Source: Candidatus Omnitrophota bacterium
GTDB taxonomy: Bacteria; Omnitrophota; Gorgyraeia; Zapsychrales; Fredricksoniimonadaceae
Reading direction: 5' to 3'
Assembly: GCA_903944345.1 (NCBI GenBank)
Contig: CAJARJ010000020.1
Span: forward strand, 18,110-82,109
Length of the DNA: 64,000 nucleotides
Shown here: positions 1-64,000 of the stretch, piece after piece
Position numbering within the stretch: the stretch's first letter is position 1
Layout of the letters: each line of letters opens with the position of its first letter
Program-made: the position numbers and the translations under genes
Notes under the pieces: generated by a model
Told to the model about the DNA's origin: nothing
Databases searched by the model: none
The model's input: only the letters and a program-made list of their open reading frames with translations

Positions 1-813
1 CCCCAGTTCATCCGCCGCCCGCTTCAATTCATCCGGCTTCATCGGACGATAATGCCAGATCGGCACATCTTCCATAAAAGAGATCCCTTTACCTTTCACT
101 GTGTGTGCCACGATCAAGGACGGTTTTCCGGACATTAACGGAAGCCGGGCAAACAACGCACTCAGCGCATCAACATCATGCCCATCAACCTCAGTTACCG
201 CCCAGCCAAAGGCCTTCCATTTCTCTGCCATCGGCTCCATCGGGATGATCTTATCCAAATGATCCATCGCCTGAAGCTTGTTATAATCCACAATGACCGT
301 CAAATTATCAAGCCCAACCGAAGGAGCGAATAAGGCCGTTTCCCAAATACTGCCCTCTTGACACTCCCCATCCCCAATCACTACAAAAACTCTGTATAAT
401 TTTCCATCCTTTTTCCCCGCCAACGCGACTCCGGCACCAAAGGGAAGTCCATGGCCCAATGCCCCAGTCGATGCTTCAATCCCGGGAACCTTATGCATAT
501 CCGGATGCCCGCCAAGGATCGTACCCTTACGTCCGAAAGTATCCAAATGCTCCAACGCAAAAAAACCAAGATCCGCAAGGATCGCATATAACGCCACCCC
601 GCCATGACCCTTGCTTAATATGAACCGATCTCGATCAGGTGCCTTAGGATGTTGCGGATCGACCCTGAGAACTCCATAATAAAGAACCGTCAAAACATCC
701 AGCATGGAGAATGAGGTCGGGAGATGCCCTCCGCCCCCATTGCACATGGTTTTAAAAATACTTTGACGCAACTGACGGGCCTTTGCCCCCAACTGCTCAA
801 TTGATAACAGCAT
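1..813 (-). CDS. transketolase, N-terminal (thiamine-diphosphate-binding) subunit of a split transketolase; 3' end at or just beyond the window edge
   Basis: Minus-strand ORF from ATG at 813 (absent from the ORF track because it is open at position 1). Translation MLLSIEQLGAKARQL...NGGGGHLPTSFS...SKGHGG...IGDGECQEG carries the TPP-binding motifs of transketolase N-terminal subunits. Length ~271 aa equals a full N-terminal subunit. Confidence 0.8.
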   Translation of the reverse strand, partial: MLLSIEQLGAKARQLRQSIFKTMCNGGGGHLPTSFSMLDVLTVLYYGVLRVDPQHPKAPDRDRFILSKGHGGVALYAILADLGFFALEHLDTFGRKGTILGGHPDMHKVPGIEASTGALGHGLPFGAGVALAGKKDGKLYRVFVVIGDGECQEGSIWETALFAPSVGLDNLTVIVDYNKLQAMDHLDKIIPMEPMAEKWKAFGWAVTEVDGHDVDALSALFARLPLMSGKPSLIVAHTVKGKGISFMEDVPIWHYRPMKPDELKRAADELG

Positions 814-2443
814 GTTTACCTCTCTTCATGAACGCATAAAACCGCCTGATAGGAAGAAAAAACCGGAAAACCCCCGGACTGATCACCATCCAACGGATAA
901 TCCATAGAAAACGCATCTGATACTTGAACATCTCAAGATCAAAAAAGCGCGGATCAGATCTATCGATAAAGGTCCTTTGAAAGCAGTGCTTACAAATAAT
1001 AAATCCGCGCCAGGCAGATGCAGAATGACTCAAATCCAGATAACAATTCTCATTCAGTCCACCGCAAAAACTGCAATGGATGTTCAACACATGCCGACCA
1101 TCTGGTCTTTTGCCCAGCACAAACACCTTGGCATAAAGAGCTCTTGTGCGATATACGCTCTCAAAAATGGCCTTCTTGTACATATAATCATATTCATCTT
1201 CAGAAAGCTTCGTCATATTATAGTGCCTGCTGCTCGGCGACATATGATGTGTCCGACGATCATCAAGCTTTCCGGACCTCACAAGATCATGATAAAGAGT
1301 TGTTCCTGGATAAGGATGGATGGGCGCAAATATAATATCAATCTTGGGGAACTTTCTGGCAAACGCGATCGTCTCTCCCAGCGTCTCCAATGTTTCCGCA
1401 GGATCACCAAAAATAAATCCCCCCTGAATACACAGTTTCGCCTTGATGCAGCCGAGTATCCCCCGCTCGATCTGAGCAGGAGATATCCCTTTCTTCATAC
1501 TCTTGAGGACCGTCGGACTGGCGCTCTCAAAGCCCATGCTCAACAAATAACAACCAGAATCTTTCAACATCGCCAGCAAATCATCATCCAGCGAAGGCAC
1601 TCGCGCCTGACAAAGCCATGGCAGTCCCAGAGTTTTTAGTTCCCTGCACGCTTCTTTAGCCCTCTTCTTGTCCGTAATGAACATTTCATCGGCAATATAA
1701 AGGATATTGACCTTATATGTCTCTACTAAATAACGAATCTCCGCCATAAAATTGGCGATCGATCTGACCCTATAATTACCGCCCGTGATACGGAAACAAA
1801 ACGTACACTGGCTTACACAATCCCGGCTAGACACGGGAAATGCCGGTCTTCTGACAAAATCATTCCCTTGAATGGCACACAGCTCCTGTTCAACATGATT
1901 AACATACTGATCAAGAAAAACACCGTACTCAAATCCCTCGTAATCCGGAAAAGGCAATTCATCTAAAACCTCGATCAACGGGGTCGGCGGCGTCTTTACC
2001 ACCCGTCCATTCTCGAGAAAAGCGATTCCTGTAACACGATGAAAATCCCCTCCGCTGCCAAGTGCCTTTAACAGCAGATCTGTCGTAACCTCTCCCTCTC
2101 CAAGAACAAGAACATCAGGTCTTAATTCAGGTAATATGAAATCAGGGTCTGCTGAAGCGATCGCTCCCCCCAAAAAAATACAGGCTTTAGGGGCTAATTC
2201 ACGAACTGTCTGAATGATCGCTATCATCTGGGGCATATGAATAAAAAGCCCTCCGGTCCCTACTGCATCATAATTGCACGCCAAAAGAACATCTTTAAGC
2301 TTGGATTCCGGATAATGATTTAAATTCAACGCATCAACAGAATATCCCTTCTGTTTCAAATACGCCGATATATACATCACCCCCAAAGGAATGTGTTGAT
2401 AATTCTCCCGGCCATAATTAGGGACTATCAGCAATATTTTCAT
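797..2443 (-). CDS. B12-binding radical SAM protein (class B radical SAM methyltransferase-like)
   Basis: 548-aa ORF. N-terminal Rossmann-like cobalamin-binding region (MKILLIVPNY...) followed by a CxxxCxxC cluster (CVSQCTFC) and the radical SAM core. Confidence 0.8.
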   Translation of the reverse strand: MKILLIVPNYGRENYQHIPLGVMYISAYLKQKGYSVDALNLNHYPESKLKDVLLACNYDAVGTGGLFIHMPQMIAIIQTVRELAPKACIFLGGAIASADPDFILPELRPDVLVLGEGEVTTDLLLKALGSGGDFHRVTGIAFLENGRVVKTPPTPLIEVLDELPFPDYEGFEYGVFLDQYVNHVEQELCAIQGNDFVRRPAFPVSSRDCVSQCTFCFRITGGNYRVRSIANFMAEIRYLVETYKVNILYIADEMFITDKKRAKEACRELKTLGLPWLCQARVPSLDDDLLAMLKDSGCYLLSMGFESASPTVLKSMKKGISPAQIERGILGCIKAKLCIQGGFIFGDPAETLETLGETIAFARKFPKIDIIFAPIHPYPGTTLYHDLVRSGKLDDRRTHHMSPSSRHYNMTKLSEDEYDYMYKKAIFESVYRTRALYAKVFVLGKRPDGRHVLNIHCSFCGGLNENCYLDLSHSASAWRGFIICKHCFQRTFIDRSDPRFFDLEMFKYQMRFLWIIRWMVISPGVFRFFLPIRRFYAFMKRGKHAVIN

Positions 2444-2518
2444 ACACTACTGTCTTTCCCTTACTTGAAAGATTCTCAATATCTTCTCCTGTCCTCCGAC
2501 ACAAGCACCCCCAAAACT

Positions 2519-3826
2519 CTATCTATCTACCTCCGATGGGATACAATAAAGAACAGTCTCCCATTTTTCATAAGAATACGTCCTGCAATAAAACCTGTAA
2601 TCCGGACACATGGACATTAAACGAAGTGGCATTTCAAAAAAGTCCCGATTCCTGTGATAAATACTAAATGCTACCTGGGGACGGAACTTCTTGATCAGGA
2701 CATCCATTCCTTCCAGGATCGCATCCTCCCCTCCATCAGTGTCAACCTTAACAAGATCAACCCTTTCAAGGGAAAGAATGCTTACAAGATCCCGCATGCG
2801 GATAGCCCTGAACTTCTTTGCCCCACCATTCCCGAACCCGGAGGAGTCGACCACGGTATCATTCTGCAAGCCATCCCGACACGCCGTATGTACGTCTCCG
2901 ATGCAGGTCAATTCCACTTCTGCTAGCGTTTCCGAAACGGCACGATCGATAAACTCAAGTCTCCCAGGGAAGACCTTTCCCCATTCACGTACATATGGTG
3001 ACAGCTGCTCATCCCCCGTCGGATCGATATTAAATATTTTTTGAACATCAAAAGACAAAAAATATGGAATTTCAAACCCGCGCCCCACACCAAAGTTCAA
3101 AACAACCGAAAGATTATCCAACTTGATATAATCGATATACTGCGGAAGTTCAATAAGACCGCGATAATAATTCTTCCACTGGCTCACAGCATCACCGAAC
3201 ATAACATTATGGTAAAGATCCCTCGAGAGATCATCAGACAACCGCCGGAAAACCTCTGATATCTGTTGCAGATCAGTCTCTCGAAGATCCATGGAATCAT
3301 CAATAAGATAGCTAATGCCCAGCTTGCGTTCCCGGCTTAAATGATAACCGGTTTTTTCGAGAGCTGGAATAAACCGCAATATCCCGTTCTTGCCAGAACG
3401 ACGAATCCGCCAATGGCTAGCGATGAACCTTGAAGCATCTTTAGTCACCCGCCCATGTACCTGAATATACTTACCCCACATCTGTTCATCAAACTGACCA
3501 TAACGCTCTTGAAGCTGATTTTCAACCAGACGAAAAATGGTATCATGCGTTCCCCAGTAATCCTCCGTGTTATAAACATGCAGGATCTTTCGTCCAGTCT
3601 TAACATTCAGGATATCCGGCTTCGTCGACAGAAGAACGCTGTCTGCCATCAAATCAGAGATGCTCTGCCGATACCCCCTGAATCTAGTTTCGGGATACAA
3701 GTACGAAAGAATCCTTATCAGCTTCTGATTCTCTTCCAGCGGATGCAACGGATCATCATAAATATAATATTCACGAAGCTCTTTAAGATCAGAAAGTTTT
3801 CTTGAAATCATAACATCCCTTATCAC
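2519..3826 (-). CDS. FkbM-family SAM-dependent methyltransferase with a long N-terminal domain of unknown function
   Basis: 435-aa ORF. C-terminal region (...GFGNGG...VDLVKVDTDGGEDAILEGMDVLIKKFRPQV...) matches the FkbM methyltransferase signature. Confidence 0.55.
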   Translation of the reverse strand: MIRDVMISRKLSDLKELREYYIYDDPLHPLEENQKLIRILSYLYPETRFRGYRQSISDLMADSVLLSTKPDILNVKTGRKILHVYNTEDYWGTHDTIFRLVENQLQERYGQFDEQMWGKYIQVHGRVTKDASRFIASHWRIRRSGKNGILRFIPALEKTGYHLSRERKLGISYLIDDSMDLRETDLQQISEVFRRLSDDLSRDLYHNVMFGDAVSQWKNYYRGLIELPQYIDYIKLDNLSVVLNFGVGRGFEIPYFLSFDVQKIFNIDPTGDEQLSPYVREWGKVFPGRLEFIDRAVSETLAEVELTCIGDVHTACRDGLQNDTVVDSSGFGNGGAKKFRAIRMRDLVSILSLERVDLVKVDTDGGEDAILEGMDVLIKKFRPQVAFSIYHRNRDFFEMPLRLMSMCPDYRFYCRTYSYEKWETVLYCIPSEVDR

Positions 3827-3859
3827 TAACGACCACGCCTCTTTTCAACGCACCATTAA

Positions 3860-4927
3860 TCAGATAAAATTCACATGTGCCGGCGGACGTTTAATCTCCC
3901 ACAAATAACGGTTCACCTCATCCATCCGGCAGTTCAATCGGCAGTGCGACGCATCGAAATCCTGCTCGACCCACCGCAGGGAATCCTTGCGCTTTGGCCC
4001 AGTCCAGATCTCTTCAAAGGTATTCTGATAAATATTGCCGTAAGCAAAACGCTCATCGCCCAGATAAACACTGCAGCCCCACACATTCCCGCCGGCATCG
4101 ATATACGACCAGAACGGAAGCGCTATGCAGCGGTTATAAGGCTTGTGCCCTTCATCCCATTTCTTCATGGTGTTCAGACGAAAAATGACCTGAAAGTCTG
4201 ATGCATTCTCTTTCATCAGTTCGTCCTGAAGATACAAATAATCACTGTATTTCACCTGGCTATAAACATTCGTCTGACTTTGGGGATGCTGGGAATACGG
4301 CTTGATCACCAGATAATCCAGTCCAAGGTTCCGGGCCAATCGTGCCAGCGCCACGGCCTCATGATGATTGTCAGGCAAAAGCAGAAGCTGCATGCCGATT
4401 GTGCAGGAATATTTGTTCTCCCGTCGGATCCTCACCGCTTCCTTCAGATTCTCCATCAGACGGGGAAAGTCATTCTCGGTCGTGCGATGAATCTTGGCAT
4501 ACGTGGATGCCGTTGCCCCGTTGATACTGATCTTAATCCATTCCGTAACGCCCAGAATCTTTTCCGAGATTTCCTTCTTCATCAGAACACCATTGGTCGT
4601 GAAAGCCGTATCGATCCCGCTCTTTTTAGTATGCTGCGTAATCTCCACCATATCTTTGTGCAGAAAGGGCTCGCCCTCGCCGGCAAACATCATGCTCCGC
4701 AACCCCAGTCGCCCCAACTCCGACAGTCTTTCTTTCAAAAGCCCTGTTTCCAGAAACCGCCGCTGGTATTCCATGAAATCAAGTGCACAATACACGCACC
4801 GGTGATTACATGCTCCCGCTGGACTTATCTCCATATAAAGCGGATACATCGTCTTCCCCGCCTTCCATTCCGCCAGGCGATCCACATGGTACATCAACTT
4901 GTGGCTGTCGATTTTGTACTTGTCCAT
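3860..4927 (-). CDS. radical SAM protein (possibly SPASM/twitch type)
   Basis: 355-aa ORF with CNHRCVYC (CxxxCxxC) near the N-terminus and additional Cys-rich C-terminal region. Confidence 0.7.
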   Translation of the reverse strand: MDKYKIDSHKLMYHVDRLAEWKAGKTMYPLYMEISPAGACNHRCVYCALDFMEYQRRFLETGLLKERLSELGRLGLRSMMFAGEGEPFLHKDMVEITQHTKKSGIDTAFTTNGVLMKKEISEKILGVTEWIKISINGATASTYAKIHRTTENDFPRLMENLKEAVRIRRENKYSCTIGMQLLLLPDNHHEAVALARLARNLGLDYLVIKPYSQHPQSQTNVYSQVKYSDYLYLQDELMKENASDFQVIFRLNTMKKWDEGHKPYNRCIALPFWSYIDAGGNVWGCSVYLGDERFAYGNIYQNTFEEIWTGPKRKDSLRWVEQDFDASHCRLNCRMDEVNRYLWEIKRPPAHVNFI

Positions 4928-4935
4928 AACACCTT

Positions 4936-5874
4936 TCAGGAAAGAAGCCTGGTAATATCCTTTAATACCGCCTCAGGCTTGGCCAGTGTGGTGCAGCCAT
5001 CCTTGAAATGAGGACAAATGTTCTCCCGACACGGAAAAAGCTCACAGGAAAAATCCTTGGGATAGAAAGCCACCCCACGTTCATACAAATAGTTTTCCTG
5101 ACAATGCGTTGGTCCGAAAATCACCACAAACGGCTTCTTGAGCGCGATCGCAATATGCATGCCAAAAGAATCGTTGGTCACAAGCAAGCGACATGAATTG
5201 ATCCATTCAAAATAAGCTTCCATATCATTCTGGCCTTGTTGCCAAGATACGGAAAATTTCTTCCCAATCTGCTTCTCGAGTTTTTTCCAATACAACATGG
5301 GCCAGCCCTTTAGCGGCCACTTGTTACCAACAAGATAGTTAAAACCGATATCGAACTTTTCCTTGCCCTTTAGCTGATGCCCGAAAACATATTCCTCACC
5401 CTTCCAATGGGCTCCCACCATGTCAAAAAGGCCTTCCTGCCAATACGCCTTACGGTGACGTTTGCGTTCCAGATCACGACACACATCCAGCACCGCATGT
5501 GTTCCGTCATAGGCTGCCGCCTGACCAGATCGACGATCAAACCGAAAACCATACCGGCGCCAGGCGCTAATAGAATCCGCCAAAGCGCATAATCCCGGAA
5601 CCTTTTCCAGATTGATGACCGTGTCGAACTCCTCCGCCTGCAACTGCAAGACCGAGCTTAAGTCATACCCGAGAATACGATTGATATACGGATTGCCCTT
5701 CAAAATCGGGAAAGCCTTCTCATCGACCAGCCAGGTCACATGAGAATCCTTGTATAGATTAAGAAGAACGGTCGTACGCAACACATCCCCATAGCTCGTG
5801 AAATTGCTAATATCCGCATCCAGAGTCTCGGAATACCCCACCTTGATAATCAAGACCTTATGTTTCTTTTCCAT
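4936..5874 (-). CDS. glycosyltransferase family 9 (heptosyltransferase-like)
   Basis: Start moved to the in-frame ATG at 5874 (MEKKHKVLIIKVGYSETLDAD...), which removes overlap with the upstream gene. C-terminal LVTNDSFGMHIAIALKKPFVVIFGPT is the GT9 signature. Confidence 0.75.
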   Translation of the reverse strand: MEKKHKVLIIKVGYSETLDADISNFTSYGDVLRTTVLLNLYKDSHVTWLVDEKAFPILKGNPYINRILGYDLSSVLQLQAEEFDTVINLEKVPGLCALADSISAWRRYGFRFDRRSGQAAAYDGTHAVLDVCRDLERKRHRKAYWQEGLFDMVGAHWKGEEYVFGHQLKGKEKFDIGFNYLVGNKWPLKGWPMLYWKKLEKQIGKKFSVSWQQGQNDMEAYFEWINSCRLLVTNDSFGMHIAIALKKPFVVIFGPTHCQENYLYERGVAFYPKDFSCELFPCRENICPHFKDGCTTLAKPEAVLKDITRLLS

Positions 5875-6763
5875 CAGACCTCGCCTTGTTCTCATCAAAC
5901 CGAATATCAACTGATGTATACCCGAACTGCTGGTAATGGTTATTCTTGATCTTCACATCACACTCGCTGCACAAACCAAAATTCGGACACGGCAGATGCG
6001 TGCTCGGGAACTCAAAATGCGAGGCTGTGATATTCCCTAACGCGCGCTCCCGACGGTTGAAATACAAATCCGAATGACAAAGATAAACCATGCCATCCGG
6101 CGCCACGGGCATAACTGTATTGCGACATGTGACCTCAATGCCCTGCCGCCTTCCATCTACAGATCCCGGATATTTGAGCTGACCATACATCTTGCCGTCA
6201 TAAAGCCCCAAAAAATCCTTAGCGCGCAATTCTACGCCTTTTTCTTTTGCGTAAACCTTCATAAAAGAGATCTCATCCTCAGACAAAGCAGGATGCGTTA
6301 AATAATACAATCCGATACTGAGAATATCATTCAGACCCGCAATGCGATCCACCAGCTCTTTGAAATCATTCTGCCCTTTGTGAAAACTCACCCGAATTGT
6401 CGGGTATGGTGCCGGACGCTTATTCCAGTCCAACGTCTTCAACTTCAGGAAATATTCCCGGTTCAGAAACGGCGGCAACGCGGTCATGATATCGACCTTA
6501 TGCCGCACATTCTCCATAATCTCGGCAATCCCCTTGTAGAGGAACGGTTCCCCGCCCTGAAGCGAAATAGGCACATCTGTGGGAAGTTCGAGCCGGTTCA
6601 ATGCTTTTATCCACTGATCAGGCGACAAATAAGACGCATCCGGCTGTCCAATAAATTTCGATCCATGATGACTCGTGATGCAATACGGACACTTAAGAAA
6701 ACACTTATCCGTCAGATAAATACCAACGTAATCATAATCTGGAGGGAATATTATTTTTTCCAT
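5858..6763 (-). CDS. radical SAM protein
   Basis: CFLKCPYC (CxxxCxxC) about 25 aa after the proposed ATG at 6763 (MEKIIFPPDYDYVGIYLTDKCFLKCPYC). The longer ORF to 6859 is possible but has a weaker start context. Confidence 0.65.
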   Translation of the reverse strand: MEKIIFPPDYDYVGIYLTDKCFLKCPYCITSHHGSKFIGQPDASYLSPDQWIKALNRLELPTDVPISLQGGEPFLYKGIAEIMENVRHKVDIMTALPPFLNREYFLKLKTLDWNKRPAPYPTIRVSFHKGQNDFKELVDRIAGLNDILSIGLYYLTHPALSEDEISFMKVYAKEKGVELRAKDFLGLYDGKMYGQLKYPGSVDGRRQGIEVTCRNTVMPVAPDGMVYLCHSDLYFNRRERALGNITASHFEFPSTHLPCPNFGLCSECDVKIKNNHYQQFGYTSVDIRFDENKARSDGKET

Positions 6764-6901
6764 GATCGAGCCTATCCTGTCCCGTGTGTCCTTATCATCA
6801 AAAAATACTTTACCAGGCCTCAAAATACAAAAACGGCAGTTCCAGCCGCGACCAGACACTTCAGAGGCCGTTTGGCAGAATCTTTGTTATCCTGTTAATC
6901 T

Positions 6902-7465
6902 TCATACACCTGCCACCATCGACTGCCCCACTAGTGCTGAACTTCTGGCCAACTCCTCAATAACATTAACCACACGCAAAACTTCAGACCCATCGGAAAC
7001 AGCTTGCTCACGGCAAACAAGCACAACACCATCCATCATCGTCTTAACCAAGGCTTCTGTCCGCATCATTTCAACACCATCCCCGTACGATTCCCGGGCT
7101 GTCAGCTCAATAAGCCCCGCCAGATCCGAATCGCCCAAAATATAAAATTTCCGCACACCCGTGTCATGCTCAGCTTTAAGAAGCGCCGCAAGACTCTTTT
7201 TAACCAACCCGATAGAATGAACCGTTTTGATCGTATACCGCACCGACTTTTGCATCTTCTCCGCAAAGCCCTTGGGGGTCAACAAATACTCGACTTTCTT
7301 CTTGTTGAGCTGGCGGATACGAATATAGCCCTTGGTGACCAGGCGGCGGATCAAAAGATTGGTCATGCCCAGAGACAAGTTCATCCGCCGCGAAAGAACG
7401 CGTTGATTGGCCCCCAGGTCACCACCAATAATATTGATCAGTTCAAATTCGCGTTCATCCAGCAC
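6902..7465 (-). CDS. winged-helix (MarR-like) transcriptional regulator
   Basis: 187-aa ORF. N-terminal HTH/wing region (...NQRVLSRRMNLSLGMTNLLIRRLVTKGYIRIRQ...). A palindrome lies ~45 bp upstream of its start. Confidence 0.55.
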   Translation of the reverse strand: MLDEREFELINIIGGDLGANQRVLSRRMNLSLGMTNLLIRRLVTKGYIRIRQLNKKKVEYLLTPKGFAEKMQKSVRYTIKTVHSIGLVKKSLAALLKAEHDTGVRKFYILGDSDLAGLIELTARESYGDGVEMMRTEALVKTMMDGVVLVCREQAVSDGSEVLRVVNVIEELARSSALVGQSMVAGV

Positions 7466-7507
7466 AGATAAAACCTGTTGAAAGTGTTGAAACTTCTAAA
7501 AAAGACC

Positions 7508-7528
7508 GATTGTTCATTTACTGAACAA
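7508..7528. promoter_or_regulatory. perfect inverted repeat ATTGTTCA-N5-TGAACAAT, candidate operator upstream of the regulator gene
   Basis: Read directly: attgttca tttac tgaacaat in the 7466-7688 intergenic region, 43-63 bp upstream of the regulator ATG (7465, minus strand). Confidence 0.35.
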
Positions 7529-7688
7529 TTATAGGCACTCCCCCAGGAAAGTCAAAGCTTTAGAAATACAAAATTTACAAAGTCAAAACGGCATGATTGA
7601 AATAGCGGGAAAGTAAAGGAATAAATGCCAGAACCGCAATGCGCCCGGAAAGAATCGGTCGCCATGATTACTAAATTATCGCTTAGAG

Positions 7689-9134
7689 TCATAGACAACA
7701 GGAATAATTCCGAGCTTTGGCGTCAAATGTTTTATTGTAAGAGTTATAAAAAGCGACGATCTGCTCGATATCCTCCCCCGTAAACTCATTCGTTCTGTAC
7801 CCTAATGATGGTCCTGTTTGGTGCGCTCTAAGAAAATCCGAAAAATTTCTTCTATCCGTCGTGATGCCATATTCTTCGGCATCAAGATTCCAGGGAGAAC
7901 ACGGTTCCATTTCAATACAACAGGCCTTGATATTGATTTGTTTAAATTGCATCCTGAGCAGCCTGATTAGTTTCAAAGTTTCTTTAATGTCATCCCTGGT
8001 TTCAGAAGCCAACCCGGCCGTGAAGAAAACCCGTACTTTAATATCTCTCAAAAAAACATATTTTAGAGTGTCCAGCAGCTCAGTATTGGAATAATAGTAC
8101 CCTTTATTTTGCCTTCTCACCCTTTGAGAACCGCATTCAGGAGAAATTTCCAGAACAGAAGAACATAAGTCAAATGTCATGGCAAACTCATCTATGAATT
8201 GTCTGGAAGGAAGGGCCCAACATTCGAACCCCAAGTTCAGTTTAAGCCCCTCGGCCCGAATCTTTCTAAACAGCTCAATATAGTAATCACCTTTGGGAAG
8301 CGGGTCAAAGCAAGTATGCCATCTTGTGATCCCATATTCATGGCTAGCCCTCTTCAGTTCTCGGACAACCGCACCTTGACTTATAAAAATAATTTCTGAA
8401 CGATGATTGATTATTTTCTGTGCGACCCTTGAACCTCCGCAAAAAGAACAGTTCACAAGACAGCCGCGGCCGCAGTTGTAATAAAAAGTAGCCGGAACAT
8501 TTGATAATAAACCGTCTGCCTTGTTCAAAGGATCCTCAACTCTTAAATAATAATCATAATTCTTGAGGAATTTAAAGTTGGCGAACTCCATAGCATCGAT
8601 AATTTGCTGAGTCGTATTGTACGTTAACCTACTTGACAGAACGGCTCCCCCCTCGCGAAAGAAAAGATTGGCAACCAGATGAAAATCTTTATTTCCAGAG
8701 AAAATCCGGACGAGCAAATCAAGCAAAGGCTGTTCGGATTCCCCGGTTATAATAAAATCAATTTCAGGGAAGCTGGCCATAATCTCCGCGGCATAATAAG
8801 ATGCGGTAAACCCTCCGAGAATGATTCTTGAGCAAGGAATCGCTTCTTTCAAAAGCCTGCAAAGCTCCATCACTTTTACGGATTGACTATGCCAATGAAG
8901 ATTTAGACAGAATACAGTGCGTTTGTTTTCAATTAAATAAGCAGCCAAATCAAAATCCGGATTTAAAATTCTCTCCAACTCCACATTTAAGATCTCACTC
9001 AAGATATAATTTCTGTCAAGAAAACTTGCCAACCCAACCATGCCGATGGGAATTAACGGCGTATATACTGTTTTATCATCCTCAGCAGATGTATGAATAA
9101 AAGTAACCGTATTATCAGTCCTCATATCAGCCAT
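7689..9134 (-). CDS. B12-binding radical SAM protein
   Basis: 481-aa ORF. N-terminal cobalamin-binding-like domain and a CLVNCSFC cluster (CGRGCLVNCSFCGG). Paralogous architecture to 797..2443 and 15218..16693. Confidence 0.75.
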   Translation of the reverse strand: MADMRTDNTVTFIHTSAEDDKTVYTPLIPIGMVGLASFLDRNYILSEILNVELERILNPDFDLAAYLIENKRTVFCLNLHWHSQSVKVMELCRLLKEAIPCSRIILGGFTASYYAAEIMASFPEIDFIITGESEQPLLDLLVRIFSGNKDFHLVANLFFREGGAVLSSRLTYNTTQQIIDAMEFANFKFLKNYDYYLRVEDPLNKADGLLSNVPATFYYNCGRGCLVNCSFCGGSRVAQKIINHRSEIIFISQGAVVRELKRASHEYGITRWHTCFDPLPKGDYYIELFRKIRAEGLKLNLGFECWALPSRQFIDEFAMTFDLCSSVLEISPECGSQRVRRQNKGYYYSNTELLDTLKYVFLRDIKVRVFFTAGLASETRDDIKETLKLIRLLRMQFKQINIKACCIEMEPCSPWNLDAEEYGITTDRRNFSDFLRAHQTGPSLGYRTNEFTGEDIEQIVAFYNSYNKTFDAKARNYSCCL

Positions 9135-9299
9135 AAATCCTTAATAAGTCTCAACAGGAAGACGTCAGGGCCCCCTTCTTGCCACGCGGAAAGCAATACA
9201 TATTGAATTAAATTATAACGAAGAAAGTTAAGAACTGATATTATAATCTCATGTAATGTGGCTCTCTCAGACAATTCCGATACCAAAACCTGAAATCCT

Positions 9300-11480
9300 A
9301 TGCCTGCATTAAAAGCCCTTTACCATTATTTGAGTAGCCCGCCCATCAAAACCTGGCCCTGGCTGGGAGTCCTGTTTCTAGCCTGGATTTTTATGTACCG
9401 CGGCTTTCTGGACGGCACCTTCTTTGCCTCGATGGAAACAACCCCCCAGTATTTCTACGCTCTCTATTTTACCGACTGCCTTTCCCAAGGCATCTTTCCT
9501 CTATGGGATCCTTACCACAACTGGGGAGTCGCCGACAATATCGACCCTCTCTGGGTGGGACTCTATAACCCGTTTTATCTCTTAATCCTGCTTTTACGTC
9601 TGGCCGGAGTCTCTGCCGAAACCTCCTATGCCTTCTTCATGCACTTCTATGTTCTTGCAAGCATCCTTGGTTTTTATCTTCTGTGCCGCCAGCTCATGAA
9701 AGACACCACCTCGGCTCTTCTGGCCGCAGCCGCATTGCTGTTCTCTTCTTTGAGCATCATTCCTTTTTTGACCATCTGGCCGCAACTGATCTTTACCCCC
9801 ATAGTCTGGTTTCTGTACTTTCTTGTTATCTTTTGCAAAGCGGCGAACAATAACGGACGTCGAATGGCTGCAATCGGAATAACCTTCTGCTCCATGATCA
9901 TTGTTTCAACCTATATCCCTCTTTTTGCCCTCACATTTTTTTGTTGTCTACTGCTTGGTTTTCTGCTCTGTGCACCGCGCCAGACTTTTTCTTTTCTTGG
10001 AACGATACTCTCTTTTGTCCGCCAGAACGCTCTTGTGTGCGTCTTTCTGCTGGGCAGTTTCCTGCTGGCCTGCGTGCCGATTGTCCGCTGGTATCTGTCT
10101 TCAAAAGATCCGGGTTTTCTTATGGATATTGCCCGGGGAGGCACCTCCGATGGGCCGTCGGGCATTTCCCTGATCGGGCTTAACCTCAACACCATCTGGG
10201 GGGAAGGCTCCTGGATGGAGCTTTTCAGCGATCAGGAAATAGGCGCCCAACTCTATACCCAGGTTTCATTTACAATCTTCTTTTTTCTTTCGCTGGCACT
10301 GCCCGTGGCTGTTCCGGCTTTATGGCGCGCACTGTTTGTCGCGGCCTTCCTTCTTCTGCTGTTTCTTTCGGCCAATGTTTTCCCGCTTCATCGCTGGGCT
10401 TATGAACACATCTTTTTCGTCCGCTTCTTTCGTAATTATTTCTACCTGGCTCCCTGTCTTTTGGGATCGTTGATCATCCTTGCACTGCTCCCGCTGAAAT
10501 CTTTTCTTTTAACTCAAGGCGCCCGGCGCCCGCTACGCCTTATGTGGGTCACCCTCCTCCTTGTTGTCTGGATCATTTTTCTTAAGCAATTTTCCAATGT
10601 CCACCCTATGACTTACTGGACAGCAGGCATCCTCCTGCCAACCTTGTCCCTTATCCTTCTTGACATCCTGCCATTCAACAGCCGGGCCGCCCGATTTCTA
10701 CTGTTGAGCGTGCTGATCGCCCAGCCGGCTGCCGTGTTCTTTCCCGATTTCTTTAACAATTTCTACTCACGCCAACCCCTGAAAGAATTTGTCGGACACA
10801 ACAACCAAATGAGCTACACCCGCCCCGACAGAGATAATGATCCTTACCGCCGCGCCGCCCATGTCACTGAAAAAATGGCCCGGGACGATTCCGGATTCTC
10901 CGAACAAGGTTACATGGGCAGTGCCTATGCCCACGCTCTGCTGACACATATCCCTTACCCCGTTCTTCAGTCTTATGTCAAAAACAAGTTTGTCCTTTAC
11001 GATCGCGTGGAATATTCCGATCCGGACAAACCCGACTGGCAAAAGCTTGCGCACTCACTAACAGGAGAATCCTCAATAGCAATCGCTGGCTCGGCACAAG
11101 GGGCAGGCGGCAACCGGCAACCTGGCGCTCGAGCAGAAATCCTCTCGCAAAATTCCCCCGGATTCGAGGTAACCGCATTCGATGTCAATAAGATCATCGT
11201 GCAAACAGACTTCTCCGCAGACAAATTCCTGGTCTATAACGACAACTACCACCCCGGCTGGCGGGCCTATATTGATGGAAAGAAATTCCCGCTTTACCGT
11301 GCAAACCTGGCGTTTAAAGGCATCTGGATTCCCGGCGGGAAACATACCCTGAAACTCGTTTACGGAGCCTGGTGGGAACCGGCGCTAAACTGGAGCCTGA
11401 TAGGATTATTTCTATTGTTTATGTTATTAACCGCAAGAAATACTGTTTTGATTGAAAGCAAAAATGAAGAAGCTTGCTAA
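9300..11480 (+). CDS. YfhO-like polytopic membrane protein (putative GT-C-type glycosyltransferase)
   Basis: 726-aa ORF. N-terminal ~500 aa has many predicted TM segments and a large C-terminal soluble domain. Resemblance to the YfhO family is by architecture and N-terminal sequence character only. Confidence 0.4.
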   Translation: MPALKALYHYLSSPPIKTWPWLGVLFLAWIFMYRGFLDGTFFASMETTPQYFYALYFTDCLSQGIFPLWDPYHNWGVADNIDPLWVGLYNPFYLLILLLRLAGVSAETSYAFFMHFYVLASILGFYLLCRQLMKDTTSALLAAAALLFSSLSIIPFLTIWPQLIFTPIVWFLYFLVIFCKAANNNGRRMAAIGITFCSMIIVSTYIPLFALTFFCCLLLGFLLCAPRQTFSFLGTILSFVRQNALVCVFLLGSFLLACVPIVRWYLSSKDPGFLMDIARGGTSDGPSGISLIGLNLNTIWGEGSWMELFSDQEIGAQLYTQVSFTIFFFLSLALPVAVPALWRALFVAAFLLLLFLSANVFPLHRWAYEHIFFVRFFRNYFYLAPCLLGSLIILALLPLKSFLLTQGARRPLRLMWVTLLLVVWIIFLKQFSNVHPMTYWTAGILLPTLSLILLDILPFNSRAARFLLLSVLIAQPAAVFFPDFFNNFYSRQPLKEFVGHNNQMSYTRPDRDNDPYRRAAHVTEKMARDDSGFSEQGYMGSAYAHALLTHIPYPVLQSYVKNKFVLYDRVEYSDPDKPDWQKLAHSLTGESSIAIAGSAQGAGGNRQPGARAEILSQNSPGFEVTAFDVNKIIVQTDFSADKFLVYNDNYHPGWRAYIDGKKFPLYRANLAFKGIWIPGGKHTLKLVYGAWWEPALNWSLIGLFLLFMLLTARNTVLIESKNEEAC

Positions 11481-12231
11481 ATACATTTCAGGCTCTGCAG
11501 GTTTTATGCTTCTGTGTGCAGGAATCATCATCTGGCTGACCGGCGACTTCAAAAAAGCCTATATCCGCAGAGCTGACGTGACTACCGCTTGGAGCGAAAA
11601 CTTCATTACCGGGCTGCAATCCGGCTCGGAGATATCCCCCAGAACGCTGAAGCTGGCAGCCTTGTACTATAAAAATCTCTCTGCGGCTCTGCCGTCACTC
11701 CCGGGGCCGTATGAAGCCATTGCTTATTGTTACGCGAAGCTGGGTATGAACCAGGCTGCGGAACGCTATCTGGAACAGGGCCGACAAGCCTGCCCGGATT
11801 GTTTCTGGTTTTCTTATAATTCAGCGGTTCTTGCTCTGCGCAACAAAAACAAGCGGGCCGCCGAGGAGCATCTGTCCAGGGCCTTAACAGTTTCCGGAGA
11901 ACGCCTGCTCAAAAGCGTGATCCGCGCCCCTCTGTCCCGATTACCACAAGAGCAACGACAACTCCTCTACCAGCAAGCCATCCTTTTTGCCCGACAGGTG
12001 CGCGGCGAAGCAATGACTGTCCTGATTGGTCTGCGGCTGGAGCGGAAAGATCCGACAGGCGCACGTACCCTTGCCGAACAGGCGATGGCCGACCCGATGG
12101 TTGATAACAAAACCTTCTTCTTGCGCGTCCTTATTGATCAATCCTCTGCCTCGGTGCAGGACAAACAGCCGGATATTGTGATCCATCCCTGGGCAAAAAC
12201 AATACCGGTCGGCAAAGAAAACCATTTCTAG
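11464..12231 (+). CDS. membrane-anchored TPR-like repeat protein
   Basis: N-terminal TM helix (FMLLCAGIIIWL) then helical repeat region (AIAYCYAKLGMNQAAERYLEQG...). Start is uncertain (11452 or 11464) and overlaps the 3' end of the upstream gene. Confidence 0.35.
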   Translation: MKKLAKYISGSAGFMLLCAGIIIWLTGDFKKAYIRRADVTTAWSENFITGLQSGSEISPRTLKLAALYYKNLSAALPSLPGPYEAIAYCYAKLGMNQAAERYLEQGRQACPDCFWFSYNSAVLALRNKNKRAAEEHLSRALTVSGERLLKSVIRAPLSRLPQEQRQLLYQQAILFARQVRGEAMTVLIGLRLERKDPTGARTLAEQAMADPMVDNKTFFLRVLIDQSSASVQDKQPDIVIHPWAKTIPVGKENHF

Positions 12232-12242
12232 GTCTGATGCCT

Positions 12243-13136
12243 TCAACCCTTTTGTTTGCGTACCAGAACCCAAAGCACGTTCCGTGGCAATAGCCAATCC
12301 AGCGGCAGAGACACAGCAGCAATGGCTCCTTTGGGAGCAAACGGACGATACAGCCATTGCGGAGTTTTCCTGATCCTCAAGTGACGATACAGGCTCGGGA
12401 TAACCAGCGGGATCGTGTCAAAACCCGAGTCGACAACCGTCAGTCCAAGCTGGCGGCAGAAAGTTTCGACCGATTTCATATCGAAATGCCACAAATGCCT
12501 GGGAGGATCAAGAAAGAAGTTGCAGGCCCCAAAGAGTTTACTCGCCGAAGATGAAATGTCCGGCAGAACTATATAAAAGCTGTTGGCCCCGTGATCGATC
12601 ATTCTGTTTACAAAGACTTCCGGCTCCCTGATATGCTCCAGAACATGCCGTAACACAACCAGTCCGTCTTTCATCCCGGGAAAACCTTCCAGAGAGTAAT
12701 TATTGTAATCAATAGAATAATACGGGATATCCGCGGTTTCCAGTAAACAGGGCTTCTGCCCACAGGAGTCTGCGGCGGAAACCCTGGCTCCGGAGGCGCG
12801 AATAATCCTGGCGAAATCTCCTGTGCCACAGCCGATATCCAGAAACTCGCCGGGTGAAAAACTCCTCCGGATACGGGCCAATTCCCGGCGCAGAAGAAAA
12901 TTCTTCAGAAACAGGTGCAGATCCGAGGTGGCCTGACGCATCATTCCGCCCATTTCATTCTGATAATACTGCGCCAGATCTTCCGGAAACGGCGCGGTTT
13001 TCTTGACCCCGCAGGAATCGCATTCCAACAGGCTAAAAGGTGTTGCGGTCACCAGATCACACGTCTGCAGAAACACCCGGCTAAACCGGCCCTGACGGCA
13101 GATTGGACAAATGCTGTTATCTGTTGCATCGGCCAT
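12243..13136 (-). CDS. class I SAM-dependent methyltransferase with N-terminal zinc-ribbon
   Basis: CPIC...CDSC zinc-ribbon at the N-terminus and an LDIGCGTGDF SAM-binding motif I. Confidence 0.75.
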   Translation of the reverse strand: MADATDNSICPICRQGRFSRVFLQTCDLVTATPFSLLECDSCGVKKTAPFPEDLAQYYQNEMGGMMRQATSDLHLFLKNFLLRRELARIRRSFSPGEFLDIGCGTGDFARIIRASGARVSAADSCGQKPCLLETADIPYYSIDYNNYSLEGFPGMKDGLVVLRHVLEHIREPEVFVNRMIDHGANSFYIVLPDISSSASKLFGACNFFLDPPRHLWHFDMKSVETFCRQLGLTVVDSGFDTIPLVIPSLYRHLRIRKTPQWLYRPFAPKGAIAAVSLPLDWLLPRNVLWVLVRKQKG

Positions 13137-13163
13137 GACTCATACTCCTTGTGCATATCCCTG

Positions 13164-14039
13164 TTATTTATAAAACACCCAGAAAGAAAACCCGATCCAG
13201 CAAAGCACACTTGTTATCAAAGGAAAATCCGCAAGCAGAATTTCGTCAACATCTTCGGTCTTGCCGACAACGTGAACCAGATACAGATATCGAAACACTC
13301 CATAAACAACAAAAACCAGCGAATAAATCATCCAGTAACCATGCACCCTGGCGACTATGTCCGGAGATATTGTGTACAGCCCGTAAAAAACAATAGCCAG
13401 TGTCGCCGAAATCATGATCAGTTGATCGAGAAAATATATCGTGTAGTGCCGTAAAGCGCCCCGGTGCTCCTCTGCTCTGTCTCCCAGCGTTCTCATCTCC
13501 GATCTTCTTTTGGTGAAACCAAGAAAAAGTGACAGCAGAAAGACACAAAGCTGCAGCCACCCCGAGGGGAGAACCCCAACGACTACCGCGCCTGCCCATA
13601 TCCGTATACAAAAACCAAGCGCGATACAGCCCACATCCAGCAATACCAGTTTCTTCCAAAAGAAAGTGTACATAAAATGCAGTAACAGATACAACCCTGC
13701 CAGACAGAAAAACAGGCCACCAAGAAACAGCGAAAGCAGCAATCCGCCGCACACAAGAACAACCCCTAGCAAAACAGCAATGCGTCGGCTGATCCTGCCG
13801 CTGGCAATAGGCCGTTGACATTTCTTCGGATGGGCCCGGTCCCTGTGCATGTCTTCCAGATCATTGACAACATACACCCCGCTGGAGACAAGGCAGAACG
13901 CAACCAAAGCCAGCAAAGCGGACGAAAAAGATGACAGGCTTACAAAGCGGCCGGAAAAAAGAAGCGGCGCCAGAACAAAAAGGTTCTTGATCCACTGTTT
14001 GGTGCGCATTAGCCTGAAAACATCCATCAAAAAACTCAT
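13164..14039 (-). CDS. UbiA-family prenyltransferase, decaprenyl-phosphate phosphoribosyltransferase (DPPRS)-like
   Basis: Start placed at ATG 14039 (MSFLMDVFRLMRTKQWIKNLFVLAPLLFSG...), which gives an ATGA overlap with the upstream gene stop. NDLEDMHRDRAHP is the Asp-rich motif of the DPPRS/UbiA family. Multiple TM segments. Confidence 0.7.
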   Translation of the reverse strand: MSFLMDVFRLMRTKQWIKNLFVLAPLLFSGRFVSLSSFSSALLALVAFCLVSSGVYVVNDLEDMHRDRAHPKKCQRPIASGRISRRIAVLLGVVLVCGGLLLSLFLGGLFFCLAGLYLLLHFMYTFFWKKLVLLDVGCIALGFCIRIWAGAVVVGVLPSGWLQLCVFLLSLFLGFTKRRSEMRTLGDRAEEHRGALRHYTIYFLDQLIMISATLAIVFYGLYTISPDIVARVHGYWMIYSLVFVVYGVFRYLYLVHVVGKTEDVDEILLADFPLITSVLCWIGFSFWVFYK

Positions 14040-15052
14040 TCGTCCCCCTTTTTTGCTCCGGCAGGAACATTTTGAACATAGGACAATATCTCTTTCACTG
14101 CCTGTAGTAAGCGCACGGTAAGTTCCGGCGATCTCAGGCAGGGATACGTCCCATGACATTGCGGAACAGCATAACCAAAGAAAGTACAAGGTGAGCAAAG
14201 AAGACCGGAATCCACAAAAAATGTCCTGGTGTTTTCCGGAGCCCATTTATTCCTGTTCCCTGGACCAAAGACAGCCACAGAAGGAACCGACAATGCCGCA
14301 GCGATATGTAGCAGCCCCGAATCCTGACCGATAAAACAACGAGCCCCGGCGACCAGGGCCACACTTTGGGCCAGGCTGGTCTTGCCGACAAAACTGACCA
14401 CGCCAGGACTCTTCATCTCATCTAATAGCTTCCCCGCGAATACCTTCATGTCCCCGCCTCCGAGCAAGACGACATTCAGTCCACTGTCAATAATCAGTCG
14501 CCCCATCAATACGAGCTGTTCCGAGGAAAAACGCCTAGCCGCGGAACTTCCTCCCAATGCCAGCGCCGCGTACGGCCGGGACAAAGATGCTTTTGCCCAG
14601 GCAATGTCGGGGGCAGAGACAGCATATGATCCTTCCAGATGCAATCTCCCCCGTAACCCCAAAAGGGAAAAAAGCCGGCTAAAATTATGCAGCTCATAAG
14701 CTTCGTGAGAATATTCAACGGCTGTATAAAAAAGACCCGCCCGTTCAGGACGAGTGCCAAAGCCGATCGTCCTGCGGGAGCGAATCAGGCGACTTAAAAC
14801 AGCACTCAGACAGTGCCATTGCTCGGTATCAACAACCCAGTCATATGAATTCCGGCCAACCGCCGTTAACTCACCTAAAACATCGTAACAAAAAATCTGA
14901 CCGCAAAGTCCGGGCTGCGAACGAAATACAGCCACGTTCCTCTTTTCGCACAAAATGTCAAGTGTGTGTCCCCCACGCTTTAACTCGCGCAGGACTGGCA
15001 ACAGCAAAACCGCATCCCCAATACCGCCAGGCCGAATAATCAGAACTTTCAT
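14036..15052 (-). CDS. glycosyltransferase family 9 (heptosyltransferase-like)
   Basis: Start at ATG 15052 (MKVLIIRPGGIGDAVLLLPVLREL...), the typical GT9 N-terminus. C-terminal ...CFIGQDSGLLHIAAALSVPSVAVFGPG matches the GT9 signature. The ORF could extend to 15208. Confidence 0.65.
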   Translation of the reverse strand: MKVLIIRPGGIGDAVLLLPVLRELKRGGHTLDILCEKRNVAVFRSQPGLCGQIFCYDVLGELTAVGRNSYDWVVDTEQWHCLSAVLSRLIRSRRTIGFGTRPERAGLFYTAVEYSHEAYELHNFSRLFSLLGLRGRLHLEGSYAVSAPDIAWAKASLSRPYAALALGGSSAARRFSSEQLVLMGRLIIDSGLNVVLLGGGDMKVFAGKLLDEMKSPGVVSFVGKTSLAQSVALVAGARCFIGQDSGLLHIAAALSVPSVAVFGPGNRNKWAPENTRTFFVDSGLLCSPCTFFGYAVPQCHGTYPCLRSPELTVRLLQAVKEILSYVQNVPAGAKKGDE

Positions 15053-15217
15053 CGGGCCCGAGGGAAGAACGGAAGAATCCGTCCGACTCCTCCCTAAACA
15101 ACGACAAACAATGGATCCCAGGGTGTGATCAAGCAGCTTGATCCCTTTAAGCGGCCAGCTCCCCTGCGAACGAAAAATATCCCACAGAGTAATCGGCCTC
15201 ATAAACAAGAAACCATC

Positions 15218-16693
15218 TTAATCTCCCAGAAGAACACGGGGCAGTTTATGCGTGAGCAGTCCGCGAACATGGTCAAGGGTTGGCTGGCCAAACTTGCGCA
15301 GAATCATATCCTGATAACGGGAAGAACCAAAATACTGCATAAAAGCATTGTCCCGAAAACGCAGAATCTCGGCGGAAGAAAGATATTTGCTGGGCAGCGG
15401 AACCGTATGCCGGTTAAATTGAGAATAACCCTCCCAGCAGGAGGGCAAAGGCAAAGCGTCGCGCACTGCCGTATCATACAAAGCCGCCCCTGGATAAGCC
15501 ATGGTCACATAAAAATTGGCATATTCGCAGTTAAGTTCAACAGCCAGATCCAGAGTCTCCTGCATGGTCGACATATCATCGTCCGGCAGACCAAACATGT
15601 AATTACCAATCACATGAATGCCCGCCTCGTTGGTTTGACGAATGACCTGAAGAATCTTTTCCCGGTCGAATCTTCCCTTGGCAACCCCTTTACGTACTTC
15701 CGTGTTGGCCCCCTCAATGCCATAGGCAATCCAGCGCACGCCCGCGCGAAAAAGTTTACGGAGAATATTTTCATTAACGGTATCAATACGCGCATACACC
15801 CAGATATTAATATCGTATTTGCGCTCGGCCAGACCCAGGCAAACCTCGTCCATCCGGCGGGGATTGACCACAAAAAGCTCGTCAACAAACTTGAAATTTC
15901 TGACCCCGTATTTCCTAACCAGAAGATCAATCTCCTCGAGAACCTTGCCGGCAGAACGAAAACGAATTCCCCCCCCGCCGTAAAGTGCATGAATATTGCA
16001 GTAACTGCAGTTGTAGGGACATCCCAGGCTTGTGTAAACCATGGCATAGGAAGCCCGATCCTCAAGATGCCCGAAACAATGCCAGTTATGCGCGCGGTAA
16101 CGATCCATCGGCAAAAGATCCCAGGCCGCCAGAGGCAGAACATCCAGATCCTGAAGCTGCCGGGCCCAGCCCCGGTCAACAACCTTATCATTCTGCTTAT
16201 ACCAGAGCCCCTGAATGTTACCCGTATCCCCGCCATTCCTGAAGGCCATGACGAGGTCGGTAATACACAAAAATGTTTCACCCCGGCAAAGAAAATCTAC
16301 CGGCTCTTCCCGTAGGGTGCGTTCGGGAACACCGGAAGGATGAATCCCGAAAATAACCGAACGGACATTAGTGGACTGTTGGCGCAGTTCTTCAAGGACA
16401 GCGCGCACCGCCGGCATTTTGGGTGTCGAGGAAACACTTGGGTTGCCGCCTATGGCCCCCACGGCACACAAAAGCGGTTGAAGTTCCACCGCCCGGCGCA
16501 CAGCTTCCCGCGGCCCGAGTTGTTGGGCATCCGCATCAATAATCGCAACCGTAAGCCCGCGCTCGCGCAAATAGGCAGCCAGCAAAGCCAGCCATAAAGG
16601 TGTCTCAACGGCGGCATACTCATTGGCCAAAGCCCCGTAGATCGGCTCCTTGCCGCCGGGATTGACAAGAACAACATCCAGCGGAGATCCCAT
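15218..16693 (-). CDS. B12-binding radical SAM protein
   Basis: 491-aa ORF. N-terminal cobalamin-binding-like domain, radical SAM cluster CPYNCSYC. Confidence 0.8.
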   Translation of the reverse strand: MGSPLDVVLVNPGGKEPIYGALANEYAAVETPLWLALLAAYLRERGLTVAIIDADAQQLGPREAVRRAVELQPLLCAVGAIGGNPSVSSTPKMPAVRAVLEELRQQSTNVRSVIFGIHPSGVPERTLREEPVDFLCRGETFLCITDLVMAFRNGGDTGNIQGLWYKQNDKVVDRGWARQLQDLDVLPLAAWDLLPMDRYRAHNWHCFGHLEDRASYAMVYTSLGCPYNCSYCNIHALYGGGGIRFRSAGKVLEEIDLLVRKYGVRNFKFVDELFVVNPRRMDEVCLGLAERKYDINIWVYARIDTVNENILRKLFRAGVRWIAYGIEGANTEVRKGVAKGRFDREKILQVIRQTNEAGIHVIGNYMFGLPDDDMSTMQETLDLAVELNCEYANFYVTMAYPGAALYDTAVRDALPLPSCWEGYSQFNRHTVPLPSKYLSSAEILRFRDNAFMQYFGSSRYQDMILRKFGQPTLDHVRGLLTHKLPRVLLGD

Positions 16694-17559
16694 TATAAAG
16701 CCTCCAGAATAGTGCGCACAGGCTCCGCCCGGTTAAGCGTATAGAAATGCAGACCCGGAGCCCCGCCAGCCAGAAGCTCGCGGCACTGCTCGACAGCGAA
16801 ATGAATGCCGGCGGCCAGCGTCTTGTCCTTATCACTGGCAATCGGTGCAAAAATATCATGCACTTTCTGCGGAAGTGATGCGCCGCAACCTTTACAAAAG
16901 TTAACCGCGCTTTCGTAATTGGTCACAGGAAGAATGCCGGGAATAATCCGCGCGGTAACGCCCGATATGCGCAGCCTGCGGACATAATCAAAATAAAGAG
17001 CATTATCAAAAAAAAGCTGGGTCATCACAAAATCTCCGCCGGATGCAATCTTGCGGCACAGAATTTCGGCATCGAACTCCGGTGAGGCGGCCAGCGGATG
17101 CCCCTCGGGAAACCCGGCCACACCAATCGCAAAATGATCGCCATAATGTTTTCGGATAAAGGCCACCAGTTCACTGCTGTAGCGAAAATTCTCCGGCCCA
17201 GGCTTCCAGTCCGGATTATCTTTGGGCGGATCCCCGCGCAACGCCAGCAAATTCCTGACATCCCCGGCCTTAAGCTCATCGAGAATCTGGCGAACCTGGG
17301 CACGGGTATGCAAAACACAGGTAAAATGATGCAGTGCCGGAAGATTATATTCTTTCTGAATCGAGAATACCAAAGAAGAGGTTGTTTCCCGGCTGGAACC
17401 ACCAGCTCCATAAGTCACCGAAACAAAATCGAACGGCAGACGAGTCAGTTCACCCAACGCCAGACCAAGCGCTTGCGCACCCTGAGCTGTTTTAGGAGGG
17501 AATATTTCGAAAGAGAAAGTGCGCGTTTTCGCGGCAAAAATATCGGTCAGTTTTTTCAT
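16693..17559 (-). CDS. metF: 5,10-methylenetetrahydrofolate reductase
   Basis: 288-aa ORF. FSFEIFPPKT...VTYGAGGSSRETT...ALRGDPP is the MetF fold signature. Confidence 0.85.
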   Translation of the reverse strand: MKKLTDIFAAKTRTFSFEIFPPKTAQGAQALGLALGELTRLPFDFVSVTYGAGGSSRETTSSLVFSIQKEYNLPALHHFTCVLHTRAQVRQILDELKAGDVRNLLALRGDPPKDNPDWKPGPENFRYSSELVAFIRKHYGDHFAIGVAGFPEGHPLAASPEFDAEILCRKIASGGDFVMTQLFFDNALYFDYVRRLRISGVTARIIPGILPVTNYESAVNFCKGCGASLPQKVHDIFAPIASDKDKTLAAGIHFAVEQCRELLAGGAPGLHFYTLNRAEPVRTILEAL

Positions 17560-17597
17560 CGAATGGGGATTATATCACGAAAAACATTCTTGCTGCG

Positions 17598-20500
17598 TCA
17601 TCTTGTTTCTCTTTTAAGAGGCCGCAGGAAAAAGACCCGTTCCCCAAAGACCACCTCAACCGCGTGTGCTGCCTGCACATCCGTCAGAGTAAAAAGCCAC
17701 GTCCCGTTATCGTAGGTCAACGCCACCCCTTTGCCATCCACAAGAACGTATTTGACCGACTGCCCGGCTTCCGGAGTCAGACGAAACGTCACGGATTCTC
17801 CTCTGGGAACATTCTGCACGCCGGAAGGCTCAATGGTTCCAGGACCGCTAACCGTTGGCGTCACCGCGAAAGTGATCGAAACAGTCACTTGCCCGCTGAC
17901 TGTCCCGCCGATTCCGCTGCAAGTCAAAGAATAAACTGTTGTCGATTCTGTGGGCGTCACTTCCTCCGTCCCGGCAACAAGTTTGGCTCCTGACCAGCCA
18001 CCACCAGCTGTGCAAACCGTCGTATTGGTAGATTCCCAGACCAACGATGAAGATTCCCCCGGATCGACATTCACCGGATTGGCTGTAAAACTGAAAGTGG
18101 CCGGAATCGCAGTAAAAACAGCCGTGATAGTCTGATTGGATTGCACGTCACTGAACGTATAAGAACTGTTCGTTCCAACCGAAACTCCGTTAACAAGAAC
18201 GTCTTCTATACGATACCCCTCATCCGGCGTCACTGTAAAGACCTGACTTCCCCCTTCAGCGACCGTTGTCGTATCCGGAGCAATCGTTCCATTTGCCCCC
18301 TGGGTAACAGTCAAGGTAAACATGCGCGGTGTAACCGCGACTTCCAAAGACTCGGTATCCGTACCGCCCGGGCCGGAACAGGCCAGGGTGTAGGTGCTAT
18401 TCTGGGCAACAGTGACCGCCTCGGATCCGGCAATGGCCTTTGCCCCAGACCAGGCACCACCGGCGGTACAAGTCGTTGCAGACGTCGAAGCCCAGCTGAG
18501 AGTGGTCACATCCCCCGTAACTACAGTCAAAGGGTTAGCAGAAAAACTGACAACCGGAGCCGGAATCACAATCGAAGAAAATGACGCCGTAATCTGGTGA
18601 TCTTCTTGAACATTCATAAAAGTAAATAAAGAAATCGCGCCCTGAGATACACTGTCCACCTGAACATCTGTCACCTGGTACCCGGCATCAGGAGTAATCG
18701 TGAACGTCTGATCATTGCCCTCGAGCAGCGCAGTTGTTCCCGGGGCAATCACGCCATTATTTCCCTGGGTAACCGTCAGATTATAAACAGGAATATTAAC
18801 CGTAAGCGCAAACGTCTGCTGACTCGAAGTGCTATACCCCGTGCAGGTCAGCGTGTAATTGGCGGTTCCGGCTGCAGAGGGAGTCACCGTCTGTGTCCCC
18901 GCCGTTGCCTTGCTGCCTGACCAGTCTCCGCTAGCCGTACAACTATTAGCATAAAGGGTGGACCAGGTCAGAATCGAAGATTGCCCGACCGAAATTGTTG
19001 CCGGAGCCCCGGAAATTGTAATGACCGGTGCCGGAACAGGGATCAACGAGAAAGAAGCCGTGATGGCGTGATCGGCCTGAACATTGGTAAAAGTATAGGA
19101 GTCAACGGCTCCGAACGAAACTCCATCCACCAGCACATCCTGCACCTGATAACCAGCCTGCGGAGTCATGGTGAATGTTTTGTCGGTCCCGGCTGTAACA
19201 GCGGTTGTACCCGGAGAAATCACGCCATTAGCCGACTGGGTTACCGTTAAGGTATGCGTTGCCGGCGTAACCGTTACCGTAACCATATCCGCGCCCGCGC
19301 CCCCGTCTCCATTGCAAGTCAACGTATAACTGGCGGTGACAGCAGGGGAAACCACCTGGGTGCCAGATGTGGCTTTTGCTCCCTCCCAGGCCCCGCTGGC
19401 CCCGCAAGCATTGGCGTTCGTCGTGGTCCAGCTCAGTGTGGAGGAACCGCCCCCAATAATCCCCTCCGGAGTTGCCGTCAAAGTAACTGTCGGTGGCAAC
19501 GGGGCAAACGTTGCTGTAAGTGTATGATTGGACTGGACATCGCTAAAAGTATACTGATTGGCCGATCCTTCGGGAATGCCGTCCGCAATCACGCTCCCGA
19601 TCCGGTACAAAGGATCCGGAGTAATCGTAAATATCTGACTGGCTCCGTCTACGACAGTGACCGTACCGGGAGAAATCGTTCCGTTAGATCCTTGCGCAAC
19701 ACTCAAGGTATAATTGACAGTCCCCACTGTTACTCCGGCATTTACAGCTGTTGACCCTCCTGGGCCGTAACAAGTCAAGGTATACTGAGCGGTTGCTGCG
19801 GGGACAACGGGATGAGTTCCTGCTGTCGGTTGGAATCCCGCCCAGTCGCCGCTGGCCACACACAGTGTCGCATAATTCGTGGACCAAGTCAGGACTGAAG
19901 AGCCTCCTTCGAGAATATTGACCGGGCTGGCCGAAAAAGTGAGCTGCGGTGGAATCGGCGCGAAAACCGCGGTAATACTCGAATCCACCCTGACATCGGG
20001 AAAAGTATACGAAGTCAGAGACCCGACCGAAATTCCATTAACCAGAACGTCCTGAACCAGATAATCAGCATCGGGGGTAATGGTAAACGTCTGACTACTG
20101 CCTCCGGATACCAGCACTGTACCAGGAGCAATAGTCCCGTTGTTCCCCTGAACCACCTCGAGAGTGAACGTACGCGGATTAACCGTAACCGTTACCGTTT
20201 CGGTATCCGTGCCTGATGGGCCCGTACAGACCAAAGTATACGTTGCGGATGCAGCCGGAGTCATAATAGCCTCCCCGCCGACATCTTTCGTTCCGGTCCA
20301 GGAACCACTGGCCGTGCAGGCGGTGGCATCCGTAGCCGACCAGGTAAGAGTAGAGGAATCCCCGGCAATAATAGTGGCTGGTGCGGCGGTGAAAGTTAAT
20401 ACCGGTGCCGGCGGCGGGATCAAGGAAAAAGAAACCGCAATGGTATGGTTCGCCTGAACATTAGAGAAAATATAAGTCGGAGATGTCCCGACAGATACCC

Positions 20501-23500
20501 CATCGACCAATACATCTGCAATCTGATAACCGTTGTGCGGTGTCATTGTGAAGGTCTGATCCGTCCCCGCATTGACCGTTATCGTGGCTGGTGAAATATC
20601 TCCGTTAGTCCCCACGGTAGCCGTAAGTAAATATGTTTTGGGCTGAACAGTAACCGAAACGCTGGCATTGTCCGAACCGTCCGGTCCCGTACAGGTCAAA
20701 GTATAGGTTGCAGCAGCCGCAGGAGTGACCGCTTCTGACCCCGCAATATCCCTTGCGCCGGACCAGTCCCCGCTGGCCGTACAAGCCGTAGCGTCCGTCG
20801 TCGACCAGGTCAGGGTGGCAAAGTCCCCGGCGATAATAGTCAAAGGATCAACAGTCAATACGATCTCGGGAGGCGTCAGGGGAATCAGGGAAAAAGAAGC
20901 CGTAATACTACGATTCGCCCGCACGTTGGTGAAAGCATACTCGCTCACAGCCCCGCGGGATACTCCATCCACCAGCACATCCTGAATCTGATAACCGCTA
21001 TCCGGCGTGATTGTAAAGACCTGGTCAGCCCCGGCGTCAAGCGTGAGCGTTCCGGGAGAAATCGTGCCGTTATTTCCCTGGGTTACAGTCAGAGTATACG
21101 TCAACGGCTGAACAGTCACTGTCGTTGAATTCTCCCCGCTGCCGCCGGCACCGGTACAAGTCAATGTGTACGTTTCTGTTTGCGCCGGTGTAAGCGTAGC
21201 CGTTCCTGTTGTCGCTCTGGATCCGGTCCATCCTCCGCTGGCCGTACAGGCCGTAGCATCAGTAGCCGACCAGGTCAGGGTGGTTGATTCTCCGGTATAA
21301 ATCGTGGACGGACTGGCTGAAATGCTAACAACCGGCGGCACAACCGGGATCAGGGAGAAAGAAGCCGAAAGCGTATGATCAGCAGAAATATTCGGGAATG
21401 TATACGAAGTTATCGAGCCTTGGGAATTACCGTCCACCAGAACCGCCTGCACCTGATAACCGCTATTGGGTGTTATGGCAAACGTGGGAGAACTGCCGGC
21501 CGCCACGGTCGTCGTTCCGGGTGAAACACTGCCATTGGAGCCCGCACTCACGGTCACGGTATACTCAACAATTTCTTCGGCAACTGTCACCGGAATGGCC
21601 GCAGAAGTGGTCTGTGCTCCATTATTATCAGTCACCTTCAGCCGGGCCACGTAATTACCCAAAGCCGCGTAGGTATGCTGGACAATAGGATTAGTAGCAT
21701 GCGCTGACCCGTCGCCAAAGTCCCAATCATAAGAGGCGATGTTACCATCGGGATCATACGAGTCGGTTCCCACAAAATCGACCACCAAAGGTGGCTCGCC
21801 CGAGGAAGGGAGCGCCGTACCTCTTGCTATCGGAGGAGTATTGGTTCCGGCAAACGTATACGTGATCTTGCTGTAATTGCTGTTGTTATCGATGCTCAGC
21901 GGTAAACCCGTGGCTGAAGACAAAACCGCCATACTTTCCGGATTCAGAAGTGCAAAACTGCTTACTTGAAGAGGACTCGCCGAAGTGTTGTCTACCAAAA
22001 CAAGATAATAATCTTTGGACGTTGTTGTTGCCGGCAGTAGATCGGTAAAATCAAAAAGGAAATCGCCGCTCATCGCAGTCGTCGTTCCGTTAAAAGCATA
22101 ATCCCCACCCTGATAATACAGCGCCCCCGGATACCATTCGGTACGAGTGGAATACGCTGCCCCGGCATCGGCAATCGCCAGTGCCACTTCAATCTGCTGG
22201 CGCTTGGCATGATTCAATGTAAATTTCCCGACCAGCTTGGGCACATAAGTTCCCCCTGATCTGACCGTCATGGCAAAAATTTGCTGTCCTGTAAACATGG
22301 GTTGTCTTCCGGAAGAAGGGCCTCCGCTCACCTGTGTAATCGGCCGAAGCGCATCATAGGACACCCACACAAACCCGCTGTTGCCCCAACTGGTGCCCCA
22401 GGAATTGGCAATTTTGAAAGCTCCCAGTTCATTGGCATCCAGAGTCGAATTGCCATTGACATCAATCCATAAATTATCATTGTATCCGACTATAGTAATG
22501 AAATGACCGCCATCCTGACCATTCTGCCAGGAAATCGCTTCCTGACCAATATAGCTGTTGTCATCCGTCGTAGCCGGATTATCGCGCACTGTGGTCATCA
22601 CCCAGGAATAGGCATAAGTGCCCCCTGTAAGAACATAACCATTATTCAAAAGTTTCTTGACCAGCAACATGCCTTCGTTTGTGCCGACATTATCCACATA
22701 AACAGCCGTATTTGCCCGGGCTTTAAGCGCTTCCCGCCAGGTGGCAGCATCGGTCACCCAGGGAAGATAACTGCTGTCATAAGGAACCAGCGACCAGACA
22801 GGCGCCCCGTGCTGAAGCATCAAAATATAGGCATGAACCGCATAACTTCCGCCATCCGCGCCACCATTGATCATATTGTAAATAAATTTGGGAGAATACT
22901 TGGTCGAATTATCCGCGTTATTGATCGCAATATTTTTTTCGCGGGCGATCATGTAAGACAACTGATAATAGCCGGCGGCAAAAGCCACACAGGAACCAAG
23001 CAAGCCTTGATCCCTGATCGGAGGGAACCATTGCAAAAGACTGTTGTCGGCAGAAAGAGGAAGCGAGGCCCCGACAAGATCGGAGACGGAAGCCGCATTA
23101 TAATTTAAAATACCGGTTGAAGCAGGCGAACTCACAATATCGTCAGCGGTGCTCTCAATCTCCTGGCCAGAAGTAATTGCCAACGCCGAGGGCAAAAGGG
23201 GACGGCGTTGCTGCTGCAAATGAGCATTGACACGCTGCAGTCCAAACGCATTAAGCCTGACATTGGTGACCCGATTGAAACTTTTACGTATGCGGGCTTC
23301 TTCCTCTATTGAATACTTCATCCCGGTCTTGAGGTTCGGATGTGTCTTTGGAGTGTATTTATTGCGGACTGTATTAAGTGTGACAACCTGTGCGCAAGCT
23401 AGCTCGGAGGAACCGCCACCTCCCAAACGCGCCAGCGGAAAACCAGCCGTGAGCAGACAAGAAAAGATCAGCAAACAACGTAATATAGCACCGGGTTTCA

Positions 23501-23504
23501 GCAT
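17598..23504 (-). CDS. giant secreted papain-family (C1) cysteine protease with PKD domain and 8 tandem Ig-like/B-repeat-like modules
   Basis: Start proposed at ATG 23504 (MLKPGAILRCLLIFSCLLTAGFPLA signal peptide). The ORF is open to 23540. C1 catalytic residues are present: QGLLGSCVAFAAGYY (Cys), GGHFITIVGYND (His), NSWGTSWGNSGFVWVSYD (Asn/Trp). PKD motif YDWDFGDGS...H.Y...G.Y...VTD. Then 8 units of [~80-aa TLTWS...C.ASG.W...YTLTC domain + ~75-aa YTLTV.QG.NG.ISPG...TITPD.GYQ..DVLVDG domain]. Confidence 0.8.
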   Translation of the reverse strand: MLKPGAILRCLLIFSCLLTAGFPLARLGGGGSSELACAQVVTLNTVRNKYTPKTHPNLKTGMKYSIEEEARIRKSFNRVTNVRLNAFGLQRVNAHLQQQRRPLLPSALAITSGQEIESTADDIVSSPASTGILNYNAASVSDLVGASLPLSADNSLLQWFPPIRDQGLLGSCVAFAAGYYQLSYMIAREKNIAINNADNSTKYSPKFIYNMINGGADGGSYAVHAYILMLQHGAPVWSLVPYDSSYLPWVTDAATWREALKARANTAVYVDNVGTNEGMLLVKKLLNNGYVLTGGTYAYSWVMTTVRDNPATTDDNSYIGQEAISWQNGQDGGHFITIVGYNDNLWIDVNGNSTLDANELGAFKIANSWGTSWGNSGFVWVSYDALRPITQVSGGPSSGRQPMFTGQQIFAMTVRSGGTYVPKLVGKFTLNHAKRQQIEVALAIADAGAAYSTRTEWYPGALYYQGGDYAFNGTTTAMSGDFLFDFTDLLPATTTSKDYYLVLVDNTSASPLQVSSFALLNPESMAVLSSATGLPLSIDNNSNYSKITYTFAGTNTPPIARGTALPSSGEPPLVVDFVGTDSYDPDGNIASYDWDFGDGSAHATNPIVQHTYAALGNYVARLKVTDNNGAQTTSAAIPVTVAEEIVEYTVTVSAGSNGSVSPGTTTVAAGSSPTFAITPNSGYQVQAVLVDGNSQGSITSYTFPNISADHTLSASFSLIPVVPPVVSISASPSTIYTGESTTLTWSATDATACTASGGWTGSRATTGTATLTPAQTETYTLTCTGAGGSGENSTTVTVQPLTYTLTVTQGNNGTISPGTLTLDAGADQVFTITPDSGYQIQDVLVDGVSRGAVSEYAFTNVRANRSITASFSLIPLTPPEIVLTVDPLTIIAGDFATLTWSTTDATACTASGDWSGARDIAGSEAVTPAAAATYTLTCTGPDGSDNASVSVTVQPKTYLLTATVGTNGDISPATITVNAGTDQTFTMTPHNGYQIADVLVDGVSVGTSPTYIFSNVQANHTIAVSFSLIPPPAPVLTFTAAPATIIAGDSSTLTWSATDATACTASGSWTGTKDVGGEAIMTPAASATYTLVCTGPSGTDTETVTVTVNPRTFTLEVVQGNNGTIAPGTVLVSGGSSQTFTITPDADYLVQDVLVNGISVGSLTSYTFPDVRVDSSITAVFAPIPPQLTFSASPVNILEGGSSVLTWSTNYATLCVASGDWAGFQPTAGTHPVVPAATAQYTLTCYGPGGSTAVNAGVTVGTVNYTLSVAQGSNGTISPGTVTVVDGASQIFTITPDPLYRIGSVIADGIPEGSANQYTFSDVQSNHTLTATFAPLPPTVTLTATPEGIIGGGSSTLSWTTTNANACGASGAWEGAKATSGTQVVSPAVTASYTLTCNGDGGAGADMVTVTVTPATHTLTVTQSANGVISPGTTAVTAGTDKTFTMTPQAGYQVQDVLVDGVSFGAVDSYTFTNVQADHAITASFSLIPVPAPVITISGAPATISVGQSSILTWSTLYANSCTASGDWSGSKATAGTQTVTPSAAGTANYTLTCTGYSTSSQQTFALTVNIPVYNLTVTQGNNGVIAPGTTALLEGNDQTFTITPDAGYQVTDVQVDSVSQGAISLFTFMNVQEDHQITASFSSIVIPAPVVSFSANPLTVVTGDVTTLSWASTSATTCTAGGAWSGAKAIAGSEAVTVAQNSTYTLACSGPGGTDTESLEVAVTPRMFTLTVTQGANGTIAPDTTTVAEGGSQVFTVTPDEGYRIEDVLVNGVSVGTNSSYTFSDVQSNQTITAVFTAIPATFSFTANPVNVDPGESSSLVWESTNTTVCTAGGGWSGAKLVAGTEEVTPTESTTVYSLTCSGIGGTVSGQVTVSITFAVTPTVSGPGTIEPSGVQNVPRGESVTFRLTPEAGQSVKYVLVDGKGVALTYDNGTWLFTLTDVQAAHAVEVVFGERVFFLRPLKRETR
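17700..21700. repeat. coding tandem repeat, about 8 copies with ~462-bp period (inside the giant protease gene)
   Basis: Recurring motif (..ctgaacattggtaaaagtatagga.. and variants) at 18146, 18610, 19075, 19536, 19998, 20455, 20915 and 21381, giving spacings of 457-466 bp. Copies are diverged (~70-80% identity by eye). Confidence 0.75.
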
Positions 23505-23639
23505 AATCTTTCTTTCTGCTCCCCAAGAGTTTATAAACACTTAACACCTGCCTGATCCAGGACTTTGCATCCCGGGGCCTCAGACAGACTGACTCGTGAA
23601 AAGCATAGCATAATGGGAAGAGAGGGTACAAGCAGGTAT

Positions 23640-23696
23640 TGTAAAAAAATAAACACCGCCTCTGCCTGACGCTTTTACGCCAAACAGAAGCGGTGT
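23640..23696 (-). terminator. Rho-independent terminator downstream of gap
   Basis: On the minus strand a 12-bp stem (acaccgcctctg / cagaagcggtgt, 11 of 12 paired) with ~20-nt loop is followed by TTATTTTTTTAC (A-run on plus strand 23640-23652), immediately after the gap stop at 23750. Confidence 0.55.
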
Positions 23697-23749
23697 CTGA
23701 TCTTTGCCAACTGAAAGGAAATTACATCACAGGAACAAAACCTGCGAAT

Positions 23750-24856
<1,107 letters not shown>

Positions 24857-24992
24857 TCACACAGCCGCGCTCTCCTGGACAAAAGGAATGCGGTACGAAA
24901 TCCTGAAACTGTCCGGCGATTATAGCAAAAACCAGGATTTGGGCAACTGAATTTACATCTTGCCTGTCTTTGAATGTCGGCTGTCTATAGAC

Positions 24993-26270
24993 TCAGAAAT
25001 TAATCAGCAAGCCCGTGCTTTCGCTCAAAGGCTGCTCAAAATAACTCCCGCGATTTTCTTTGTACGAGTTTTCTGCCAGCAGACGAGCCCGGACAACGTC
25101 GGCAGAGCCTGACAGACGGCCCAGCATGTCCTTGTAAACAGCAGGGAAATACTCTTCTTCCCGGGCTGCAACAAGCACGGCGCGCAAAACCTCCCGCTTG
25201 TTTTCAATAATCGATCGATAGGCTTGCGGTAACCGCGGCAACAACAAACAATGCTCCAGGTAATTAATGGCCCGGATATAGACCTGCCGGGCCTCTGCCA
25301 GAGCCAGATGCGAAGAAAGCACCAAAACACGTGCTTCGCGAACAGAATCGGGCAGCATGTCCAACTGCGCCAGGATCCTGTCAGTAACCGGCACCCCGGG
25401 CAGAGACAAACGGATCAGCTTGCCCTCCGAGACCCGCCCGTCGAGCGAAAAATCTTCTGCCGCCTTCTGCCAGAGGGCGACAAACTCCTGCCGCGCCTCC
25501 GCGACAACAGAGGCAAAGGAACGTTTAGGAAAAACTTCGCTGATATCATTGGCTGTGATCACCACTTCCCCGCTGAGCGCGGCGACCTTGTCACCCTCAT
25601 TAAGCTGTGGAAGTCCCAGCAGTCCCACCGCATCACGCACAACATGCACTGACCTACGCCCGTCTTCAAGCGTCCCGGCATCCTGAATGCAGGGCAGAAA
25701 TGAAAACGGCGCTTTGACCTTGCGACAATCGCCAAGCGCCCGCATCAATCCGTTATCCTGCCTGGCCAGCAGACATTCCCGGACTGAAAGCTTGCGCAAG
25801 CGTTCGTTCAGGTTATCAGAGGGTAAATCCAGCCTTAATAGTCCCAGCTCTTCCAGCAACAAGCTCTGCATGGACTGTGTCCGGTAATGTTTAACAATAT
25901 CTGCCAGCGCGGGACTGGAATACGACAAACGCAACAGGTCATACGCACTGACCGGAACCTTATCCAGCAGGCGTCGGGATAAAAGAGGCCGCAGCCCCTC
26001 CTCAATTTCCTGCCGGAACGCCAGCTCACGATCGTCCAGGCGTACCGGCCGCAGCAGCGGGCCAGTCGAAGCCTTGTCCAGCTCGCTCACTTTGGCTTGG
26101 TGCTGTGCGCGGTCAAGGCCCGGTGTCCGATAATAACAAAACCCCCGGTCGTCAATAACCGCCTTGCGTAAACGGGTATCCGCAGGCGCGTCCGGTGCAA
26201 AAATATCAGCGGCCGCCGGCACTCCCACCAAAAGCAGAACCAGAGGGAACCATCTTAGAACAAACAGCAT
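24993..26270 (-). CDS. hypothetical secreted Leu/Arg-rich helical protein (last gene of the T4SS-like operon; TraH-sized)
   Basis: Start placed at ATG 26270 (MLFVLRWFPLVLLLVGVPAAA, signal-peptide-like), 16 nt inside the traU 3' end. No recognisable motif. Confidence 0.4.
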   Translation of the reverse strand: MLFVLRWFPLVLLLVGVPAAADIFAPDAPADTRLRKAVIDDRGFCYYRTPGLDRAQHQAKVSELDKASTGPLLRPVRLDDRELAFRQEIEEGLRPLLSRRLLDKVPVSAYDLLRLSYSSPALADIVKHYRTQSMQSLLLEELGLLRLDLPSDNLNERLRKLSVRECLLARQDNGLMRALGDCRKVKAPFSFLPCIQDAGTLEDGRRSVHVVRDAVGLLGLPQLNEGDKVAALSGEVVITANDISEVFPKRSFASVVAEARQEFVALWQKAAEDFSLDGRVSEGKLIRLSLPGVPVTDRILAQLDMLPDSVREARVLVLSSHLALAEARQVYIRAINYLEHCLLLPRLPQAYRSIIENKREVLRAVLVAAREEEYFPAVYKDMLGRLSGSADVVRARLLAENSYKENRGSYFEQPLSESTGLLINF

Positions 26271-27157
26271 TCTTTCTGTCTCCAATAAATCCAGACATAA
26301 CTGCCGTCCGCCGAACGCCGGCCGTTCTCCCACAGATCCGCCTGCTCTCCGACGCGCAAGCAACGGCTCTTTGACGGAAAGACCATCTGCAACCGATCCC
26401 TCAATTTGTCTGGCGAGAACATGGCCGGCACAATAATCCGATGCGGAACCAGCATGTTCAACGAAGCAATATCCACCGCCCGGTAGGCTGCCACGGCCGA
26501 GCCGACGGCCTCGCTATAATGAACCAGCTGTCCGGTCCGCGGAAACAACGGCCCCCAGCTGCCCAGACATGCCACAGCCGACAAAGGATGCAGGAAGTTC
26601 TCACACACCGGCCCGGCTGCGGCCAGAAGACGCGCCAGAGGATGCCCTGCTTCCCCGCGACCAACGCGCCACTCGGCAGCGTCAATCTCACTTAAATAGG
26701 ACAATGGCCCCGCAAGATCCGGGGGCCCCTCGCACGGCGCCAGAATAAGAGCAGACACCTGATCAGATAAAGGAAAACCGTAAACATGAACATCGTTCAT
26801 TTGCAAGGCCGTGGTGTCGGAGGCGTACGCGCTCCCGCTGTCGGGAGCGGCCTGACATTCCGCCGCCGCAGTAATGGTCTTGTTCCCCAATGACTGCAAA
26901 AACTTTCCCGCCAACGGACGCAATTCGTCAATCATGACCCGGCCCGGCATCTTGACGGTCTCAACAAGCAAGACCGGTTGACGGTAACGCACTCGCACCC
27001 CCACAAAAGGAGGAGTCGACCGCCGACAAACACCGATCACACGAAAATCCACACAATCCAGATCAGCGCGTAATGCCAGCGTGGACAGACTCTCAGCGCA
27101 GACAGGTACGGACAGCACAAGCCATATCAGCACAGAAACATTTATTACCCGGAACAT
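26255..27157 (-). CDS. traU: F-type conjugative-transfer pilus-assembly protein TraU family
   Basis: 300-aa Cys-rich secreted protein. ...YLSEIDAAEWR... and the C-terminal ...WIYWRQKECCLF closely parallel F-plasmid TraU (...AYLSEIDPTW... and ...LMWRKRNCVFL). AGGAG SD 7 nt upstream. Confidence 0.7.
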   Translation of the reverse strand: MFRVINVSVLIWLVLSVPVCAESLSTLALRADLDCVDFRVIGVCRRSTPPFVGVRVRYRQPVLLVETVKMPGRVMIDELRPLAGKFLQSLGNKTITAAAECQAAPDSGSAYASDTTALQMNDVHVYGFPLSDQVSALILAPCEGPPDLAGPLSYLSEIDAAEWRVGRGEAGHPLARLLAAAGPVCENFLHPLSAVACLGSWGPLFPRTGQLVHYSEAVGSAVAAYRAVDIASLNMLVPHRIIVPAMFSPDKLRDRLQMVFPSKSRCLRVGEQADLWENGRRSADGSYVWIYWRQKECCLF

Positions 27158-27178
27158 AAGAGCTCTCCTGCCGGAACA

Positions 27179-28102
27179 TCAGCCGCAACGAATGATCCAG
27201 AACATGGCCAAAGACGGCTGCATATTATTGTGCGCCTGGCCGCCCCCAGCGTTTTCTGTCGGATGAAGATATGGCACCGCCGGAATATTGTCATAATCCA
27301 GCGACTCCGCGTTCCCTTGCGCTGACCCGCCCCACCCCTGATTCTCGCTGAAAGTGTAATCATACATATTATGCTTGTGAGCGGGCATTTCCGGGATCGT
27401 CAACACATGCATCTCTGCCCCCAGCCGGCCACCTAGTACCGATGCTGACGGATGACTAACCACATTCGCCGCACTGCCCGTCATATTGTCCATTCCAATG
27501 GGCACGCGTCCCCGAAGGTCAGGCAAGGCAAACGTACTTGTTCCGTCTCCAGCACCATAAACTGTACCGATCAACGCAAACAAAAGAGTGTACTGCTCAC
27601 GTGAAATCGTCCGGCCGTCGCAAGGCAACCAACCCTCAGGTATTGTCGTGCCGGGCCAGGGGATCATGCTGCCAATCGGAAGGGCGGCATCAGGATCCTG
27701 GGCAAAACCGATATCCGACTGCACCCGGCCGTCTTGAACAACGCTTATTGGTGTCATACGCGCAACAAAGGCGGACAGCTGCGCAGGAACTTCTGTCTCA
27801 AGCATCATCCCGGCCCCCGATGAAGATAAAACATACTGACCTCCAAAAGGGTTTTTGCCCTCCCACGCCGCAGGCATATAGCCACCCTCCCTTAAATTTT
27901 GCCAATTCTGCGGCCAGACATGCTCTTTACGCTGAAATGCCCTGACAGCCTCGGTGATCCGCCCTATCTCCGCGACCGTGATGCGGGCAGCCTCAAGCTG
28001 GACACCGCGCAGAACACCGGGCACAACAATACTGACCAGAAGCCCCGCAATCAGCAGAGAAATCGACAGCTCAATCAGAGAAAATCCCTTGTCCGACCCC
28101 AT
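27179..28102 (-). CDS. type IV (pseudo)pilin with C-terminal phage tail-collar domain
   Basis: Prepilin leader MGSDKG|FSLIELSISLLIAGLL (Gly at -1, Phe at +1, Glu at +5). C-terminal half IPEGWLPCDGRTISREQYTLLFALIGTVYGAGDGTSTFALPDLRGRVPIG...HKHN matches the phage tail-collar fibre domain family (MdpB-like). Strong SD TAGGAGGTGGT before the ATG. Confidence 0.7.
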   Translation of the reverse strand: MGSDKGFSLIELSISLLIAGLLVSIVVPGVLRGVQLEAARITVAEIGRITEAVRAFQRKEHVWPQNWQNLREGGYMPAAWEGKNPFGGQYVLSSSGAGMMLETEVPAQLSAFVARMTPISVVQDGRVQSDIGFAQDPDAALPIGSMIPWPGTTIPEGWLPCDGRTISREQYTLLFALIGTVYGAGDGTSTFALPDLRGRVPIGMDNMTGSAANVVSHPSASVLGGRLGAEMHVLTIPEMPAHKHNMYDYTFSENQGWGGSAQGNAESLDYDNIPAVPYLHPTENAGGGQAHNNMQPSLAMFWIIRCG

Positions 28103-28110
28103 ACCACCTC

Positions 28111-28551
28111 CTAGAAAGTCGCCAGCCAGGTTTTGGCCCCTGCGTCATAGGAAAGTGTTTCCGCTTTCCCCCGAAACAATCTGGAAAGACCAGCCGCAGC
28201 ATTATCCGGCACACTCGAAAGCGCAATGTCCACCCGGGTGCGATCCGCTGTATTTGCGTTCACCCGATAATCACCGCCATAACTGTTTGCCCCCGTCGGG
28301 TCAAACGTAGCGGGCAAATACCCGGAACTCTTCATGGCTTCGATACTAATACCTTCATACGTCAGACTCATCACCGACAGATAGTTTTGCGCTGCCAGAC
28401 GCAGGTTATCAACCGACTGGGCCTCTCTTTGCAGACGTGCCTGCGCAGCCATCCCCCCTCCAGCACTAATCATGCCGACGAGCATGGCAATAAGTCCCAA
28501 TGCAATCGAAAGTTCAACAAGAGAAAAACCATCATTTTTGTTTACTCGCAT
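28111..28551 (-). CDS. type IV pilin / pseudopilin (prepilin-type N-terminal cleavage/methylation domain)
   Basis: 146-aa ORF. MRVNKNDG|FSLVELSIALGLIAMLVGMI class III signal. AAGGAGGAG SD. Confidence 0.7.
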   Translation of the reverse strand: MRVNKNDGFSLVELSIALGLIAMLVGMISAGGGMAAQARLQREAQSVDNLRLAAQNYLSVMSLTYEGISIEAMKSSGYLPATFDPTGANSYGGDYRVNANTADRTRVDIALSSVPDNAAAGLSRLFRGKAETLSYDAGAKTWLATF

Positions 28552-28582
28552 CCGCTCCTCCTTTTTTATTTTAAAACACCCC

Positions 28583-29662
28583 TCATGGGTGCATCATCCC
28601 TATATTTGCCAGATTCCCATACAGCGGCCTGAAAAAGGCAAAAACCAGCAACGCCATCACCCCCGCACACAGAAGGATCAACGCCGGCTGCAAAAAATCA
28701 ACAACCCGCTTGACCCGGGACTCCAGAGAACGCCGGCATAGCTGGTAACCCCGGAAGAAATACTCGTCAAGGCATCCGGATAACTCCCCGACTCTAAGAG
28801 TCTCGCCAACCCAGGAAGGGAAATACGCATCCTGCAAAAACGCGGACGACAGCATCTGCCCGCTGACCAGTCTGGTCCGGCAAGAATTCATGTGATAACG
28901 AGTCCGGCCTCCCGACGCGACAGCTGCCTCCGCCAGAGATTCATCCAGAGTAATTCCGCTTTTAAGCATCAACGACAACAGAAAAAATCCCATGGCCAGC
29001 TCCCGATCCCGAATCAGTCGCCCCACAAAAGGACACCGGGCCTGCCAGCCCGAGAACACAAGCGGCTCGGTTCTTTGCACCAGCCAAAGTCCGCCAACGA
29101 TAAGTAAGACAATTCCCAGCCAAAACGGCCACTGCATCCTCACTGTGCAAGCCAGACGCAACATGCCCCCGGTCAAAGGCCCGGAAAAAGTGCTCTGCGG
29201 CAAAAGGCTGCCCAGCCGCGGAACAATCTCGAACGAAATATAACCGGCAACCAAAAGCAGAATGACCAGCACAAACAAAGGATATCCCATAGCTCCAGCC
29301 AGCTGATGTCCTACCTCGTCGCTGGCATGGTAATATTCCGCCAAAGCCCGGGCTGAACGGGAAATTTGTCCTGCCTTGCCGGCAGCGTTGAGTGCGCGCA
29401 AGGCACATTCTTCGAAAATACCGCACTCCCCCATGGCCTGCCCAAGAGACAAGCCCCGGTCAAGGGAACGAAGCATATGCGCACAGGCCCGCGCCAGCGT
29501 CCGGCTTCCGGAAGCCCCTTCGAGGCAGCGCAGCGCGGCACCAAGCGAGAGTCCGGCAGAAAGCATGTTGGAAAGATCTTCGAAAAAGAACGCGGCCTCA
29601 GCCGCCGACAGCTTCTGCCCGGAATAGAATATCCTTAACCAAGAACCCTGACCGCTTCGCAT
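28583..29662 (-). CDS. type II secretion / type IV pilus platform protein (GspF/PilC family)
   Basis: Two T2SS_F-like repeats with TM helices (..FFFEDLSNMLSAGLSLGAAL.. and ..LAEAAVASGG..). Start chosen at ATG 29662 with a GGAGG SD. The ORF is open to 29854 but would overlap the upstream ATPase by 220 nt. Confidence 0.7.
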   Translation of the reverse strand: MRSGQGSWLRIFYSGQKLSAAEAAFFFEDLSNMLSAGLSLGAALRCLEGASGSRTLARACAHMLRSLDRGLSLGQAMGECGIFEECALRALNAAGKAGQISRSARALAEYYHASDEVGHQLAGAMGYPLFVLVILLLVAGYISFEIVPRLGSLLPQSTFSGPLTGGMLRLACTVRMQWPFWLGIVLLIVGGLWLVQRTEPLVFSGWQARCPFVGRLIRDRELAMGFFLLSLMLKSGITLDESLAEAAVASGGRTRYHMNSCRTRLVSGQMLSSAFLQDAYFPSWVGETLRVGELSGCLDEYFFRGYQLCRRSLESRVKRVVDFLQPALILLCAGVMALLVFAFFRPLYGNLANIGMMHP

Positions 29663-31245
29663 AACGACAACACTCCTTCCCTGACCAAACGACATGCATC
29701 TGCACGCATAGAAACAAACCCCGCGCGGGCGGCCTGCCGGGGCACAAGTTCGCTCATTAACCCCTGCTCGATAAGAAACCGGTCTTCTTCCTCTATACAG
29801 AAAATCTCGGCCACCACTGTCCTCCCGCTGAAGCCACCCCGGCAAGCGGAGCACCCAGCGGGGACAAAAAATTTCCGGTCACTGTGCAAAAGATATGCCT
29901 CGGCACCCGAAGGGATGCCACGGATATCCCCTTCCTTACGGCATTCCGGGCACAATTTACGCACCAGACGCTGGGCTATCACACAATTTAAAGTTGCGGC
30001 CAGATGCGCCCAATCCACGCCAAGGTCTCGCAGACGAAGAAAAGCTCCGGTCGCACTATTGGTATGCAGAGTAGAAAAAACCCGATGTCCGGTCTCTGCC
30101 GCCCGGACAGCCTCGCGAGCGGTTTTCTCGTCGCGAATCTCTCCGACCAGTACAATATCCGGATCATGCCGCAACAAGGCTCTGGTCACATCCGGAAAAT
30201 CGTATCCCTTGGCGCTGTCAACACTGACCTGGGTGACACATGAAGCCCGTACTTCAACCGGATCTTCCACAGATACGATCTTGATCTCGCTATCTTTTAC
30301 CCGACCGATCATGGCATGCAGTCCAGTGGTCTTACCGCAACCGGTCGGACCGGTGATTAAAACCAGTCCATGCGGACGCCGCAAGACGCGCTCCAGCACC
30401 TTCTGGTGTTCCGGCGAATATCCAAGCGGTTCCAGGGACATGGCTTCCCGCCCGCGTTCCAAAAGACGCAAAACCAGCGCAGAACCATTTAAAGACGGCA
30501 AATGGGAAACACGCACATCGACGACCCGTCCCCTGGCCTCAAATTCGAAACGGGCATCATGGAAACGCAAAAAGTCCCCCGCGCTGATCCCGGCACGCCG
30601 AAAAACCCGATTGACAAAAAATGGATGCTCTCCCAGCGGCCAGGAACGGTGAAAATGCAAAACACCGTCGATACGCAACCGGCTCTCGAAAGAAGACGAC
30701 GAAGGCTCGATATGAATATCTGTTGCTCCGGCAACTACAGCCTCGACCAGAATCCGGGCAACAGGATCATCGTCACCGGAATCCGCCCCTTCCGGTTCAG
30801 GACTGACACCACCGCCTGAAGAAGGCCTCAACAACTGCAAGGCCCGGTCAAGAGCACGCGGGGCGGCAACCATAAAAAAGATCTGCGAACCAAAAAGAGC
30901 CCTTAACTCATCGGTCAGTCCGGTCTGCAGGGTATCAGCCAGCACAAAAAATCGGCGTACGGCGCTCCGGGCCGGAAAAATCTTGCGCTTCCTGAAAAAG
31001 TCTTCCCCCAAAGCAGACAAAGCCTCCTGATCCACGCTCCAGTCTCCGTCATAATACGGCCACCCCGACTGCTCTGCTACAGCCCGCGCCACATCTTCTT
31101 CCCGACTCAAATGCTGTTCGACCAGTATCCGTCCCAGACGCCGGCCGCCGCCCTGCGCTTTTTGCACGGCCAGACACATGCTCAAATCTCCTGGACGCAA
31201 CTTATTGCGGCGTATAAGTATAGATCCAAGCCTTTCAGCACTCAT
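29635..31245 (-). CDS. GspE/PilB-family secretion ATPase with MshEN-like N-terminal domain
   Basis: 536-aa ORF. Walker A GPTGCGKTT, Asp/His boxes, tetracysteine CPEC...CSAC. N-terminal ~140 aa resembles the T2SSE_N domain. ATGA overlap with the upstream gene. Confidence 0.85.
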   Translation of the reverse strand: MSAERLGSILIRRNKLRPGDLSMCLAVQKAQGGGRRLGRILVEQHLSREEDVARAVAEQSGWPYYDGDWSVDQEALSALGEDFFRKRKIFPARSAVRRFFVLADTLQTGLTDELRALFGSQIFFMVAAPRALDRALQLLRPSSGGGVSPEPEGADSGDDDPVARILVEAVVAGATDIHIEPSSSSFESRLRIDGVLHFHRSWPLGEHPFFVNRVFRRAGISAGDFLRFHDARFEFEARGRVVDVRVSHLPSLNGSALVLRLLERGREAMSLEPLGYSPEHQKVLERVLRRPHGLVLITGPTGCGKTTGLHAMIGRVKDSEIKIVSVEDPVEVRASCVTQVSVDSAKGYDFPDVTRALLRHDPDIVLVGEIRDEKTAREAVRAAETGHRVFSTLHTNSATGAFLRLRDLGVDWAHLAATLNCVIAQRLVRKLCPECRKEGDIRGIPSGAEAYLLHSDRKFFVPAGCSACRGGFSGRTVVAEIFCIEEEDRFLIEQGLMSELVPRQAARAGFVSMRADACRLVREGVLSLCEAVRVLG

Positions 31246-31697
31246 AACTCCACCCTCAGGACAATAGTTTCCCCCTGCGCACCTGTCAGAATTGCACCAT
31301 TTTCATCAAGCGAACTGACTTCAAAACCGCCAACACGCTCTTTTTCCCTTGCCCAAACTTGCTGGGCATCAAACTGAAAACAGCCCCGCCAAATCCCCGC
31401 GATAGAAACAACCGAACGCAAGGATAGCGTCAGCGACTGCGCCCGGGAAACCCCGTCCTTCGCTATATCACTGACCTGCAATGGGATATCCGTCCCTATT
31501 TTTTTTAACTCGTGCTCTACTCTGGCTTTTTCCAGATCAAGCTGCAACAGACGCAAGGATTGCTCTTTATCCTGCACACTGGAAGAATATGCTCTTAAGC
31601 GCGACAAAGATTCCTTCATATCCTCTTCTCCTGCTCTGACCGGACCTGACTGCAGCAAAAATGCTGCCACAATTACGGCTATTCCTGTTTTGATCAT
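31242..31697 (-). CDS. hypothetical periplasmic protein with signal peptide (part of pilus/secretion module)
   Basis: 151-aa ORF. MIKTGIAVIVAAFLLQSGPVRA signal peptide. ATGA-coupled to both neighbours. No motif recognised. Confidence 0.35.
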   Translation of the reverse strand: MIKTGIAVIVAAFLLQSGPVRAGEEDMKESLSRLRAYSSSVQDKEQSLRLLQLDLEKARVEHELKKIGTDIPLQVSDIAKDGVSRAQSLTLSLRSVVSIAGIWRGCFQFDAQQVWAREKERVGGFEVSSLDENGAILTGAQGETIVLRVEL

Positions 31698-32188
31698 CCT
31701 TTCACCTGCTCCCCTTTCACAACAATGACCAGCGTTAATACATCTTTTGTTTGTTTAAACTCTTCGAGCTCGAACAATCCTGAACGCATCCCCCCCGAGA
31801 TCACCGCCAACACCCGGCCCAGCATGGCCCGGTCACGGACAGACCCCAGCGATACCTGCAGGCGCGAAGAGTCCAACCCGTCGGCAGCCTCTGGCGAATC
31901 TGTGGAGGTCTGCCCCAAAGAGATTGTTTGCAGAAACACCGAAACTCCTTCCGCCCGGGTCAGATCCTGCAAAAATAGCGTCAGTCGTTCATGCGCCCCT
32001 GAAAGATCATCCGGTCGGCTGTGCGGTAAACTTTGCAAATTCTTTAAACGGCCCCCATCTTGCTGTAACCGGACACGAATCTCCTGCAAGGAAGTCTCCA
32101 CTGCGCGGACAGACTGGTAAACCCCAAGACCATTGTATAAACAGGACACAACCAATCCGCCGGCAAACAGCACAAGAAACAAGCGCAT
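31694..32188 (-). CDS. GspM/PilO-like bitopic inner-membrane protein (assignment by topology only)
   Basis: 164-aa ORF. N-terminal TM (LFLVLFAGGLVVSCLY) followed by a coiled-coil-like periplasmic region. Position is between the GspL-like gene and the ATPase. Confidence 0.35.
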   Translation of the reverse strand: MRLFLVLFAGGLVVSCLYNGLGVYQSVRAVETSLQEIRVRLQQDGGRLKNLQSLPHSRPDDLSGAHERLTLFLQDLTRAEGVSVFLQTISLGQTSTDSPEAADGLDSSRLQVSLGSVRDRAMLGRVLAVISGGMRSGLFELEEFKQTKDVLTLVIVVKGEQVKG

Positions 32189-32210
32189 ACCTTCCCTCTC
32201 TCAACAGACA

Positions 32211-33335
32211 TTAAAATCGCGGCTCAACCCGTACAGAGACCTCGACTGCCGGCCGTCCACCCTGAAAAATGCGGTTCAGCTTTCTTTGATGAAAAAGACC
32301 CTCCCGACCAAAACTTCCTTCTCCGCGCACAACAAGAACCGCACCAAAATGCCCTCCGCCTTGCGCATCAGCCCGCCATTGCAGGCTCGCCACAGTCCAT
32401 TCGGGCGGCATATTCCAGATCAATTGATAGAACAACTCATCAAGATTCACTGCCTGCCGGCGGCGCAAGCGTTCCTGATAGGTCTGCGCCAATGCCGAAC
32501 GCAGCAACACATACTGACTGTCCACCTCACGGCTCAACTCCGCACGTAAACTTTCCAACCGGCCAAGATGCTGACGCATAAAAAGATTACCGACGACAAG
32601 CAGACAACCAGTCCCCGCTACCAGTGCCCCTATAACCCAGGATCTTCGGCGACGCACAGAGGTTTCACGGCGTGAAAGCTCCTCAGGGGGCAGGAACCCG
32701 GTTGCAGGATTCCAGAAGCCCGCCGCCAGAAGCCCCGGCGACCCGGCGTCCATCCGCCGGGTCCGCCATCCGGTCTGTGCGGATATTTGCTCAAGACAGG
32801 GATGATTCGAAATTATGCACCGTTTATCCACAGCTGTGCACAACCTGGCACTGCGATGCAGTTCTTCCACTAACGCAGCAGTCTCCAAAGAAGGAAATTC
32901 ACGCGTCTCAACCACCCTGCCGTCCTCGATCACTGTAAGCAAGACCAAACCGCAGATTTCTTCAAGCACCATAACGACTCCGTCAGGAATACCCTGCTCG
33001 TGCCTGACAAAATATTGAGCGACCGCAAGCCCATACGGCGCGCAGCAGGCAATATTGTTCCCGGGGAACAGAGAAAAAATTTCACGGATCCGTTCAACCG
33101 GCATGGCCGCCAAAGAGAATCCCCCACCAGGCAGGCTTTGCTCCATATAAACATTGCTCTGCCCGGATGAAGTCTTGCTGTATGTCTTTTTATCCTCAAA
33201 AACAACCCCGGTCACCAGAACCTGTACCGGCTCCCGGAGAAATGAAAATTCGTCCTTAACGGCATTTCTGGGTATACGACGCAATTGTCCTTGCGTTTCA
33301 TAAATCACGCTGTCAAAAGTAAATACAAGTGTCAT
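32211..33335 (-). CDS. GspL/PilM-PilN-like protein: cytoplasmic domain, single TM, periplasmic domain (assignment by architecture)
   Basis: ATG at 33335 overlaps the secretin stop (TGATG). ~220-aa cytoplasmic region, TM (SWVIGALVAGTGCLLVVGNLFM), ~130-aa periplasmic helical region. Confidence 0.4.
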   Translation of the reverse strand: MTLVFTFDSVIYETQGQLRRIPRNAVKDEFSFLREPVQVLVTGVVFEDKKTYSKTSSGQSNVYMEQSLPGGGFSLAAMPVERIREIFSLFPGNNIACCAPYGLAVAQYFVRHEQGIPDGVVMVLEEICGLVLLTVIEDGRVVETREFPSLETAALVEELHRSARLCTAVDKRCIISNHPCLEQISAQTGWRTRRMDAGSPGLLAAGFWNPATGFLPPEELSRRETSVRRRRSWVIGALVAGTGCLLVVGNLFMRQHLGRLESLRAELSREVDSQYVLLRSALAQTYQERLRRRQAVNLDELFYQLIWNMPPEWTVASLQWRADAQGGGHFGAVLVVRGEGSFGREGLFHQRKLNRIFQGGRPAVEVSVRVEPRF

Positions 33336-34792
33336 CACAAGCCCTCCCTTGCGGGCGTCAGCATAATGACCAGTTCACTTCGGACACTCCGGCGGGTATC
33401 ATAAGAAAAGATACGCCCCAGAAACGGCAGACGGCCAAGAACCGGAACCCCGTGATGTCTGACCAGCGTATTGCGGGTAATAAGCCCACCAATAACTGCG
33501 GTCTGGCCAAAACGCAAACGCACCATGCTGCTCATCGATTTGACTGATGTTTCCGGAGCCTCAACCCGCGCGCCCTGGCCTAGCTCAACCGAACGGATAT
33601 CGTCAATCATGCTGACCACCGGAGTCACATTGATAAAAACCTCATCTCCAACAATATTCCCCATTAACTGCAGGGTCACTCCTCCATGCACATCCCCCAG
33701 GGTGACCGCGCTGATGGTCTGCCCCGTCTGGCTCATTGTGATGCCGCTCGAATCAATATAAGACCGGGTTTGCCCGACCTGGATACCGGCCAGGGTATTG
33801 TTCAGCATCGTAACCCGCGGCTGGGACACCACCTCAACCCGGCCAAAAACCTCCAGCGCGCGGATCAAGGATGTCACCCCTCCCTGGATTGCCCCTTGCC
33901 CATCTTCTGCTGACAGTTTCAAATAACCTCCGCCAGCAACATTCTCCCCGGAAAAATCCACCACGGCATTCAGGCTGTCCCGGCCTTTACGCTGAAGTAA
34001 TACGTTCCAGTCAATCCCCAGCTTGTGTTCGTTGGAAAGTTCGACTTCAACCAACTTGATATCGGCAAAGATCTGCCGCGACACCCGGGCATTGATTTCA
34101 TCCATAAATGAAGCCACCCGGCTCAACGCCACCGGCGCATCGGTAACCACCGCCAGTCCTCCGCTGCGATTCAGCGAGAGTGTCCCTGCCGGGGTCAACA
34201 AAGAACGGATATTGCGTTCAATATCATCCCAATACGACAACTCGCCGCTTTTGTTCTCCAGAAAAAGACCCGCCCCCACACGCACTCGTCCGGAGGCGCT
34301 ATTCTCTCCCGTCTGCACGCCTCCAGCCCGGCTTTCATTTGATGTCAGGCTTTCCCCTTTCTGCACAACCGGAGGAAGAAATACAGAGAAAATCCTGGTC
34401 TCGCTGGCCAGGACAACAAGATCTTCGCCCTGCTGCCGGACACCATAACCATCAGCATAAACAACGGCTTCCAATGCCCGTTCGACCGTAACCCCGGACA
34501 ACCGCAGATTGATCTCTTTGTCCCGAACACCCGGGCCGATAATCAGATTCTTACCCGCCGCATCGGCCATCAGCTGTAACACTTCATACAAACGAAAACG
34601 GCCGTTGAGCTTGACCGGCAGCGTCGGGGTTTGCTCCGGCATCTGCGCTATGGATTGACGTTCTTCCTGAATAGCCGCCGGACGGGCAGCAACACGTGCC
34701 CATTCTTCGGCCACAACCTTGTTTTCCTGCATCTCGGCCTTGGCCGGAACACTCAACAACATAAGACCCAAAAGCACCCACCCTGTTTTCAT
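33335..34792 (-). CDS. secretin (GspD/PilQ family outer-membrane channel)
   Basis: Start at ATG 34792 (MKTGWVLLGLMLLSVPAKA signal peptide; ATGA overlap with the upstream lipoprotein stop). C-terminal secretin signature ...GVPVLGRLPFLGRIFSYDTRRSVRSELVIMLTP. Confidence 0.8.
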   Translation of the reverse strand: MKTGWVLLGLMLLSVPAKAEMQENKVVAEEWARVAARPAAIQEERQSIAQMPEQTPTLPVKLNGRFRLYEVLQLMADAAGKNLIIGPGVRDKEINLRLSGVTVERALEAVVYADGYGVRQQGEDLVVLASETRIFSVFLPPVVQKGESLTSNESRAGGVQTGENSASGRVRVGAGLFLENKSGELSYWDDIERNIRSLLTPAGTLSLNRSGGLAVVTDAPVALSRVASFMDEINARVSRQIFADIKLVEVELSNEHKLGIDWNVLLQRKGRDSLNAVVDFSGENVAGGGYLKLSAEDGQGAIQGGVTSLIRALEVFGRVEVVSQPRVTMLNNTLAGIQVGQTRSYIDSSGITMSQTGQTISAVTLGDVHGGVTLQLMGNIVGDEVFINVTPVVSMIDDIRSVELGQGARVEAPETSVKSMSSMVRLRFGQTAVIGGLITRNTLVRHHGVPVLGRLPFLGRIFSYDTRRSVRSELVIMLTPAREGL

Positions 34793-35220
34793 TCGAGCTC
34801 TCCTTGCGTAATTTTCTGCCCCGATCCCGGCATCGGGGTTATGTCTGCGACAATAAACGCCCCGGAATGCGTCGGCGATTGCACCACTGGTACTGACAAA
34901 GGGAAAGCTCCGCTTTTCTTCCATTCCCCCGGGGTGATAATGACCGGCTCGGCATGCCGGGGATAAAAAACACCATCGGCAATATGCGCCGGAATGATCA
35001 CATCCTGAACCAGAGGAGCGCTCCAGCTGCCGTCAAGATACGGGAAATCATTACCGTTTAACCCTTCAACCACGTCTCCTATCTGTGCCGACACACCGGC
35101 TCGATACCCCTGCAAATACGTACCGCGTTCCCTGCGGCTGAAGTTCTTCTGCCCCACGCAACCGGCAGAGGCCAGCAGAACAACCACCAATCCCACCCAA
35201 CATCCCCTAACGTAACCCAT
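34789..35220 (-). CDS. lipoprotein (candidate secretin pilotin or TraW/TrbC-position accessory protein)
   Basis: Start at ATG 35220 (MGYVRGCWVGLVVVLLASAGC, lipobox LASAGC). 143 aa. The ORF is open further upstream but would overlap traC. Confidence 0.45.
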   Translation of the reverse strand: MGYVRGCWVGLVVVLLASAGCVGQKNFSRRERGTYLQGYRAGVSAQIGDVVEGLNGNDFPYLDGSWSAPLVQDVIIPAHIADGVFYPRHAEPVIITPGEWKKSGAFPLSVPVVQSPTHSGAFIVADITPMPGSGQKITQGELE

Positions 35221-37723
35221 GTGGCATCTTTCCGGCGCACACCATAAGCGCCCTGGTGAGGTTCCCATCCTGTTGACGACGAATTTCATCCAGAAATTCG
35301 TTCTCCCTGGCATCGCTGGTTGCCGCCCAATACAAAAAAGGATCAGGAGCCAGACGAATGACCCCGCCGCCTGTACCGGCAAGCAGCAAAGCTTCTGAAT
35401 AGCGCCCCCGCACCGTAACCAGAGAACGCAAAAGTTCCCCGGTCTGCGGACTAAAGGCCAGCTCCCGGCACAACCGTTCAATAATCCCGCTTTCCTGACG
35501 TAAAAATATCTTGTGCGCGCTATTCGCCAGGATGGCCAATCCTGCCGGCTGCTGCAACAAGTCAGCGGTTTCCTGGGTCACCGCCACAGCCGCACAGCGA
35601 TATTTCCGAAACGTTTTGAAAGCCGCCGAAATGAAATCCGCTGTCGATGACGTTTTTAACAACTGCCAGGCCTCATCAATAATCAGAAACTTGTTTTTAC
35701 CGCGCAATTCCTCGGCCGAAACAAAGCCGGTTATCAAAAACATGATATTAAGCAAGGCCACCAGTTGCAGATCCGGGTAACGGGAGATTTGTGCCAGTTC
35801 AAAGACCGTAAAACGTCCTCCGGGTGCAAATTGATTCTGCCCGTCAAAGAAAGCCCCATACTGTCCCCTGCGGGTATAGGGCATAAGTCGCAGGGCCAGG
35901 CGAAACGCCATATCTGCTCCGCTGACCCCGGCGAAACAAACCGAAGGATCTTCCAGAACGGATACCACATCGCTTAGAACCAGCTCCCGACTACTGTTTT
36001 GATCATGCCGGGCATACGCCTCCAGCACAGCCAGATGCAGAACCCCTTTCTCTTCCCGCGAAAGGCGGTCACGTTCGTCCCCTCCGCTGGCCATTAATGC
36101 CAGCATATCTACCAGAAAAGCCAGCCCCTCGGACTGAAGCGTCCTGGCAAAAGGATTTATCAACACCGGGGAAGACATATCGAGTGAAACATAGCTGCCA
36201 CCCAGCACCTCGCAGGTCTTCCGGTAAGAGTGCCCCTTGTCGAGCACAAAGAAATGCGCTCCGGTCCGGTAGTTCTGATGAATAAAATCATTGGTAAAAA
36301 ATGATTTCCCTGCTCCTGAAGCGCCAATAATCACCGCATGCGGATTGGTGTCGGAATCAAACAGATCGAAGAACACCGGCTCCCCCCTGCGGTTAAGATA
36401 AACCGCCGCCGGCGTGCCAGTTCCCTGGAAGGCCCCATATAAAGGAAGCATATCCGCAAGATTGTCCGATAACATTCGCCTTTTACGTCGGATAAAAGGT
36501 TCGCGGCGATGATCATAATTCAATGGCAGGCAAGTCAGAAACAATGACGACCCGATAGCATCTTCCCGCACAGCCTGCATTCCACTGCGGCCCAGAAGAT
36601 GAATAATATGATCGGCCTGTCGCAACGACTCCTGCTCGTCAACACTGCCGCAGACAAAATGAATCCTGGCCTCAAGAACCGACTGTCCTCCCTGAAAAAG
36701 CCGGCTAATGACCGCACTAAGCTCTTCTTTCTTGCCTACGGCCTCCTCGCTGACATCTCCCAGCGAGGAAGACCGACGGATGAAAGCAAAAGCTTTCTGT
36801 GCCTTGAGCTTGGCGAGCGCCCGGCTCTGATCAGGCACAATAAAGTTGAAGACCATAGCCATATCGCCCAGCTCATCCCAGAAGCTTCCTCTGTGCCCGG
36901 CCAGCAACATCCCGGCGAAAGTCTGTGCGGGAAGCTCTTTAATGGTGACCATCCGCAGGGTCGTGCCGTCAAGTTTCAGCCCTTCGGAAGATATTTTCAC
37001 CGGACTATACAAAAGCTGATCCCGAATAAAACCCTGATCCCGAACGGGAGGCGGAACATGCTGCGAACGGCGGGGATTGAGCATTTTATACAAAAGAGCA
37101 GTTATGTCCTTTCCATCCAGGCAGACACAGGCAAGCCCCAGTGAACGCAGACCATTCTCGATCTGGCGAACCTGCCGCAAAAATTTCTCTTTATGTTCCT
37201 GCCATTGAAGAGAAATGACGCGTGACACCTGACGAGTATCACAAAAGAAAGCCTCTGCCCTGACCCCGCCAGGCACATTCCGCCAGGAAGGAAAGACGCG
37301 CACCGAGAAAATCAGCCTGATCCGCCTGACTTTCACTCGGTCCATCGTTTGTCCGTTTCGCGCCAGTGCGACCATGGAGGTCAAACGGCTGTCAAGCGCT
37401 GCGGCCACCACTTCCGAATTCTGCGCGCAACCAAACAAGCGATAACGCTCCAGCAAAGGCTCAATATCATCACTCCCCCATAGAATCACCTGCGCGTGTA
37501 CATCCGACGGAAGAGTTCCGATAAAAGCGGCCAATCCCAAAGAAAATTTTTCCCGCTCCTCGTCACAGGCCAGCTCCACATCACGGCTGACGATTTGCCA
37601 GACCCGACCCAGGCTGCCATCAACATTCAGTAATACGCCCTCAACCTCTTCTGCATAGGGCAAGTAATCAGCCAAAGATGGGCCATCGGCAAAAAGCTTG
37701 TTTATATCCTGGTCTTTCAACAT
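35207..37723 (-). CDS. traC: F-type T4SS ATPase TraC (VirB4 family)
   Basis: 838-aa ORF. Walker A VIIGASGAGKSFFTND, Walker B FLIIDEAWQLL. Size and position (after TraV-like lipoprotein, before TraU) match F TraC. Confidence 0.8.
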   Translation of the reverse strand: MLKDQDINKLFADGPSLADYLPYAEEVEGVLLNVDGSLGRVWQIVSRDVELACDEEREKFSLGLAAFIGTLPSDVHAQVILWGSDDIEPLLERYRLFGCAQNSEVVAAALDSRLTSMVALARNGQTMDRVKVRRIRLIFSVRVFPSWRNVPGGVRAEAFFCDTRQVSRVISLQWQEHKEKFLRQVRQIENGLRSLGLACVCLDGKDITALLYKMLNPRRSQHVPPPVRDQGFIRDQLLYSPVKISSEGLKLDGTTLRMVTIKELPAQTFAGMLLAGHRGSFWDELGDMAMVFNFIVPDQSRALAKLKAQKAFAFIRRSSSLGDVSEEAVGKKEELSAVISRLFQGGQSVLEARIHFVCGSVDEQESLRQADHIIHLLGRSGMQAVREDAIGSSLFLTCLPLNYDHRREPFIRRKRRMLSDNLADMLPLYGAFQGTGTPAAVYLNRRGEPVFFDLFDSDTNPHAVIIGASGAGKSFFTNDFIHQNYRTGAHFFVLDKGHSYRKTCEVLGGSYVSLDMSSPVLINPFARTLQSEGLAFLVDMLALMASGGDERDRLSREEKGVLHLAVLEAYARHDQNSSRELVLSDVVSVLEDPSVCFAGVSGADMAFRLALRLMPYTRRGQYGAFFDGQNQFAPGGRFTVFELAQISRYPDLQLVALLNIMFLITGFVSAEELRGKNKFLIIDEAWQLLKTSSTADFISAAFKTFRKYRCAAVAVTQETADLLQQPAGLAILANSAHKIFLRQESGIIERLCRELAFSPQTGELLRSLVTVRGRYSEALLLAGTGGGVIRLAPDPFLYWAATSDARENEFLDEIRRQQDGNLTRALMVCAGKMPHGLR

Positions 37724-37725
37724 CT

Positions 37726-38133
37726 CTATGGCTCCTTGGCCGTATCCGGAACTTGCGGAATAATGACGGACATCTCCTGATCCATTCCCTGTTGTCGATC
37801 AATAAACCATTCGGCCGGGCGCAACATCACAAATGCCCAGTGCCCGCCAACCATTACCTCCCGCTCTCCTCCGGAAACATGCGCGGGCACCCAGACTTTG
37901 ATAACCTTGGGAGGAAGAACAACGGGGACATACGGCTTCACATGCCCTGTATCGACTCCCCAAACCACCGTTTGTGACTCTTTCTCTGCCCCCGAAGACC
38001 GGGCAGCAGCACGATACGTTCCTCCCAAGGTCACAGCGTCTTTCCTGACGACACTCACCGGACCTCGTGCAGACAAAGAGCAGCCGCTAGTCAACAGAAC
38101 GATAAAAATCAACCGAATCCCGAGCCATCCCAT
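37726..38133 (-). CDS. TraV-like outer-membrane lipoprotein
   Basis: 135-aa ORF. MGWLGIRLIFIVLLTSGCS lipobox. Position between TraB and TraC as in the F tra operon. No sequence motif beyond the lipobox. Confidence 0.45.
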   Translation of the reverse strand: MGWLGIRLIFIVLLTSGCSLSARGPVSVVRKDAVTLGGTYRAAARSSGAEKESQTVVWGVDTGHVKPYVPVVLPPKVIKVWVPAHVSGGEREVMVGGHWAFVMLRPAEWFIDRQQGMDQEMSVIIPQVPDTAKEP

Positions 38134-39241
38134 GGATACGAAATCCTTTCTGTACGATCACATACACACGTACTCCCGGTTGAACCATCACTGCCGGAAC
38201 AATCATGTCCAGTTGCTGCTGGTAGTACCGCGACAACTGTGCGGTGCTCTGGGCCATCCCCGAAAAAAGCGCATGTTTGGCCGCATTGCCGGTCAATGTC
38301 CGTGACTCTTTCCCGTCTTGCGTAACGGCAGAGACTTCCCCGTCGGCGACAGCCTGCGAAGCTCCGCCCATAAACCCACTCATAAACGATGCCGCCAGAC
38401 GCCCTGCGGTATTGCGCACAACCACACCTTTAAGCCCCAGCTGCCCCGAACGATCCGTCAAATACCCGAAAACTCCCGACTGTTCAAAACTTGCTCCTGT
38501 CGGAAAAACAGCCGCCAGTTTTTCCGCTTCAATCAAAGCCCGCTCGCTGTTAAGATCGCCCGTCGCCTTGCCCAGAACAAAAGCTCCTTCAAGTGCAATC
38601 GCCGAAGCATTCGGACCGGTAAAGGCTTCATCAAGCCTGATCAGGACGGGCAAAGAATTGTTCCCGTCCGCCGGAGCGTACACTCCGGTCAACAGTGTCC
38701 CCGACACAAAGCTGCCCGCCGGCAGATACACATCCATGGACTCCTGATCGGGTTCCTGCACGGCTACTATGTCAAGCTGCTGGCGTGATTCTGCCCCATT
38801 CTTGTCTGCTGGTTCGCTCCCTTCCCTACGTAACCGTTTGGCAACCGCCTGCAGGCTCAGCACAGCAGTTTTTGTTTTCTTTATCGATTCACGCATCTCC
38901 TCGAACCTGGTGTTAAGTTTTGTAACCTTGCGGGACATTTCGTCATTCTTGCGTGCGACACTGTCATATTGTTTTTCCAGGCGTTCGACATAAGCCTTGC
39001 GATCCACCTCTTCTCCCAGAAACATTCCTCTGCCCGTATCTTTAAGTTGCCCTGTCGAAGAAACAGCCTGTACGACACCATGAGACTCCTGCCCTTTGCC
39101 TCTCTCCTGTTTTGACGAAAAGACAAACATCAGGACAAAAAAAAGAGCCGCTCCCGCCGCAATAATCAGCAGACCGCTCTTCTCACTTCCGGACCCAACC
39201 CTTTCAAACAAACCGCGCAAGCGGGCTAACAAATCTTTCAT
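38087..39241 (-). CDS. traB: F-type T4SS core protein TraB (VirB10 family)
   Basis: 384-aa ORF. N-terminal TM (LLIIAAGAALFFVLMFVF), coiled-coil region, C-terminal beta-rich domain ending ...IVPAVMVQPGVRVYVIVQKGFRI typical of VirB10/TrbI. Confidence 0.65.
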   Translation of the reverse strand: MKDLLARLRGLFERVGSGSEKSGLLIIAAGAALFFVLMFVFSSKQERGKGQESHGVVQAVSSTGQLKDTGRGMFLGEEVDRKAYVERLEKQYDSVARKNDEMSRKVTKLNTRFEEMRESIKKTKTAVLSLQAVAKRLRREGSEPADKNGAESRQQLDIVAVQEPDQESMDVYLPAGSFVSGTLLTGVYAPADGNNSLPVLIRLDEAFTGPNASAIALEGAFVLGKATGDLNSERALIEAEKLAAVFPTGASFEQSGVFGYLTDRSGQLGLKGVVVRNTAGRLAASFMSGFMGGASQAVADGEVSAVTQDGKESRTLTGNAAKHALFSGMAQSTAQLSRYYQQQLDMIVPAVMVQPGVRVYVIVQKGFRIHGMARDSVDFYRSVD

Positions 39242-39957
39242 CGCCTTAACACCAGATACAGGGTTGTAGAATCACTCTTACGTCCGCGTGCCTGCAAGAT
39301 GTCTCGCTCAACCGTGCCAAGCAGCAGTCCCGGCAAACTCAACCTTTGCAGAGGAATCACCAATGCCCGACCAAGCAGATTCTCAGCCCGCACCACCCAT
39401 CCTTTAAGTTGGGCTGTCGTATAACTCCTGATCACAGTCAGACGCATGGTCTTATCCTGCCAGAGCAGCTCCGAATCGCTTGACTCCGTCGCGCCAGAAG
39501 GCTTTTGCCCTAAAACCATGGCCTTGAGCATGCCCAAAGCATGATCTTGCCTGAAGGAAACAGCGGCCGTATCTCTGGAGATATAAATACGTTCCCCCGA
39601 AAAAACCTGTTGCTCAAGAGAAAGCTCCGAGGAGGAAAACCTGATCCTGAAAGAACGACCTCCACGATCAATAATCACCAATTCAGAATTATCACAACGC
39701 CGTGGCGTAACAAAAACCCGGCCGGGCGCATGTTCTACCTCGAGCGCTTCGGAACTTCCTGAACGAACCAGGTGCGACACTCCGCCCTCGACAACTATCT
39801 CGGTCATGTGCCCCGGAGTGCACGCAATCAGGCTGCTTCCCTCTTGCTCAATACGTAGCGGCACCTGCGCCTCGGCCAAAGTACAGACAAAACATAATCC
39901 AAGAACAAAACCCAAGACCCTAAAGCGCATCCTCATCTGCCTCCTTTGACCAGACAT
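39238..39957 (-). CDS. TraK-like secreted protein (VirB9 / secretin-N-like), by size, signal peptide and position
   Basis: 239-aa ORF with signal peptide (RFRVLGFVLGLCFVCTLAEA). ATGA overlap with traB. The start may be 21-27 nt downstream. Confidence 0.5.
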   Translation of the reverse strand: MSGQRRQMRMRFRVLGFVLGLCFVCTLAEAQVPLRIEQEGSSLIACTPGHMTEIVVEGGVSHLVRSGSSEALEVEHAPGRVFVTPRRCDNSELVIIDRGGRSFRIRFSSSELSLEQQVFSGERIYISRDTAAVSFRQDHALGMLKAMVLGQKPSGATESSDSELLWQDKTMRLTVIRSYTTAQLKGWVVRAENLLGRALVIPLQRLSLPGLLLGTVERDILQARGRKSDSTTLYLVLRR

Positions 39958-40507
39958 CCTCTACAACAAGACCATAAATATTCTCTCCAGCCGCCGGGAC
40001 TCGCCGCACAACAACAACATAACGCACATCTTTCATTGCAATTTCTTCCTTGCCCATATAAACCCCGCGCTTGCCGTCGATTTCTACCCGGAATGAGCGC
40101 CCTTCGGAAGCAACCCGTGCGTCATCTGTAAGCGTAAATATCGATGAAAGCCGGTCAGAAAGAATCTTTCCGCGTTCCTCCTGCGAACGGGCGCGGACTT
40201 TGGAAAGCAGCTGTGGTCCCATAAACCGGAAAGCCCGCGAATAAACTCCGTCAATCGTCTCTGGAGTATAATTCATCCAGTCCATTAACCAGGCCGAAGC
40301 GAAAGAAAGAACCGAACTTTCTGGTATCCGGTCGGGATAAGCCAGGCCCGCTTGTGCTGCCCCCGGAATATAATAGATCGGACGGGGCCGAAACGCTGTC
40401 ACCGCCAGCAATACAGCGAATATCACGCTTAAGCTTCCCAAAAGATAAAGAACATAATGCAGTTTTACATTCTCGAATTCCGCTCCGGCATAACGTTCAA
40501 AAAACAT
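39920..40507 (-). CDS. TraE-like bitopic protein (VirB8-like) of F-type T4SS
   Basis: Start at ATG 40507 with AAGGAAGG SD (MFFERYAGAEFENVKLHYVLYLLGSLSVIFAVLLAV). N-terminal TM plus periplasmic domain. Size 195 aa versus F TraE 188 aa. Confidence 0.55.
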   Translation of the reverse strand: MFFERYAGAEFENVKLHYVLYLLGSLSVIFAVLLAVTAFRPRPIYYIPGAAQAGLAYPDRIPESSVLSFASAWLMDWMNYTPETIDGVYSRAFRFMGPQLLSKVRARSQEERGKILSDRLSSIFTLTDDARVASEGRSFRVEIDGKRGVYMGKEEIAMKDVRYVVVVRRVPAAGENIYGLVVEDVWSKEADEDAL

Positions 40508-40793
40508 CCTGGCCTTCCTTGCTATAAATGCTGTAAAAACGCTCGGGCCCCGGCGGCAGCAATCCTCTGAAGCCAACTCCCTGCCGGTACAGCCAATGAA
40601 TCAGATATCCTTCCGGTTTCCCGCGCTTGAACGCGGCCAGACATGGCCAGATGAAAAACAACGCGATCAACGGAACTGCCGGAGAAAACACAATTGCCGG
40701 TACCCCGCACAATAAAAGAATCACAGCGACATCTTCACCCTCAAGGCCCAGAATAAGAAGAGGCCGGTCAATTGTTCTTGGACACGGTTTCAT
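40497..40793 (-). CDS. TraL-like small membrane protein (VirB3-like)
   Basis: 98-aa ORF. ...RTIDRPLLILGLEGEDVAVILLLCGVPAIVF... resembles the TraL/VirB3 N-terminal motif (P..i.GL...E...). Position right after the pilin gene as in F. Confidence 0.55.
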   Translation of the reverse strand: MKPCPRTIDRPLLILGLEGEDVAVILLLCGVPAIVFSPAVPLIALFFIWPCLAAFKRGKPEGYLIHWLYRQGVGFRGLLPPGPERFYSIYSKEGQDVF

Positions 40794-40794
40794 T

Positions 40795-41082
40795 TTATCC
40801 TCCGAATATCCCCAGAAAATTGGGCAGAAATACCAGCGCCAGCAAGGCTAAAACACAACCCACCGCGGCCCCGTACTCCTGATGAATAATTTTCCAGACC
40901 CCAATAAGTAAAAATACCAGCGCCAGAACCTTGGAAGCCGGTCCGGTCATAACCTTGACCATAAAATCCGCCAGACCGTTAAATTCCGTCACCGCCCGTT
41001 CCTGTGATCCCGACTGGGCAAAAGCAACCTGGCTCCACAAACTTAAGATCATCCCCGCCAAAACAGGCAACACCTTCTTCAT
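40795..41082 (-). CDS. conjugative-type propilin (TraA/VirB2-like)
   Basis: 95-aa ORF. Signal peptide MKKVLPVLAGMILSLWSQVAFA, then two hydrophobic helices separated by a short charged loop (KIIHQEYG), which is VirB2/TraA pilin topology. First recognisable tra gene. Confidence 0.6.
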   Translation of the reverse strand: MKKVLPVLAGMILSLWSQVAFAQSGSQERAVTEFNGLADFMVKVMTGPASKVLALVFLLIGVWKIIHQEYGAAVGCVLALLALVFLPNFLGIFGG

Positions 41083-42332
41083 ACGGCTCCTTTAACTGTC
41101 GGTTGAAAAATCATCTTTGCTCTCGTGAAAAATAAAAGCGCGCTCACCAGGACACACCCAAGAATAACGACAATCCCGACAGCCACTCCCACAGCCACTC
41201 CCAGAGATTCACGAAAGCCCTGCAGATCACTCCGCAGCAAAATAACCCGGCTGCAACTATCCAGAACCGTCAGACAAAACGGGCAAAGTTTGAGTACTAA
41301 CAACCCGCGAAAATACCCCAACAGAATATCCAGATTGCCTTTGAGCATAACAGCCAAAAGAAACACAGGAAAAAAGACATACCAACCGGCAAGCATTCCT
41401 CCCAGAACATAGGGCCAGCCACTCAAGACCATACGAGCCGCCGCAAGAAATTTGTCGAAAAGCTCATATGCCGGAATAACCCCGTCCTGACAAAACTTGT
41501 CCTGACAGGTAAAAACACCATATTCCCCCGGTCTGCGCTGCGTTTCCAGAATCAGAAAATCCCTGACCGAAAGCTCTACAACCGGACTTTGCAGACCAAA
41601 CAGCCTGTGAGCCTTCTCTAATAAGTGATTCTTGCCATCAAGATACTTATATAAAGACTCCTGCAATTCCCCCCAGCGACGCCCATCCTGCGCGGAATAT
41701 CGTGCAACCACCCTGGAATCTCCCGGCCATAATCCGGACGGCATAAGGCTGTTATTTTCCGACACAAGTCTTTTCAGAACAGGAAGATATGTTTCCGAAT
41801 AGAATACTTTCACCTGCTCCTTAAGACCGCCATCAGCAATGCCCTGTGAAAAAAGACGCGCCACCAGAACCGAAAGATTGATTGGCAGAAACGGACTCTT
41901 CAGAAAACCCTCTCCGGCAACCTCTTGAACTTCCATAATATTGATGAGATTATTGGAGAACCCATTCAATAGCTGCACTGTCGTCAAGAAAACCGGATTA
42001 ATCGTCAGCCTGCCCAACCCATGTTTTTCCAACAAGCCCGTTGTTGAAACCTCCCTGAAACCTCGTTCTTCCATAACCGACGGATATCCCGCAAGCTCAG
42101 TCGAGGGCAAAACAAATAACATCCATACACTAAAAAAAATCAAACAAAACATCATAAAAGGACGAATACTCCCCGCGCGGACAGATCGCCACAATGCCAG
42201 AATAAACCCCAGACCAAAAAGACTTTTGCCAAACGCACTTTGCAGAAAAAGAAATTCAATAAGAGCGTGTGAGCGATCCAGGCCTATTAATTCAAAAGCA
42301 TTCTCAACGGGCGTTATGGCTGACAACATCAT
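41079..42332 (-). CDS. polytopic inner-membrane protein, first gene of the operon (possible VirB6/TraG-N-like channel component)
   Basis: Start at tandem ATG ATG (42332/42329). The track ORF begins at a TTG four codons upstream. At least 8 predicted TM segments. ATGA overlap with the pilin gene. Confidence 0.4.
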   Translation of the reverse strand: MMLSAITPVENAFELIGLDRSHALIEFLFLQSAFGKSLFGLGFILALWRSVRAGSIRPFMMFCLIFFSVWMLFVLPSTELAGYPSVMEERGFREVSTTGLLEKHGLGRLTINPVFLTTVQLLNGFSNNLINIMEVQEVAGEGFLKSPFLPINLSVLVARLFSQGIADGGLKEQVKVFYSETYLPVLKRLVSENNSLMPSGLWPGDSRVVARYSAQDGRRWGELQESLYKYLDGKNHLLEKAHRLFGLQSPVVELSVRDFLILETQRRPGEYGVFTCQDKFCQDGVIPAYELFDKFLAAARMVLSGWPYVLGGMLAGWYVFFPVFLLAVMLKGNLDILLGYFRGLLVLKLCPFCLTVLDSCSRVILLRSDLQGFRESLGVAVGVAVGIVVILGCVLVSALLFFTRAKMIFQPTVKGAV

Positions 42333-42373
42333 TAGATTGTCCAATGGTCAATTTAGTTGACAATTACTCAACA

Positions 42374-42402
42374 AATATAGCATAAATTGACATCATGTCA
42401 AT
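42374..42402 (-). promoter_or_regulatory. sigma70-like promoter (TTGACA-N16-TATATT) for the T4SS-like operon, -35 overlapped by the perfect palindrome ATTGACATCATGTCAAT
   Basis: Read on the minus strand: TTGACA = complement of 42396-42401, TATATT = complement of 42374-42379. The palindrome attgacat c atgtcaat spans 42386-42402. Located in the 105-bp gap between rfbB and the first operon gene. Confidence 0.5.
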
Positions 42403-42449
42403 GATAATTTTGATTGTTTATCAAATAAAAAGACTTCGGAAGGAGTAAA

Positions 42450-43427
42450 TCAGCTCAAACGATGCTGCAGATGCGCAATCCATTCAGGGTGGGCAAGATA
42501 CCACTCAATCGTATTTTTAATGCCCTGCTCAAAAGGCACCGTTGGCTGCCAGCCCAGTTCCGTGCGAATTCGGGCGGCATCAATGGCATAACGACGATCA
42601 TGCCCCTGGCGGTCTTCTACATAAGAAATAAGACTTTCAGATTTTCCAAGAATATTAAGAATCAGACGGACAATATCAATATTCTTCCATTCATTATTCC
42701 CGCCGATATTATAGACTCGGCCCGGCACCCCCTCATGTAAAACCACGTCGATCGCCGCACAATGATCGCCTACATAAAGCCAATCCCGGACATTAAGTCC
42801 ATCGCCGTAAACCGGCAGAGGCTTGTTCTGCAAGGCATTATTAATCATCAACGGAATCAATTTCTCGGGATATTGATACGGCCCGTAGTTATTGGAACAA
42901 CGGGTTATGATGACCGGGAAACGAAATGTTTCATGATAAGCCCGCGCCAAAAGATCACTGCCGGCCTTGCTGGCCGAATACGGACTATTGGGGGCAAGAG
43001 GAGTTTCTTCGGTAAAATATCCTTGCGGCCCCAAAGACCCGTAAACCTCGTCAGTTGAAACGTGAATAAAACGCTGGATAGAGCAGCCCCGGGCACATTC
43101 CAGAAGAACTTGCGTCCCAAGAACATTCGTGCGAACAAAAACCTCCGGCCCCTCAATGCTGCGATCCACATGAGATTCTGCAGCAAAGTGGATGACCTGG
43201 TCAGCTTGCGACATAACCTGCTGCACGGCCACCCGGTCGGCTATATCGCCCTGAACAAAGGTGTAACGAGGATCGGCAGCCACCGCAACCAGGTTATCGG
43301 GGTTCCCCGCATAAGTCAGCAAGTCAAAATTGATCAACCTGTAGTCCGGATAACGCTCAAGCATGTAGCGAATAAAATTGGAGCCGATAAAACCACATCC
43401 GCCGGTAATAAGCAGTGTCTTTTTCAT
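42450..43427 (-). CDS. rfbB: dTDP-glucose 4,6-dehydratase
   Basis: 325-aa ORF. MKKTLLITGGCGFIGSNF... NAD-binding GxxGxxG, the YxxxK SDR motif, and full-length RfbB-like sequence. Confidence 0.9.
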   Translation of the reverse strand: MKKTLLITGGCGFIGSNFIRYMLERYPDYRLINFDLLTYAGNPDNLVAVAADPRYTFVQGDIADRVAVQQVMSQADQVIHFAAESHVDRSIEGPEVFVRTNVLGTQVLLECARGCSIQRFIHVSTDEVYGSLGPQGYFTEETPLAPNSPYSASKAGSDLLARAYHETFRFPVIITRCSNNYGPYQYPEKLIPLMINNALQNKPLPVYGDGLNVRDWLYVGDHCAAIDVVLHEGVPGRVYNIGGNNEWKNIDIVRLILNILGKSESLISYVEDRQGHDRRYAIDAARIRTELGWQPTVPFEQGIKNTIEWYLAHPEWIAHLQHRLS

Positions 43428-43430
43428 TCT

Positions 43431-44294
43431 CTACCTCAAGTCTGCCGGGCAAACGCGGCTATTTTGAATATCTGCCAGATACCGGTCAATCGCCGCCTGC
43501 CACGACGGCAGGCCACAGCCCAGCACTCCGGACAATTTACGATTGGAAAGCGGAGAAAACAACGGGCGCCTGGCCATAACAGGAAAAGAACTCATTGGCA
43601 CCGGAACGATTTCGACCTGTAAGCGACGTGCCGCCAGATAATATTTCGCCCATTCATAGCGGGAACAACAGCCGGTACTGGCCAAATGATACAACCCGCC
43701 GACCCTTTTGGCCGCGGCCGCGAGAATCGCATCCGCGACATCCCCGGTATAAGTAGGAATGGAGACTTCATCCTCTGATATGCGCAAAGTTTTCTGACGA
43801 GTCGCCCAATCTTCAAGCTTGTAAAGAAAATTCTGCCTGCCCTCGCCAAAAAGCCAGCTCAAGCGAAACACGGCGGCAAAGTCGCCTCCGGCAGCCAGGA
43901 CATCGCACTCGCCTTGATACTTGCTCGCCCCGTACACACCCAGCGGATTAGGACAATCAGCCTCCGTGTAATAATCGCCCTTTGTCCCGTCAAAAACATA
44001 ATCTGTGCTGAAATGAAACAACATCGCCCTCTGCCGGCGGCACATTTCCGCCAGTTGCGCCGGAGCCTGAGCATTCACACAAAAAGCACGCTCGTTTTCC
44101 TGCTCAGCTCGCTCGACATCATTATAAGCCGCACAATTGATCACAAAATCCGGAAAGAACGACTTCAGCAGAGCATTGAGCTTGTCGGTATCAGTCACAT
44201 CCGCTTGTAATCTGCCGGGCGCGGTAAAAGGCAGCCCGTTACGAAGCAAAACCTGTTGAACGGCCTTCCCCAACTGCCCCTGCGCTCCCAACAC
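43431..44294 (-). CDS. rfbD: dTDP-4-dehydrorhamnose reductase
   Basis: (V/L)LGAQGQLGKA... N-terminus and ...HFSTDYVFDGTKG...YGASKYQGE motifs. The track start is a TTG. A GTG 3 nt upstream or a further N-terminal extension is possible. Confidence 0.8.
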   Translation of the reverse strand: MLGAQGQLGKAVQQVLLRNGLPFTAPGRLQADVTDTDKLNALLKSFFPDFVINCAAYNDVERAEQENERAFCVNAQAPAQLAEMCRRQRAMLFHFSTDYVFDGTKGDYYTEADCPNPLGVYGASKYQGECDVLAAGGDFAAVFRLSWLFGEGRQNFLYKLEDWATRQKTLRISEDEVSIPTYTGDVADAILAAAAKRVGGLYHLASTGCCSRYEWAKYYLAARRLQVEIVPVPMSSFPVMARRPLFSPLSNRKLSGVLGCGLPSWQAAIDRYLADIQNSRVCPADLR

Positions 44295-44325
44295 AAGGAA
44301 TCTTGCACCACCTGCAACAGCCCCT

Positions 44326-44916
44326 TTACTCTGCAGTCTGGCCTCCTTCTGTCAAAACAGGAGCATACCTGAAATTATTCTCCGCATCTCTCAAGCGTGG
44401 ATAAAGCGCATCTTTCCCGGACAAAACAGGCAGACGCACCGGCCAATCAATGGCCAGCTCAGGATCATTCCATATAATACCGCGCTCCAGAGCCGGAACG
44501 TAGGGTGCTGTGCAGCAATAAATCACCTCAGCCTCACTGGAAAGGACACAAAAACCGTGAGCAAAACCTTCCGGAACATAAAGCATCCGCCCCTGCCGCG
44601 CGTCCAGGCTGACCGACAACCAGCGCCCATACGACGGAGATCCCTGACGAATATCCACCACAACGTCACATATCTCCCCCTTGACAACCATCACCAGTTT
44701 CCCTTGAGCTGAAGGCAAAAGCTGATAATGCAAGCCGCGCAAAACATCCTGACGGCTCACCGAACGGTTAATCTGGGAGAAATGACCGGGGATCCCTTGT
44801 TCCTGAAAAAGCGCTGATTTAAACAGCTCGCAGAAAGAGCCGCGAGCATCTTCATACATCTGCGGCGCAATGCTTATCACTCCGGGCAAAACCATTGCTT
44901 CAAACTGAAAAGCCAT
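44326..44916 (-). CDS. rfbC: dTDP-4-dehydrorhamnose 3,5-epimerase
   Basis: 196-aa cupin. ...RGLHYQ...KLVMVVKGEICDVVVDIR...LYVPEGFAHGF... is the RmlC signature. Confidence 0.9.
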   Translation of the reverse strand: MAFQFEAMVLPGVISIAPQMYEDARGSFCELFKSALFQEQGIPGHFSQINRSVSRQDVLRGLHYQLLPSAQGKLVMVVKGEICDVVVDIRQGSPSYGRWLSVSLDARQGRMLYVPEGFAHGFCVLSSEAEVIYCCTAPYVPALERGIIWNDPELAIDWPVRLPVLSGKDALYPRLRDAENNFRYAPVLTEGGQTAE

Positions 44917-45788
44917 TAGCGCTCCTCTGCTATATTCCGCAAATAAATCGCATACTCGCTATGAAAGCTGTCAGCCAGAGACAAAAGTTTTTCTTTGTCG
45001 ATAAAACCCTTGCGGAAAGCCACCTCTTCGATACAGCCAATCTTGAGCCCCTGGCGGTCTTCGATGGTTTTAATAAAAACCGAAGCATCCAGAAAAGAGT
45101 CATAAGTCCCCGTATCCAGCCAAGCATACCCTCGCCCCAAAAGATGGACTTTAAGCCGGCCTCGACGTAAATATTCATTATTGATATCCGTTATCTCTAT
45201 CTCGCCGCGTGCAGACGGACGAATCTGCCTGGCAATGCGAACAACATCGGAATCATAAAAATATAAACCGGTGACCGCCCAGTTGGAACGCGGACGCTGC
45301 GGCTTTTCTTCAATGGAAATGACATTGCGCTCGGCATCAAACTCAACAACGCCATACCGGGCGGGATCCTTGACATAATAGCCAAAAACCGTTGCATCCT
45401 GACAAGCCGCCGCGCGGGACAATAAATCGATAAGGCCATGGCCAAAAAAAACATTGTCTCCCAAGATAAGACAGACACGGGAATCCCCGATAAAATCCGC
45501 CCCGACAATAAAAGCATCCGCCAAACCACGCGGCTGTGCTTGCTGAGCATACTCCAGACGGATACCGTAATCTGCACCATTTCCCAACAAGGCTCTGAAT
45601 TGCGGCAGGGCTTCCGGGGTCGAAATAAGCAGAATATCTTTAATCCCCGCCATCATAAGAACCGAAAGTGGGTAATAGACCATCGGCTTGTCATAAAGAG
45701 GCAACAGTTGTTTGCTGACCACTCTGGTTGCCGGATAAAGCCGGGTAGCCTTCCCTCCGGCCAGAATTATTCCTTTTGTCTGTATCAT
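44916..45788 (-). CDS. rfbA: glucose-1-phosphate thymidylyltransferase
   Basis: Start at ATG 45788 with AAGAGGTGG SD (MIQTKGIILAGGKATRLYPATRVVSKQLLP...). Classic RmlA N-terminus. Confidence 0.9.
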   Translation of the reverse strand: MIQTKGIILAGGKATRLYPATRVVSKQLLPLYDKPMVYYPLSVLMMAGIKDILLISTPEALPQFRALLGNGADYGIRLEYAQQAQPRGLADAFIVGADFIGDSRVCLILGDNVFFGHGLIDLLSRAAACQDATVFGYYVKDPARYGVVEFDAERNVISIEEKPQRPRSNWAVTGLYFYDSDVVRIARQIRPSARGEIEITDINNEYLRRGRLKVHLLGRGYAWLDTGTYDSFLDASVFIKTIEDRQGLKIGCIEEVAFRKGFIDKEKLLSLADSFHSEYAIYLRNIAEER

Positions 45789-45796
45789 GCCACCTC

Positions 45797-46774
45797 TTAA
45801 CGTCTGCGCTGCCATTCCGTCTCAAGAATACTGCGAAGATCATGCTCCGGCGTCCAGCCCAGCATTTCCCGGGCTTTCAGCGAAGATGCCACCAAAGTCT
45901 CGACATCTCCCGGCCGACGGGAGCCAAGCGTATGCGGAACCTGTCGCCCCGACACCTGTTGCGCCATCTTGATAACGTCCATAACCGAAAAACCGCAGCC
46001 ATTGCCCAGATTAAAAGTCTCGTTCTTAATCCCCCGGTCAAAAGCACGCAAGGCCAGCAAATGCGCCCGGCACAAGTCCTGAACATGAATAAAATCACGA
46101 ACCCCGGTACCATCCGGCGTCTGATAATCTGTTCCGCACACCGTCAGTTCACCGCCTCCCAAAAGAGCACGCATAGCGTTCGAAATAAGATGGGTCGGAA
46201 CCGGACGGCCCTTGGCCGGCCATGCCCTGCGGATATCCCAGCCAGCCACGTTAAAATAACGCAGTACAACAAAATCAAGCAACCCCGCCGCGGCGGAATC
46301 CCGCAAACATCGCTCAACCATGAGTTTGGACATGCCATAAGGATTCTGCGGATCAACCGGCGCCTGCTCGGCAACCGGCAAAACAGCAGGATTCCCGTAA
46401 ACCGCCGCCGTCGACGAGAAAACAATCCGGCGAACCCCGCACTCGGCCATAACTGACAAAAGATTCAACGTTCCCCCGACATTATTCCTGTAATAAAGCA
46501 AAGGACGGGAGACCGACTCGGGAACCACAATGCGGGCGGCAAAATGCATCACCGCAGAAAATTTCCACTTTTTAAAAACACGCAGACAATCCGTCGGGCG
46601 GCACAAATCGCCCTTGACAAACTCCGCTCCGCGCGGCAACCAGCCTCTGACTCCGGTCGAAAGATTGTCCATAATCACAACCGGATACCCCTCTTCCAGC
46701 AGCATTCCGGCCATATGCGAAGCAATGTATCCTGCCCCGCCCGTAACAAGTATTGGATTATTTTCTAGTTTCAT
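45797..46774 (-). CDS. galE: UDP-glucose 4-epimerase
   Basis: 325-aa ORF. ILVTGGAGYIASH... NAD motif and SDR fold with GalE-like length. Confidence 0.8.
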   Translation of the reverse strand: MKLENNPILVTGGAGYIASHMAGMLLEEGYPVVIMDNLSTGVRGWLPRGAEFVKGDLCRPTDCLRVFKKWKFSAVMHFAARIVVPESVSRPLLYYRNNVGGTLNLLSVMAECGVRRIVFSSTAAVYGNPAVLPVAEQAPVDPQNPYGMSKLMVERCLRDSAAAGLLDFVVLRYFNVAGWDIRRAWPAKGRPVPTHLISNAMRALLGGGELTVCGTDYQTPDGTGVRDFIHVQDLCRAHLLALRAFDRGIKNETFNLGNGCGFSVMDVIKMAQQVSGRQVPHTLGSRRPGDVETLVASSLKAREMLGWTPEHDLRSILETEWQRRR

Positions 46775-46841
46775 AGAACAAATCTAGCATAGAAAAGACT
46801 GATCAACCCGATTTTTTTAACCGTTTGCCCCTGCTGAAACA

Positions 46842-48536
46842 TCATTCAAACTGCCTTAAACGCAACCCGCTCTTGTGCAATACAAACTTGAACAGTGTTT
46901 TAAGAATATTAAGTCCGTAAACAACCGAAGGCCACAGTCTGATAGAAGAGGCTTCATCAAAATAACGAGTCCGAATCGGGACCTCCTCGAAACGCATGTA
47001 TTTAAGCACTCCCTGCACAATAATCTCCGTATCAAACACAAAACCGTCAGAATTGGACTCAAAATTGACGTTGGTAAGATACTTGCGGCTATAGGCACGA
47101 AACCCGGAATGGTACTCGGTCAAATAAATCCCCAACACGACATTTTCCAGCGCGGTCAGCAGGATATTGGCATTATATTTCCAGATCGGCATGCCTCCCC
47201 TCAAAGCCCCGCCCTTCATCATGCGTGAACCAAAAACCGCATCAGCCCGCCCGGCAAGGATAGGTTCGATCAACTGGGGAATTGCGGTTGGATCGTACTG
47301 ATAATCAGGATGAACCATAACCACCACATCCGCTCCGGCTTCCAGCGCCTTGCGATAACAGGTCTTCTGATTTCCGCCATACCCACGGTTGCGGTCATGC
47401 CTGATGACCCTGATGCCCAGCTGACGAGCAACCTCGGACGTATTATCCCGACTGGCATCATCGACCAGAATAATATCCTGAACAATATCTTTGGGAATAT
47501 CCCCATAAGTCACGGCAAGGGTCTTGGCCGCATTGTAAGCCGGCAAAACCACCGCCACCTTGTGCGACGAAGGCGCCTCCGTTTGCTCCGCCCCCTCCTC
47601 GATCTCTTTCAAATACTTGAGTTGACGGCTTTTGCGGGCAAAGGCCACAAGCTGATCTCCCAGGTCCAGACAAATGGCAAAACTGGCCAACCCCGGACGG
47701 TTCCGGACAAAATCCGATAAAGTCTTGAAAGCCGGCTTGTAAACTGCCAGATTCGAGAACCAGTAGCCCAGCGAAAAGGTGCGAGCATGTGAATGTGTGG
47801 CCAGAGAATGAAACCCGGTAGCTGCGAAGAGCTTGCCCAATGTGCGGCGGTTATAATAAAACAAATGCGCCCGCTTGATACCCCACCACCTGGCCTTGAG
47901 CATGCGGCTGACCGTGCTGTCAATGTCCGGCGTCGTGCAACAAAAAACCCCGTCCGGCTTGAGCGCCCGGCGAACGATATAAAGAACTGCCTTGGGATCA
48001 ACCAGATGTTCAATCACGTCCGTCATAACCACAGCGTCAAAAAAGTTGTTAGGAAACGTGCCTTCCTGAAGCACGCCCTGCACAACCCCGTGAAGGCCAA
48101 GAGTCTCCCGGGCATAGCGCACCGCCCACTGGGATAATTCAATCCCGTGAACTTCCCAGCCCAGGCGCCTGGCCTCATCCAGAAGAAACCCGGTGGCACA
48201 GCCTATATCCAACAGGCGTCCGCCTTTTTTATATTTCGCCAGCTGCCGCAGAATCAACCGGGCAGCCTGACGGCGCCCCGCTTCCTCGGCATTATACTGC
48301 TCGTCATTCATCTCCGCATAATCATCATGAATCAACTTGCGATCCAGGCGCGGATTAAGAAACGAAACGCCACAGCGACGACAAGAGACCACGCGTAACC
48401 CCTCTTCCACTTCATGGCCGGTAATCCGGTAGCCACCTGCGGGCTGAGCGGCGGCTTTGGCAGAAACAGCAGGTTCATAAACCACACGAAAACTATCACT
48501 GCCGCATAAATGACACTTGTCCAGATCATCCATCAT
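46842..48536 (-). CDS. bifunctional class I SAM methyltransferase / family 2 glycosyltransferase
   Basis: N-terminal half: Cys4 ribbon (CHLC...CRRC) plus LLDIGCATGFL motif I. C-terminal half: VAVVLPAYNAAKTL...DIILVDDASRDNT... GT2 (DPM1-like) signature. Confidence 0.7.
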   Translation of the reverse strand: MMDDLDKCHLCGSDSFRVVYEPAVSAKAAAQPAGGYRITGHEVEEGLRVVSCRRCGVSFLNPRLDRKLIHDDYAEMNDEQYNAEEAGRRQAARLILRQLAKYKKGGRLLDIGCATGFLLDEARRLGWEVHGIELSQWAVRYARETLGLHGVVQGVLQEGTFPNNFFDAVVMTDVIEHLVDPKAVLYIVRRALKPDGVFCCTTPDIDSTVSRMLKARWWGIKRAHLFYYNRRTLGKLFAATGFHSLATHSHARTFSLGYWFSNLAVYKPAFKTLSDFVRNRPGLASFAICLDLGDQLVAFARKSRQLKYLKEIEEGAEQTEAPSSHKVAVVLPAYNAAKTLAVTYGDIPKDIVQDIILVDDASRDNTSEVARQLGIRVIRHDRNRGYGGNQKTCYRKALEAGADVVVMVHPDYQYDPTAIPQLIEPILAGRADAVFGSRMMKGGALRGGMPIWKYNANILLTALENVVLGIYLTEYHSGFRAYSRKYLTNVNFESNSDGFVFDTEIIVQGVLKYMRFEEVPIRTRYFDEASSIRLWPSVVYGLNILKTLFKFVLHKSGLRLRQFE

Positions 48537-50434
48537 GGATTACTTCTCCTTTGAACCCCGACTGCCTCCGGGGTGATAAAGATTGTACCTATCAACCCCA
48601 GTGTTTCTCGGACTCCCTCATCGTAAATCCCTACCCGCAGGCTAAACGGCTTTCCTGTCATCTCAACAGGAATAGTCAAATATCTATGCTCAACAACCAT
48701 CATTCCCGGCTTCCACTCTGTTGTCGGGAAAAGACGATAACAGGCGGGAAGAACCAACCCGGAAACTCTCTTCCCGTCTTTGTTCAAAAAAGCCAGCGAA
48801 AGCGACAAATCCCTTGAAACTTTTTCCAAGACCCGCCAAACCAGGCGCAAATAAAGCACATCCCCTCGATAATGATAGTCAATTTGATCAAGCGCCAACT
48901 TGCCATCAGAGAAAAATACATCCTGTTCACTCCCGGCCACCGTCCCCTGCCAGACCTCAAACAACCCCTGGGTAAATGAAGACGGAGAATCCTTTGCTCG
49001 ACTAAACAGAACCAGATTATCCCGCACAGCAACAGGCTCCAAAACATTATCTGCAAGAAACTTCCGCAATCGAAAGCTGCCATCCCTGTTATAAAAGGAA
49101 CCAAAAGTCAGGCCGTCGTTAATATTTAAAAGGGCATGGTCCACTGGCTCCGGAAGAAGATAGGCCTTGCTGGACAACGTGAAGTGCCCCGAATAAATAT
49201 GGTGAAAAGAATACAGACTTGGCCGATCGGAAAGTCTGGGCATAAACTCAAAAGTTGTTACCACAGCGCCTGTCGGCGGCAGAAGAGCCAGCATGCGCTC
49301 CATCAAGCAGCAGGCATCTTTCTGCAACAACAAGAATTTGGCGGACAACTCTCCGTACGGCCCCTCTATAGCAAAAAGCAGCACCGTCACCGATAACAAT
49401 ACCGGCAGGATCGCCCGTCGGCTGTTCTGGTTCATCAGACGACGCAAACCAAAAACAAGGGCAACAAAAATAAACGGTATCAACTCGGCCGTATAATGGA
49501 AGTAAAGATTGATCTCCTGCTGACGGTTAGACAAAAGATGCTGCAAGAACAAAGGCAATGACGGCAAAAAATGTAGAGGACCGAACCAGGGGATAAATGC
49601 GAGCGGCGCAAACAACTGATACAACCACCAGAGACGGGAAGACTCAGTCATATACCGCAAGACCTCCCACGGACGTGCCAGCACATTGGCAATAATCTGC
49701 CCGTGACTGTCTCCCAGATGAGAATAGATAGACACAAAATTAATGGTATCCGGATTAAGCGCTGGCACGACTATCCGGATATACCACAAAGCATAAACCG
49801 TCCCTGCAACAATAAGGGGAGACCACCACTGCCACCCGCGCCGGAGCGCCATCGCATAAAAGCCGAATGCCACCAGAACAAGTGACATGTTCTCCTGACA
49901 AAGCAAAACCAGCGCCATTGCCACAAGAAAACAACGAAAACGTTCCGTAAAGAAAAAATAAAACCCCCACATCAAAAAAAACGTGGCGAAAACCGTAAAA
50001 TGGAATTCATAAGCGTTTAAAAAGGCAACCGCAGGATACAGAAAATACGCTGCCGCTACCAAGAACCCCATCTTGGGAGTCAAAAAGCGCGCTGCTGTCA
50101 AATAAAGAGGCCATGCGGTCAGTCCAATCGCAAGAGTTTGCAAAGCAAGCAAAGTTAACGGATGTGGAACAAGTTTGTAAAGTAGCGCCACTGGGTACGC
50201 CAGAAAATGAGCATGGTGTCCGAGAAAGTCTACTCCCAATATGGAACTAAACCGGGTTCCACGATTAATATTGCGAATAATCTGATCATACGCCGCAAGA
50301 TCCATATCCTTGAAATCAAACGAAAAATACCGGACAACAGAAAGAGAAAAGAAATAAAGGATATAAACGGTTATCATCGTCCAGAGAAGGACAACCGGAT
50401 CAAACCCGAAGATTTTATTTTTGCTATTATCCAT
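48533..50434 (-). CDS. DUF2079-like polytopic membrane protein (putative glycan-processing membrane protein)
   Basis: 633-aa ORF. ~12 TM segments in the N-terminal 400 aa, soluble C-terminal domain. Family call is from overall resemblance only. Confidence 0.45.
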   Translation of the reverse strand: MDNSKNKIFGFDPVVLLWTMITVYILYFFSLSVVRYFSFDFKDMDLAAYDQIIRNINRGTRFSSILGVDFLGHHAHFLAYPVALLYKLVPHPLTLLALQTLAIGLTAWPLYLTAARFLTPKMGFLVAAAYFLYPAVAFLNAYEFHFTVFATFFLMWGFYFFFTERFRCFLVAMALVLLCQENMSLVLVAFGFYAMALRRGWQWWSPLIVAGTVYALWYIRIVVPALNPDTINFVSIYSHLGDSHGQIIANVLARPWEVLRYMTESSRLWWLYQLFAPLAFIPWFGPLHFLPSLPLFLQHLLSNRQQEINLYFHYTAELIPFIFVALVFGLRRLMNQNSRRAILPVLLSVTVLLFAIEGPYGELSAKFLLLQKDACCLMERMLALLPPTGAVVTTFEFMPRLSDRPSLYSFHHIYSGHFTLSSKAYLLPEPVDHALLNINDGLTFGSFYNRDGSFRLRKFLADNVLEPVAVRDNLVLFSRAKDSPSSFTQGLFEVWQGTVAGSEQDVFFSDGKLALDQIDYHYRGDVLYLRLVWRVLEKVSRDLSLSLAFLNKDGKRVSGLVLPACYRLFPTTEWKPGMMVVEHRYLTIPVEMTGKPFSLRVGIYDEGVRETLGLIGTIFITPEAVGVQRRSNP

Positions 50435-50449
50435 AAGGAACCCCTGGCG

Positions 50450-52285
50450 TCACTCCTTGTCCGAAACCTTATCCCCGGGAAGAACCACCGTAAACGTAGA
50501 CCCCTCTCCGGGCAGCGAGCGCACCAGGATGTCTCCTCCCTGCTTCTTCACGATCTCCAGACTGATACTCAGACCCAACCCCGTGCCTTGCCCAACGGGC
50601 TTGGTAGTAAAAAACGGGTCGAAAATCCTGCCCAGATCCTCGGCAGATATACCATTGCCGGTGTCCCGTATCTCTACATGCACATTATCTTCCAGCAAAA
50701 ACGTACGAATATAAATTATGCCTTTGTCTTTAATTGCCTGCCCCGCGTTAATCAGAAGATTGACAAACACCTGGGTTACTTTCTGTACATTACAGACCAC
50801 CAGCGGCGTCTGGGCATAGTCCAGAACAAGCTCTATCCGGTGGAGAAACGAATTACGGGTCAATGCCAGGGCATGATCAACCAAAGACTCCACCTTAACC
50901 GGCTCCTGGGTCTGATTGGCATCATCCCGGGCGAATGTGCGCAAATCCATAATAATCTTCTTGATCCGGTCAACCCCGTTACGGGACTGGGACAAAAGAT
51001 CTGTCACATCACCGCGTATAAATTCAATTCCCACGCTGCGCTGGAAGGCCCGCAAGTCATCAACGAAAGCGGATACCTGCTCTTTGCTGCCCTGCTGTGC
51101 CAGTTCTGCAAGCTGATCAGACTTCTCCAGAACACTTGTATATGCGGCGACATATTCCTTGAGCACTTCCAGGTTACTTCCGATAAACCCAATCGGATTG
51201 TTGATCTCATGAGCCACCCCCGCAGCCAGCTGACCGATGGCCACCAGCTTCTCGGAACGAACCAGCTTGTCCCTGGCATTACGCAAATCCTCCAGGGCCT
51301 TGAGCAGCTTGTCCTCATTGGCTTTCTGCCCGGAAATGTCCTTGAGAATATGCACTGCTCCGGAAAAACGCCCGTTCTCCATAATCGGCGCGACTGTCAC
51401 AACAAAAGGCGTGTTGCCTAAAGCGGTCATCTCCACTGAATGCGGCCTATTATCAGAACGCATCTGATCAAAAGGACAACGTTCGTGGCGCTGGACACCA
51501 TCATGCAAAAGATCACAACTCCTGCGACCACGCAAATCATCCAGGCCAAGACCAAAAGCGTCGCAAGCCGCCTTGTTGCAGCGCAGAATACGAGAATCGC
51601 CGTCAGTAACAAGAATCAGATCCGAAATGCTGTCGAAAGTCCGGCTCCATTCTGCTGCCGCTTGCTGTAACCGTTCCTGAGCCTGTCTGACTCCGGTCAG
51701 ATCACGAAAAAAAACAACAACAAATTTCCGTCCGGAAACACTCTTATGCAGGGTTCTTTTGATCAAAACCGGCCTGAGCCCGCCACCAGGCTCCGGCAAA
51801 AGCTCTTCCCCGACACTTTCCTGCCCGGTCAGCAACACCTGCTCATCCTTAATACGCCAGGATTCTGCCTGCTCGACCCCCAAGAGATTTCGTTCATTTT
51901 TTTGAACCAATTCTCCTGCCGAATAACCCATAAAATCACAAAAGACACGATTGAAATACACCCAGCGTAATTCATGATCCTTGACCAGAAAAGGATCCGG
52001 CAACGCGTCCAGAAGGGCCAAAGGAAGCTCTCCGTCGATCAGCCCCTCTCTTTTCTGCTCGACTCTCTCTGAAAAGAACCTCACTGGAATAAGCAGCGCC
52101 AGAAGAAAACCAGACACCAGAAGGAACCAAAAGACACGAACAAAATCCTGTCCCGAAGAAAGTACTGAAGAACCTGCGGAAGAAAAAACATTTAAAGCGG
52201 CACCCGCCAACAAAAGAAACCAAAGCGTGAAAGGAATATAAAACCGAAACAGAAAGGATCGAACTTTCGAACCAGACAGCATCAA
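50450..52285 (-). CDS. PAS-domain sensor histidine kinase
   Basis: 611-aa ORF. N-terminal TM pair, two PAS-like regions, H-box (...AAGVAHEINNPIGFI...), and HATPase_c N/G boxes (NLLINAGQAI, DTGNGI, GTGLGLSI). Confidence 0.85.
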   Translation of the reverse strand: MMLSGSKVRSFLFRFYIPFTLWFLLLAGAALNVFSSAGSSVLSSGQDFVRVFWFLLVSGFLLALLIPVRFFSERVEQKREGLIDGELPLALLDALPDPFLVKDHELRWVYFNRVFCDFMGYSAGELVQKNERNLLGVEQAESWRIKDEQVLLTGQESVGEELLPEPGGGLRPVLIKRTLHKSVSGRKFVVVFFRDLTGVRQAQERLQQAAAEWSRTFDSISDLILVTDGDSRILRCNKAACDAFGLGLDDLRGRRSCDLLHDGVQRHERCPFDQMRSDNRPHSVEMTALGNTPFVVTVAPIMENGRFSGAVHILKDISGQKANEDKLLKALEDLRNARDKLVRSEKLVAIGQLAAGVAHEINNPIGFIGSNLEVLKEYVAAYTSVLEKSDQLAELAQQGSKEQVSAFVDDLRAFQRSVGIEFIRGDVTDLLSQSRNGVDRIKKIIMDLRTFARDDANQTQEPVKVESLVDHALALTRNSFLHRIELVLDYAQTPLVVCNVQKVTQVFVNLLINAGQAIKDKGIIYIRTFLLEDNVHVEIRDTGNGISAEDLGRIFDPFFTTKPVGQGTGLGLSISLEIVKKQGGDILVRSLPGEGSTFTVVLPGDKVSDKE

Positions 52286-53076
52286 CCCTCGATCATGTTT
52301 TGCAAATCATTCAGAAACGTCATCTGATTGAAATGCCCCAGATGATGAGTCGCGCCCGCTGCCCTGCACTCGGCAATACGAACCTCCAGCGACCGACCGC
52401 CTTTATCCTCGGCATCAAGTCCGGCATCCGCGGACGTCACATACGTCACAAAAATCGTGTTCTTGAGCCGGGCAAAACATCTCATCGCGCCCAACATTTC
52501 ATTTGTCATAATGTCGCCTTCCATCATGACATCAATCAACAACAGATGAGGAACCATCAACAAAGCCTTGGAAACAATATCCAAAGGCGAACTGACAACC
52601 GTCGTCAAACAATCTTCTTTCTGCAACAAGGCCGCCTGCATCTGGGCATTAACATCCTTGTTGGTTCCACAAATCAGCACCTTGCGAAAAAGCCTCGACT
52701 TCTCCACAACATTGGAAACTTCCTCGATCTTGGCCAGGAGCAGTTCGACATCCGACATCTTGGGCACAAAATGATTTACCCCAAGCGACATAAAAGAATC
52801 CTGAAACATCTGTTTGTCGGTAGCAATAATAATCGGAATTTTCGCAGTAAGAGGGTTATCCTTGAGCGCAAGATACAAATCAACACCGTCCATCTCCGGC
52901 ATAACTACGTCAGTAACAAGCAAATCTACCGGCATCGAACCGATAATATTCAAAGCCTCCAGCCCGTTGGCCGCCGTCATAACGACATACCCGTTTTGTT
53001 CCAACTGTTTCTTGATCAAGAACGATGTCACACGATCATCTTCAGCCAGCAATATTCTCTTGATCTTCCCCTTCAT
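52282..53076 (-). CDS. response regulator with a canonical receiver domain followed by a second, degenerate receiver-like domain
   Basis: Start at ATG 53076 with GGGAGG SD (MKGKIKRILLAEDDRVTS...LLVTDVVMPEMDG...). ATGA overlap with the kinase gene. Confidence 0.7.
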   Translation of the reverse strand: MKGKIKRILLAEDDRVTSFLIKKQLEQNGYVVMTAANGLEALNIIGSMPVDLLVTDVVMPEMDGVDLYLALKDNPLTAKIPIIIATDKQMFQDSFMSLGVNHFVPKMSDVELLLAKIEEVSNVVEKSRLFRKVLICGTNKDVNAQMQAALLQKEDCLTTVVSSPLDIVSKALLMVPHLLLIDVMMEGDIMTNEMLGAMRCFARLKNTIFVTYVTSADAGLDAEDKGGRSLEVRIAECRAAGATHHLGHFNQMTFLNDLQNMIEG

Positions 53077-53234
53077 CTGCGCCTCCCTGTCCCCCGATGA
53101 ACTGCATAATACCGTAACTGAACCGGCAAACAACAACCTTGTTTATATCTTACCCTGAACTATCTGCGGAGTCAAACCGTGACTGGAATAATTAACAGCC
53201 ATCTCCCGCAAGGACAAAATGGGCCGGAACCGGA

Positions 53235-53270
53235 AAATAAAAAAAAGCTCGCCGGAATCTCCGACGAGCT
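53235..53270 (-). terminator. Rho-independent terminator downstream of tRNA-Gln
   Basis: On the minus strand a 6-bp GC-containing stem (agctcg/cgagct, 13-nt loop) is followed by T8 (plus-strand A-run 53239-53246). Confidence 0.5.
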
Positions 53271-53298
53271 GATATAAACAGACCTGTGCTAGGAATTA

Positions 53299-53369
53299 CT
53301 GCCCCGCATGGATTCGAACCATGGCCCACGCCTCCAAAGGGCGGTGTGCTACCATTACACCACAGGGCA
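53299..53369 (-). tRNA. tRNA-Gln (anticodon UUG)
   Basis: Hand-folded: acceptor stem TGCCCTG/CGGGGCA with the U1:A72 pair typical of bacterial tRNA-Gln, D-arm GTGT-AATGGTA-GCAC, anticodon loop CTTTGGA (TTG), T-arm CATGG-TTCGAAT-CCATG. No encoded CCA. Confidence 0.85.
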
Positions 53370-53393
53370 ATCAAATTGACACAACAAAAAAAC

Positions 53394-54254
53394 TTAAAAA
53401 GTGGAAACCGCAAATACCTGCGAATAGGAACCGCGAAACATGGACGCTATCCGCTCGGCCTCAGACTGATCCTTGACCAGGGCAAAGACCGAAGGCCCGC
53501 TACCTGAGAAACAGACTCCGCCGGATGCTGCCTTGTCCATACGGGAGAACAGCGACGACAACTCCGGACGCAAATACCGGATTGGCTTCTCCAGATCATT
53601 AAAGAGCTGCTGGCGCGCCAAAGAAATATTGTTTTTCCGCAAAGAACTGACGAGCATGGTAACAGCGGAACTTTCCTTTGTCAACGAAGCATCCCATGCC
53701 GCATAAACATCTTTGGTCAACAAAGGCGCCTTGGGCGTAACCAGCACATGCCAGAACTTGTGCCGGACAGAAAAAGAGCGAATTTTTTCTCCCCGCCCCG
53801 TCCCCAGTCCAAAAGGCGTCTCATATAAAAAAAAAGCCACATCACTGCCCAACTTGCGGGCCATAGCCAGAAGCTGCGGACGTGACAAGCCGAGTTTCCA
53901 GAAAACATTGAGCCCCGACAAAGCCGCTGCCGCGTTGGAAGACCCTCCGGCCAAACCTGCCGCCACCGGTATTCTTTTTGTCAGAACAAAACGCACACCG
54001 TAATTAACACGGCAGCATTCGCGAACCAACGCCGCCGCCCTGAAAATCAGATTACTCCCGTCGACAGGAACCCCGGGATGATCACATTCAATTACAGTCT
54101 GACCTTCAGACGCCGCGCTCAAAGCCAGGTCATCATGCAAACTTATCCGTTCGAAAAGAGTCTCCAGTTCGTGAAAACCATCCGGCCGCTTGCCAATAAT
54201 GCGTAAAGCCAGATTAAGTTTCGCGTAGGAAGCAATGACCAATGGTGATGACAT
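53394..54254 (-). CDS. ispE: 4-diphosphocytidyl-2-C-methyl-D-erythritol kinase
   Basis: 286-aa ORF. ...AKLNLALRIIGKRPDGFHELETLF... and GHMP-kinase motif PVAAGLAGGSSNAAAAL. Confidence 0.85.
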   Translation of the reverse strand: MSSPLVIASYAKLNLALRIIGKRPDGFHELETLFERISLHDDLALSAASEGQTVIECDHPGVPVDGSNLIFRAAALVRECCRVNYGVRFVLTKRIPVAAGLAGGSSNAAAALSGLNVFWKLGLSRPQLLAMARKLGSDVAFFLYETPFGLGTGRGEKIRSFSVRHKFWHVLVTPKAPLLTKDVYAAWDASLTKESSAVTMLVSSLRKNNISLARQQLFNDLEKPIRYLRPELSSLFSRMDKAASGGVCFSGSGPSVFALVKDQSEAERIASMFRGSYSQVFAVSTF

Positions 54255-55261
54255 CAGGGGCTATCCTGCCGGGCAGGAACCAGCTCCTGCAATTTTTTAA
54301 TAAGCACATCTTGTCCGGGCTCGAGTAAGATCGAGGTCTCCCACGCTTTACGCGCCATATCCGTCTGACCAATTTTCAAATACACATCCCCCAGATGCTC
54401 CAGGATAACCGGATCCTGTTCAATAACGGACGCAGCAGTCAGATGCCGCAACGCCTCTTTATAATCACCTTTTTTATAATAAGCCCAGCCAAGGCTATCC
54501 ATGTAAGCGGCGTTTTTAGGCTCCAGAGACAACGCTTTTTCAATAAAGCTTACTGCTTCATCCAATTGCTGTCCTGCCTCGACCTGGGCGTAACCCAGAG
54601 CATTGAGGCAATCAGCATGCAAAGGATCTGTATTGATACATCCTCTAAAGACCCCGAGCGCCTCGTCCCGACGCCCCGCCTCGATATACAATTCGCCCAA
54701 AGCATACGCCAGATCAAGATTTTCGGGCTCCAGCTGCCAAGCTTTCTCAAACTGCTCAAGAGCGCGCAACGTTTCTCCGCGGGAGTAATAAAGCTGACCT
54801 AAAAAAACATGAACATCCGGCTTGCCCACTGCAGAGCCTGCCAGTTGTTTAAAAAGTATTTCATATTCCCGTGAAGCCTGATCGTATTCTTTTCGGGCGG
54901 AATAAATTAAAGCCAACAAATAATGCGGCTCAGACTCCTCCGGGGCCATCTGCACCGACAATGAGAGTTCCTGGACAGCGCGCTCAATGTTTCCAAGACG
55001 CAGAAAAGCCGCCCCCAGGCGGAAATGCGAGGCATAAACAGAAGAATCCACTCCGACCGCGGATTGGTATTCCCGAACAGCTTGAGCCGTCTGACCAAGC
55101 AAATCGTGCGAGAAAGCAGTCATGAAATGGGCAACTGCCCGGACTTTTTCAGATGGAATCGCAGCTGCCCGAGATTTTGCGGCCTGTGCCGTGCCCAAAA
55201 ACAGGAACAAGAAACAAAGCCCAGCACAAGCACCAGTTCTATAAACCGCGCTCTGTCGCAT
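54254..55261 (-). CDS. secreted TPR-repeat protein
   Basis: 335-aa ORF. Signal peptide (GACAGLCFLFLFLGTAQA) and at least 7 TPR-like repeats (...LGQLYYSRGETLRALEQFEKAWQLEP...). Confidence 0.7.
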   Translation of the reverse strand: MRQSAVYRTGACAGLCFLFLFLGTAQAAKSRAAAIPSEKVRAVAHFMTAFSHDLLGQTAQAVREYQSAVGVDSSVYASHFRLGAAFLRLGNIERAVQELSLSVQMAPEESEPHYLLALIYSARKEYDQASREYEILFKQLAGSAVGKPDVHVFLGQLYYSRGETLRALEQFEKAWQLEPENLDLAYALGELYIEAGRRDEALGVFRGCINTDPLHADCLNALGYAQVEAGQQLDEAVSFIEKALSLEPKNAAYMDSLGWAYYKKGDYKEALRHLTAASVIEQDPVILEHLGDVYLKIGQTDMARKAWETSILLEPGQDVLIKKLQELVPARQDSP

Positions 55262-55290
55262 CTTATTGTCTCCCGTTACTGTTGCCGGGT

Positions 55291-55392
55291 CTAGCGGGTC
55301 TCGCGCTTCTTGAGGTGACGCAGGGACTTGCGCAGCTTCTTGCGCTTGTGAGTCTTGATTTTTCTTAATTTACGTTTTCTTCCGCAAGGCAT
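55291..55392 (-). CDS. 33-aa highly basic peptide (MPCGRKRKLRKIKTHKRKKLRKSLRHLKKRETR), possible ribosome-associated small protein
   Basis: Below the ORF-track size cutoff, found by reading the hisG to TPR spacer. ATG at 55392 is preceded by GAGGAAG 7 nt upstream, stop TAG at 55291. 19 of 33 residues are Lys/Arg/His. Confidence 0.35.
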   Translation of the reverse strand: MPCGRKRKLRKIKTHKRKKLRKSLRHLKKRETR

Positions 55393-55410
55393 AATGACTT
55401 CCTCTGGTTA

Positions 55411-56286
55411 TTACACAATAAGCTTGTTGATCGAATACTCTATGATCCCCTGCGCCCCGGCATCCTTAAGGGCAGGAATAATGGTCCTGACCACATTCTC
55501 TTCAATGATGGTTTCAACCGCAACCCAACCCGGCTGCGCAAGAGGCGCAACAGTCGGATTCTTGAGCGCCGGCAGCTGAGCGATCACCGACAAAAGATTC
55601 TTTTCCTCGATATTCATCTTGAGTCCGACCATGTTGTTGGCCGCCAGAGCCCCACGCAGCAGCATAACAATCTGATCCATCTTGCGCAATTTCCAGGGAT
55701 CCTGACGAGTCTGCCGATTAGCGATAAAACGGGTCGAGGACTCGCACAACGTCTCAACAATGCGCAGCTTGTTGGCCCGCAGACTGCTTCCGGTTTCGGT
55801 CAGCTCGACAATCGCATCGACCAGACCGGAGGTAACCTTGGCCTCCGTGGCTCCCCAGCTGAATTCAACATGCGCCTTAACCTTGTGCTTGGCCAAATAC
55901 TTTCTTGTAATCCCGACAACTTCTGTGGCGATCTTTTTGCCGGCAAGATCCTGGACAGAATGAATCTTGGAAGCTTCCGGGACAGCCAAAACCCAACGCA
56001 CCTTGCTGGCCGTAGCCTTGGAATAAACAAGTTCCGAGATTACATCAACCTTTGATCCATTCTCCGTAATCCAATCCAGACCCGTGATCCCGCAATCCAA
56101 TGTACCATCCTCTACATAGCGCGACATTTCCTGGGCACGCAACAAGACCGGAGAAATCTCCGGATCATCGATCTGCGGAAAATAAGACCGGCTGGATACC
56201 GTCATGCGGAATCCCGCCCTTGCAAACAACGCCACTGTTGCATCCTGCAGGCTGCCCTTGGGAACTCCCAGCTTCAGTTGCTTCAT
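55411..56286 (-). CDS. hisG: ATP phosphoribosyltransferase (long form)
   Basis: Start at ATG 56286 with GGAGAAG SD ([26 protein letters not shown]...). C-terminal regulatory domain present. Confidence 0.9.
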
Positions 56287-56509
56287 AAAAACTTCTCCAA
56301 TCACCGTTTATCACGAAGTTTTTCCAAAAAGGAAAATTCGAGTTCATCGTTGTCAGACCAGACACGGCTTTCCACCTGTCGTTCAAAGGGCGCTATTATA
56401 ACCAATGAGCACTTCTTCGTAAAGGAAAAAAACTTGTCATCATGATTGAGCACAGGTATAATCCCGTTTCAGCAAAGTTTCCTTCCCAATCAGTCAATGA
56501 GAGGTTTTT

Positions 56510-57988
56510 ATGCTTAAAGTGTTTCGTCAGAAAGGCGTTGCCAAAAAAGTCCTCTGGGTCGTCTCCGGAATCATCATCATTTCATTCGGTTTCGGCTTCG
56601 GCATGTCTCAACTCTCCGACAAGAACAGCGACCTTGCCCCGGCCGGAAAACTTTTCGGTAAAACGGTTTCTCTTAAGGAGTTCCGACGCTACAACGCCGA
56701 CGTCCATAACCAGATGCTGCTTTCCCATGGCGCGGAGATCGAAAGACTTCTTCCCTATATGGATATGAATAACGAAACCTGGACCCGCATCATGCTGGTC
56801 AAAGAAGCTGACCGCCGGAAAATCAAGGTCGATGATCGCGAAGTCATTGCCCTGATCGCCAATCAACCGGTCTTTCAAAAAAATGGCAGTCTCGACAAAA
56901 ATCTTTACAACAAGATCGTAGGCCAAATTTTCCACCGTGATGCACGATCCTTCGAAGAAGGACTCCGCGATGGACTCAAGATCATGAAACTGCTCAAGCC
57001 AGCCACACCTTCCACCGCAATCACGCAGGAAGAAGCCCGCAAGGAATACGAACGCCGCAACCGCAAGATCCAGGTCAGCTATGCCTTAATTGACCCAACA
57101 GAATTCGCCAAGAACATCACTCCCACGGAGCAGGAACTAAAAGATTACTACCAGCAGAATCGCGATGACTTCCTGGTACCAGACTCAATCAATGTCCAGT
57201 ATGTTGCTTTCAAGTTGTCCGACAAAACCTCCCAGTCGCAAAAAGAAAGCTTGCGCGAACAAGCCAACACTTTCTTTGATCAGGCTTCAACCACTGCAGA
57301 CTTTGCCACCGCCGCAAAAGACTCCGGACTTAAAGTTCAGGAAACGGGCTTCTTTAATATGGAACAACTTGGTCCCGTTTCCGAATGGCCACTCGAATTT
57401 GTAAGCCAGCTTTTCTCCGCCAAAGAAGGCCTGCTGCTGGCACCGGTTCCAACACCTGAAGGCTTTCTGGTGGCTAGGCCCCTGAGCCATGCCAAAGCCT
57501 ACATACCGGACTTCACCCAGGCGCAAACCATAGCTCAAACAAAGTTTATTGAAGAAAAGGCTTTAGAACTCGCCGAGGAGAAAGCTCGCTCCCTGCAGGC
57601 TGACATCAAAAAAACTATCTCCGGAGGACTGGCTTTTCCTGAAGCCGCGCAGCAGTCCGGACTTGACGTCAAGAAAACAGCCTTTTTTGCCTTGGGCGAT
57701 TATGTGCCTGAAATCGGTCTTTCGGAAGACTTTACCACCGCCTCATTCCTGTTAACAAACGAGAATAACTTGAGTGATGTGGTCCTGACAAGCAAGGGGC
57801 CGGTTATTATCGCCTTCGAAGCGGAGCAGCCTGCTGACGAAAAGAAATTCTCCGAGGTTCAGGAAGACTTCCTGAAAACGCTGGAAAAGGAACGCACATC
57901 TGAAGCAATAACAACCGTTATTCGGGATTTACGAAACCGGGCAGGACTGGAAAGTTATCTTTCCAAAGAAAAACCAAACACCAGGTAA
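56510..57988 (+). CDS. SurA-N-domain periplasmic chaperone (PpiD/SurA-like), membrane anchored
   Basis: 492-aa ORF. N-terminal TM anchor (VLWVVSGIIIISFGFGFG), long helical chaperone-like domain. No clear parvulin PPIase motif was seen. Confidence 0.55.
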   Translation: MLKVFRQKGVAKKVLWVVSGIIIISFGFGFGMSQLSDKNSDLAPAGKLFGKTVSLKEFRRYNADVHNQMLLSHGAEIERLLPYMDMNNETWTRIMLVKEADRRKIKVDDREVIALIANQPVFQKNGSLDKNLYNKIVGQIFHRDARSFEEGLRDGLKIMKLLKPATPSTAITQEEARKEYERRNRKIQVSYALIDPTEFAKNITPTEQELKDYYQQNRDDFLVPDSINVQYVAFKLSDKTSQSQKESLREQANTFFDQASTTADFATAAKDSGLKVQETGFFNMEQLGPVSEWPLEFVSQLFSAKEGLLLAPVPTPEGFLVARPLSHAKAYIPDFTQAQTIAQTKFIEEKALELAEEKARSLQADIKKTISGGLAFPEAAQQSGLDVKKTAFFALGDYVPEIGLSEDFTTASFLLTNENNLSDVVLTSKGPVIIAFEAEQPADEKKFSEVQEDFLKTLEKERTSEAITTVIRDLRNRAGLESYLSKEKPNTR

Positions 57989-57995
57989 GTACTGA

Positions 57996-58316
57996 TCATT
58001 CTGTTGCAGTCGAATCCTGCAACCAAAGTCGATAAGACTCACTTAATGCTTCAATCGGCAAAGCAACGATTTCGGGAACAGAATAGCTATGCAGCCGAGT
58101 CACTTCAACCTGCAATGCTGAGAAACACTCCCGCCTGGTCTTGACCACAAGCAAAACCTCAATGGCATCCTCAACCCGTTCCTGCCAGCGATAAATGGAA
58201 CGAACTCCGCCCAGAAGGTTGCAGCACGCCGCCAGCCTGCGCTCAACCAGGGAACGGGCAATGCGCAGAGCCTCCTCTTCGCCGGAAACAGTAATAAAGA
58301 CCGCAATAAAAGACAT
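57996..58316 (-). CDS. cutA: divalent-cation tolerance protein CutA
   Basis: 106-aa ORF. ...VFITVSGEEEALRIARSLVERRLAACCNL...IYRWQ...E..L..KT... matches the CutA1 fold. Confidence 0.8.
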   Translation of the reverse strand: MSFIAVFITVSGEEEALRIARSLVERRLAACCNLLGGVRSIYRWQERVEDAIEVLLVVKTRRECFSALQVEVTRLHSYSVPEIVALPIEALSESYRLWLQDSTATE

Positions 58317-58335
58317 CTTTGCTTTATTCCCGGGA

Positions 58336-59073
58336 TTATCTCACAGCAATGGCATGCAGCAAACGTCCAGCCTGATCGCCCTGACGCCGATAAGAAAAGA
58401 AAAATTCTTTCTCCGCAAAGGTGCAGCGGCCACAATCGGTAATGTTTTCCTGAAAGAATCCGGCTGAGAGTAACTGCCGAGTATTGGCTCCTGCCAAATC
58501 GAAATGCCAGCCATCCGACATTATGAAGACATCTTCGGGAAAGAAGTTGCAGAAATCCTGGCTTACCTGATAATTATTCATGCGGATACAGGGCCCGATA
58601 ACGGCCCGGATGTCGTGGAATTCGCAGTGATAGTCCCTCAACAGAATTTCCAGCGTCCGCAAAGCAATTTGCGCCTTTGTTCCGCGCCATCCGGCATGCA
58701 CCGCTGCAACAACGCCCCTGCGAACATCACATAACAAAAGTGGCAGGCAGTCTGCAGTACGGATCGCAACCGGAAGCCCTTTGACATCTGTAACCACGGC
58801 ATCCGCCTCAACCATTCCGCACTGTCCCGCCTGTTCCCGGGTCACTTGCCAGACTGAATTCCCATGCACCTGGCGGGGAAAAACCATAGACGAAGCCGCG
58901 CCAGGACCTAAAAGAGAAACCAGGGCTTCCCTCTGTAAAACAGAAAAGTCCTGTCCTCCAGAACATGCCTGCTGTGAGGAGAAATCCATGCCACAGTCCG
59001 TAGAAAAAGCTGTCACCGCAGGGCCAAAATCATAACAAATAGCAGGCAAGACTGGTCTCCTCGGCAGAAACAA
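58336..59073 (-). CDS. pgeF: peptidoglycan editing factor PgeF / YfiH (purine nucleoside phosphorylase LACC1 family)
   Basis: 245-aa ORF. ...QVHGNSV...ADAVVTD...PLAIRTADCLPLL...AAVHAGWRG... YfiH signature residues. Confidence 0.8.
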   Translation of the reverse strand: MFLPRRPVLPAICYDFGPAVTAFSTDCGMDFSSQQACSGGQDFSVLQREALVSLLGPGAASSMVFPRQVHGNSVWQVTREQAGQCGMVEADAVVTDVKGLPVAIRTADCLPLLLCDVRRGVVAAVHAGWRGTKAQIALRTLEILLRDYHCEFHDIRAVIGPCIRMNNYQVSQDFCNFFPEDVFIMSDGWHFDLAGANTRQLLSAGFFQENITDCGRCTFAEKEFFFSYRRQGDQAGRLLHAIAVR

Positions 59074-59145
59074 CGAATTTCGAGTCCGGATATAAACAAG
59101 CCGCTGTTTAACGCAGCCTCGCTGAAAAAAGGCAAAACCTGCCCG

Positions 59146-59508
59146 CTATTCTCCGATTAATTCCTTCATGTGAGCAAAAAGATCATCAAAATTGACCGGC
59201 TTGACCAGATAATGCATTATTCCTTTACGACGAAAAATTGGCTTATTCTCTTCATGCGAGGTCAAAACAATCACCGGAATACTGGAAATAGAAGAGTCCT
59301 GCTTCATCTCCAGAATAAAGACATAACCATTCATGGTCGGCATTTCGATATCCAGAATAATCAGATCCGGATGATACTCCCGGGCAGCTTCCAGTCCGTG
59401 CATCCCGTCAATTGCGGTCAAAACCTCGAATCCTGCACCGGACAAGCGCGCCTTCATAAGCGTACTGCCAACCGGATCATCGTCCACGACCAGAATCTTT
59501 TTGGCCAT
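59146..59508 (-). CDS. single-domain response regulator (CheY-like receiver)
   Basis: Start at ATG 59508 with GGAGG SD (MAKKILVVDDDPVGSTL...DLIILDIEMPTMNG...). The track ORF extends 32 codons upstream without support. Confidence 0.8.
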   Translation of the reverse strand: MAKKILVVDDDPVGSTLMKARLSGAGFEVLTAIDGMHGLEAAREYHPDLIILDIEMPTMNGYVFILEMKQDSSISSIPVIVLTSHEENKPIFRRKGIMHYLVKPVNFDDLFAHMKELIGE

Positions 59509-59524
59509 ATTGCCTCCCCAGGAA

Positions 59525-59857
59525 TTATTTCTGCTCCGCCTTGCCCAGCAAGGCGTCTGTGATCTTTTGTTCAAAACGACCGATTCTACCGGACACCAGA
59601 CCATCCAGCTCGGCAGGACTCACTCCTGCCGCTTGTAATAATAAATGACAATGGATCAGAATGTCCACCGTTTCTGCTTTCCAATGAGAATCCTTGCGCT
59701 CGATTAAACGACACACCTCGACCACATGTTCCGCCATGGAGCCCAGCGTGAAGATCGCATGCGCGCGGGAAGTCCCATGAAGACGAAGCGCCATTGTTTT
59801 GAGCTTACGCAAACGCAAATTCTGCGAAACAGCGGATTTCATGGCATCTTTCTGCAA
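59525..59857 (-). CDS. MazG-like nucleotide pyrophosphohydrolase domain protein (tentative)
   Basis: 110-aa ORF. Helical, with ...LGSMAEHVVEVCRLIE... reminiscent of the MazG EExxE-type motif. Weak call. Confidence 0.35.
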   Translation of the reverse strand: MQKDAMKSAVSQNLRLRKLKTMALRLHGTSRAHAIFTLGSMAEHVVEVCRLIERKDSHWKAETVDILIHCHLLLQAAGVSPAELDGLVSGRIGRFEQKITDALLGKAEQK

Positions 59858-60219
59858 ACCACTTTTTCGAACTTACCATCGGCATCAAAAAAAACATAAA
59901 TCTTGGAACCCCCAAAATACTGAGTAGCCTTGCGATAAAGCCAACGCTCGCCTTCTTCCTGGTCAGATACTAACACCAGGGCCGGACGACCAAAGGTCTC
60001 CTCGAATTCAATTTTTCCGGGGATGTTCTCAACAGAACCACCCTGGCATGCCGCCTGATAAAGAGCCTCAAAGGCTTGATCCTGATCGGCAACCTGCGCT
60101 GACTGGGCATCTTTCTCCCTCGCATATGCCTGAAGGACCAGAGCCTCCTTCATATACTCAAGCTTAACACACGAGGAGCAAAGCAACACAAAAAACAGCA
60201 GAAAAACAGGCATGGACAT
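59839..60219 (-). CDS. small lipoprotein
   Basis: Start at ATG 60219 (MSMPVFLLFFVLLCSSC, lipobox LLCSSC). The track ORF extends upstream and overlaps the Smr gene. Confidence 0.4.
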   Translation of the reverse strand: MSMPVFLLFFVLLCSSCVKLEYMKEALVLQAYAREKDAQSAQVADQDQAFEALYQAACQGGSVENIPGKIEFEETFGRPALVLVSDQEEGERWLYRKATQYFGGSKIYVFFDADGKFEKVVCRKMP

Positions 60220-60247
60220 ATTATAGCGTCCAAAAAAAGAAAGGAAA

Positions 60248-60499
60248 CTATTTCCAGCGAAAATGCACAAACAATCGGCCAAAATTTTTATCGTCCTTTT
60301 CAATGCGTTGATAACGGCCTTTGTAATTCTTTTCCAGAAAACGCAGAACCGATTTTTTGAGCTGTCCGCTTCCTTTGCCTGGTATAATCTCGACATATTC
60401 AGCGCGCTTGAGCAAGGCTTCGTCCATAATGTCACGCAACGAAGACTCGATGGCATTGCCGTTGGAAAAAACATCGTGCAAATCAAGCTTGAGCTTCAT
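60248..60499 (-). CDS. Smr-domain protein (MutS2 C-terminal-like small nuclease/RNase domain)
   Basis: 83-aa ORF. LDLHDVFSNGNAIESSLRDIMDEALLKRAEYVEIIPGKGSGQLKKSV matches the Smr consensus (LDLHG...a......g...l.iI.GKG.g.L). Confidence 0.6.
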   Translation of the reverse strand: MKLKLDLHDVFSNGNAIESSLRDIMDEALLKRAEYVEIIPGKGSGQLKKSVLRFLEKNYKGRYQRIEKDDKNFGRLFVHFRWK

Positions 60500-60500
60500 A

Positions 60501-62450
60501 TCATCCGATCCGTTGGCGCTCCTCGAGCAAACGCCTGCGCTCCGTTTCTATATCACGCATGCGCAGCTGAATTTCTTTCAGCCTCCGGGCACATTCAATC
60601 TTTTGCGCCTGATCACGCCCGGTGAATGCGGTGTTCATCACCCGGGATTTGATATAAGTTTCTGTTTCCAGGTCTTTCTCTTCTCTTTCGAGCGCCTTAA
60701 GGTCATTCTTGATCTTCTGCAGGCGCGCCAGGGCGGATTCATGCTGTTCCCGTACCAGGCGAAGATTCTCAGGCTCCTGGGGTTCCTTGCGCGACTTCTT
60801 TTGCTGCTCGTAAGAATCCCGTCCGGCAGCTTTTCCTGCCGAAGCCGTTGCCGAATCCGGAATACGACCCTGCTTTTTGTCCAGATAATAATCCAGGCCG
60901 CCGGAATACTGACGCAACACCCCGTTGTCGACCTCAACAATATGATCTGCTATCTCGCGAATAAAAAAAAGATCATGGCTGATGAAGCAAAGCGTCCCGC
61001 GATAATTACGAAACGCCTGCGTTAACGCCTCAACACCGGAAACATCCAGATGAGTAGTCGGCTCGTCAAGAAGAATAAAGTTCGGCGGGTTAATCAGCAA
61101 CTTAGCCAGAATCAGCCGGCTTTTCTCCCCTCCCGAAAGAATCGCAACAGTCTTGAAAACATCGTCCCCATGAAAATTGAACATCCCCAATAAATTACGC
61201 GCCTGGGTCTGGGGAAAACTGCCCCCGACAGCGCTGACCAACTCTTCAAAAACCGTCCGCCCGGGGTTAAGCACGTCCAACCGTGTCTGGGAAAAATAGC
61301 CCATCTTGACCCCGTGTCCCAGCCGTCGGACTCCGCCATCAGCGGGAATCGCGTCCGCCAGAATTTTCAACAAAGTGGATTTACCCGCCCCGTTGGAACC
61401 AACCAAACAGACCTTCTGCCCCTTGGTGATCTCAAAGTTCAAGTCACTGTAAACATTCTTATCCGGGTAAGCTTTGCGTATATGCTCGAGCGTAATCACG
61501 TTATAACCGCTCTCGACAGTCACAGGAAACTGAAACTCCCGGATGCTCTGCCGCGACCGCGGAAGAACAGCGCTCTCGTCGTCAAGCCGCTCAAGCATTT
61601 TCATCTTGTTCTGAACCGCGGAAGCCCGGTTGGGCTGGGCATGAAAACGCTGAGCAAACCGCTCCAGCTGATCTTTCTTCTTGTCCACAACCTTCATGCG
61701 CTTTTCAAGGGTACGATACTCGACATCTTTCTGTGCTTCGTAGGTTTCATAATTCCCCTTGACCTTGACCATCCTTCCATCTTCCAGAACAATCGTATAA
61801 TTTGTAACATCATTAAGAAAAATCTTGTCGTGCGAGATCATGACAAAAGACCCGGGATACCCGGAAAGAAAGTCCTTGAGCCAAAGCGTCGCCGAAAGAT
61901 CAAGATAATTTGTCGGTTCATCCAGCAGCAGCAGATCAAAATGATATGTCAAAAGCTTGGCCAGCAGCGTACGCATCTGCCATCCACCTGAAAGCTGAAC
62001 AATCGGCTTATGAAATTCCGCCTCGCGAAAACCCAGTCCGGTAAGAATTTTCTCGGCTTTATGCTCCAGATCGTAAATCCCCAGCAGCTCGAGTTTCTCA
62101 AGAACATCGCCATAACGGTTCTCGGCACACAAAGCCGCCTCTTCCATCCGATGTTTCTCGTCAAGCAACAAACGAATCTCGTCATCGCCCGAGGTCACTT
62201 CTTCCATCACGGTACGTGCCGAATCAAAATGCGCTTCCTGGGGAAGATAGCCGATCTTGATGCCTTTCTGGATCGACACCGTCCCGCCGGATGTCTCCAT
62301 GTCACCAAGAATAATATGAAACAACGTCGTCTTGCCCGCGCCGTTGGGACCGGTAAGACCAATTCGCTCGCCGGGAAAAATGCTCAGTGAAACCCGGTCC
62401 ATCAGCATGCGCTGATCAAAATTCTTTGAAACATTGCTAAGTGTAATCAT
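60501..62450 (-). CDS. ABC-F family ATPase (two ABC cassettes plus C-terminal coiled-coil; Uup/EttA-like)
   Basis: 649-aa ORF. Two Walker A motifs (GPNGAGKTT, GSNGAGKST), two LSGG signatures, and a charged helical C-terminal tail. Confidence 0.85.
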   Translation of the reverse strand: MITLSNVSKNFDQRMLMDRVSLSIFPGERIGLTGPNGAGKTTLFHIILGDMETSGGTVSIQKGIKIGYLPQEAHFDSARTVMEEVTSGDDEIRLLLDEKHRMEEAALCAENRYGDVLEKLELLGIYDLEHKAEKILTGLGFREAEFHKPIVQLSGGWQMRTLLAKLLTYHFDLLLLDEPTNYLDLSATLWLKDFLSGYPGSFVMISHDKIFLNDVTNYTIVLEDGRMVKVKGNYETYEAQKDVEYRTLEKRMKVVDKKKDQLERFAQRFHAQPNRASAVQNKMKMLERLDDESAVLPRSRQSIREFQFPVTVESGYNVITLEHIRKAYPDKNVYSDLNFEITKGQKVCLVGSNGAGKSTLLKILADAIPADGGVRRLGHGVKMGYFSQTRLDVLNPGRTVFEELVSAVGGSFPQTQARNLLGMFNFHGDDVFKTVAILSGGEKSRLILAKLLINPPNFILLDEPTTHLDVSGVEALTQAFRNYRGTLCFISHDLFFIREIADHIVEVDNGVLRQYSGGLDYYLDKKQGRIPDSATASAGKAAGRDSYEQQKKSRKEPQEPENLRLVREQHESALARLQKIKNDLKALEREEKDLETETYIKSRVMNTAFTGRDQAQKIECARRLKEIQLRMRDIETERRRLLEERQRIG

Positions 62451-62472
62451 CAGCTCAAACCAGCCCTGTTAG

Positions 62473-63633
62473 TCAGGGCCGCCTCCGACGATCTGCAGGT
62501 GCCGCCGGCCTGCTTCCCGAAGAACGCGGACGCCGGACACCACTTGGGACTCCGGCAGAACGCGGACGAACTGAAGACCGGGCTGAGGGCCCGTGCACGT
62601 CCGAATCACTGTGCCATTCCCGGGTGGCAGCGTTACGCACAACCTGCGTCCGGGAAGAAAAAGCCGGACGTGGCAAAGCTGTTGCGGTCCTTCTCTGCTC
62701 TCGCCCGGGGACTTTCCGCTCAGGACGGGATGGAGCCTTGGTACGGGAGTCAACAGAATAAGGCCTGCGTTCGGAAGAAACCGGATGTGCGCCCCTCACA
62801 GGACGCTCGGCCTGCGGCTTGCGCCCGGAGAAAGCAGGACGTTCCGCTCGCCCGGAACGCTCCACCTGCAACGGCCTGCGAGGTAGGTTACGTACAACAA
62901 GCGGACGCGAAACAGTGTCCGGCTGCGGACGAATTTCGCGCAAACGGGCAATCTCGGCATCACTCAGCCGGCGCCAGGCGGAAGATTCAAGAGCTCCGAG
63001 AGTAACCGGCCCCTGACGCAAACGACTCAAATACACCACCGGATGCCCGACTGTGTCCATCATCAGCCGCACTTGTCGCTTGCGTCCCTCATGAATCGTG
63101 ATCTCCAGTTCACTTTCCTTGTCCCCGCTATGTAAAATCCTGACCGTCGCCGGAGCGGTCTTGAGTCCGCCAATCATGACTCCCTGTTCCAGTCGAGCGG
63201 CAGTCACTGGCGTTAAATGCCAGCGCACGCGGACCAGATAAGTTTTATCAACGTCAAAAGACGGGTGCATCAACTTGTTGGCCATAACCCCGTCATTCGT
63301 CAGAAATAAAAGACCTTCGGTGTCTTTGTCCAATCGCCCGACCGGCCGCAGATGCTGCAAATCCGCCGGAAGCAGATCAAGGACTGTCTTCTGCCCGAAC
63401 TGCCCCTCGCAAGTGGTTATATAGCCCTGCGGCTTGTTCAAAACAACATATTCAAAACGCTTTGAAGCAATCAACCGACCGGAACATAAAACCTCGTCCC
63501 GAACGGGATCGACCTCCGTGGAAGGCTCTGCTTCGACCTTCCCGTTAACCATCACCGCCCCACGCCGAATGGCATCAAACGCCTTGCGCCGCGAAAACGC
63601 CCCGCTGTGAGAAATCATCAATAATAATTTCAT
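62473..63633 (-). CDS. rluB: 23S rRNA pseudouridine synthase, RsuA/RluB family, with long Arg/Ser/Pro-rich C-terminal tail
   Basis: 386-aa ORF. S4 domain (RRKAFDAIRRGAVMVNG) and catalytic motif PVGRLDKDTEGLLFLTNDG. The last ~140 aa are low-complexity and basic. Confidence 0.75.
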   Translation of the reverse strand: MKLLLMISHSGAFSRRKAFDAIRRGAVMVNGKVEAEPSTEVDPVRDEVLCSGRLIASKRFEYVVLNKPQGYITTCEGQFGQKTVLDLLPADLQHLRPVGRLDKDTEGLLFLTNDGVMANKLMHPSFDVDKTYLVRVRWHLTPVTAARLEQGVMIGGLKTAPATVRILHSGDKESELEITIHEGRKRQVRLMMDTVGHPVVYLSRLRQGPVTLGALESSAWRRLSDAEIARLREIRPQPDTVSRPLVVRNLPRRPLQVERSGRAERPAFSGRKPQAERPVRGAHPVSSERRPYSVDSRTKAPSRPERKVPGREQRRTATALPRPAFSSRTQVVRNAATREWHSDSDVHGPSARSSVRPRSAGVPSGVRRPRSSGSRPAAPADRRRRP

Positions 63634-64000
63634 TTTGCACGCTGCCTTACAGCTTCATAGATCATGAGTGCCGCCGCAACAGAAACGTTCAGGGAATCGA
63701 TCTTGCCAAGCATCGGAATACAAACACTTTCGTCGGTATTCCGGCGCCAGAATTCGCCTAACCCATCCTGTTCACTGCCCAGAACAACCGCCGCCGGGCC
63801 TCTCATGTCACTGTTAAAATACTTGTCCGTTGCCTGAACAACAGCGGCAAAAGTACGGATACCTTTCGCACGCAAAAAAGCAAGAGCTTCTCCGGCCGAA
63901 CAAGTGACCGTCGGGACTGTAAAAACCGCCCCCAGACTGGCCCTCACCGTATTCGGATTATAAATATCCGTTTTGTCATCGCAGACCAAAAGAGCGTCTG
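63630..64000 (-). CDS. SpoU/TrmH-family RNA 2'-O-methyltransferase, C-terminal part (5' end outside window)
   Basis: ...AVVLGSEQDGLGEFWRRNTDESVCIPMLGKIDSLNVSVAAALMIYE... is the SPOUT motif II/III region. The ORF is open to the window end. Confidence 0.6.
   Translation of the reverse strand, partial: DALLVCDDKTDIYNPNTVRASLGAVFTVPTVTCSAGEALAFLRAKGIRTFAAVVQATDKYFNSDMRGPAAVVLGSEQDGLGEFWRRNTDESVCIPMLGKIDSLNVSVAAALMIYEAVRQRAK

Follow-up and report, generated by a model that had tools for sequence, protein, structure and literature searches.

A three-component system of extracytoplasmic pentofuranose glycosylation, a type first described in 2024, is known from Citrobacter youngae O1/O2, where it consists of ORF15 (PPPRS-PRP), ORF14 (a MATE flippase) and ORF12 (a GT136 GT-C enzyme) (Kelly et al., PNAS 2024, PMC11127046). 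GT-C enzymes also consume the lipid-linked donor of the mycobacterial decaprenyl-phospho-arabinose pathway (Rv3806c, Rv3807c, DprE1/DprE2, Emb/Aft), and in the pilin D-arabinofuranosylation of Pseudomonas aeruginosa Pa5196/PA7 (PsPA7_6245-6249 plus TfpW) a DPPRS-type enzyme feeds a TPR-associated GT-C. The CsbB/GtcA/YfhO (GtlA/GtlB) systems glycosylate teichoic acids in Gram-positive hosts, Bacillus and Listeria, with a donor made from a UDP-sugar by a GT2 enzyme (PMC8035078, PMC7389260).

Here we compare with these systems a locus in a window of 64 kb (the whole stretch of DNA analysed) from a different host, an uncultured Omnitrophota bacterium. The initial annotation had read positions 1-16693 as one pathway decorating an envelope glycan. 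All ORFs that it listed are present at or near their original coordinates, and Pfam and NCBIfam confirmed the domain calls for five radical SAM enzymes (three of them B12-binding), three methyltransferases, two GT9 enzymes, UbiA, a membrane protein of 726 aa and a split-transketolase N-subunit. The span nevertheless holds two adjoining units, a conserved unit 1 (9300-17559) and a variable glycan locus, unit 2, which runs from beyond the left edge to ~9134. We think it probable that unit 1 is a variant of the three-component pentofuranose system and unit 2 a separate strain-specific glycan locus, this being the best explanation of the whole. The conserved gene set most likely serves to link ribose to a lipid and then put it on a surface molecule outside the cytoplasm. 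The features are:

1..813, minus strand: N-subunit of a split transketolase, truncated at the window edge (Pfam Transketolase_N, 141 bits)
797..2443, minus strand: B12-binding radical SAM enzyme 'A', 548 aa (Pfam B12-binding and Radical_SAM; CxxxCxxC motif)
2519..3826, minus strand: protein of 430-435 aa with a C-terminal FkbM-type methyltransferase domain (Pfam Methyltransf_21, a weak 27.7 bits, residues 352-399)
3860..4927, minus strand: radical SAM/SPASM enzyme, 355 aa (Pfam Radical_SAM 65.6 bits, SPASM 31.8 bits)
4936..5874, minus strand: small GT9-like glycosyltransferase, divergent, 312 aa (Pfam GT9 40.5 bits, confined to residues 229-273)
5858..6763, minus strand: radical SAM enzyme, 301 aa, not assignable to a known subfamily (Pfam Radical_SAM 40 bits; CFLKCPYC motif)
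6902..7465, minus strand: MarR-type EPS-associated regulator heading the variable locus (TIGR04176 MarR_EPS 48.6 bits, under the cut-off of 88)
7689..9125, minus strand: B12-binding radical SAM enzyme 'B', TIGR04190/Ta0216-like (TIGR04190 186 bits, under the cut-off of 500; CxxxCxxC motif)
9300..11480, plus strand: predicted divergent YfhO-family GT-C glycosyltransferase, 726 aa, ~13 TM helices, C-terminal beta-sandwich and final TM helix (AF2, Foldseek, hhalign)
11464..12231, plus strand: membrane-anchored TPR protein (Pfam TPR_14; one N-terminal hydrophobic segment)
12243..13136, minus strand: Methyltransf_23 SAM-dependent methyltransferase, 297 aa (Pfam 56 bits; N-terminal Cys4 zinc-ribbon-like motif)
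13164..14039, minus strand: predicted polyprenyl-phosphate 5-phosphoribosyltransferase (PPPRS/DPPRS-type UbiA), 291 aa (NCBIfam cut-offs, PDB match, AF2 model)
14036..15202, minus strand: GT9-family glycosyltransferase, 388 aa (Pfam GT9 95 bits)
15218..16693, minus strand: B12-binding radical SAM enzyme 'C', 491 aa (Pfam B12-binding and Radical_SAM; CPYNCSYC motif)
16693..17559, minus strand: methylenetetrahydrofolate reductase MetF, whose gene opens the operon (Pfam MTHFR 294 bits)
48533..50434, minus strand: DUF2079 membrane protein, outside the span of the finding (Pfam DUF2079 179 bits)

The span is not one pathway, because synteny with a relative described as 85%-identical (L005/L006) holds only from 9350 rightwards. 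L005 is collinear with the window from 9350 to past 24041 at 82.6% identity, and left of 9350 the sole common segment is 7113-7592 (the 5' half of marR and its upstream region, 86% identity). Unrelated AAA_14/DUF4143, DUF1016, SIS, epimerase and methyltransferase genes take the place of the left part in that relative, and B12 enzyme 'B' has no counterpart in L005/L006. Moreover, GC content is 0.40-0.48 across 1-10 kb (0.40-0.43 at 'B') versus 0.50-0.54 across 10-22 kb, with a step at ~9-10 kb. The outer bounds of 1-16693 had also to be moved, since metF overlaps the unit on the right and the variable locus extends ~12 kb past the left edge on the source contig.

In unit 1 the minus-strand operon runs metF, B12 enzyme 'C', GT9, UbiA, methyltransferase, and the plus-strand pair of GT-C and TPR genes converges with its 3' end, leaving 11 bp between. 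UbiA reached 250.1 bits with the curated decaprenyl-phosphate phosphoribosyltransferase model NF008977 (cut-off 234) and 214.7 bits with NF008978 (cut-off 207) versus 20-36 bits with MenA/UbiA/ChlG-type models, which rules out a quinone or chlorophyll prenyltransferase. Its top PDB sequence match is 8j8j, Rv3806c (full-length, E 7e-29, 28% identity; next UbiA-family enzyme E 4e-6), and the AF2 model (pLDDT 84) is closest to the same structure (TM 0.80). The motif VNDLEDMHRD conforms to N-D-x-x-D-x-x-x-D; its N59, D60, D63 and D67 show no variation, and neither do R12, K18, Y56, K73, R76, Y124, K129 and F143, all at positions of Rv3806c PRPP/Mg ligands. Ten of the 11 PRPP/Mg ligands of M. tuberculosis Rv3806c are kept, and the PRPP-specific ones are missing from other UbiA enzymes (PMC10994848). 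Residues R22, K28, Y70, N73, D77, K87, R90, Y138 and K143 of Rv3806c are retained, Phe stands at the Y157 position and, unlike in Rv3806c, His replaces Q135. These data support the DPPRS-type assignment predicted by the initial annotation. Proteobacterial relatives have DprE1, DprE2, HAD and LPG_synthase_TM genes as neighbours, and therefore the UbiA family works inside pentofuranose systems.

The 726-aa protein has about 13-14 hydrophobic segments. Pfam YfhO covers only residues 621-688 (29.8 bits, cut-off 28.5), and hhalign against bona fide YfhO proteins spans columns 33-720 (prob 99.9, E 6e-37). The high-probability Foldseek matches of its AF2 model (pTM 0.80) are all GT-C enzymes (AglB, EmbA/B/C, ArnT, AftD, AftA, PglB), at weak E-values of 3e-3 and TM 0.26-0.45. 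It has the G-x-FPLWDP motif in common with YfhO, and D70 is present in 34 of 39 sequences. Sequence and model thus support a predicted full-length divergent GT-C enzyme of the YfhO lineage, and the earlier proposal of a YfhO-like GT-C candidate at this position holds. The idea of a lipid-linked pentose, for which UbiA subfamily and GT-C fold had been set beforehand as tests, survives both.

The GT9 and UbiA genes share an ATGA overlap, read directly from the sequence, so the translational coupling proposed earlier stands. In a UbiA clade of 11 members, GT9 orthologues (278-355 bits) lie no more than two genes from UbiA in 6 related loci and DUF2079 flanks it in 8, which speaks for a functional link; the 6 related GT9-UbiA loci have no radical SAM gene near by. 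L011 has a HAD hydrolase gene upstream of a compact array in which the UbiA, GT9, Methyltransf_23, YfhO-like (830 aa) and DUF2079 genes all point the same way; flippase-type genes occur in L013 (MurJ/MatE-type) and L010 (Wzx-like). Methyltransf_23 orthologues (250-254 bits) adjoin UbiA/GT9 in L011 and L015, and FkbM or TylF methyltransferases take this position in other relatives. UbiA was not found within 10 kb of more distant YfhO-like homologues (25-28% identity), so that this lineage and L011 are the basis of the GT-C/UbiA pairing. The DUF2079 protein at 48.5 kb, from a family of the Pfam GT-C clan, may also use the UbiA product; its score with the DUF2079 gene that lies directly upstream of UbiA in L014 is 203 bits. 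Because the GT-C gene beside UbiA in most relatives is DUF2079 and not YfhO-like, the cognate transferase is ambiguous.

The place of B12 enzyme 'C' in the operon may be incidental. It belongs to a large family (>6500 homologues) normally found in a nucleotide-sugar cassette, apparently uncharacterised: among 49 metagenome loci, each 7 kb or longer, the neighbours are DegT/RfbH-like (46), HddA-like kinase (37) and epimerase (34) genes and 32 beta subunits of a split ThDP enzyme, and neither UbiA nor MTHFR is present in any of them. This context favours a role of the family in sugar tailoring. The metF gene overlaps its start by one base (TAATG), an adjacency seen only in this lineage.

We infer the acceptor, the sugar and the roles of GT9, methyltransferase and B12 enzyme. 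UbiA, to judge from enzyme class and donor-site residues, would move ribofuranose-5-phosphate from PRPP onto polyprenyl phosphate at the cytoplasmic face; the carrier is presumably undecaprenyl and not decaprenyl phosphate, since the envelope, in contrast to mycobacteria, is Gram-negative. The product would be dephosphorylated and flipped by proteins encoded elsewhere, and the YfhO-like GT-C, possibly together with the DUF2079 protein, would attach the pentofuranose, on the periplasmic side, to an acceptor of the envelope. GT9, which scores below every heptosyltransferase equivalog cut-off, probably acts in making or lengthening the acceptor or an intermediate linked to lipid. The arabinose-donor route suggested initially is not borne out: the 64 kb yielded no DprE1/DprE2 homologue, which makes ribofuranose the most likely sugar, perhaps O-methylated by the co-conserved methyltransferase. 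As in C. youngae, where the scheme without a DprE-type epimerase likewise predicts ribofuranose, an N-D-x-x-D-x-x-x-D UbiA phosphoribosyltransferase lies near a polytopic GT-C with a C-terminal beta-rich periplasmic domain, and the module sits beside a glycan assembly locus. The earlier remark that the combination is not a textbook pathway is out of date for the core, since a polyprenyl-phosphoribose synthase with a GT-C is a published three-component system (PMC11127046). Unlike in C. youngae, UbiA has no fused HAD phosphatase domain, and neither a phosphoribose 5-phosphatase (HAD or PAP2) nor a flippase (MATE/MOP/GtrA/SMR-type) was found in the 64 kb, so that two defining parts of the published system are missing in cis. 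The GT-C enzyme is assigned to the YfhO lineage, with the DUF2079 protein as a further candidate, where C. youngae has GT136; the mycobacterial GT-C enzymes are of other families. The lack of phosphatase, flippase and epimerase in cis and the coupling to GT9 and the methyltransferase set the core apart from the system of Kelly et al.

Unit 2 is a replaceable, lower-GC, O-antigen/EPS-type glycan assembly locus headed by the MarR_EPS regulator; the top promoter-like site in the 18 kb scanned is at 7555-7528. The transketolase was correctly called as split, its N-subunit in the window and its C-subunit beyond it on the source contig, followed there by an SDR, a Zn-ADH, a fourth B12 radical SAM enzyme, a TIGR04372 glycosyltransferase, a PglK/MsbA-like ABC exporter and a CDP-glucose synthase. 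Gene 'A' overlaps the N-subunit gene, and the radical SAM gene 5858..6763, whose product matches curated families at its N-terminus only, runs into the start of the small GT9 gene, whose product is 27% identical to the larger GT9 across 88 residues. The SPASM enzyme reached no curated equivalog cut-off. There are indeed three B12-binding radical SAM genes; their products share 23-25% identity and are therefore superfamily relatives and not recent paralogues, where the initial annotation had spoken of paralogues. All fall far under every curated equivalog cut-off, and the top partial matches include non-methylases (HpnJ, BchE, AprD4; for 'A', HpnJ with 171 bits against a cut-off of 578), so the supposed C-methylation is not established. 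With its radical SAM enzymes, split ThDP enzyme and reductases, the locus most likely makes a strain-specific polymer with a modified (branched, alkylated or deoxy) sugar; it holds unusually many radical enzymes.

A quite improbable alternative is that all 16.7 kb, including five radical SAM enzymes, the transketolase, the methyltransferases and both GT9 enzymes, tailor the sugar delivered by the UbiA/GT-C pair. The genes are contiguous, mostly on one strand and with several overlapping pairs, and GT9, UbiA and several B12 radical SAM genes occur together in two distant loci (L036, L047). The exchange of the left part in a relative that retains 9350-24041, the GC step and the radical-SAM-free GT9-UbiA loci argue against it. 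Partial matches of the B12 enzymes to HpnJ, HpnR, a 'ladderane' B12 protein and RiPP C-methyltransferases, the frequency of lipid prenyltransferases among UbiA enzymes and the SPASM enzyme, a typical peptide maturase feature, would fit action of UbiA and the radical SAM enzymes on membrane lipids or a small natural product instead of a glycan, such as methylation of a prenylated or ether lipid by the B12 enzymes, or a RiPP-type cluster on the left. This is very improbable, because those matches lie far under curated cut-offs, UbiA keeps the PRPP-specific ligands, the window part of the left locus has no intergenic gap of precursor-peptide size, and the neighbours are glycosyltransferases, GT-C, MarR_EPS regulator, CDP-glucose synthase and PglK-like exporter, and the 'C' family itself has a nucleotide-sugar cassette around it in 46 of 49 loci.

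The LPS core, named initially as acceptor, is only one option and stands level with a protein, for example a pilin or an adhesin. TfpW, a P. aeruginosa GT-C with a C-terminal TPR domain, arabinosylates pilin from a DPPRS-derived donor (bioRxiv 10.1101/2020.04.19.049825), and by analogy the YfhO-like GT-C and its TPR partner could recognise a protein and add the UbiA-derived pentofuranose. The start of the TPR gene overlaps the end of the GT-C gene, and the pairing recurs in L090, L091 and, with a DUF6798 gene between, L092, where it ends a type IV pilus/T2SS operon (T2SS-E, F, G, PilMNO, TPR, DUF6798, YfhO-like). Pilin-like, T2SS-E, T2SS-F and secretin genes lie at 27-35 kb of the window, and a giant secreted protein gene is directly upstream of the operon. 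Nevertheless we regard TfpW-like protein O-pentofuranosylation as rather unlikely. TfpW has its TPR domain fused and its gene follows pilA, whereas the TPR protein here is separate and the GT-C gene has no pilin gene beside it in the window; DprE1/E2 and GtrA-like genes, which the P. aeruginosa system has, are absent, the pilus link appears in one of three distant contexts only, and the GT9 neighbour suggests LPS-type chemistry. Known YfhO acceptors are teichoic acids (PMC8035078), and the 726-aa protein is a homologue of YfhO along its entire length, with the FPLWDP loop motif and the C-terminal architecture in common; unlike in those systems, the neighbourhood lacks both a membrane-anchored GT2 gene and a GtcA gene, and the adjoining donor synthase is the PRPP-dependent UbiA. 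A type IV pilin-like protein (27179-28102) and the adjacent 1980-aa surface protein would be the candidate protein acceptors.

All genes named by the initial annotation were recovered when open reading frames were listed, translated and scanned against Pfam and NCBIfam, and the span reads as follows.

1-813, minus, transketolase N-subunit, truncated by the window edge
797-2443, minus, B12-binding radical SAM enzyme 'A'
2519-3826, minus, FkbM-type methyltransferase
3860-4927, minus, radical SAM/SPASM enzyme
4936-5874, minus, small divergent GT9 (GT9 40.5 bits, partial)
5858-6763, minus, radical SAM enzyme outside known subfamilies
6902-7465, minus, MarR_EPS-type regulator
7689-9125, minus, B12-binding radical SAM enzyme 'B'
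9300-11480, plus, 726-aa polytopic protein
11464-12231, plus, membrane-anchored TPR protein, its gene overlapping that of the 726-aa protein
12243-13136, minus, Methyltransf_23 protein, last gene of the metF operon
13164-14039, minus, UbiA, metF operon
14036-15202, minus, large GT9 (GT9 95.1 bits), metF operon
15218-16693, minus, B12-binding radical SAM enzyme 'C', metF operon
16693-17559, minus, metF, in a tightly packed operon of metF, B12 'C', GT9, UbiA and Methyltransf_23

The ATGA overlap of the GT9 and UbiA genes can be read straight from the sequence, as can a TAATG overlap at 16691-16695 that joins the metF stop codon to the start codon of B12 'C' and so brings a folate enzyme into the same operon as a B12 radical SAM enzyme, a GT9, UbiA and a methyltransferase. 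Promoter and terminator scans gave no signal above shuffled expectation, and an Rfam search returned one tRNA only and zero riboswitches. Directly upstream of this operon lies the gene of a 1980-aa secreted protein (17598-23540, minus strand), which is kept in a relative whose UbiA is 85% identical. The protein combines a papain-like C1 peptidase domain with a PKD domain and six or more InlB-B-repeat/Ig-like modules.

The whole 16.7 kb had been read as a single pathway, and this did not hold when the window was compared with that relative (loci L005 and L006; L numbers denote fetched relative loci), because collinearity stops at 9350 and a GC step from 0.40-0.48 to 0.50-0.54 falls at about 9-10 kb. 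From 9350 to beyond 24041 the two DNAs are collinear at 82.6% identity, and the gene order in the relative is that of the window: GAPDH, the giant protein, metF, B12 'C', GT9, UbiA, Methyltransf_23, TPR protein and the YfhO-like 726-aa protein. Past this last gene the relative differs and carries AAA_14/DUF4143 and DUF1016 proteins, an HTH regulator, a SIS protein, epimerases and methyltransferases. Left of 9350 only 7113-7592 is common to both, that is, the 5′ half of marR and its upstream region, and the top-scoring promoter-like site lies within the latter. We refer to the conserved core (9300-17559) as unit 1 and to the variable glycan locus, from beyond the left edge to about 9134, as unit 2. 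On the source contig unit 2 continues with the transketolase C-subunit, an SDR, a Zn-dependent alcohol dehydrogenase, a fourth B12 radical SAM enzyme, a TIGR04372 glycosyltransferase, a PglK/MsbA-like ABC exporter and a glucose-1-phosphate cytidylyltransferase. This layout is what one expects of an O-antigen/EPS-type locus that can be replaced while a conserved regulator stays as its anchor. We rejected a RiPP or natural-product cluster for unit 2 because of its gene content and because the part inside the window leaves no space for a precursor gene. A CDP-alditol (arabinitol-type) function was also weighed for the split transketolase; the nucleotidyltransferase beside it is RfbF-like (glucose-1-phosphate cytidylyltransferase) and not TarI/AbpA-like. 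At the junction, AAA_14/DUF4143 and DUF1016/YhcG genes (L005 14948-17369) take the place of B12 'B' (window 7689-9134), and L006 shows, in addition, a duplicated HTH regulator and a fragment of DUF1016, which suggests that the DNA has been rearranged more than once where the conserved and variable units meet.

Within unit 1, the 291-aa UbiA protein is of the DPPRS type, as had been proposed from its motif, and not a quinone or chlorophyll prenyltransferase. It passes the curated cut-offs of two NCBIfam models for decaprenyl-phosphate phosphoribosyltransferase, with 250.1 bits for NF008977 (cut-off 234) and 214.7 bits for NF008978 (cut-off 207), and the quinone, haem and chlorophyll prenyltransferase models give it only 20-36 bits. 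Its closest solved structure is that of Mycobacterium tuberculosis Rv3806c, matched over the full length with an E-value of 7e-29, and the next UbiA-family structure follows at 4e-6. An AlphaFold (AF2) model (pLDDT 84) has the nine-helix UbiA fold and retrieves 8j8j as the top Foldseek match (E 6.8e-12, TM 0.80), ahead of an A. fulgidus UbiA homologue (TM 0.72) and DGGGP synthase (TM 0.64). The N-D-x-x-D-x-x-x-D motif lies in cytoplasmic loop 1 and binds Mg2+ and PRPP. It reads VNDLEDMHRD here, and its residues N59, D60, D63 and D67, which do not vary across 38 homologues, correspond to N73, D74, D77 and D81 of Rv3806c. The equivalent residues of ORF15 of Citrobacter youngae are N247, D248, D251 and D255 (PMC11127046). 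The phosphoribose site of Rv3806c, which is not common to other UbiA enzymes, is formed by R22, K28, Y70, N73, D77, K87, R90, Q135, Y138, K143 and Y157 as PRPP/Mg ligands (PMC10994848). By alignment these become R12, K18, Y56, N59, D63, K73, R76, H121, Y124, K129 and F143 in the present UbiA, all invariant among the 38 homologues except H121. The change of Q135 to His is the sole ligand change from Rv3806c, since Phe at the Y157 position is found in mycobacteria too (PMC10994848). Thus PRPP is well supported as the probable donor, because curated cut-offs are passed, Rv3806c is the best match and the PRPP/Mg ligands are kept, and we infer from the sequence that the enzyme would transfer ribose-5-phosphate from PRPP to polyprenyl phosphate.

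The 726-aa protein had been put forward as a GT-C candidate, and both structure and profile comparison bear this out. The Pfam YfhO model (PF09586) passes marginally (29.8 bits, threshold 28.5) and covers residues 621-688 only. For the AlphaFold model (pTM 0.80) all Foldseek matches with a probability of at least 0.9 are GT-C enzymes (AglB, EmbA/B/C, ArnT, AftD, AftA, PglB, PMT, ALG9 and DPY19), with weak E-values of 3e-3 and above. When a profile of the close family was aligned with one of bona fide YfhO proteins by hhalign, the probability was 99.94 and the E-value 6e-37 over 638 columns (33-720), which amounts to full-length homology. A loop motif, G-x-FPLWDP, is common to both families, and its aspartate, D70, lies in the first extracytoplasmic loop. 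Of 39 sequences, 34 have Asp and 4 have Asn at this position, which is where GT-C enzymes usually carry their catalytic acid. Hence the idea of a lipid-linked pentose survives, because UbiA is of DPPRS type and the 726-aa protein is a GT-C. A word-index protein search with about 16 full-length matches had made the YfhO-like family seem rare, and this was overturned by an exhaustive profile search that gave 506 cluster representatives with E-values of 1e-30 or lower. Distant homologues have no UbiA gene within 10 kb; therefore the YfhO-like GT-C family is not generally tied to pentofuranose donors.

A published framework for such a pair is now available. Kelly et al. (PNAS 2024, PMC11127046) showed that periplasmic addition of alpha-pentofuranose side chains uses three components, namely a polyprenyl-phosphoribose synthase (UbiA domain plus HAD phosphatase), a MATE flippase and a GT-C of family GT136, and that optional epimerases set the sugar, ORF13-type enzymes giving xylofuranose and DprE1/E2 arabinofuranose; according to the authors such systems are widespread, including in organisms with unknown glycans. 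Compared with this scheme, unit 1 has the synthase and a GT-C, the YfhO-like gene being 1.7 kb from UbiA here and in the same operon in L011, and it adds a GT9 and a methyltransferase, whereas phosphatase and flippase are missing in cis from the 64-kb window. UbiA has no extra domain, no HAD or PAP2 protein was among the Pfam results for the window, and phmmer found zero window homologues of the HAD proteins of L011, L068, L079 and L086. Likewise, the window holds no homologue of the MurJ/MatE protein of L013 or the Wzx-like protein of L010, and its only small multi-TM ORF (40798-41091) is at the TraL position of a conjugation-like cluster. In contrast to the mycobacterial DPA (arabinofuranose) pathway, the epimerase pair DprE1 (FAD oxidase) and DprE2 (SDR) is absent from the window: a phmmer search of the 64 kb (E up to 1e-3) gave no homologue of the DprE1/DprE2-like proteins of L041, L042, L068, L072 and L079. 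The pathway of the initial annotation is kept in part: the lipid-linked pentose stands, while the single pathway and the arabinose and C-methylation details are not supported in the form proposed. The window also differs from the Gram-positive CsbB/GtcA/YfhO precedent (PMC8035078), as neither a CsbB/GtrB-type GT2 donor synthase nor a GtcA flippase gene was found near the YfhO-like gene.

To place UbiA among its relatives, 80 GTDB loci were fetched, adjacent genes were clustered and a neighbour-joining tree was built. An exact-peptide scan of GTDB genomes with UbiA alone had recovered zero relatives, and these came from an alignment-based scan. The identical protein is also present on metagenome contigs, and the nearest named homologues of UbiA, the 726-aa protein and B12 'C' are from Candidatus Omnitrophota MAGs. 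In the tree the window UbiA falls in an 11-member clade with L008 and L010-L017 (Omnitrophota and similarly labelled MAGs). Within this clade a GT9 orthologue (278-355 bits) is at most two genes from UbiA in six loci, a gene for a DUF2079 membrane protein flanks UbiA in eight, and a methyltransferase (Methyltransf_23, FkbM or TylF) is recurrent; DUF2079 is a member of the Pfam GT-C clan. L013 and L010 contribute the MurJ/MatE-type and Wzx-like flippase candidates. L011 is the most telling locus, with UbiA, GT9, Methyltransf_23, an 830-aa YfhO-like protein and DUF2079 in succession on a single strand and a HAD hydrolase gene upstream. Proteobacterial relatives (Chromohalobacter, Pseudomonas and others) form a clade of their own, in which DprE1-like, DprE2-like, HAD and LPG_synthase_TM proteins make up the classical arabinofuranose set. 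When the window was searched for homologues of DprE1/DprE2, HAD, MOP/MATE, DUF362, LPG_synthase_TM and DUF2079, the sole match was a DUF2079 gene at 48533-50434, next to rmlBDCA and a methyltransferase-GT2 fusion. Because this GT2 (46842-48536), the only one in the window, has zero TM segments, UbiA is the only evident lipid-phospho-sugar synthase for either GT-C, YfhO-like or DUF2079. The DUF2079 gene belongs to a second glycan module (42450-50434, minus strand) with rmlB, rmlD, rmlC, rmlA, an epimerase and the Methyltransf_23-GT2 fusion, and in other Omnitrophota it is the immediate neighbour of UbiA.

As to the acceptor, LPS or another glycan is favoured by the GT9 neighbour and the adjoining polysaccharide locus. 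The large GT9 scores below the equivalog cut-offs of heptosyltransferases I, II and III (WaaC, WaaF and WaaQ) with 80.1 (185.3), 65 (170.2) and 62.5 (134.6) bits, and the small GT9 reaches 40 bits against 134.6. Transfer of the pentofuranose to protein is a live alternative: the GT-C and its overlapping TPR partner are again paired in L090 and L091, and in L092 with a DUF6798 gene between, where the GT-C homologue closes a type IV pilus/T2SS operon, a layout that hints at pilin or pseudopilin glycosylation. A precedent for a protein-directed GT-C/TPR enzyme is Pseudomonas aeruginosa TfpW, a GT-C with a TPR domain that arabinosylates pilin (bioRxiv 10.1101/2020.04.19.049825), and in the window itself pilin-like and T2SS genes and the 1980-aa surface protein are nearby. 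The order in L092 (1-12139) is T2SS-E, F, G, PilM/N/O, TPR protein, DUF6798 and YfhO-like gene.

The module predicts that ribofuranose, possibly methylated, would be added outside the cytoplasm from a polyprenyl-phospho-ribose donor. For the 2024 three-component scheme this would mean a new phylum, new GT-C families (YfhO-like and DUF2079), and GT9 and methyltransferase as a new partner set. The Omnitrophota are bacteria that have not been cultured; they are often very small and may depend on a host. What makes the finding of interest is the phylum, the uncommon set of partners and, next to it, a radical SAM/ThDP sugar chemistry that is unexplored.

The three B12 enzymes each have an N-terminal B12-binding domain and a CxxxCxxC radical SAM core (CVSQCTFC, CLVNCSFC or CPYNCSYC), and are only 23-25% identical in pairs. 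They had been taken as likely C-methylating, an assignment that the matches do not establish: no radical SAM enzyme of the span reached a curated family cut-off, and the best partial matches, all far below cut-offs, were HpnJ, BchE, TIGR04190, AprD4 and MoaA-like cores, of which HpnJ, BchE and TIGR04190 are non-methylases or of unknown function. The best PDB match for B12 'C' is the dehydratase AprD4. The B12 'C' family is large and keeps at least 50% identity across phyla, and its contexts were collected from 49 metagenome loci, each at least 7 kb long. A DegT/RfbH-like PLP enzyme gene was present in 46 of the 49, an HddA-like GHMP kinase in 37, an NAD-dependent epimerase/dehydratase in 34, the beta subunit of a ThDP enzyme in 32 (partners: 28 E1-alpha-type, 7 transketolase-N-type) and an HddC/ManC-like nucleotidyltransferase in 21; UbiA and MTHFR were found in none and GT9 in one. 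The same gene set occurs in two genome contexts, one with a Wzm/Wzt exporter. Its members in L096, L097 and L103-L177 are epimerase/dehydratase, HddC/ManC-like, HddA-like, split ThDP enzyme (E1 alpha/beta or transketolase N/C), B12 radical SAM and DegT/RfbH-like genes. Therefore, given this gene content, the family appears to tailor a nucleotide sugar together with the split ThDP enzyme, and the overlap of B12 'A' with the transketolase gene in the window mirrors the pairing. No published description of the cassette was found in the literature searched.

The DegT and HddA partners were not found in the window, and a 66%-identical Omnitrophota homologue of B12 'C' lies in an unrelated context; therefore the position of B12 'C' in the operon is lineage-specific, and its role with metF, GT9 and UbiA is uncertain. 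We rejected the possibility that metF beside B12 'C' denotes methyl-THF-dependent chemistry, as MTHFR is near none of the 49 loci, so this adjacency is lineage-specific as well. Around UbiA, a B12 radical SAM gene lies within 10 kb in only about 6 of the 80 loci, which could be within chance, given how many such genes these anaerobes have; the clusters in L036 and L047 nevertheless appear genuine. These two distant loci (L036, a Planctomycetota MAG, 474-13936; L047, a Nitrospinia MAG, 497-9459) combine a DPPRS-type UbiA with GT9, DUF362 and B12 radical SAM genes. In L036 as many as five ORFs resemble B12 radical SAM enzymes, two of them full-length and directly after UbiA, and L047 has one confirmed gene. 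DUF362 directly follows UbiA in 17 of the 80 GTDB loci, with an exosortase gene close by in several of these.

Unit 2 and the B12 'C' cassette point to radical SAM/ThDP chemistry on nucleotide sugars. No characterised enzyme of such kind was found in the literature searched; if true, this chemistry would matter for glycan diversity and enzyme discovery. A broader reading, which we consider rather unlikely as a whole, has two separate parts. In the first, the module would glycosylate proteins, and possibly polymerise the pentofuranose: one PRPP-dependent UbiA would feed two unrelated GT-C enzymes, the YfhO-like protein with its TPR partner and DUF2079, to place methylated ribofuranose on pilins or giant adhesins. 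In the second, the pairs of B12 radical SAM and split ThDP enzymes, found in the window and in the cassette conserved in 46 of 49 metagenome loci, may stand for a widespread uncharacterised route in anaerobes to carbon-extended or C-alkylated nucleotide sugars.

Further along the window (26255-41091, minus strand), F-type conjugation-like genes are interleaved with type IV pilus/T2SS genes in an unusual hybrid layout. The conjugation-like group comprises TraU, a TraC/TraG P-loop protein, TrbI/TraB and TraE, and a three-TM ORF of 98 aa takes the TraL position. The pilus group consists of T2SS-F, a T2SS-E ATPase, a secretin and a pilin-like protein of the N-methyl type that also carries a phage tail-collar domain.

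Follow-up and report, generated by a model that had tools for sequence, protein, structure and literature searches.

A 1,968-residue papain-family protease, predicted to be exported, followed by a long row of small beta-sandwich domains

Results

The window analyzed here, the whole 64,000-nucleotide stretch from a Candidatus Omnitrophota bacterium, is rich in envelope-synthesis genes. On its minus strand lies the gene for a very probably exported papain-family protease of 1,968 residues, in which small beta-sandwich domains form a long chain behind the catalytic part. The gap gene separates it from a Tra/type II-like operon on the same strand, whose last gene is ~1.5 kb away. This apparatus includes a secretin, a T2SSE ATPase, a T2SSF platform protein and pilins, and its nearest named relatives are in Omnitrophota. 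The protease gene and the sequences upstream of it are:

17598..23504, minus strand: whole coding sequence, 1,968 aa plus stop codon (17598-17600), from the open reading frame, two assemblies with an identical gene and the orthologue in the relative L084
23505..23651, minus strand: conserved spacer upstream of the protease gene with putative promoter, 5' leader and ribosome-binding site, from comparison with L084
23652..23697, minus strand: intrinsic terminator of gap with a 20-bp stem and a T-run after it, conserved in L084, which parts the protease gene from the genes upstream

The open reading frame itself runs upstream to a GTG at 23540, while the ATG at 23504, chosen as the start by gene callers in three other assemblies, gives the 1,968-residue protein. 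Two independent assemblies (L088 and L090) show no differences across the 5,907 nt of the gene, and the L084 orthologue is 89% identical without a single gap. The dN/dS is 0.09 for the whole gene and 0.03-0.12 for individual modules, apart from the signal peptide region, where it is relaxed (0.41). The gene is real and constrained by purifying selection, and is neither a chance reading frame nor an assembly artefact. In JGI, exactly the same protein is named "C1A family cysteine protease/PKD repeat protein".

The spacer between gap and the protease gene (23505-23760) is 92% identical to that of L084, compared with 85.6% for the collinear region, and this higher conservation suggests that the protease gene has a control region of its own. 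A consensus scan called no promoter in 23505-23651, so the protease promoter placed there is putative. The gap gene has its own promoter-like site, and this site, the gene itself and its terminator all stand between the protease gene and the apparatus; a shared operon or co-transcription with the apparatus was not found, and the protease gene reads as an independent transcription unit. No terminator is predicted in the 38 nt that separate its stop codon from metF downstream, so that the protease may share a transcript with this housekeeping gene. An initial sequence-only reading of the locus had placed just gap and one secreted protein between the protease and the apparatus, these two being in the same orientation. 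The orientation stands; the "secreted protein", which lies between gap and TraU, is instead a conserved member of the apparatus cluster.

The N-terminal part of the protein is divided as follows:

23391..23504, minus strand: signal peptide region, aa 1-38, the single hydrophobic segment of the protein, supported by the family alignment
23055..23390, minus strand: conserved N-terminal region, aa 39-150, putative propeptide, from conservation, pLDDT and a dN/dS of 0.07
22320..23054, minus strand: papain-family (C1) peptidase domain, aa 151-395, from Pfam, PDB sequence matches, Foldseek and residue conservation
23007-23009, minus strand: Gln166 codon
22989-22991, minus strand: Cys172 codon
22503-22505, minus strand: His334 codon
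22404-22406, minus strand: Asn367 codon
22398-22400, minus strand: Trp369 codon
21843..22319, minus strand: unnamed family-specific beta-sandwich domain, aa 396-554, present in all relatives, with an all-beta model

The protein is very likely exported, as the sequence-only reading had proposed. Its signal peptide combines an n-region with Lys3 and Arg9, a hydrophobic core at aa 10-23 and a putative cleavage site, Ala-Cys-Ala/Gln at aa 36-39, that is kept in the L084 orthologue; all full-length members in the family alignment have a signal peptide, and the protease contains no hydrophobic segment other than this one. In addition, 16 of its 19 cysteines form eight invariant pairs in Ig-like modules, the pattern expected from an oxidizing, extracytoplasmic location, which supports export. 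We rejected a lipoprotein reading through Cys37, the sole candidate, because the lipobox pattern applied to the end of the signal peptide ([LVI][ASTVI][GAS]C) is absent: the residue follows E-L-A (D-L-A in the orthologue), 14 residues beyond the hydrophobic core.

In the alignment of 24 relatives, residues Gly61, Asn85, Gly88 and Arg91 of the N-terminal region are nearly invariant. The model is confident at aa 60-120 (pLDDT 91-96) and falls below 50 in a disordered linker at aa 123-140, after the folded part; Pfam gave no match to the I29 inhibitor domain. The peptidase domain that follows matches Pfam Peptidase_C1 (PF00112) at aa 160-383 with 25.2 bits against a cut-off of 20.7, just above threshold. 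With this score being marginal, motifs and structure matches are the main support for the predicted C1 fold. Gln166, Cys172, His334, Asn367 and Trp369 are all present in the canonical C1 order (Q-x5-C...H...N-S-W), are invariant or nearly so in the 24 relatives, and lie in a domain with a dN/dS of 0.07. The AlphaFold model of aa 1-560 (pLDDT 86.4) supports the papain fold (two lobes, alpha plus beta): Foldseek matched it to xylellain and procathepsins K and L (E 1e-10 to 1e-11), Lpg2622 and Cwp84. In total, 239 PDB chains match the model at E <= 1e-3, and all 50 matches listed are C1-family peptidases. A PDB sequence search returned Blo t 1, Lpg2622, falcipains and Cwp84. Identity to characterized papain-family enzymes is only 15-18%. 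Thus Pfam, conservation and Foldseek agree with the original assignment of a papain-family protease with Cys, His and Asn/Trp motifs.

Between the protease and the PKD domain sits a beta-sandwich of ~155 aa that the sequence-only reading had overlooked. It is modeled as all-beta with pLDDT > 90, and Arg435, Gly466, Gly467, Phe471, Gly473, Phe482, Asp485 and Asp505 are invariant in the family alignment; sequence-profile searches of Pfam and the PDB gave no match.

The remainder of the protein is a chain of small domains and a short tail:

21582..21842, minus strand: PKD domain, aa 555-641 (Pfam PKD_4 E 2e-19, PKD E 8.5e-13)
21342..21581, minus strand: first B-repeat (Flg_new_2 type), aa 642-721, ahead of the super-repeats
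17640..21341, minus strand: eight super-repeats of 152-157 aa each, aa 722-1955, from self-built HMMs and a model of one unit
17601..17639, minus strand: short C-terminal tail, RVFFLRPLKRETR, without a recognizable sorting signal and largely kept in the L084 orthologue

The PKD domain reported earlier is confirmed by Pfam scores above threshold (69.8 and 48.6 bits for PF18911 and PF00801 at aa 555-641). Each super-repeat consists of a two-cysteine Ig-like module of ~79 aa followed by a B-repeat of ~75 aa. HMMs built from the protein's own copies detect eight Ig modules and nine B-repeats; Pfam Flg_new_2 (divergent InlB B-repeat, PF18998) covers six stretches with a total of 86.9 bits. The cysteine pairs run from 753/783 to 1831/1862, giving exactly eight Ig modules, among which L22, W24, C32, A34, G36, W38, G40, Y58, L60, C62 and G64 are invariant columns. 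The eight alternating modules proposed at the outset therefore hold for the Ig-like domains, while the B-repeats number nine, the extra one preceding the first Ig module. Similarly, the share of Thr, Ser, Gly, Val and Ala in the repeat region, put at ~50%, is 58.8% when measured.

The units are 34-59% identical to one another in protein and 53-66% in DNA, and each has a dN/dS of 0.03-0.12. TRF found no DNA-level tandem repeat in the gene, which rules out recent expansion or assembly collapse. The model of one unit is all-beta (pLDDT 96.2), and in fold it matches tandem Ig domains of a generic kind; a PDB sequence-profile search with the two-cysteine module gave no match. Searching for homologues of the repeat unit yielded mainly short B-repeat fragments, which carry little information on architecture. 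The two-cysteine module itself occurs in more than 23,000 representative proteins, but among the best 150 of these only the present protein alternates it with B-repeats. An alignment-based profile gave apparent core matches in two other giant proteins with two-cysteine modules, P0409 and P0382; these were rejected, since they cover PKD columns only.

At the C terminus, Pfam and NCBIfam gave no match anywhere in the protein to T9SS CTD, T1SS (RTX), PEP-CTERM, GlyGly-CTERM or LPXTG signals, and no sorting-signal match in the last 150 aa even at E up to 1. The T9SS and T1SS signals that the sequence-only reading had named as alternative routes of export were thus not found. There is no hydrophobic or transmembrane-like window at this end, and Pfam, NCBIfam and hydrophobicity revealed no anchor at either end.

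Species-representative genomes from many phyla, monoderm bacteria and archaea among them, contain the core of ~500 aa (pro-like region, C1 domain and beta-sandwich) at no fewer than 579 loci. A family search found 247 proteins at E <= 1e-3, with none above 44% identity among the 120 matches listed; the core is shared at about 35-45% identity. The relatives are mostly 560-980 aa long, and many have a PKD domain right after the core, in C-terminal arrays that vary among PKD, Big, TIG, FN3, malectin and PPC domains. The Ig/B-repeat super-repeat was joined to the core at none of the 83 relative loci fetched. The protease is a member of a widespread bacterial family that is essentially unstudied. 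Multidomain prokaryotic C1A peptidases have been acknowledged as numerous and unanalyzed (PMC10380794), and two papers on Omnitrophota make no mention of TraU or of the protease.

To evaluate the linkage with the apparatus, we compared loci across divergent genomes. TraU, TraC, TraE and TrbI were absent within 10 kb at all 83 loci with relatives of the core, and two of these loci have an ordinary T2SSE. Conversely, the protease is missing from all five apparatus loci of greater divergence (TraU identity 48-64%), which are followed by other genes, such as tatAC or an ammonium transporter. A single-protein scan of species genomes for TraU-like proteins found no relative. Only this genome and one collinear relative with 85.6% DNA identity show the adjacency; shared at that distance alone, the conserved order says nothing about function.

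Discussion

The most probable product of the gene is a multidomain cysteine endopeptidase of the papain family (C1A-like), exported by Sec and predicted to act outside the cytoplasm, independently of the adjacent pilus locus. The signal peptide would carry the protease across the inner membrane, and a further, putative route would lead across the outer one. The conserved N-terminal region (aa ~39-122) may serve as a chaperone and inhibitory propeptide, with the disordered linker permitting its removal. Cys172 and His334 would form the catalytic pair, assisted by Gln166 at the oxyanion hole and by Asn367, which would orient the His, and the beta-sandwich would be a fixed part of the catalytic unit, like the lectin-like domain of Cwp84. 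Eighteen small domains of beta-sandwich or beta-grasp type (1 PKD, 9 B-repeats and 8 Ig-like modules braced by putative disulfides) would make a long protease-resistant chain, roughly 60-80 nm if fully extended, as estimated from typical domain size. Such a chain could act as a spacer, as a multivalent binding array that keeps the enzyme on a surface or substrate, or as both. Since an anchor was found at neither end, a stalk that holds the protease away from the cell and a free soluble enzyme with a binding array are both plausible. The role would most likely be extracellular protein breakdown, either for nutrition or in acting on the surface of another cell. The position beside the Tra/type II-like pilus locus would be a local accident of gene order.

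It is instructive to compare this architecture with the closest known systems. Cwp84 of Clostridioides difficile (PDB 4ci7, 4d59), a C1A protease with a lectin-like domain and cell-wall-binding repeats, was detected by sequence (E 0.011) and by fold over both domains (423 aligned columns). Both proteins have a signal peptide, a propeptide (putative here), a papain-fold domain, an attached beta-sandwich and then C-terminal repeats. However, identity is only ~15%, and Cwp84 belongs to a monoderm and is held by CWB2 repeats, whereas the present protein belongs to a diderm and carries PKD, B-repeat and two-cysteine Ig domains with no known anchor. The catalytic domain finds its best structural match in xylellain of Xylella fastidiosa (PDB 3ois; E 4.4e-11). 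Xylellain is reportedly a short C1A peptidase from a bacterium, with an N-terminal pro-region lying over the active site; unlike the present protease, it is a single domain of ~270 aa with no accessory domains (18% identity). NttB/Lpg2622 of Legionella pneumophila (PDB 6a0n, 6a0q), a secreted C1 peptidase of another diderm, matches in sequence (E 6.6e-4) and in fold at ~16% identity. It offers a precedent as a substrate of type II secretion whose gene lies apart from the secretion genes (PMC6617341), but has a single domain of ~340 aa and lacks the beta-sandwich, the PKD domain and the repeat array. The same ~500-aa core is found in an unnamed clade of multidomain bacterial C1 proteins, annotated in NCBI and JGI as "C1 family peptidase" or "PKD domain-containing protein", from which the present protein differs in its attached Ig/B-repeat super-repeat, absent at the 83 relative loci fetched.

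The likeness to Cwp84 raises another reading, which we consider unlikely: that the protein is mainly a cell-surface adhesin or S-layer-like envelope component, whose protease head processes surface proteins of its own cell, in the way that Cwp84 matures SlpA, and does not mainly digest external substrates. Foldseek aligns the core with both the protease and the lectin-like domain of Cwp84 (423 columns), the best PDB match of the repeat unit is the Deinococcus HPI S-layer protein (E 4.7e-4), and envelope-synthesis genes abound in the window. The structural matches are, however, weak and generic (TM-score 0.32-0.39), Pfam and NCBIfam reveal no anchor or module for binding the cell wall or outer membrane, and no candidate S-layer substrate gene adjoins the protease. 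The very different C-terminal arrays of relatives fit variable targeting better than a fixed envelope role.

It is more doubtful still that the adjacent apparatus has the protease as its dedicated substrate or surface partner, with the secretin machine passing it across the outer membrane or displaying it after Sec export. The two lie on the same strand ~1.5 kb apart, an arrangement kept in one close relative, and the secretin, T2SSE, T2SSF and pilins are the parts that a type II-like exporter needs; Pfam and NCBIfam detect no other export signal in the protease. Against this, gap intervenes with its own promoter-like site and a strong terminator, Tra genes are found at 0 of 83 loci of protease relatives, and the protease is missing from all five of the more distant apparatus loci. 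The family also occurs in monoderms and archaea, which could not use such a machine, and the sole relative with the adjacency is uninformative, being collinear at 85.6% DNA identity. The suggestion of the sequence-only reading that the protease is cargo or partner of this apparatus is thus not supported, given the terminator, the conserved spacer and the separate distribution of the two.

Omnitrophota is a phylum proposed to include host-dependent or predatory nanobacteria. In a speculative extension, slightly less likely than the cargo reading, the protein would be a long-reach weapon or attachment device directed at the surface of another cell, with the super-repeat setting the working distance, perhaps jointly with the neighboring tail-collar-tipped pilus/Tra-like machine. 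An inactive catalytic domain in a purely structural or adhesive protein is very improbable: the low Pfam C1 score (25.2 bits) and the 15-18% identity to characterized enzymes would allow it, but Gln166, Cys172, His334, Asn367 and Trp369 are invariant or nearly so in 24 relatives and the domain has a dN/dS of 0.07.

The reading as an exported endopeptidase opens no new mechanism and removes a tempting, unsupported link to the neighboring secretion locus. Environmental genomes commonly encode multidomain C1 peptidases of bacteria, which are essentially unstudied. The present analysis delimits a large clade with a fixed catalytic unit (pro-like region, C1 domain and unnamed beta-sandwich), together with two unnamed building blocks, the beta-sandwich and the two-cysteine Ig-like module, which is useful for annotation and for choosing a representative to characterize.

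Gene structure and domain organization

A single long minus-strand ORF fills window positions 17598-23504 in the ORF listing, running from an ATG at 23504 to a stop codon at 17598-17600 and encoding a protease of 1,968 aa. The same ATG was chosen by gene callers in three other public assemblies, and the exact protein is already recorded on 10 contigs across NCBI, JGI, ENA and Logan, with the JGI label "C1A family cysteine protease/PKD repeat protein/...". The start of metF (MTHFR) lies 38 nt downstream of the protease stop, with no terminator predicted between them (window 17559-17600). In L084, a collinear relative carrying a protease orthologue, an extra 191-aa ORF of unassigned function (L084 19560-20225) is inserted between these two genes; it has no copy in the window.

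Domain organization of the protease (residue numbers)
N-terminus: signal peptide, the sole hydrophobic segment of the protein
aa ~39-122: conserved N-terminal region (AlphaFold model and alignment; pLDDT 91-96)
aa 123-140: low-confidence linker, directly after the N-terminal region (AlphaFold model)
aa 160-383: Peptidase_C1 (Pfam; 25.2 bits, cut-off 20.7)
aa 396-554: all-beta domain of ~155 aa (window 21843-22319, minus strand), conserved among relatives as strongly as the protease domain
aa 555-641: PKD_4/PKD (Pfam; E 2e-19)
aa 642-721: first B-repeat, after the PKD domain (divergent InlB type; Pfam Flg_new_2, 86.9 bits)
aa 722-1955: eight super-repeats of 152-157 aa each

Each super-repeat comprises a ~79-aa Ig-like module with two invariant cysteines, then a ~75-aa B-repeat. 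The domains named in the sequence-only reading, including the PKD domain, are recovered by this analysis, but that reading missed the conserved N-terminal region and the all-beta domain, and its count of eight holds for the Ig-like modules and not for the B-repeats, of which there are nine.

Catalytic head

The protein had been read as a C1 cysteine protease, and the Pfam match is joined by a full papain signature: Gln166, Cys172, His334, Asn367 and Trp369 are all present, and alignment with 23 relatives shows them to be invariant or almost so. The AlphaFold model of residues 1-560, built from this alignment, has a mean pLDDT of 86.4. A Foldseek comparison of the model with the PDB returned 239 chains at E ≤ 1e-3, and every one of the best 50 listed is a C1-family peptidase, with xylellain at the top, procathepsins K and L next, and Lpg2622 and Cwp84 also among the matches listed. 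A possible but weakly supported alternative to the function proposed below is a Cwp84-like role, in which the protease would mature the cell's own surface proteins. The layout of the N-terminal region and its linker is as expected of a propeptide, and we regard this as its putative role. For the beta-sandwich at aa 396-554, Pfam and PDB profile searches detected no family and no solved structure.

Conservation of the repeat array

Copies of the gene in two independent metagenome assemblies show 0 differences from the window over 5,907 nt. L084 is collinear with the window at 85.6% DNA identity, and its protease orthologue is 89% identical and gap-free over 1,965 aa. By the Nei-Gojobori method, dN/dS between the two is 0.09 overall (dS about 0.66) and 0.03-0.12 in every module, each super-repeat included. 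An inactive protease head is unlikely: the catalytic residues are conserved, and dN/dS in the catalytic domain is 0.07.

The super-repeats are old, since the units are only 53-66% identical to one another in DNA and TRF finds no tandem repeat match in them; the same two observations rule out a recent expansion. Together with the module dN/dS values and the gap-free orthologue, they show that repeat number is maintained; an assembly artefact is ruled out as the source of the repeats.

Super-repeat 1 (window ~20800-21400, aa ~700-900) stands apart: its DNA is 93-97% identical to L084, vs ~77-87% elsewhere, and dS is 0.11, vs 0.5-1.1 in other modules. This pattern points to gene conversion or to a recent, localised exchange between the lineages.

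The neighbouring secretion-like cluster

The genes upstream of the protease share its strand. They begin with gap and a 425-aa protein bearing a signal peptide, and continue through TraU, a prepilin that has phage tail-collar and Gp10_C domains, T2SSF, T2SSE and then three small ORFs to a secretin, TraC/VirB4, TrbI and TraE.

Features upstream of the protease (window positions, all minus strand)
24993-40576: chromosomal cluster combining F-type conjugation parts (TraE, TrbI/TraB, TraC/VirB4, TraU) with type IV pilus/type II secretion parts (secretin, T2SSE ATPase, T2SSF platform protein, prepilins)
27179-28102: prepilin with N-terminal methylation motif, fused to phage tail-collar and baseplate-like Gp10_C
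24946-24919: gap promoter-like site
23697-23652: gap terminator (20-bp stem and T-run)

No relaxase or coupling protein was seen among the cluster ORFs scanned. Relatives of TraU (48-64% identity) retain a sub-cluster of T2SSE, T2SSF, pilin, tail-collar pilin, TraU and a ~410-aa protein; in distant relatives, which include named Omnitrophota, it sits among housekeeping genes. A limited search of the Omnitrophota literature found no mention of TraU. The tail-collar prepilin adjoins TraU in every relative examined, and from its fused domains the product would be a pilin with a phage-receptor-binding-type tip. Elsewhere, window 797-16693 is unusually rich in B12-binding and SPASM radical SAM genes (797-2443, 3860-4927, 5858-6859, 7689-9134 and 15218-16693). 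Genes for GT9 heptosyltransferase-like proteins, UbiA prenyltransferase and methyltransferases are interspersed among them, and the locus may serve to modify envelope lipids or glycans.

The proposal that the protease is cargo or a surface partner of this apparatus fared poorly. The promoter-like site and terminator of gap intervene, and the spacer between gap and the protease (window 23505-23760) shares 92% identity with L084, vs 85.6% region-wide, which suggests that the protease has its own control region. TraU, TraC, TraE and TrbI are absent within 10 kb of protease relatives in 3 contexts and 79 species-genome loci, only two of which have an ordinary T2SSE nearby, and the protease family extends to monoderms and archaea. 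Conversely, the protease never lies downstream of the apparatus in the TraU relatives, where the sub-cluster is followed by tatAC, an ammonium transporter or an unrelated unknown protein. Adjacency is found only in this genome and in L084, and is uninformative because L084 is close and collinear. Thus a functional link between the protease and the secretion locus is not supported. The 13-residue C-terminal tail has no recognisable sorting signal (Pfam and NCBIfam searches), and hence none of the alternative C-terminal export signals that the sequence-only reading had weighed against such a link. Export without help from the neighbours is plausible by analogy with NttB/Lpg2622, a bacterial C1 peptidase that is type II secreted and whose gene is unlinked to secretion genes (PMC6617341).

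Proposed function and family

In the most likely reading, the protease is exported by Sec as a zymogen. A chain of 18 small domains would carry or tether the catalytic unit (C1 domain and beta-sandwich) and could act as a spacer, a multivalent binding array, or both; at typical domain sizes, the extended chain is estimated at ~60-80 nm. The eight invariant cysteine pairs are consistent with disulfide-braced modules in an oxidising compartment.

A search with the core (aa ~40-555) found 247 proteins at E ≤ 1e-3, mostly of 560-980 aa, with none above 44% identity among the best 120 listed, a 42-44% ceiling that understates the protease's representation, as the list omits both the identical protein, present in the searched collection, and the 89% orthologue, a called gene on a database contig. 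The C-terminal arrays of these homologues vary (PKD, Big_7, TIG, FN3, malectin, PPC and others). When one genome per species was scanned, core relatives turned up at no fewer than 579 loci, in Aminicenantes, Planctomycetota, Desulfobacterales, Verrucomicrobiota and Omnitrophota, and also in Bdellovibrionota, Bacillota, Dehalococcoidia and even Methanosuratincola. A published survey remarked on the large number of multidomain prokaryotic C1A peptidases and left them unanalysed (PMC10380794).

The two-cysteine Ig-like module is very common: 23,392 representative proteins match it at E ≤ 1e-3, and a single protein can have as many as 47 copies. Among the best 150 matches, the protease alone alternates it with B-repeats. 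Two more giant proteins with this module at first seemed to share the protease core, but the match proved to be to PKD. The module has no convincing Pfam match in the protease, none in the repeat arrays of its six top matches, and no PDB match by sequence. The beta-sandwich is fixed to the protease's clade of C1 peptidases. Lacking Pfam models, the beta-sandwich and the Ig-like modules (within 17871-21341) are candidate new families, and the protease itself, of modest interest, adds an unusually long new member to a kind of enzyme that is known but uncharacterised.

Follow-up and report, generated by a model that had tools for sequence, protein, structure and literature searches.

The window, by which we mean the whole 64,000-nucleotide stretch of DNA that was analysed, contains a run of 19 minus-strand ORFs between positions 24993 and 42332, all of which are present at the coordinates in Table 1. 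The first part of the run consists of T4SS genes in the order TraG_N-like protein, TraA/VirB2 pilin, TraL, TraE, TraK/VirB9, TraB/VirB10, TraV and TraC/VirB4. These are followed by a lipoprotein (lp), a secretin, three proteins that we call p11, p12 and p13, a GspE/PilB ATPase, a GspF platform protein, a prepilin and a prepilin with a phage tail-collar domain, and the run ends with TraU and a divergent TraH-like protein. The first-pass annotation had described an F-plasmid-like gene order with a complete secretin/ATPase/platform/prepilin module between TraC and TraU. The order was borne out by Pfam and NCBIfam profile matches and by family HMMs compared with the F Tra proteins, and profile matches agreed on the module, as they did on the presence of two pilin types (TrbC/VirB2 and N_methyl) and two motor ATPases (TraC and T2SSE).

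Table 1. Features of the operon, listed from the promoter-like site in the direction of transcription.
Feature	Position	Strand	Basis
Palindrome ATTGACAT-N-ATGTCAAT	42386..42402	.	overlaps -35 hexamer
Promoter-like site, sigma-70-like, TTGACA-16-TATATT with extended -10 TG	42374..42401	-	11/12 match
Polytopic membrane protein, TraG_N/VirB6-like, 417 aa	41079..42332	-	TraG_N through orthologues
TraA/VirB2-type pilin, 95 aa	40795..41082	-	Pfam TrbC/VirB2 4e-4; NF041281 TraA 4e-4
TraL (VirB3-like)	40497..40793	-	Pfam TraL 1.6e-6, 28.7 bits; TIGR02762 1.8e-7; both above cut-off
TraE (VirB8-class)	39920..40507	-	Pfam TraE 1.8e-7, 31.2 bits, above cut-off
TraK/VirB9-like periplasmic core protein	39238..39930	-	family profile
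TraB/VirB10	38087..39241	-	Pfam TrbI 6e-23; PRK13729 TraB 1e-17
TraV lipoprotein (VirB7-class)	37726..38133	-	lipobox LLTSGC; Pfam TraV 2.8e-3
TraC/VirB4 ATPase, F-type	35207..37723	-	TIGR02746 5e-117
Second TraV-like lipoprotein (lp), at T4SS/pilus junction	34789..35220	-	lipobox LLASAGC
Secretin	33335..34792	-	Pfam Secretin 1.6e-28
Bitopic protein p11	32211..33338	-	GspL- or PilM-N-like topology only
Small bitopic protein p12	31694..32188	-	PilO- or GspM-like topology; position conserved
Periplasmic protein p13	31242..31697	-	signal peptide; perhaps PilP/GspC-like
GspE/PilB-family assembly ATPase, MshEN-like N terminus	29635..31245	-	T2SSE 3e-97; GspE 2e-99; PilB 2e-98
GspF/PilC platform protein	28583..29662	-	T2SSF 1.4e-32, two repeats
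Prepilin, major-pilin candidate	28111..28551	-	N_methyl 4.7e-5; 8-residue leader, G|FSLVE
Prepilin with phage tail-collar/gp10_C-like domain, tip-adhesin candidate	27179..28102	-	N_methyl; Collar 9e-26; Gp10_C 1.7e-4
TraU	26255..27157	-	Pfam TraU 3e-28; TIGR03756 2.5e-17
Secreted TraH-like protein, 425 aa	24993..26270	-	via L033 orthologue

The proposal that these genes form a single coupled operon held up: neighbouring genes share 4 to 47 nt at 11 of the 18 junctions (4 nt in six of the 11), the widest intergenic gap is 31 nt, and there is one promoter-like site. This site, just upstream of the first gene (42401 to 42374), was the top sigma-70-like match in a scan of positions 24000–43000 and is kept in the sister species (locus L086). 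The palindrome, which we infer to be operator-like, has both arms but not its centre in common with L086, and more TTGAC motifs lie downstream of it. Mis-assembly was excluded, and we consider the chance that the locus is a chimera of two unrelated contigs to be practically negligible. The same locus, in identical order, recurs on no fewer than four metagenome contigs of independent origin, one of them a 335-kb scaffold; the sister species, which is approximately 90% identical, has the same gene order and the same flanks; the order is shared by around 40 diverged genomes, one of which is a closed chromosome; and both GC content and skew run smoothly over the junctions. Relative to L086, purifying selection acts on every one of the 19 genes (dN/dS = 0.04–0.25).

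Profile searches confirmed TraA, TraL, TraE, TraK, TraB, TraV, TraC and TraU together with the GspD-, GspE- and GspF-type proteins, with TraA and TraV matching weakly when searched directly and TraK being recognized through its family profile; the GspL and GspM assignments were not confirmed. Pfam TrbC was matched by all nine members of the TraA/VirB2 pilin family (best 1e-12) and Pfam TraV by all ten members of the TraV family (best 3e-8), the window proteins being weak matches (Table 1). The TraK/VirB9-like window protein had no Pfam match of its own; its family profile matched TrwF (VirB9; 2.7e-10) and TraO (1e-4) in the PDB, and distant family members match CagX, TraK_N and TraK_C. The TraG_N-like window protein likewise had no Pfam match of its own. 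Its orthologues matched Pfam TraG_N (four of nine family members; L033, a related locus lacking the pilus module, at 4e-14), as did that of Candidatus Velamenicoccus archaeovorus in precomputed matches, and the family HMM matched F TraG (1e-13). Family HMMs also matched F TraE (6e-13), F TraB (5e-33) and F TraU (6e-17). The TrbI match of TraB/VirB10 spans the full domain (profile positions 1–186 of 188), and TraC/VirB4 contains TraC_F_IV (8e-25) and P-loop_TraG (5e-41) domains, with Walker A and B invariant in the family alignment. The product of the last gene, previously called a secreted protein, is indeed one, and appears more exactly to be TraH-like. It had no direct family match in Pfam or profile searches and is a full-length homologue (BLASTP 7e-27) of an L033 protein whose Pfam TraH match (8e-6) is at the gathering score. 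The assignment is weak on the window protein itself and is supported by this orthologue.

Within the pilus module, the labels 'GspL-like' and 'GspM-like' proved to fit in topology, with no homology match behind them. p11 spans the membrane with one TM helix and has a cytoplasmic domain, a coiled coil and an alpha/beta domain in the periplasm; it had no match in Pfam, NCBIfam or the PDB. We found only 21 relatives among 1.84 billion representative proteins, and a low-confidence AF2 model yields secondary-structure order only. In the loci compared, the p11 gene always adjoins that of the secretin. p12 had no family match in profile searches, and p13, which may be PilP/GspC-like, weakly matched PilP (4.6e-4 in a 10-sequence database) and GspC (0.54). 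The ATPase scored 37.9 bits against the c-di-GMP motif domain NF053729, for which the cut-off is 38. The major-pilin candidate aligned with PilS (hhalign, 95% probability), and large pilins homologous to the collar-domain pilin directly precede TraU in at least 11 related loci. Neither a retraction ATPase nor a prepilin peptidase was found among the 19 operon genes.

The protein after TraC had been annotated as a lipoprotein, which agrees with its lipobox, and it is more exactly a second TraV-like protein. lp matched the window TraV (BLASTP 2e-5), and hhalign related the two families with 97.1% probability (E = 5e-11); direct searches with lp found no match to Pfam TraV or to any PDB chain. 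Its core motif is fused to the secretin N terminus in six loci, and its gene is kept in the pilus-less L033. On these comparisons, lp is a TraV paralogue. That a TraV-like protein is fused to the secretin suggests docking of the secretin on the outer-membrane core of the T4SS. TraK is bound by the C-terminal hairpin of TraV in the F-type core structure (PMC8770708). The basis for coupling secretin and core is paralogy and gene fusion only. The secretin also scores against MshL (4e-54) and PilN type IVB (1e-44), both below their cut-offs; a profile search relates it to HofQ, PilQ and MshL, and its best plasmid homologues are PilN. The first-pass annotation had set a secretin against the TraK/TraV/TraB core of known F-like systems. 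A secretin is present in this F-like system, but the core is kept beside it, not replaced.

A gene-neighbourhood search recovered the interleaved layout in approximately 40 MAG loci, mostly labelled Omnitrophota, and the TraC family is abundant in MAGs with this label. The complete V. archaeovorus chromosome has the same interleaved order, and three Nitrospirota loci have a looser form of it. The arrangement is widespread in Omnitrophota and not limited to the window genome. Where 3 kb or more of sequence is available downstream of TraC (37 loci), the secretin directly follows TraC/lp in 34, and the TraC-lp-secretin-p11 adjacency persists in loci that have lost the motor block. Identity to the window falls in step, from 56 through 45 and 37 to 32% for TraC and from 54 through 37 and 30 to 27% for the secretin. 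The gene run ends after p13 in L010 and L012, and p12 is followed directly by the TraH-like gene in L006, L007, L008, L016 and L050. Because the ATPase/platform/pilin/TraU block does not adjoin the core in several lineages, the two halves are genetically separable. L033 has the order TraC-lp-X204-TraU-Trx-TraF-TraH, which, together with the F plasmid order traC-trbI-traW-traU-trbC, supports the earlier view that the module sits where TraW and TrbC would be expected. In 10 Velamenicoccus-like loci and L033, the operon includes a gene for a TraD/VirD4-type coupling protein, and none was found in the loci of the window clade; the Nitrospirota locus L062 has a coupling protein and the F-specific TraX. 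Toxin-antitoxin and NYN insertions are present in the V. archaeovorus locus, and in L044 and L048 the gene after the core encodes a ComF-like phosphoribosyltransferase (a weak match, 1.5e-6, near the cut-off).

We found no relaxase, coupling protein, integrase, TraW, TrbC, TraN or TraF in the window, and no ComEC or ComEA. Relaxase and integrase genes were absent within approximately 20 kb of the operon in the window and within 10 kb in both L086 and V. archaeovorus. The flanks are housekeeping genes, identical in the window species and its sister species. The absence of relaxase, coupling protein and integrase, the flanks and the lineage-wide layout are in keeping with the earlier suggestion of something other than a plain conjugation system.

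On balance, we lean towards reading the locus as a chromosomal, vertically inherited operon for a cell-contact machine, a reduced F-type T4SS with a built-in secretin-based type IV pilus. Its host is an uncultivated nanobacterium, probably of the Omnitrophota, judging by the labels of homologues rather than by marker genes. A real, if minority, possibility is that one transcript carries two independent machines, a T4SS with a conjugative-type pilus and an adhesive type IV pilus, which make no contact and whose interleaving is a frozen insertion accident. R64, in which T4SS and T4P cooperate without a single complex, is a precedent for this, and several lineages lack the ATPase/platform/pilin block in the locus, L033 lacking any pilus module. 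Against it, TraC, lp, secretin and p11 have stayed adjacent in 34 of 37 loci, also where the motor block is gone, six loci have lp joined to the secretin although lp is TraV-like, and the T4SS and pilus gene sets diverge in step. It is unlikely that the operon serves ordinary conjugation, as the MPF module of an ICE or integrated plasmid whose accessory type IV pilus steadies mating pairs in liquid, on the model of IncI1 R64 and PAPI-1/SPI-7, with the chromosomal copies being integrated or decaying elements. The coupling proteins of the Velamenicoccus-like loci and L033, the coupling protein and TraX of L062, the parallel with pilL-N-O-P-Q-R-S-V of conjugative plasmids, the PilN relationship of the secretin and the insertions in V. 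archaeovorus would all fit such an element, whereas the missing relaxase and integrase, the lack of a coupling protein in the window clade, the housekeeping flanks shared by two species, purifying selection on all 19 genes, the absence of the mating-pair stabilisation proteins TraN and TraG C-domain, and conservation of the locus as a trait of a phylum with reduced genomes do not.

Ultra-small bacteria are often suggested to take up DNA by means of T4P, and nucleic-acid uptake is a further explanation, although we think it quite improbable here. The secretin and pilus would import DNA, much as competence systems do, with a core that would act like Helicobacter ComB, has no coupling protein and would thereby feed a biosynthesis-limited nanobacterium. 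The window clade resembles ComB in this respect, and the kinship of the secretin with HofQ, PilQ and MshL and the ComF-like gene behind the core point the same way. However, ComB-type systems lack the pilus-assembly factors TraA pilin, TraU and TraH, ComEC and ComEA were not seen in the window, the coupling proteins of many lineages indicate export, and the ComF match is weak and confined to a single small clade.

The best reading of the operon is a domesticated cell-contact apparatus rather than a mobile conjugation module, and we infer its function as follows. The GspE-like ATPase, possibly gated by c-di-GMP, and the platform would build a pilus that exits via the secretin and has the tail-collar pilin at its tip to bind a receptor, so that it would catch hold of a host or prey cell at the surface. 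Using the same beta-hairpin that F TraV puts between TraK C-terminal domains, the TraV-like lp would tie the secretin to the TraK/TraB core, and, because of this tether, the pilus port and the T4SS channel would stand side by side. Macromolecules would then be exchanged with the bound cell through the T4SS, for which TraC and, in lineages encoding one, a coupling protein would supply the power. Its operation would be akin to the type IVb pilus/T4SS pairing of R64 or PAPI-1, but hard-wired in one machine that serves the cell itself, not a mobile element. In the window lineage, where no coupling protein was found, substrate recruitment is not accounted for by the proposed machine. Omnitrophota have been described as ultra-small predators or parasites (PMC10066038), and V. 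archaeovorus is suspected of transferring molecules into its prey by a route that is not known (PMC13153191). Because its layout is conserved across this predatory or parasitic phylum, the operon is a strong candidate for the device by which Omnitrophota cells seize other cells and exchange molecules with them.

We found no description of the interleaved operon in the searchable literature, and, as the first-pass annotation had supposed, the T4SS/pilus system with this organization is apparently undescribed; that a T4SS and a type IV pilus work together does have a precedent, because the module order resembles the conjugation-associated type IVb set PilL-N-O-P-Q-R-S-V. The operon is unmentioned in the West-Roberts et al. 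2023 preprint (10.1101/2023.11.21.568195) and in Seymour et al. 2023. It is a separate system from the T2SS/Tad-like locus that lies next to giant genes in Omnitrophota. That locus shares the phylum, gspD/E/F-like genes and a proposed role in prey contact, but it encodes rcpC and a rotamase, is devoid of Tra genes and sits beside giant ORFs (10.1101/2023.11.21.568195). With the F/pED208 Tra operon (MPF_F), the window operon shares the order traA-L-E-K-B-V-C...U...H, an F-type TraC with a TraC_F_IV domain, the TraK/TraV/TraB core, TraU, a TraH-like protein and TraG_N as the VirB6 analogue. It lacks TraW, TrbC, TraN, TraF, TrbB, TrbI, TraX, TraQ and the TraG C-domain, as well as the TraD and TraI of the F plasmid, and has an extra TraV-like lipoprotein and nine pilus-module genes at the trbI-traW position; F is plasmid-borne, whereas the window operon is chromosomal and conserved across its lineage.

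The type IVb thin pili of R64 (pilI-V) and PAPI-1/SPI-7 (pilL-V) show the same pairing of a T4SS with a secretin-based pilus, a large adhesin minor pilin, the same order (lipoprotein, secretin, two to three small envelope proteins, ATPase, platform, pilin, big pilin) and PilN as the nearest plasmid relatives of the secretin. There, however, the pilus genes lie beside an I- or G-type T4SS, whereas in the window they lie inside an F-type operon. The window prepilin leaders are short (6–8 residues), the PilU peptidase, PilT transglycosylase, PilM and shufflon are missing, p11–p13 have no detectable homology to PilO/PilP, and a phage tail collar takes the place of PilV as adhesin domain. Helicobacter ComB, Bordetella Ptl and Brucella VirB, like the window-clade locus, have a VirB4-powered core and no coupling protein, but these are P-type systems without F-specific proteins, a secretin or a pilus module. 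In Xanthomonas VirB7 (compare Legionella DotD), a VirB7-class lipoprotein carries a secretin-type N0 domain at the periphery of the T4SS outer-membrane complex. This provides a precedent for a VirB7-class motif joined to secretin-derived domains, whereas the TraV-like motif described here joins or adjoins a full-length pore-forming secretin with its own ATPase, platform and pilins.

Profile searches supported the TraA, TraL, TraE, TraK, TraB, TraV, TraC and TraU assignments that the first-pass annotation had made from the sequence alone, with TraA, TraK and TraV reached through orthologues or family profiles. For these assignments we ran Pfam and NCBIfam models on the window proteins, and local family HMMs and profiles on their orthologues. 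The order typical of F-type mating-pair formation (MPF_F), TraL-TraE-TraK-TraB-TraV upstream of TraC, is present, with TraK and TraV supported via family profiles. The MPF_F markers TraU and TraH are also both found, TraH by transitivity through a related locus that lacks the pilus genes (L033); direct hhalign comparison of the last gene with F TraH gave no match. TraC scored 392 bits against TIGR02746, below the equivalog cut-off of 567. We considered whether the secretin might stand in for the TraK/TraV/TraB core, and rejected this because all three proteins are present and under constraint and TraB has a complete TrbI domain. TraW, TrbC, TraN and TraF had no Pfam or NCBIfam match in the operon and no tblastn match in the window with F and L033 queries; TrbB and TraX were also not found in the window. 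The TraG C-terminal mating-pair-stabilization domain is absent, leaving the 417-residue TraG_N-class protein. No relaxase, coupling protein (T4CP) or integrase was detected in the 64-kb window, with relaxases sought by Pfam matches and TraI BLAST, so that of the MOB, T4CP and MPF genes that together mark self-transmissible elements, the window holds the MPF genes.

Features of the operon and its flanks, and of related loci (L-numbers) in other assemblies
Feature	Location	Strand	Evidence or remark
Operon, 19 consecutive genes	24993-42332	minus	
Sigma-70-like site, TTGACA-16-TATATT + TG	42401->42374	minus	Top score in 19-kb scan; directly upstream of first gene
Perfect palindrome, ATTGACAT-N-ATGTCAAT	within 42340-42410		Overlaps -35 hexamer; operator-like
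First gene, TraG_N class, 417 aa			No direct match; orthologues are TraG_N; family HMM matches F TraG (1e-13)
TraA/VirB2-type pilin			Weak on window protein; 9/9 orthologues match
TraL, TraE			Both above Pfam cut-offs
TraK-position protein			No direct match; family profile matches solved VirB9 proteins TrwF (2.7e-10) and TraO
TraB/VirB10			E 6e-23; TrbI domain complete
TraV lipoprotein			Weak on window protein; 10/10 orthologues match
TraC/VirB4, F-type			TIGR02746 5e-117; N-terminal TraC_F_IV domain (PF11130) 8e-25
Secretin			E 2e-28; top models MshL and PilN type IVB, both below cut-offs
GspE/PilB ATPase			E 3e-97; MshEN-like N-terminus
ATPase N-terminus	31080-31245		Two tandem RLGxxL(I/V)...Q motifs
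GspF platform protein			Pfam/NCBIfam
Two prepilins			Short leaders (8 and 6 residues); second fused to phage tail-collar/gp10_C domain (E 9e-26)
TraU			E 3e-28
Last gene, TraH-like			Full-length homologue (7e-27) of L033 protein reaching Pfam TraH gathering score
One flank			rmlBDCA, glycosyltransferases, hisG, SurA-like protein, two-component genes; housekeeping
Other flank			GAPDH, 1980-aa PKD/peptidase protein, MTHFR, radical-SAM enzymes; housekeeping
1980-aa secreted protein	17598-23540	minus	Peptidase_C1 (papain-like) region, then ~10 tandem ~190-aa PKD/Flg_new_2-type repeats
L038, insertion of ~6.6 kb	JAJXTI010000009.1, 2930-9531		Between TraC and lp/secretin; sole locus with that junction broken
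L005/L023, V. archaeovorus locus	CP019384.1, 602710-625244		Imm_superinfect-like ORF and NYN gene between TraL and TraE; opposite-strand GNAT toxin/TacA antitoxin pair between large pilin and TraU
L044, ComF-like phosphoribosyltransferase	15354-16103		Right after TraC-lp-secretin-p11 core
L048, ComF-like phosphoribosyltransferase	15436-16110		Right after TraC-lp-secretin-p11 core

Eleven of the 18 gene junctions overlap, by 4 to 47 nt, and the widest gap is 31 nt. The promoter proposed in the first-pass annotation at about 42.4 kb coincides with the best sigma-70-like site of our scan. Further TTGAC/GTCAA motifs lie downstream of the palindrome, and both the promoter and the palindrome arms are kept in the sister species (L086) at a coding dS of about 0.5, with a different palindrome centre there. 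We identified no regulator gene for the palindrome, and an Rfam search of the window returned a single tRNA.

Several observations establish that the locus is real and under selection. An identical TraU protein in the same context was found on at least four independent assemblies, one of them a 335-kb scaffold, and the sister species, at approximately 90% protein identity, shares all 19 genes and the rml flank. Mis-assembly, the risk that the first-pass annotation had itself named, is ruled out by these assemblies, by the sister species and by diverged loci with the same order. Comparison with the sister species gave a dN/dS of 0.04-0.25 for each of the 19 genes, and the TraC Walker motifs are invariant throughout the family.

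The pilus module comprises a secretin with an ordinary signal peptide, preceded by a separate lipoprotein gene (lp), then three genes (p11, p12 and p13), the ATPase, the platform protein and the prepilins. The N-terminal motifs of the ATPase resemble the c-di-GMP-binding MshEN domain; one gene caller places the start 22 codons later, which would remove the first motif. The tail-collar pilin is kept ahead of TraU in at least 11 loci. Pfam, NCBIfam and PDB profile searches, local HMMs, hhalign against Yersinia Pil proteins and full-library phmmer placed p11, p12 and p13 in no family. Their topology recalls GspL/PilMN, PilO/GspM and PilP, respectively; the GspL-like and GspM-like labels given earlier to genes of this stretch fit by topology alone, with no significant similarity to GspL, GspM or PilM-P in these searches. 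Single-sequence AlphaFold models of p11 (pLDDT 40.5) and the TraH-like protein (pLDDT 36.8) were too poor for use. We found no prepilin peptidase or PilT-type ATPase in the window, and no A24 peptidase among its annotations.

Homologues of TraC and TraU at 42-55% identity are numerous, and those with names are labelled Candidatus Omnitrophota or Omnitrophica; among the carriers is the epibiotic predator Ca. Velamenicoccus archaeovorus, on its closed chromosome. We scanned one genome per GTDB species with a TraC alignment, which yielded 78 loci, and annotated these with iterative local HMMs, disregarding TraL labels in distant loci because the first-pass TraL model also matched TraC. Across Omnitrophota-type loci we found recurrent synteny, TraG_N-A-L-E-K-B-V-C-lp-secretin-p11-p12-p13-ATPase-platform-pilins-TraU-TraH, which answers the call for a gene-neighbourhood search in the first-pass annotation. 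In 34 of the 37 loci whose sequence reaches at least 3 kb past TraC, the secretin directly follows TraC/lp; the exceptions are L033, L038 (a 6.6-kb insertion) and L015 (secretin undetected). The T4SS and pilus genes diverge in step, which points to long co-inheritance rather than to repeated insertion. L033 reads TraG_N-?-T4CP-A-L-E-K-B-V-C-lp-X204-TraU-thioredoxin-like-TraF-TraH, essentially the order of the F plasmid (traC-trbI-traW-traU...traF...traH). The pilus module thus occupies the trbI/traW position, in agreement with its original placement where TraW/TrbC should be. Queries with F-plasmid TraH, TraW, TraN, TraF, TrbC, TrbI and TraK matched nothing in the related loci because F is too distant.

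The Velamenicoccus-like clade has a TraD/VirD4-type T4CP between TraG_N and TraA, NYN and Imm insertions between TraL and TraE, and a TacT/TacA pair ahead of TraU; it seems that a few of the operon's junctions can accept cargo. No relaxase was found within 10 kb of the V. archaeovorus locus. In L010 and L012, p13 closes the operon, and sensor kinases and housekeeping genes come next; a TraH-like gene stands directly behind p12 in L006, L007, L008, L016 and L050; and L044 and L048, which diverge most among the Omnitrophota-type loci, have a core that extends only to p11. These layouts indicate that the invariant unit consists of the T4SS genes, lp, the secretin and p11 (plus p12), and that the ATPase/platform/pilin/TraU block can lie elsewhere or be absent. 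The ComF-like neighbour in L044 and L048 is a possible hint at nucleic-acid handling. Three Nitrospirota-labelled loci (TraC approximately 28% identity) carry T4CP, TraX, E-K-B-V-C, a lytic transglycosylase and a TraF-like gene, then lp, secretin, prepilin, platform and ATPase, showing that a looser form of the chimera exists outside Omnitrophota. No secretin was seen in more distant TraC loci, which belong to Planctomycetota, Bdellovibrionota and Oligoflexia or to a second paralogue of Omnitrophota. This very divergent paralogue (24-29% identity; L077-L081, labelled Omnitrophota, and L065-L075, Bdellovibrionota/Oligoflexia) lies in the order TraC...TraG_N-TraE-TraK-TraV-T4CP. A more conventional T4SS is therefore present in some Omnitrophota as well, with a relative of it in predatory Bdellovibrionota. 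Many loci come from assemblies labelled 'uncultured Planctomycetales', and L008 is labelled Elulimicrobium (Patescibacteria group); we treated such labels as unverified, and the window's own phylum was assigned by way of its homologues. A complete A-E-K-B-V-C-(lp-secretin fusion)-p11 locus, L047 (JAVZXS010000008.1), is in an assembly labelled Candidatus Micrarchaeia archaeon. Its secretin and VirB7/9/10 core imply an outer membrane, and the contig is probably mis-binned bacterial DNA rather than an archaeal system.

The protein at the junction of the two gene sets is lp (143 residues, between TraC and the secretin), which matched the window TraV by BLASTP (2e-5). Profile-profile comparison of the lp and TraV families, using rebuilt clean sequence sets, gave 97.1% probability (E 5e-11, 98 columns), and a separate local run gave 96%. 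By these alignments lp is a TraV paralogue. The shared core (lp, P.VQ.V.IPAHI..G....H.E.VII.PGEW; TraV, P.V.KVWIPAH......GHW.YV...P.WFI) aligns to the C terminus of F TraV. The solved pED208 core shows the TraV C-terminal domain as a β-hairpin sandwiched by TraK C-terminal domains in the outer ring (PMC8770708). As lp itself matched neither Pfam TraV nor any PDB chain, the link depends on the TraV family of this lineage. Six loci (L010-L014 and L047) lack a separate lp gene; there the secretin ORF is 519-553 residues long and contains the lp core at residues 30-105, after a lipobox (L012 fusion by hhalign, 98.6% probability, E 6e-16). By a Rosetta-stone type of argument, this fusion suggests a joint role for lp and the secretin. 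Given its resemblance to TraV and its retention in L033, where the pilus module is missing, lp may form a bridge from the secretin to the T4SS core.

The same fusion and the invariant adjacency of the two gene sets argue against two independent machines that are merely co-transcribed, an explanation that draws on the separability of the motor block from the core. An ordinary conjugation system would account for the T4CP of some clades and the TraX of the Nitrospirota loci, but no relaxase was found, the neighbours are housekeeping genes and the operon is conserved, all of which speak against it. Were the operon instead a DNA uptake machine, the lack of a T4CP in the window clade and the ComF-like neighbour in two loci would fit; the presence of pilus-assembly Tra proteins and the existence of T4CP-bearing clades would not.

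The reading of the operon that we infer as most economical is a domesticated organelle for cell contact. Its pilus, assembled by the GspE-like ATPase and the platform and possibly under c-di-GMP control, would exit via the secretin and carry the tail-collar pilin as a receptor-binding tip. The adjoining F-type channel would then exchange macromolecules with the captured cell. This contact organelle fits the predatory or parasitic lifestyle proposed for Omnitrophota (PMC10066038) and the unexplained appearance of V. archaeovorus predator RNA in dead prey cells (PMC13153191). A stronger version, in which a full secretin is docked on the F-type T4SS core via the TraV-derived lipoprotein, and adhesin-tipped pilus and channel form one contact-dependent organelle with which Omnitrophota nanobacteria hold on to a bacterial or archaeal host and pass macromolecules, perhaps nucleic acids, across the interface, is one we advance tentatively, at clearly less than even confidence. 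If true, it would supply the long-sought predator-to-prey transfer route in Ca. V. archaeovorus. Downstream of the operon, with GAPDH alone between, lies the 1980-residue secreted protein, whose position is kept in other assemblies and which may serve the same lifestyle, as a protease or surface adhesin.

Omnitrophota are abundant, uncultivated and ultra-small, and are thought to be predators or parasites. For the way in which they contact and damage other cells, published surveys offer nothing beyond T4a and Tad pili, giant proteins and translocases. An operon conserved in much of the phylum and in its sole enrichment-grown predator is a concrete, testable candidate for this interface. For secretion biology, it is a natural case of a T4SS and a type IV filament system, classically separate, in one operon; the TraV-secretin gene fusion predicts a physical link between two outer-membrane complexes, and pilus-less L033 shows the ancestral F-like layout. 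An F-type T4SS can, it appears, persist as a chromosomal cellular organelle without a relaxase, none being found in the window.

Full-text literature searches (Omnitrophota with TraU, T4SS, conjugation or type IV pili; TraU, TraV, secretin, prepilin and T4SS together) retrieved no description of this arrangement, in line with the initial statement that no such system was known; an earlier mention could stand in Kizina et al. (2022, AEM) on the genome and proteome of V. archaeovorus. For Omnitrophota, Seymour et al. (2023) name T4a and Tad pili but no T4SS, the GspD/E/F-RcpC locus beside giant genes in West-Roberts et al. (2023) differs from the present operon, and two 2026 Omnitrophota preprints do not mention the operon. 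Among known systems, the type II secretion system shares D-, E- and F-class proteins with the window, below equivalog cut-offs, whereas GspC, L, M, I, J and K were unmatched in the operon, which has two prepilins only. From the type IVa pilus, PilM, N, O and P were unmatched, and the operon has a single GspE/PilB-class ATPase. The MSH-type pilus provides the best secretin model (MshL, 184 bits against a cut-off of 250), above PilN type IVB (TIGR02520, 1e-44, below cut-off), and its MshEN-type motif scores just under the threshold in the ATPase (NF053729, 37.9 bits against 38). R64 and PAPI-1 also pair a type IVb pilus with a T4SS, the gene order of the module parallels pilL-N-O-P-Q-R-S-V, and the nearest plasmid secretin is PilN. 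However, R64 PilO, PilP, PilL and PilM were unmatched, and p11, p12, p13 and lp gave insignificant scores against Yersinia Pil and NCBIfam. R64 has a long-leader prepilin, a PilV shufflon and PilU, whereas the window leaders are short and TraU starts 21 nt past the large pilin gene, leaving no space for shufflon segments. Unlike R64 and PAPI-1, the window system is chromosomal and of the F type, with the two gene sets interleaved. We regard it as a variant in which two known kinds of system, an F-type T4SS and a type IV filament system, are combined, with a real chance that the product is one structurally integrated machine lacking any described counterpart.
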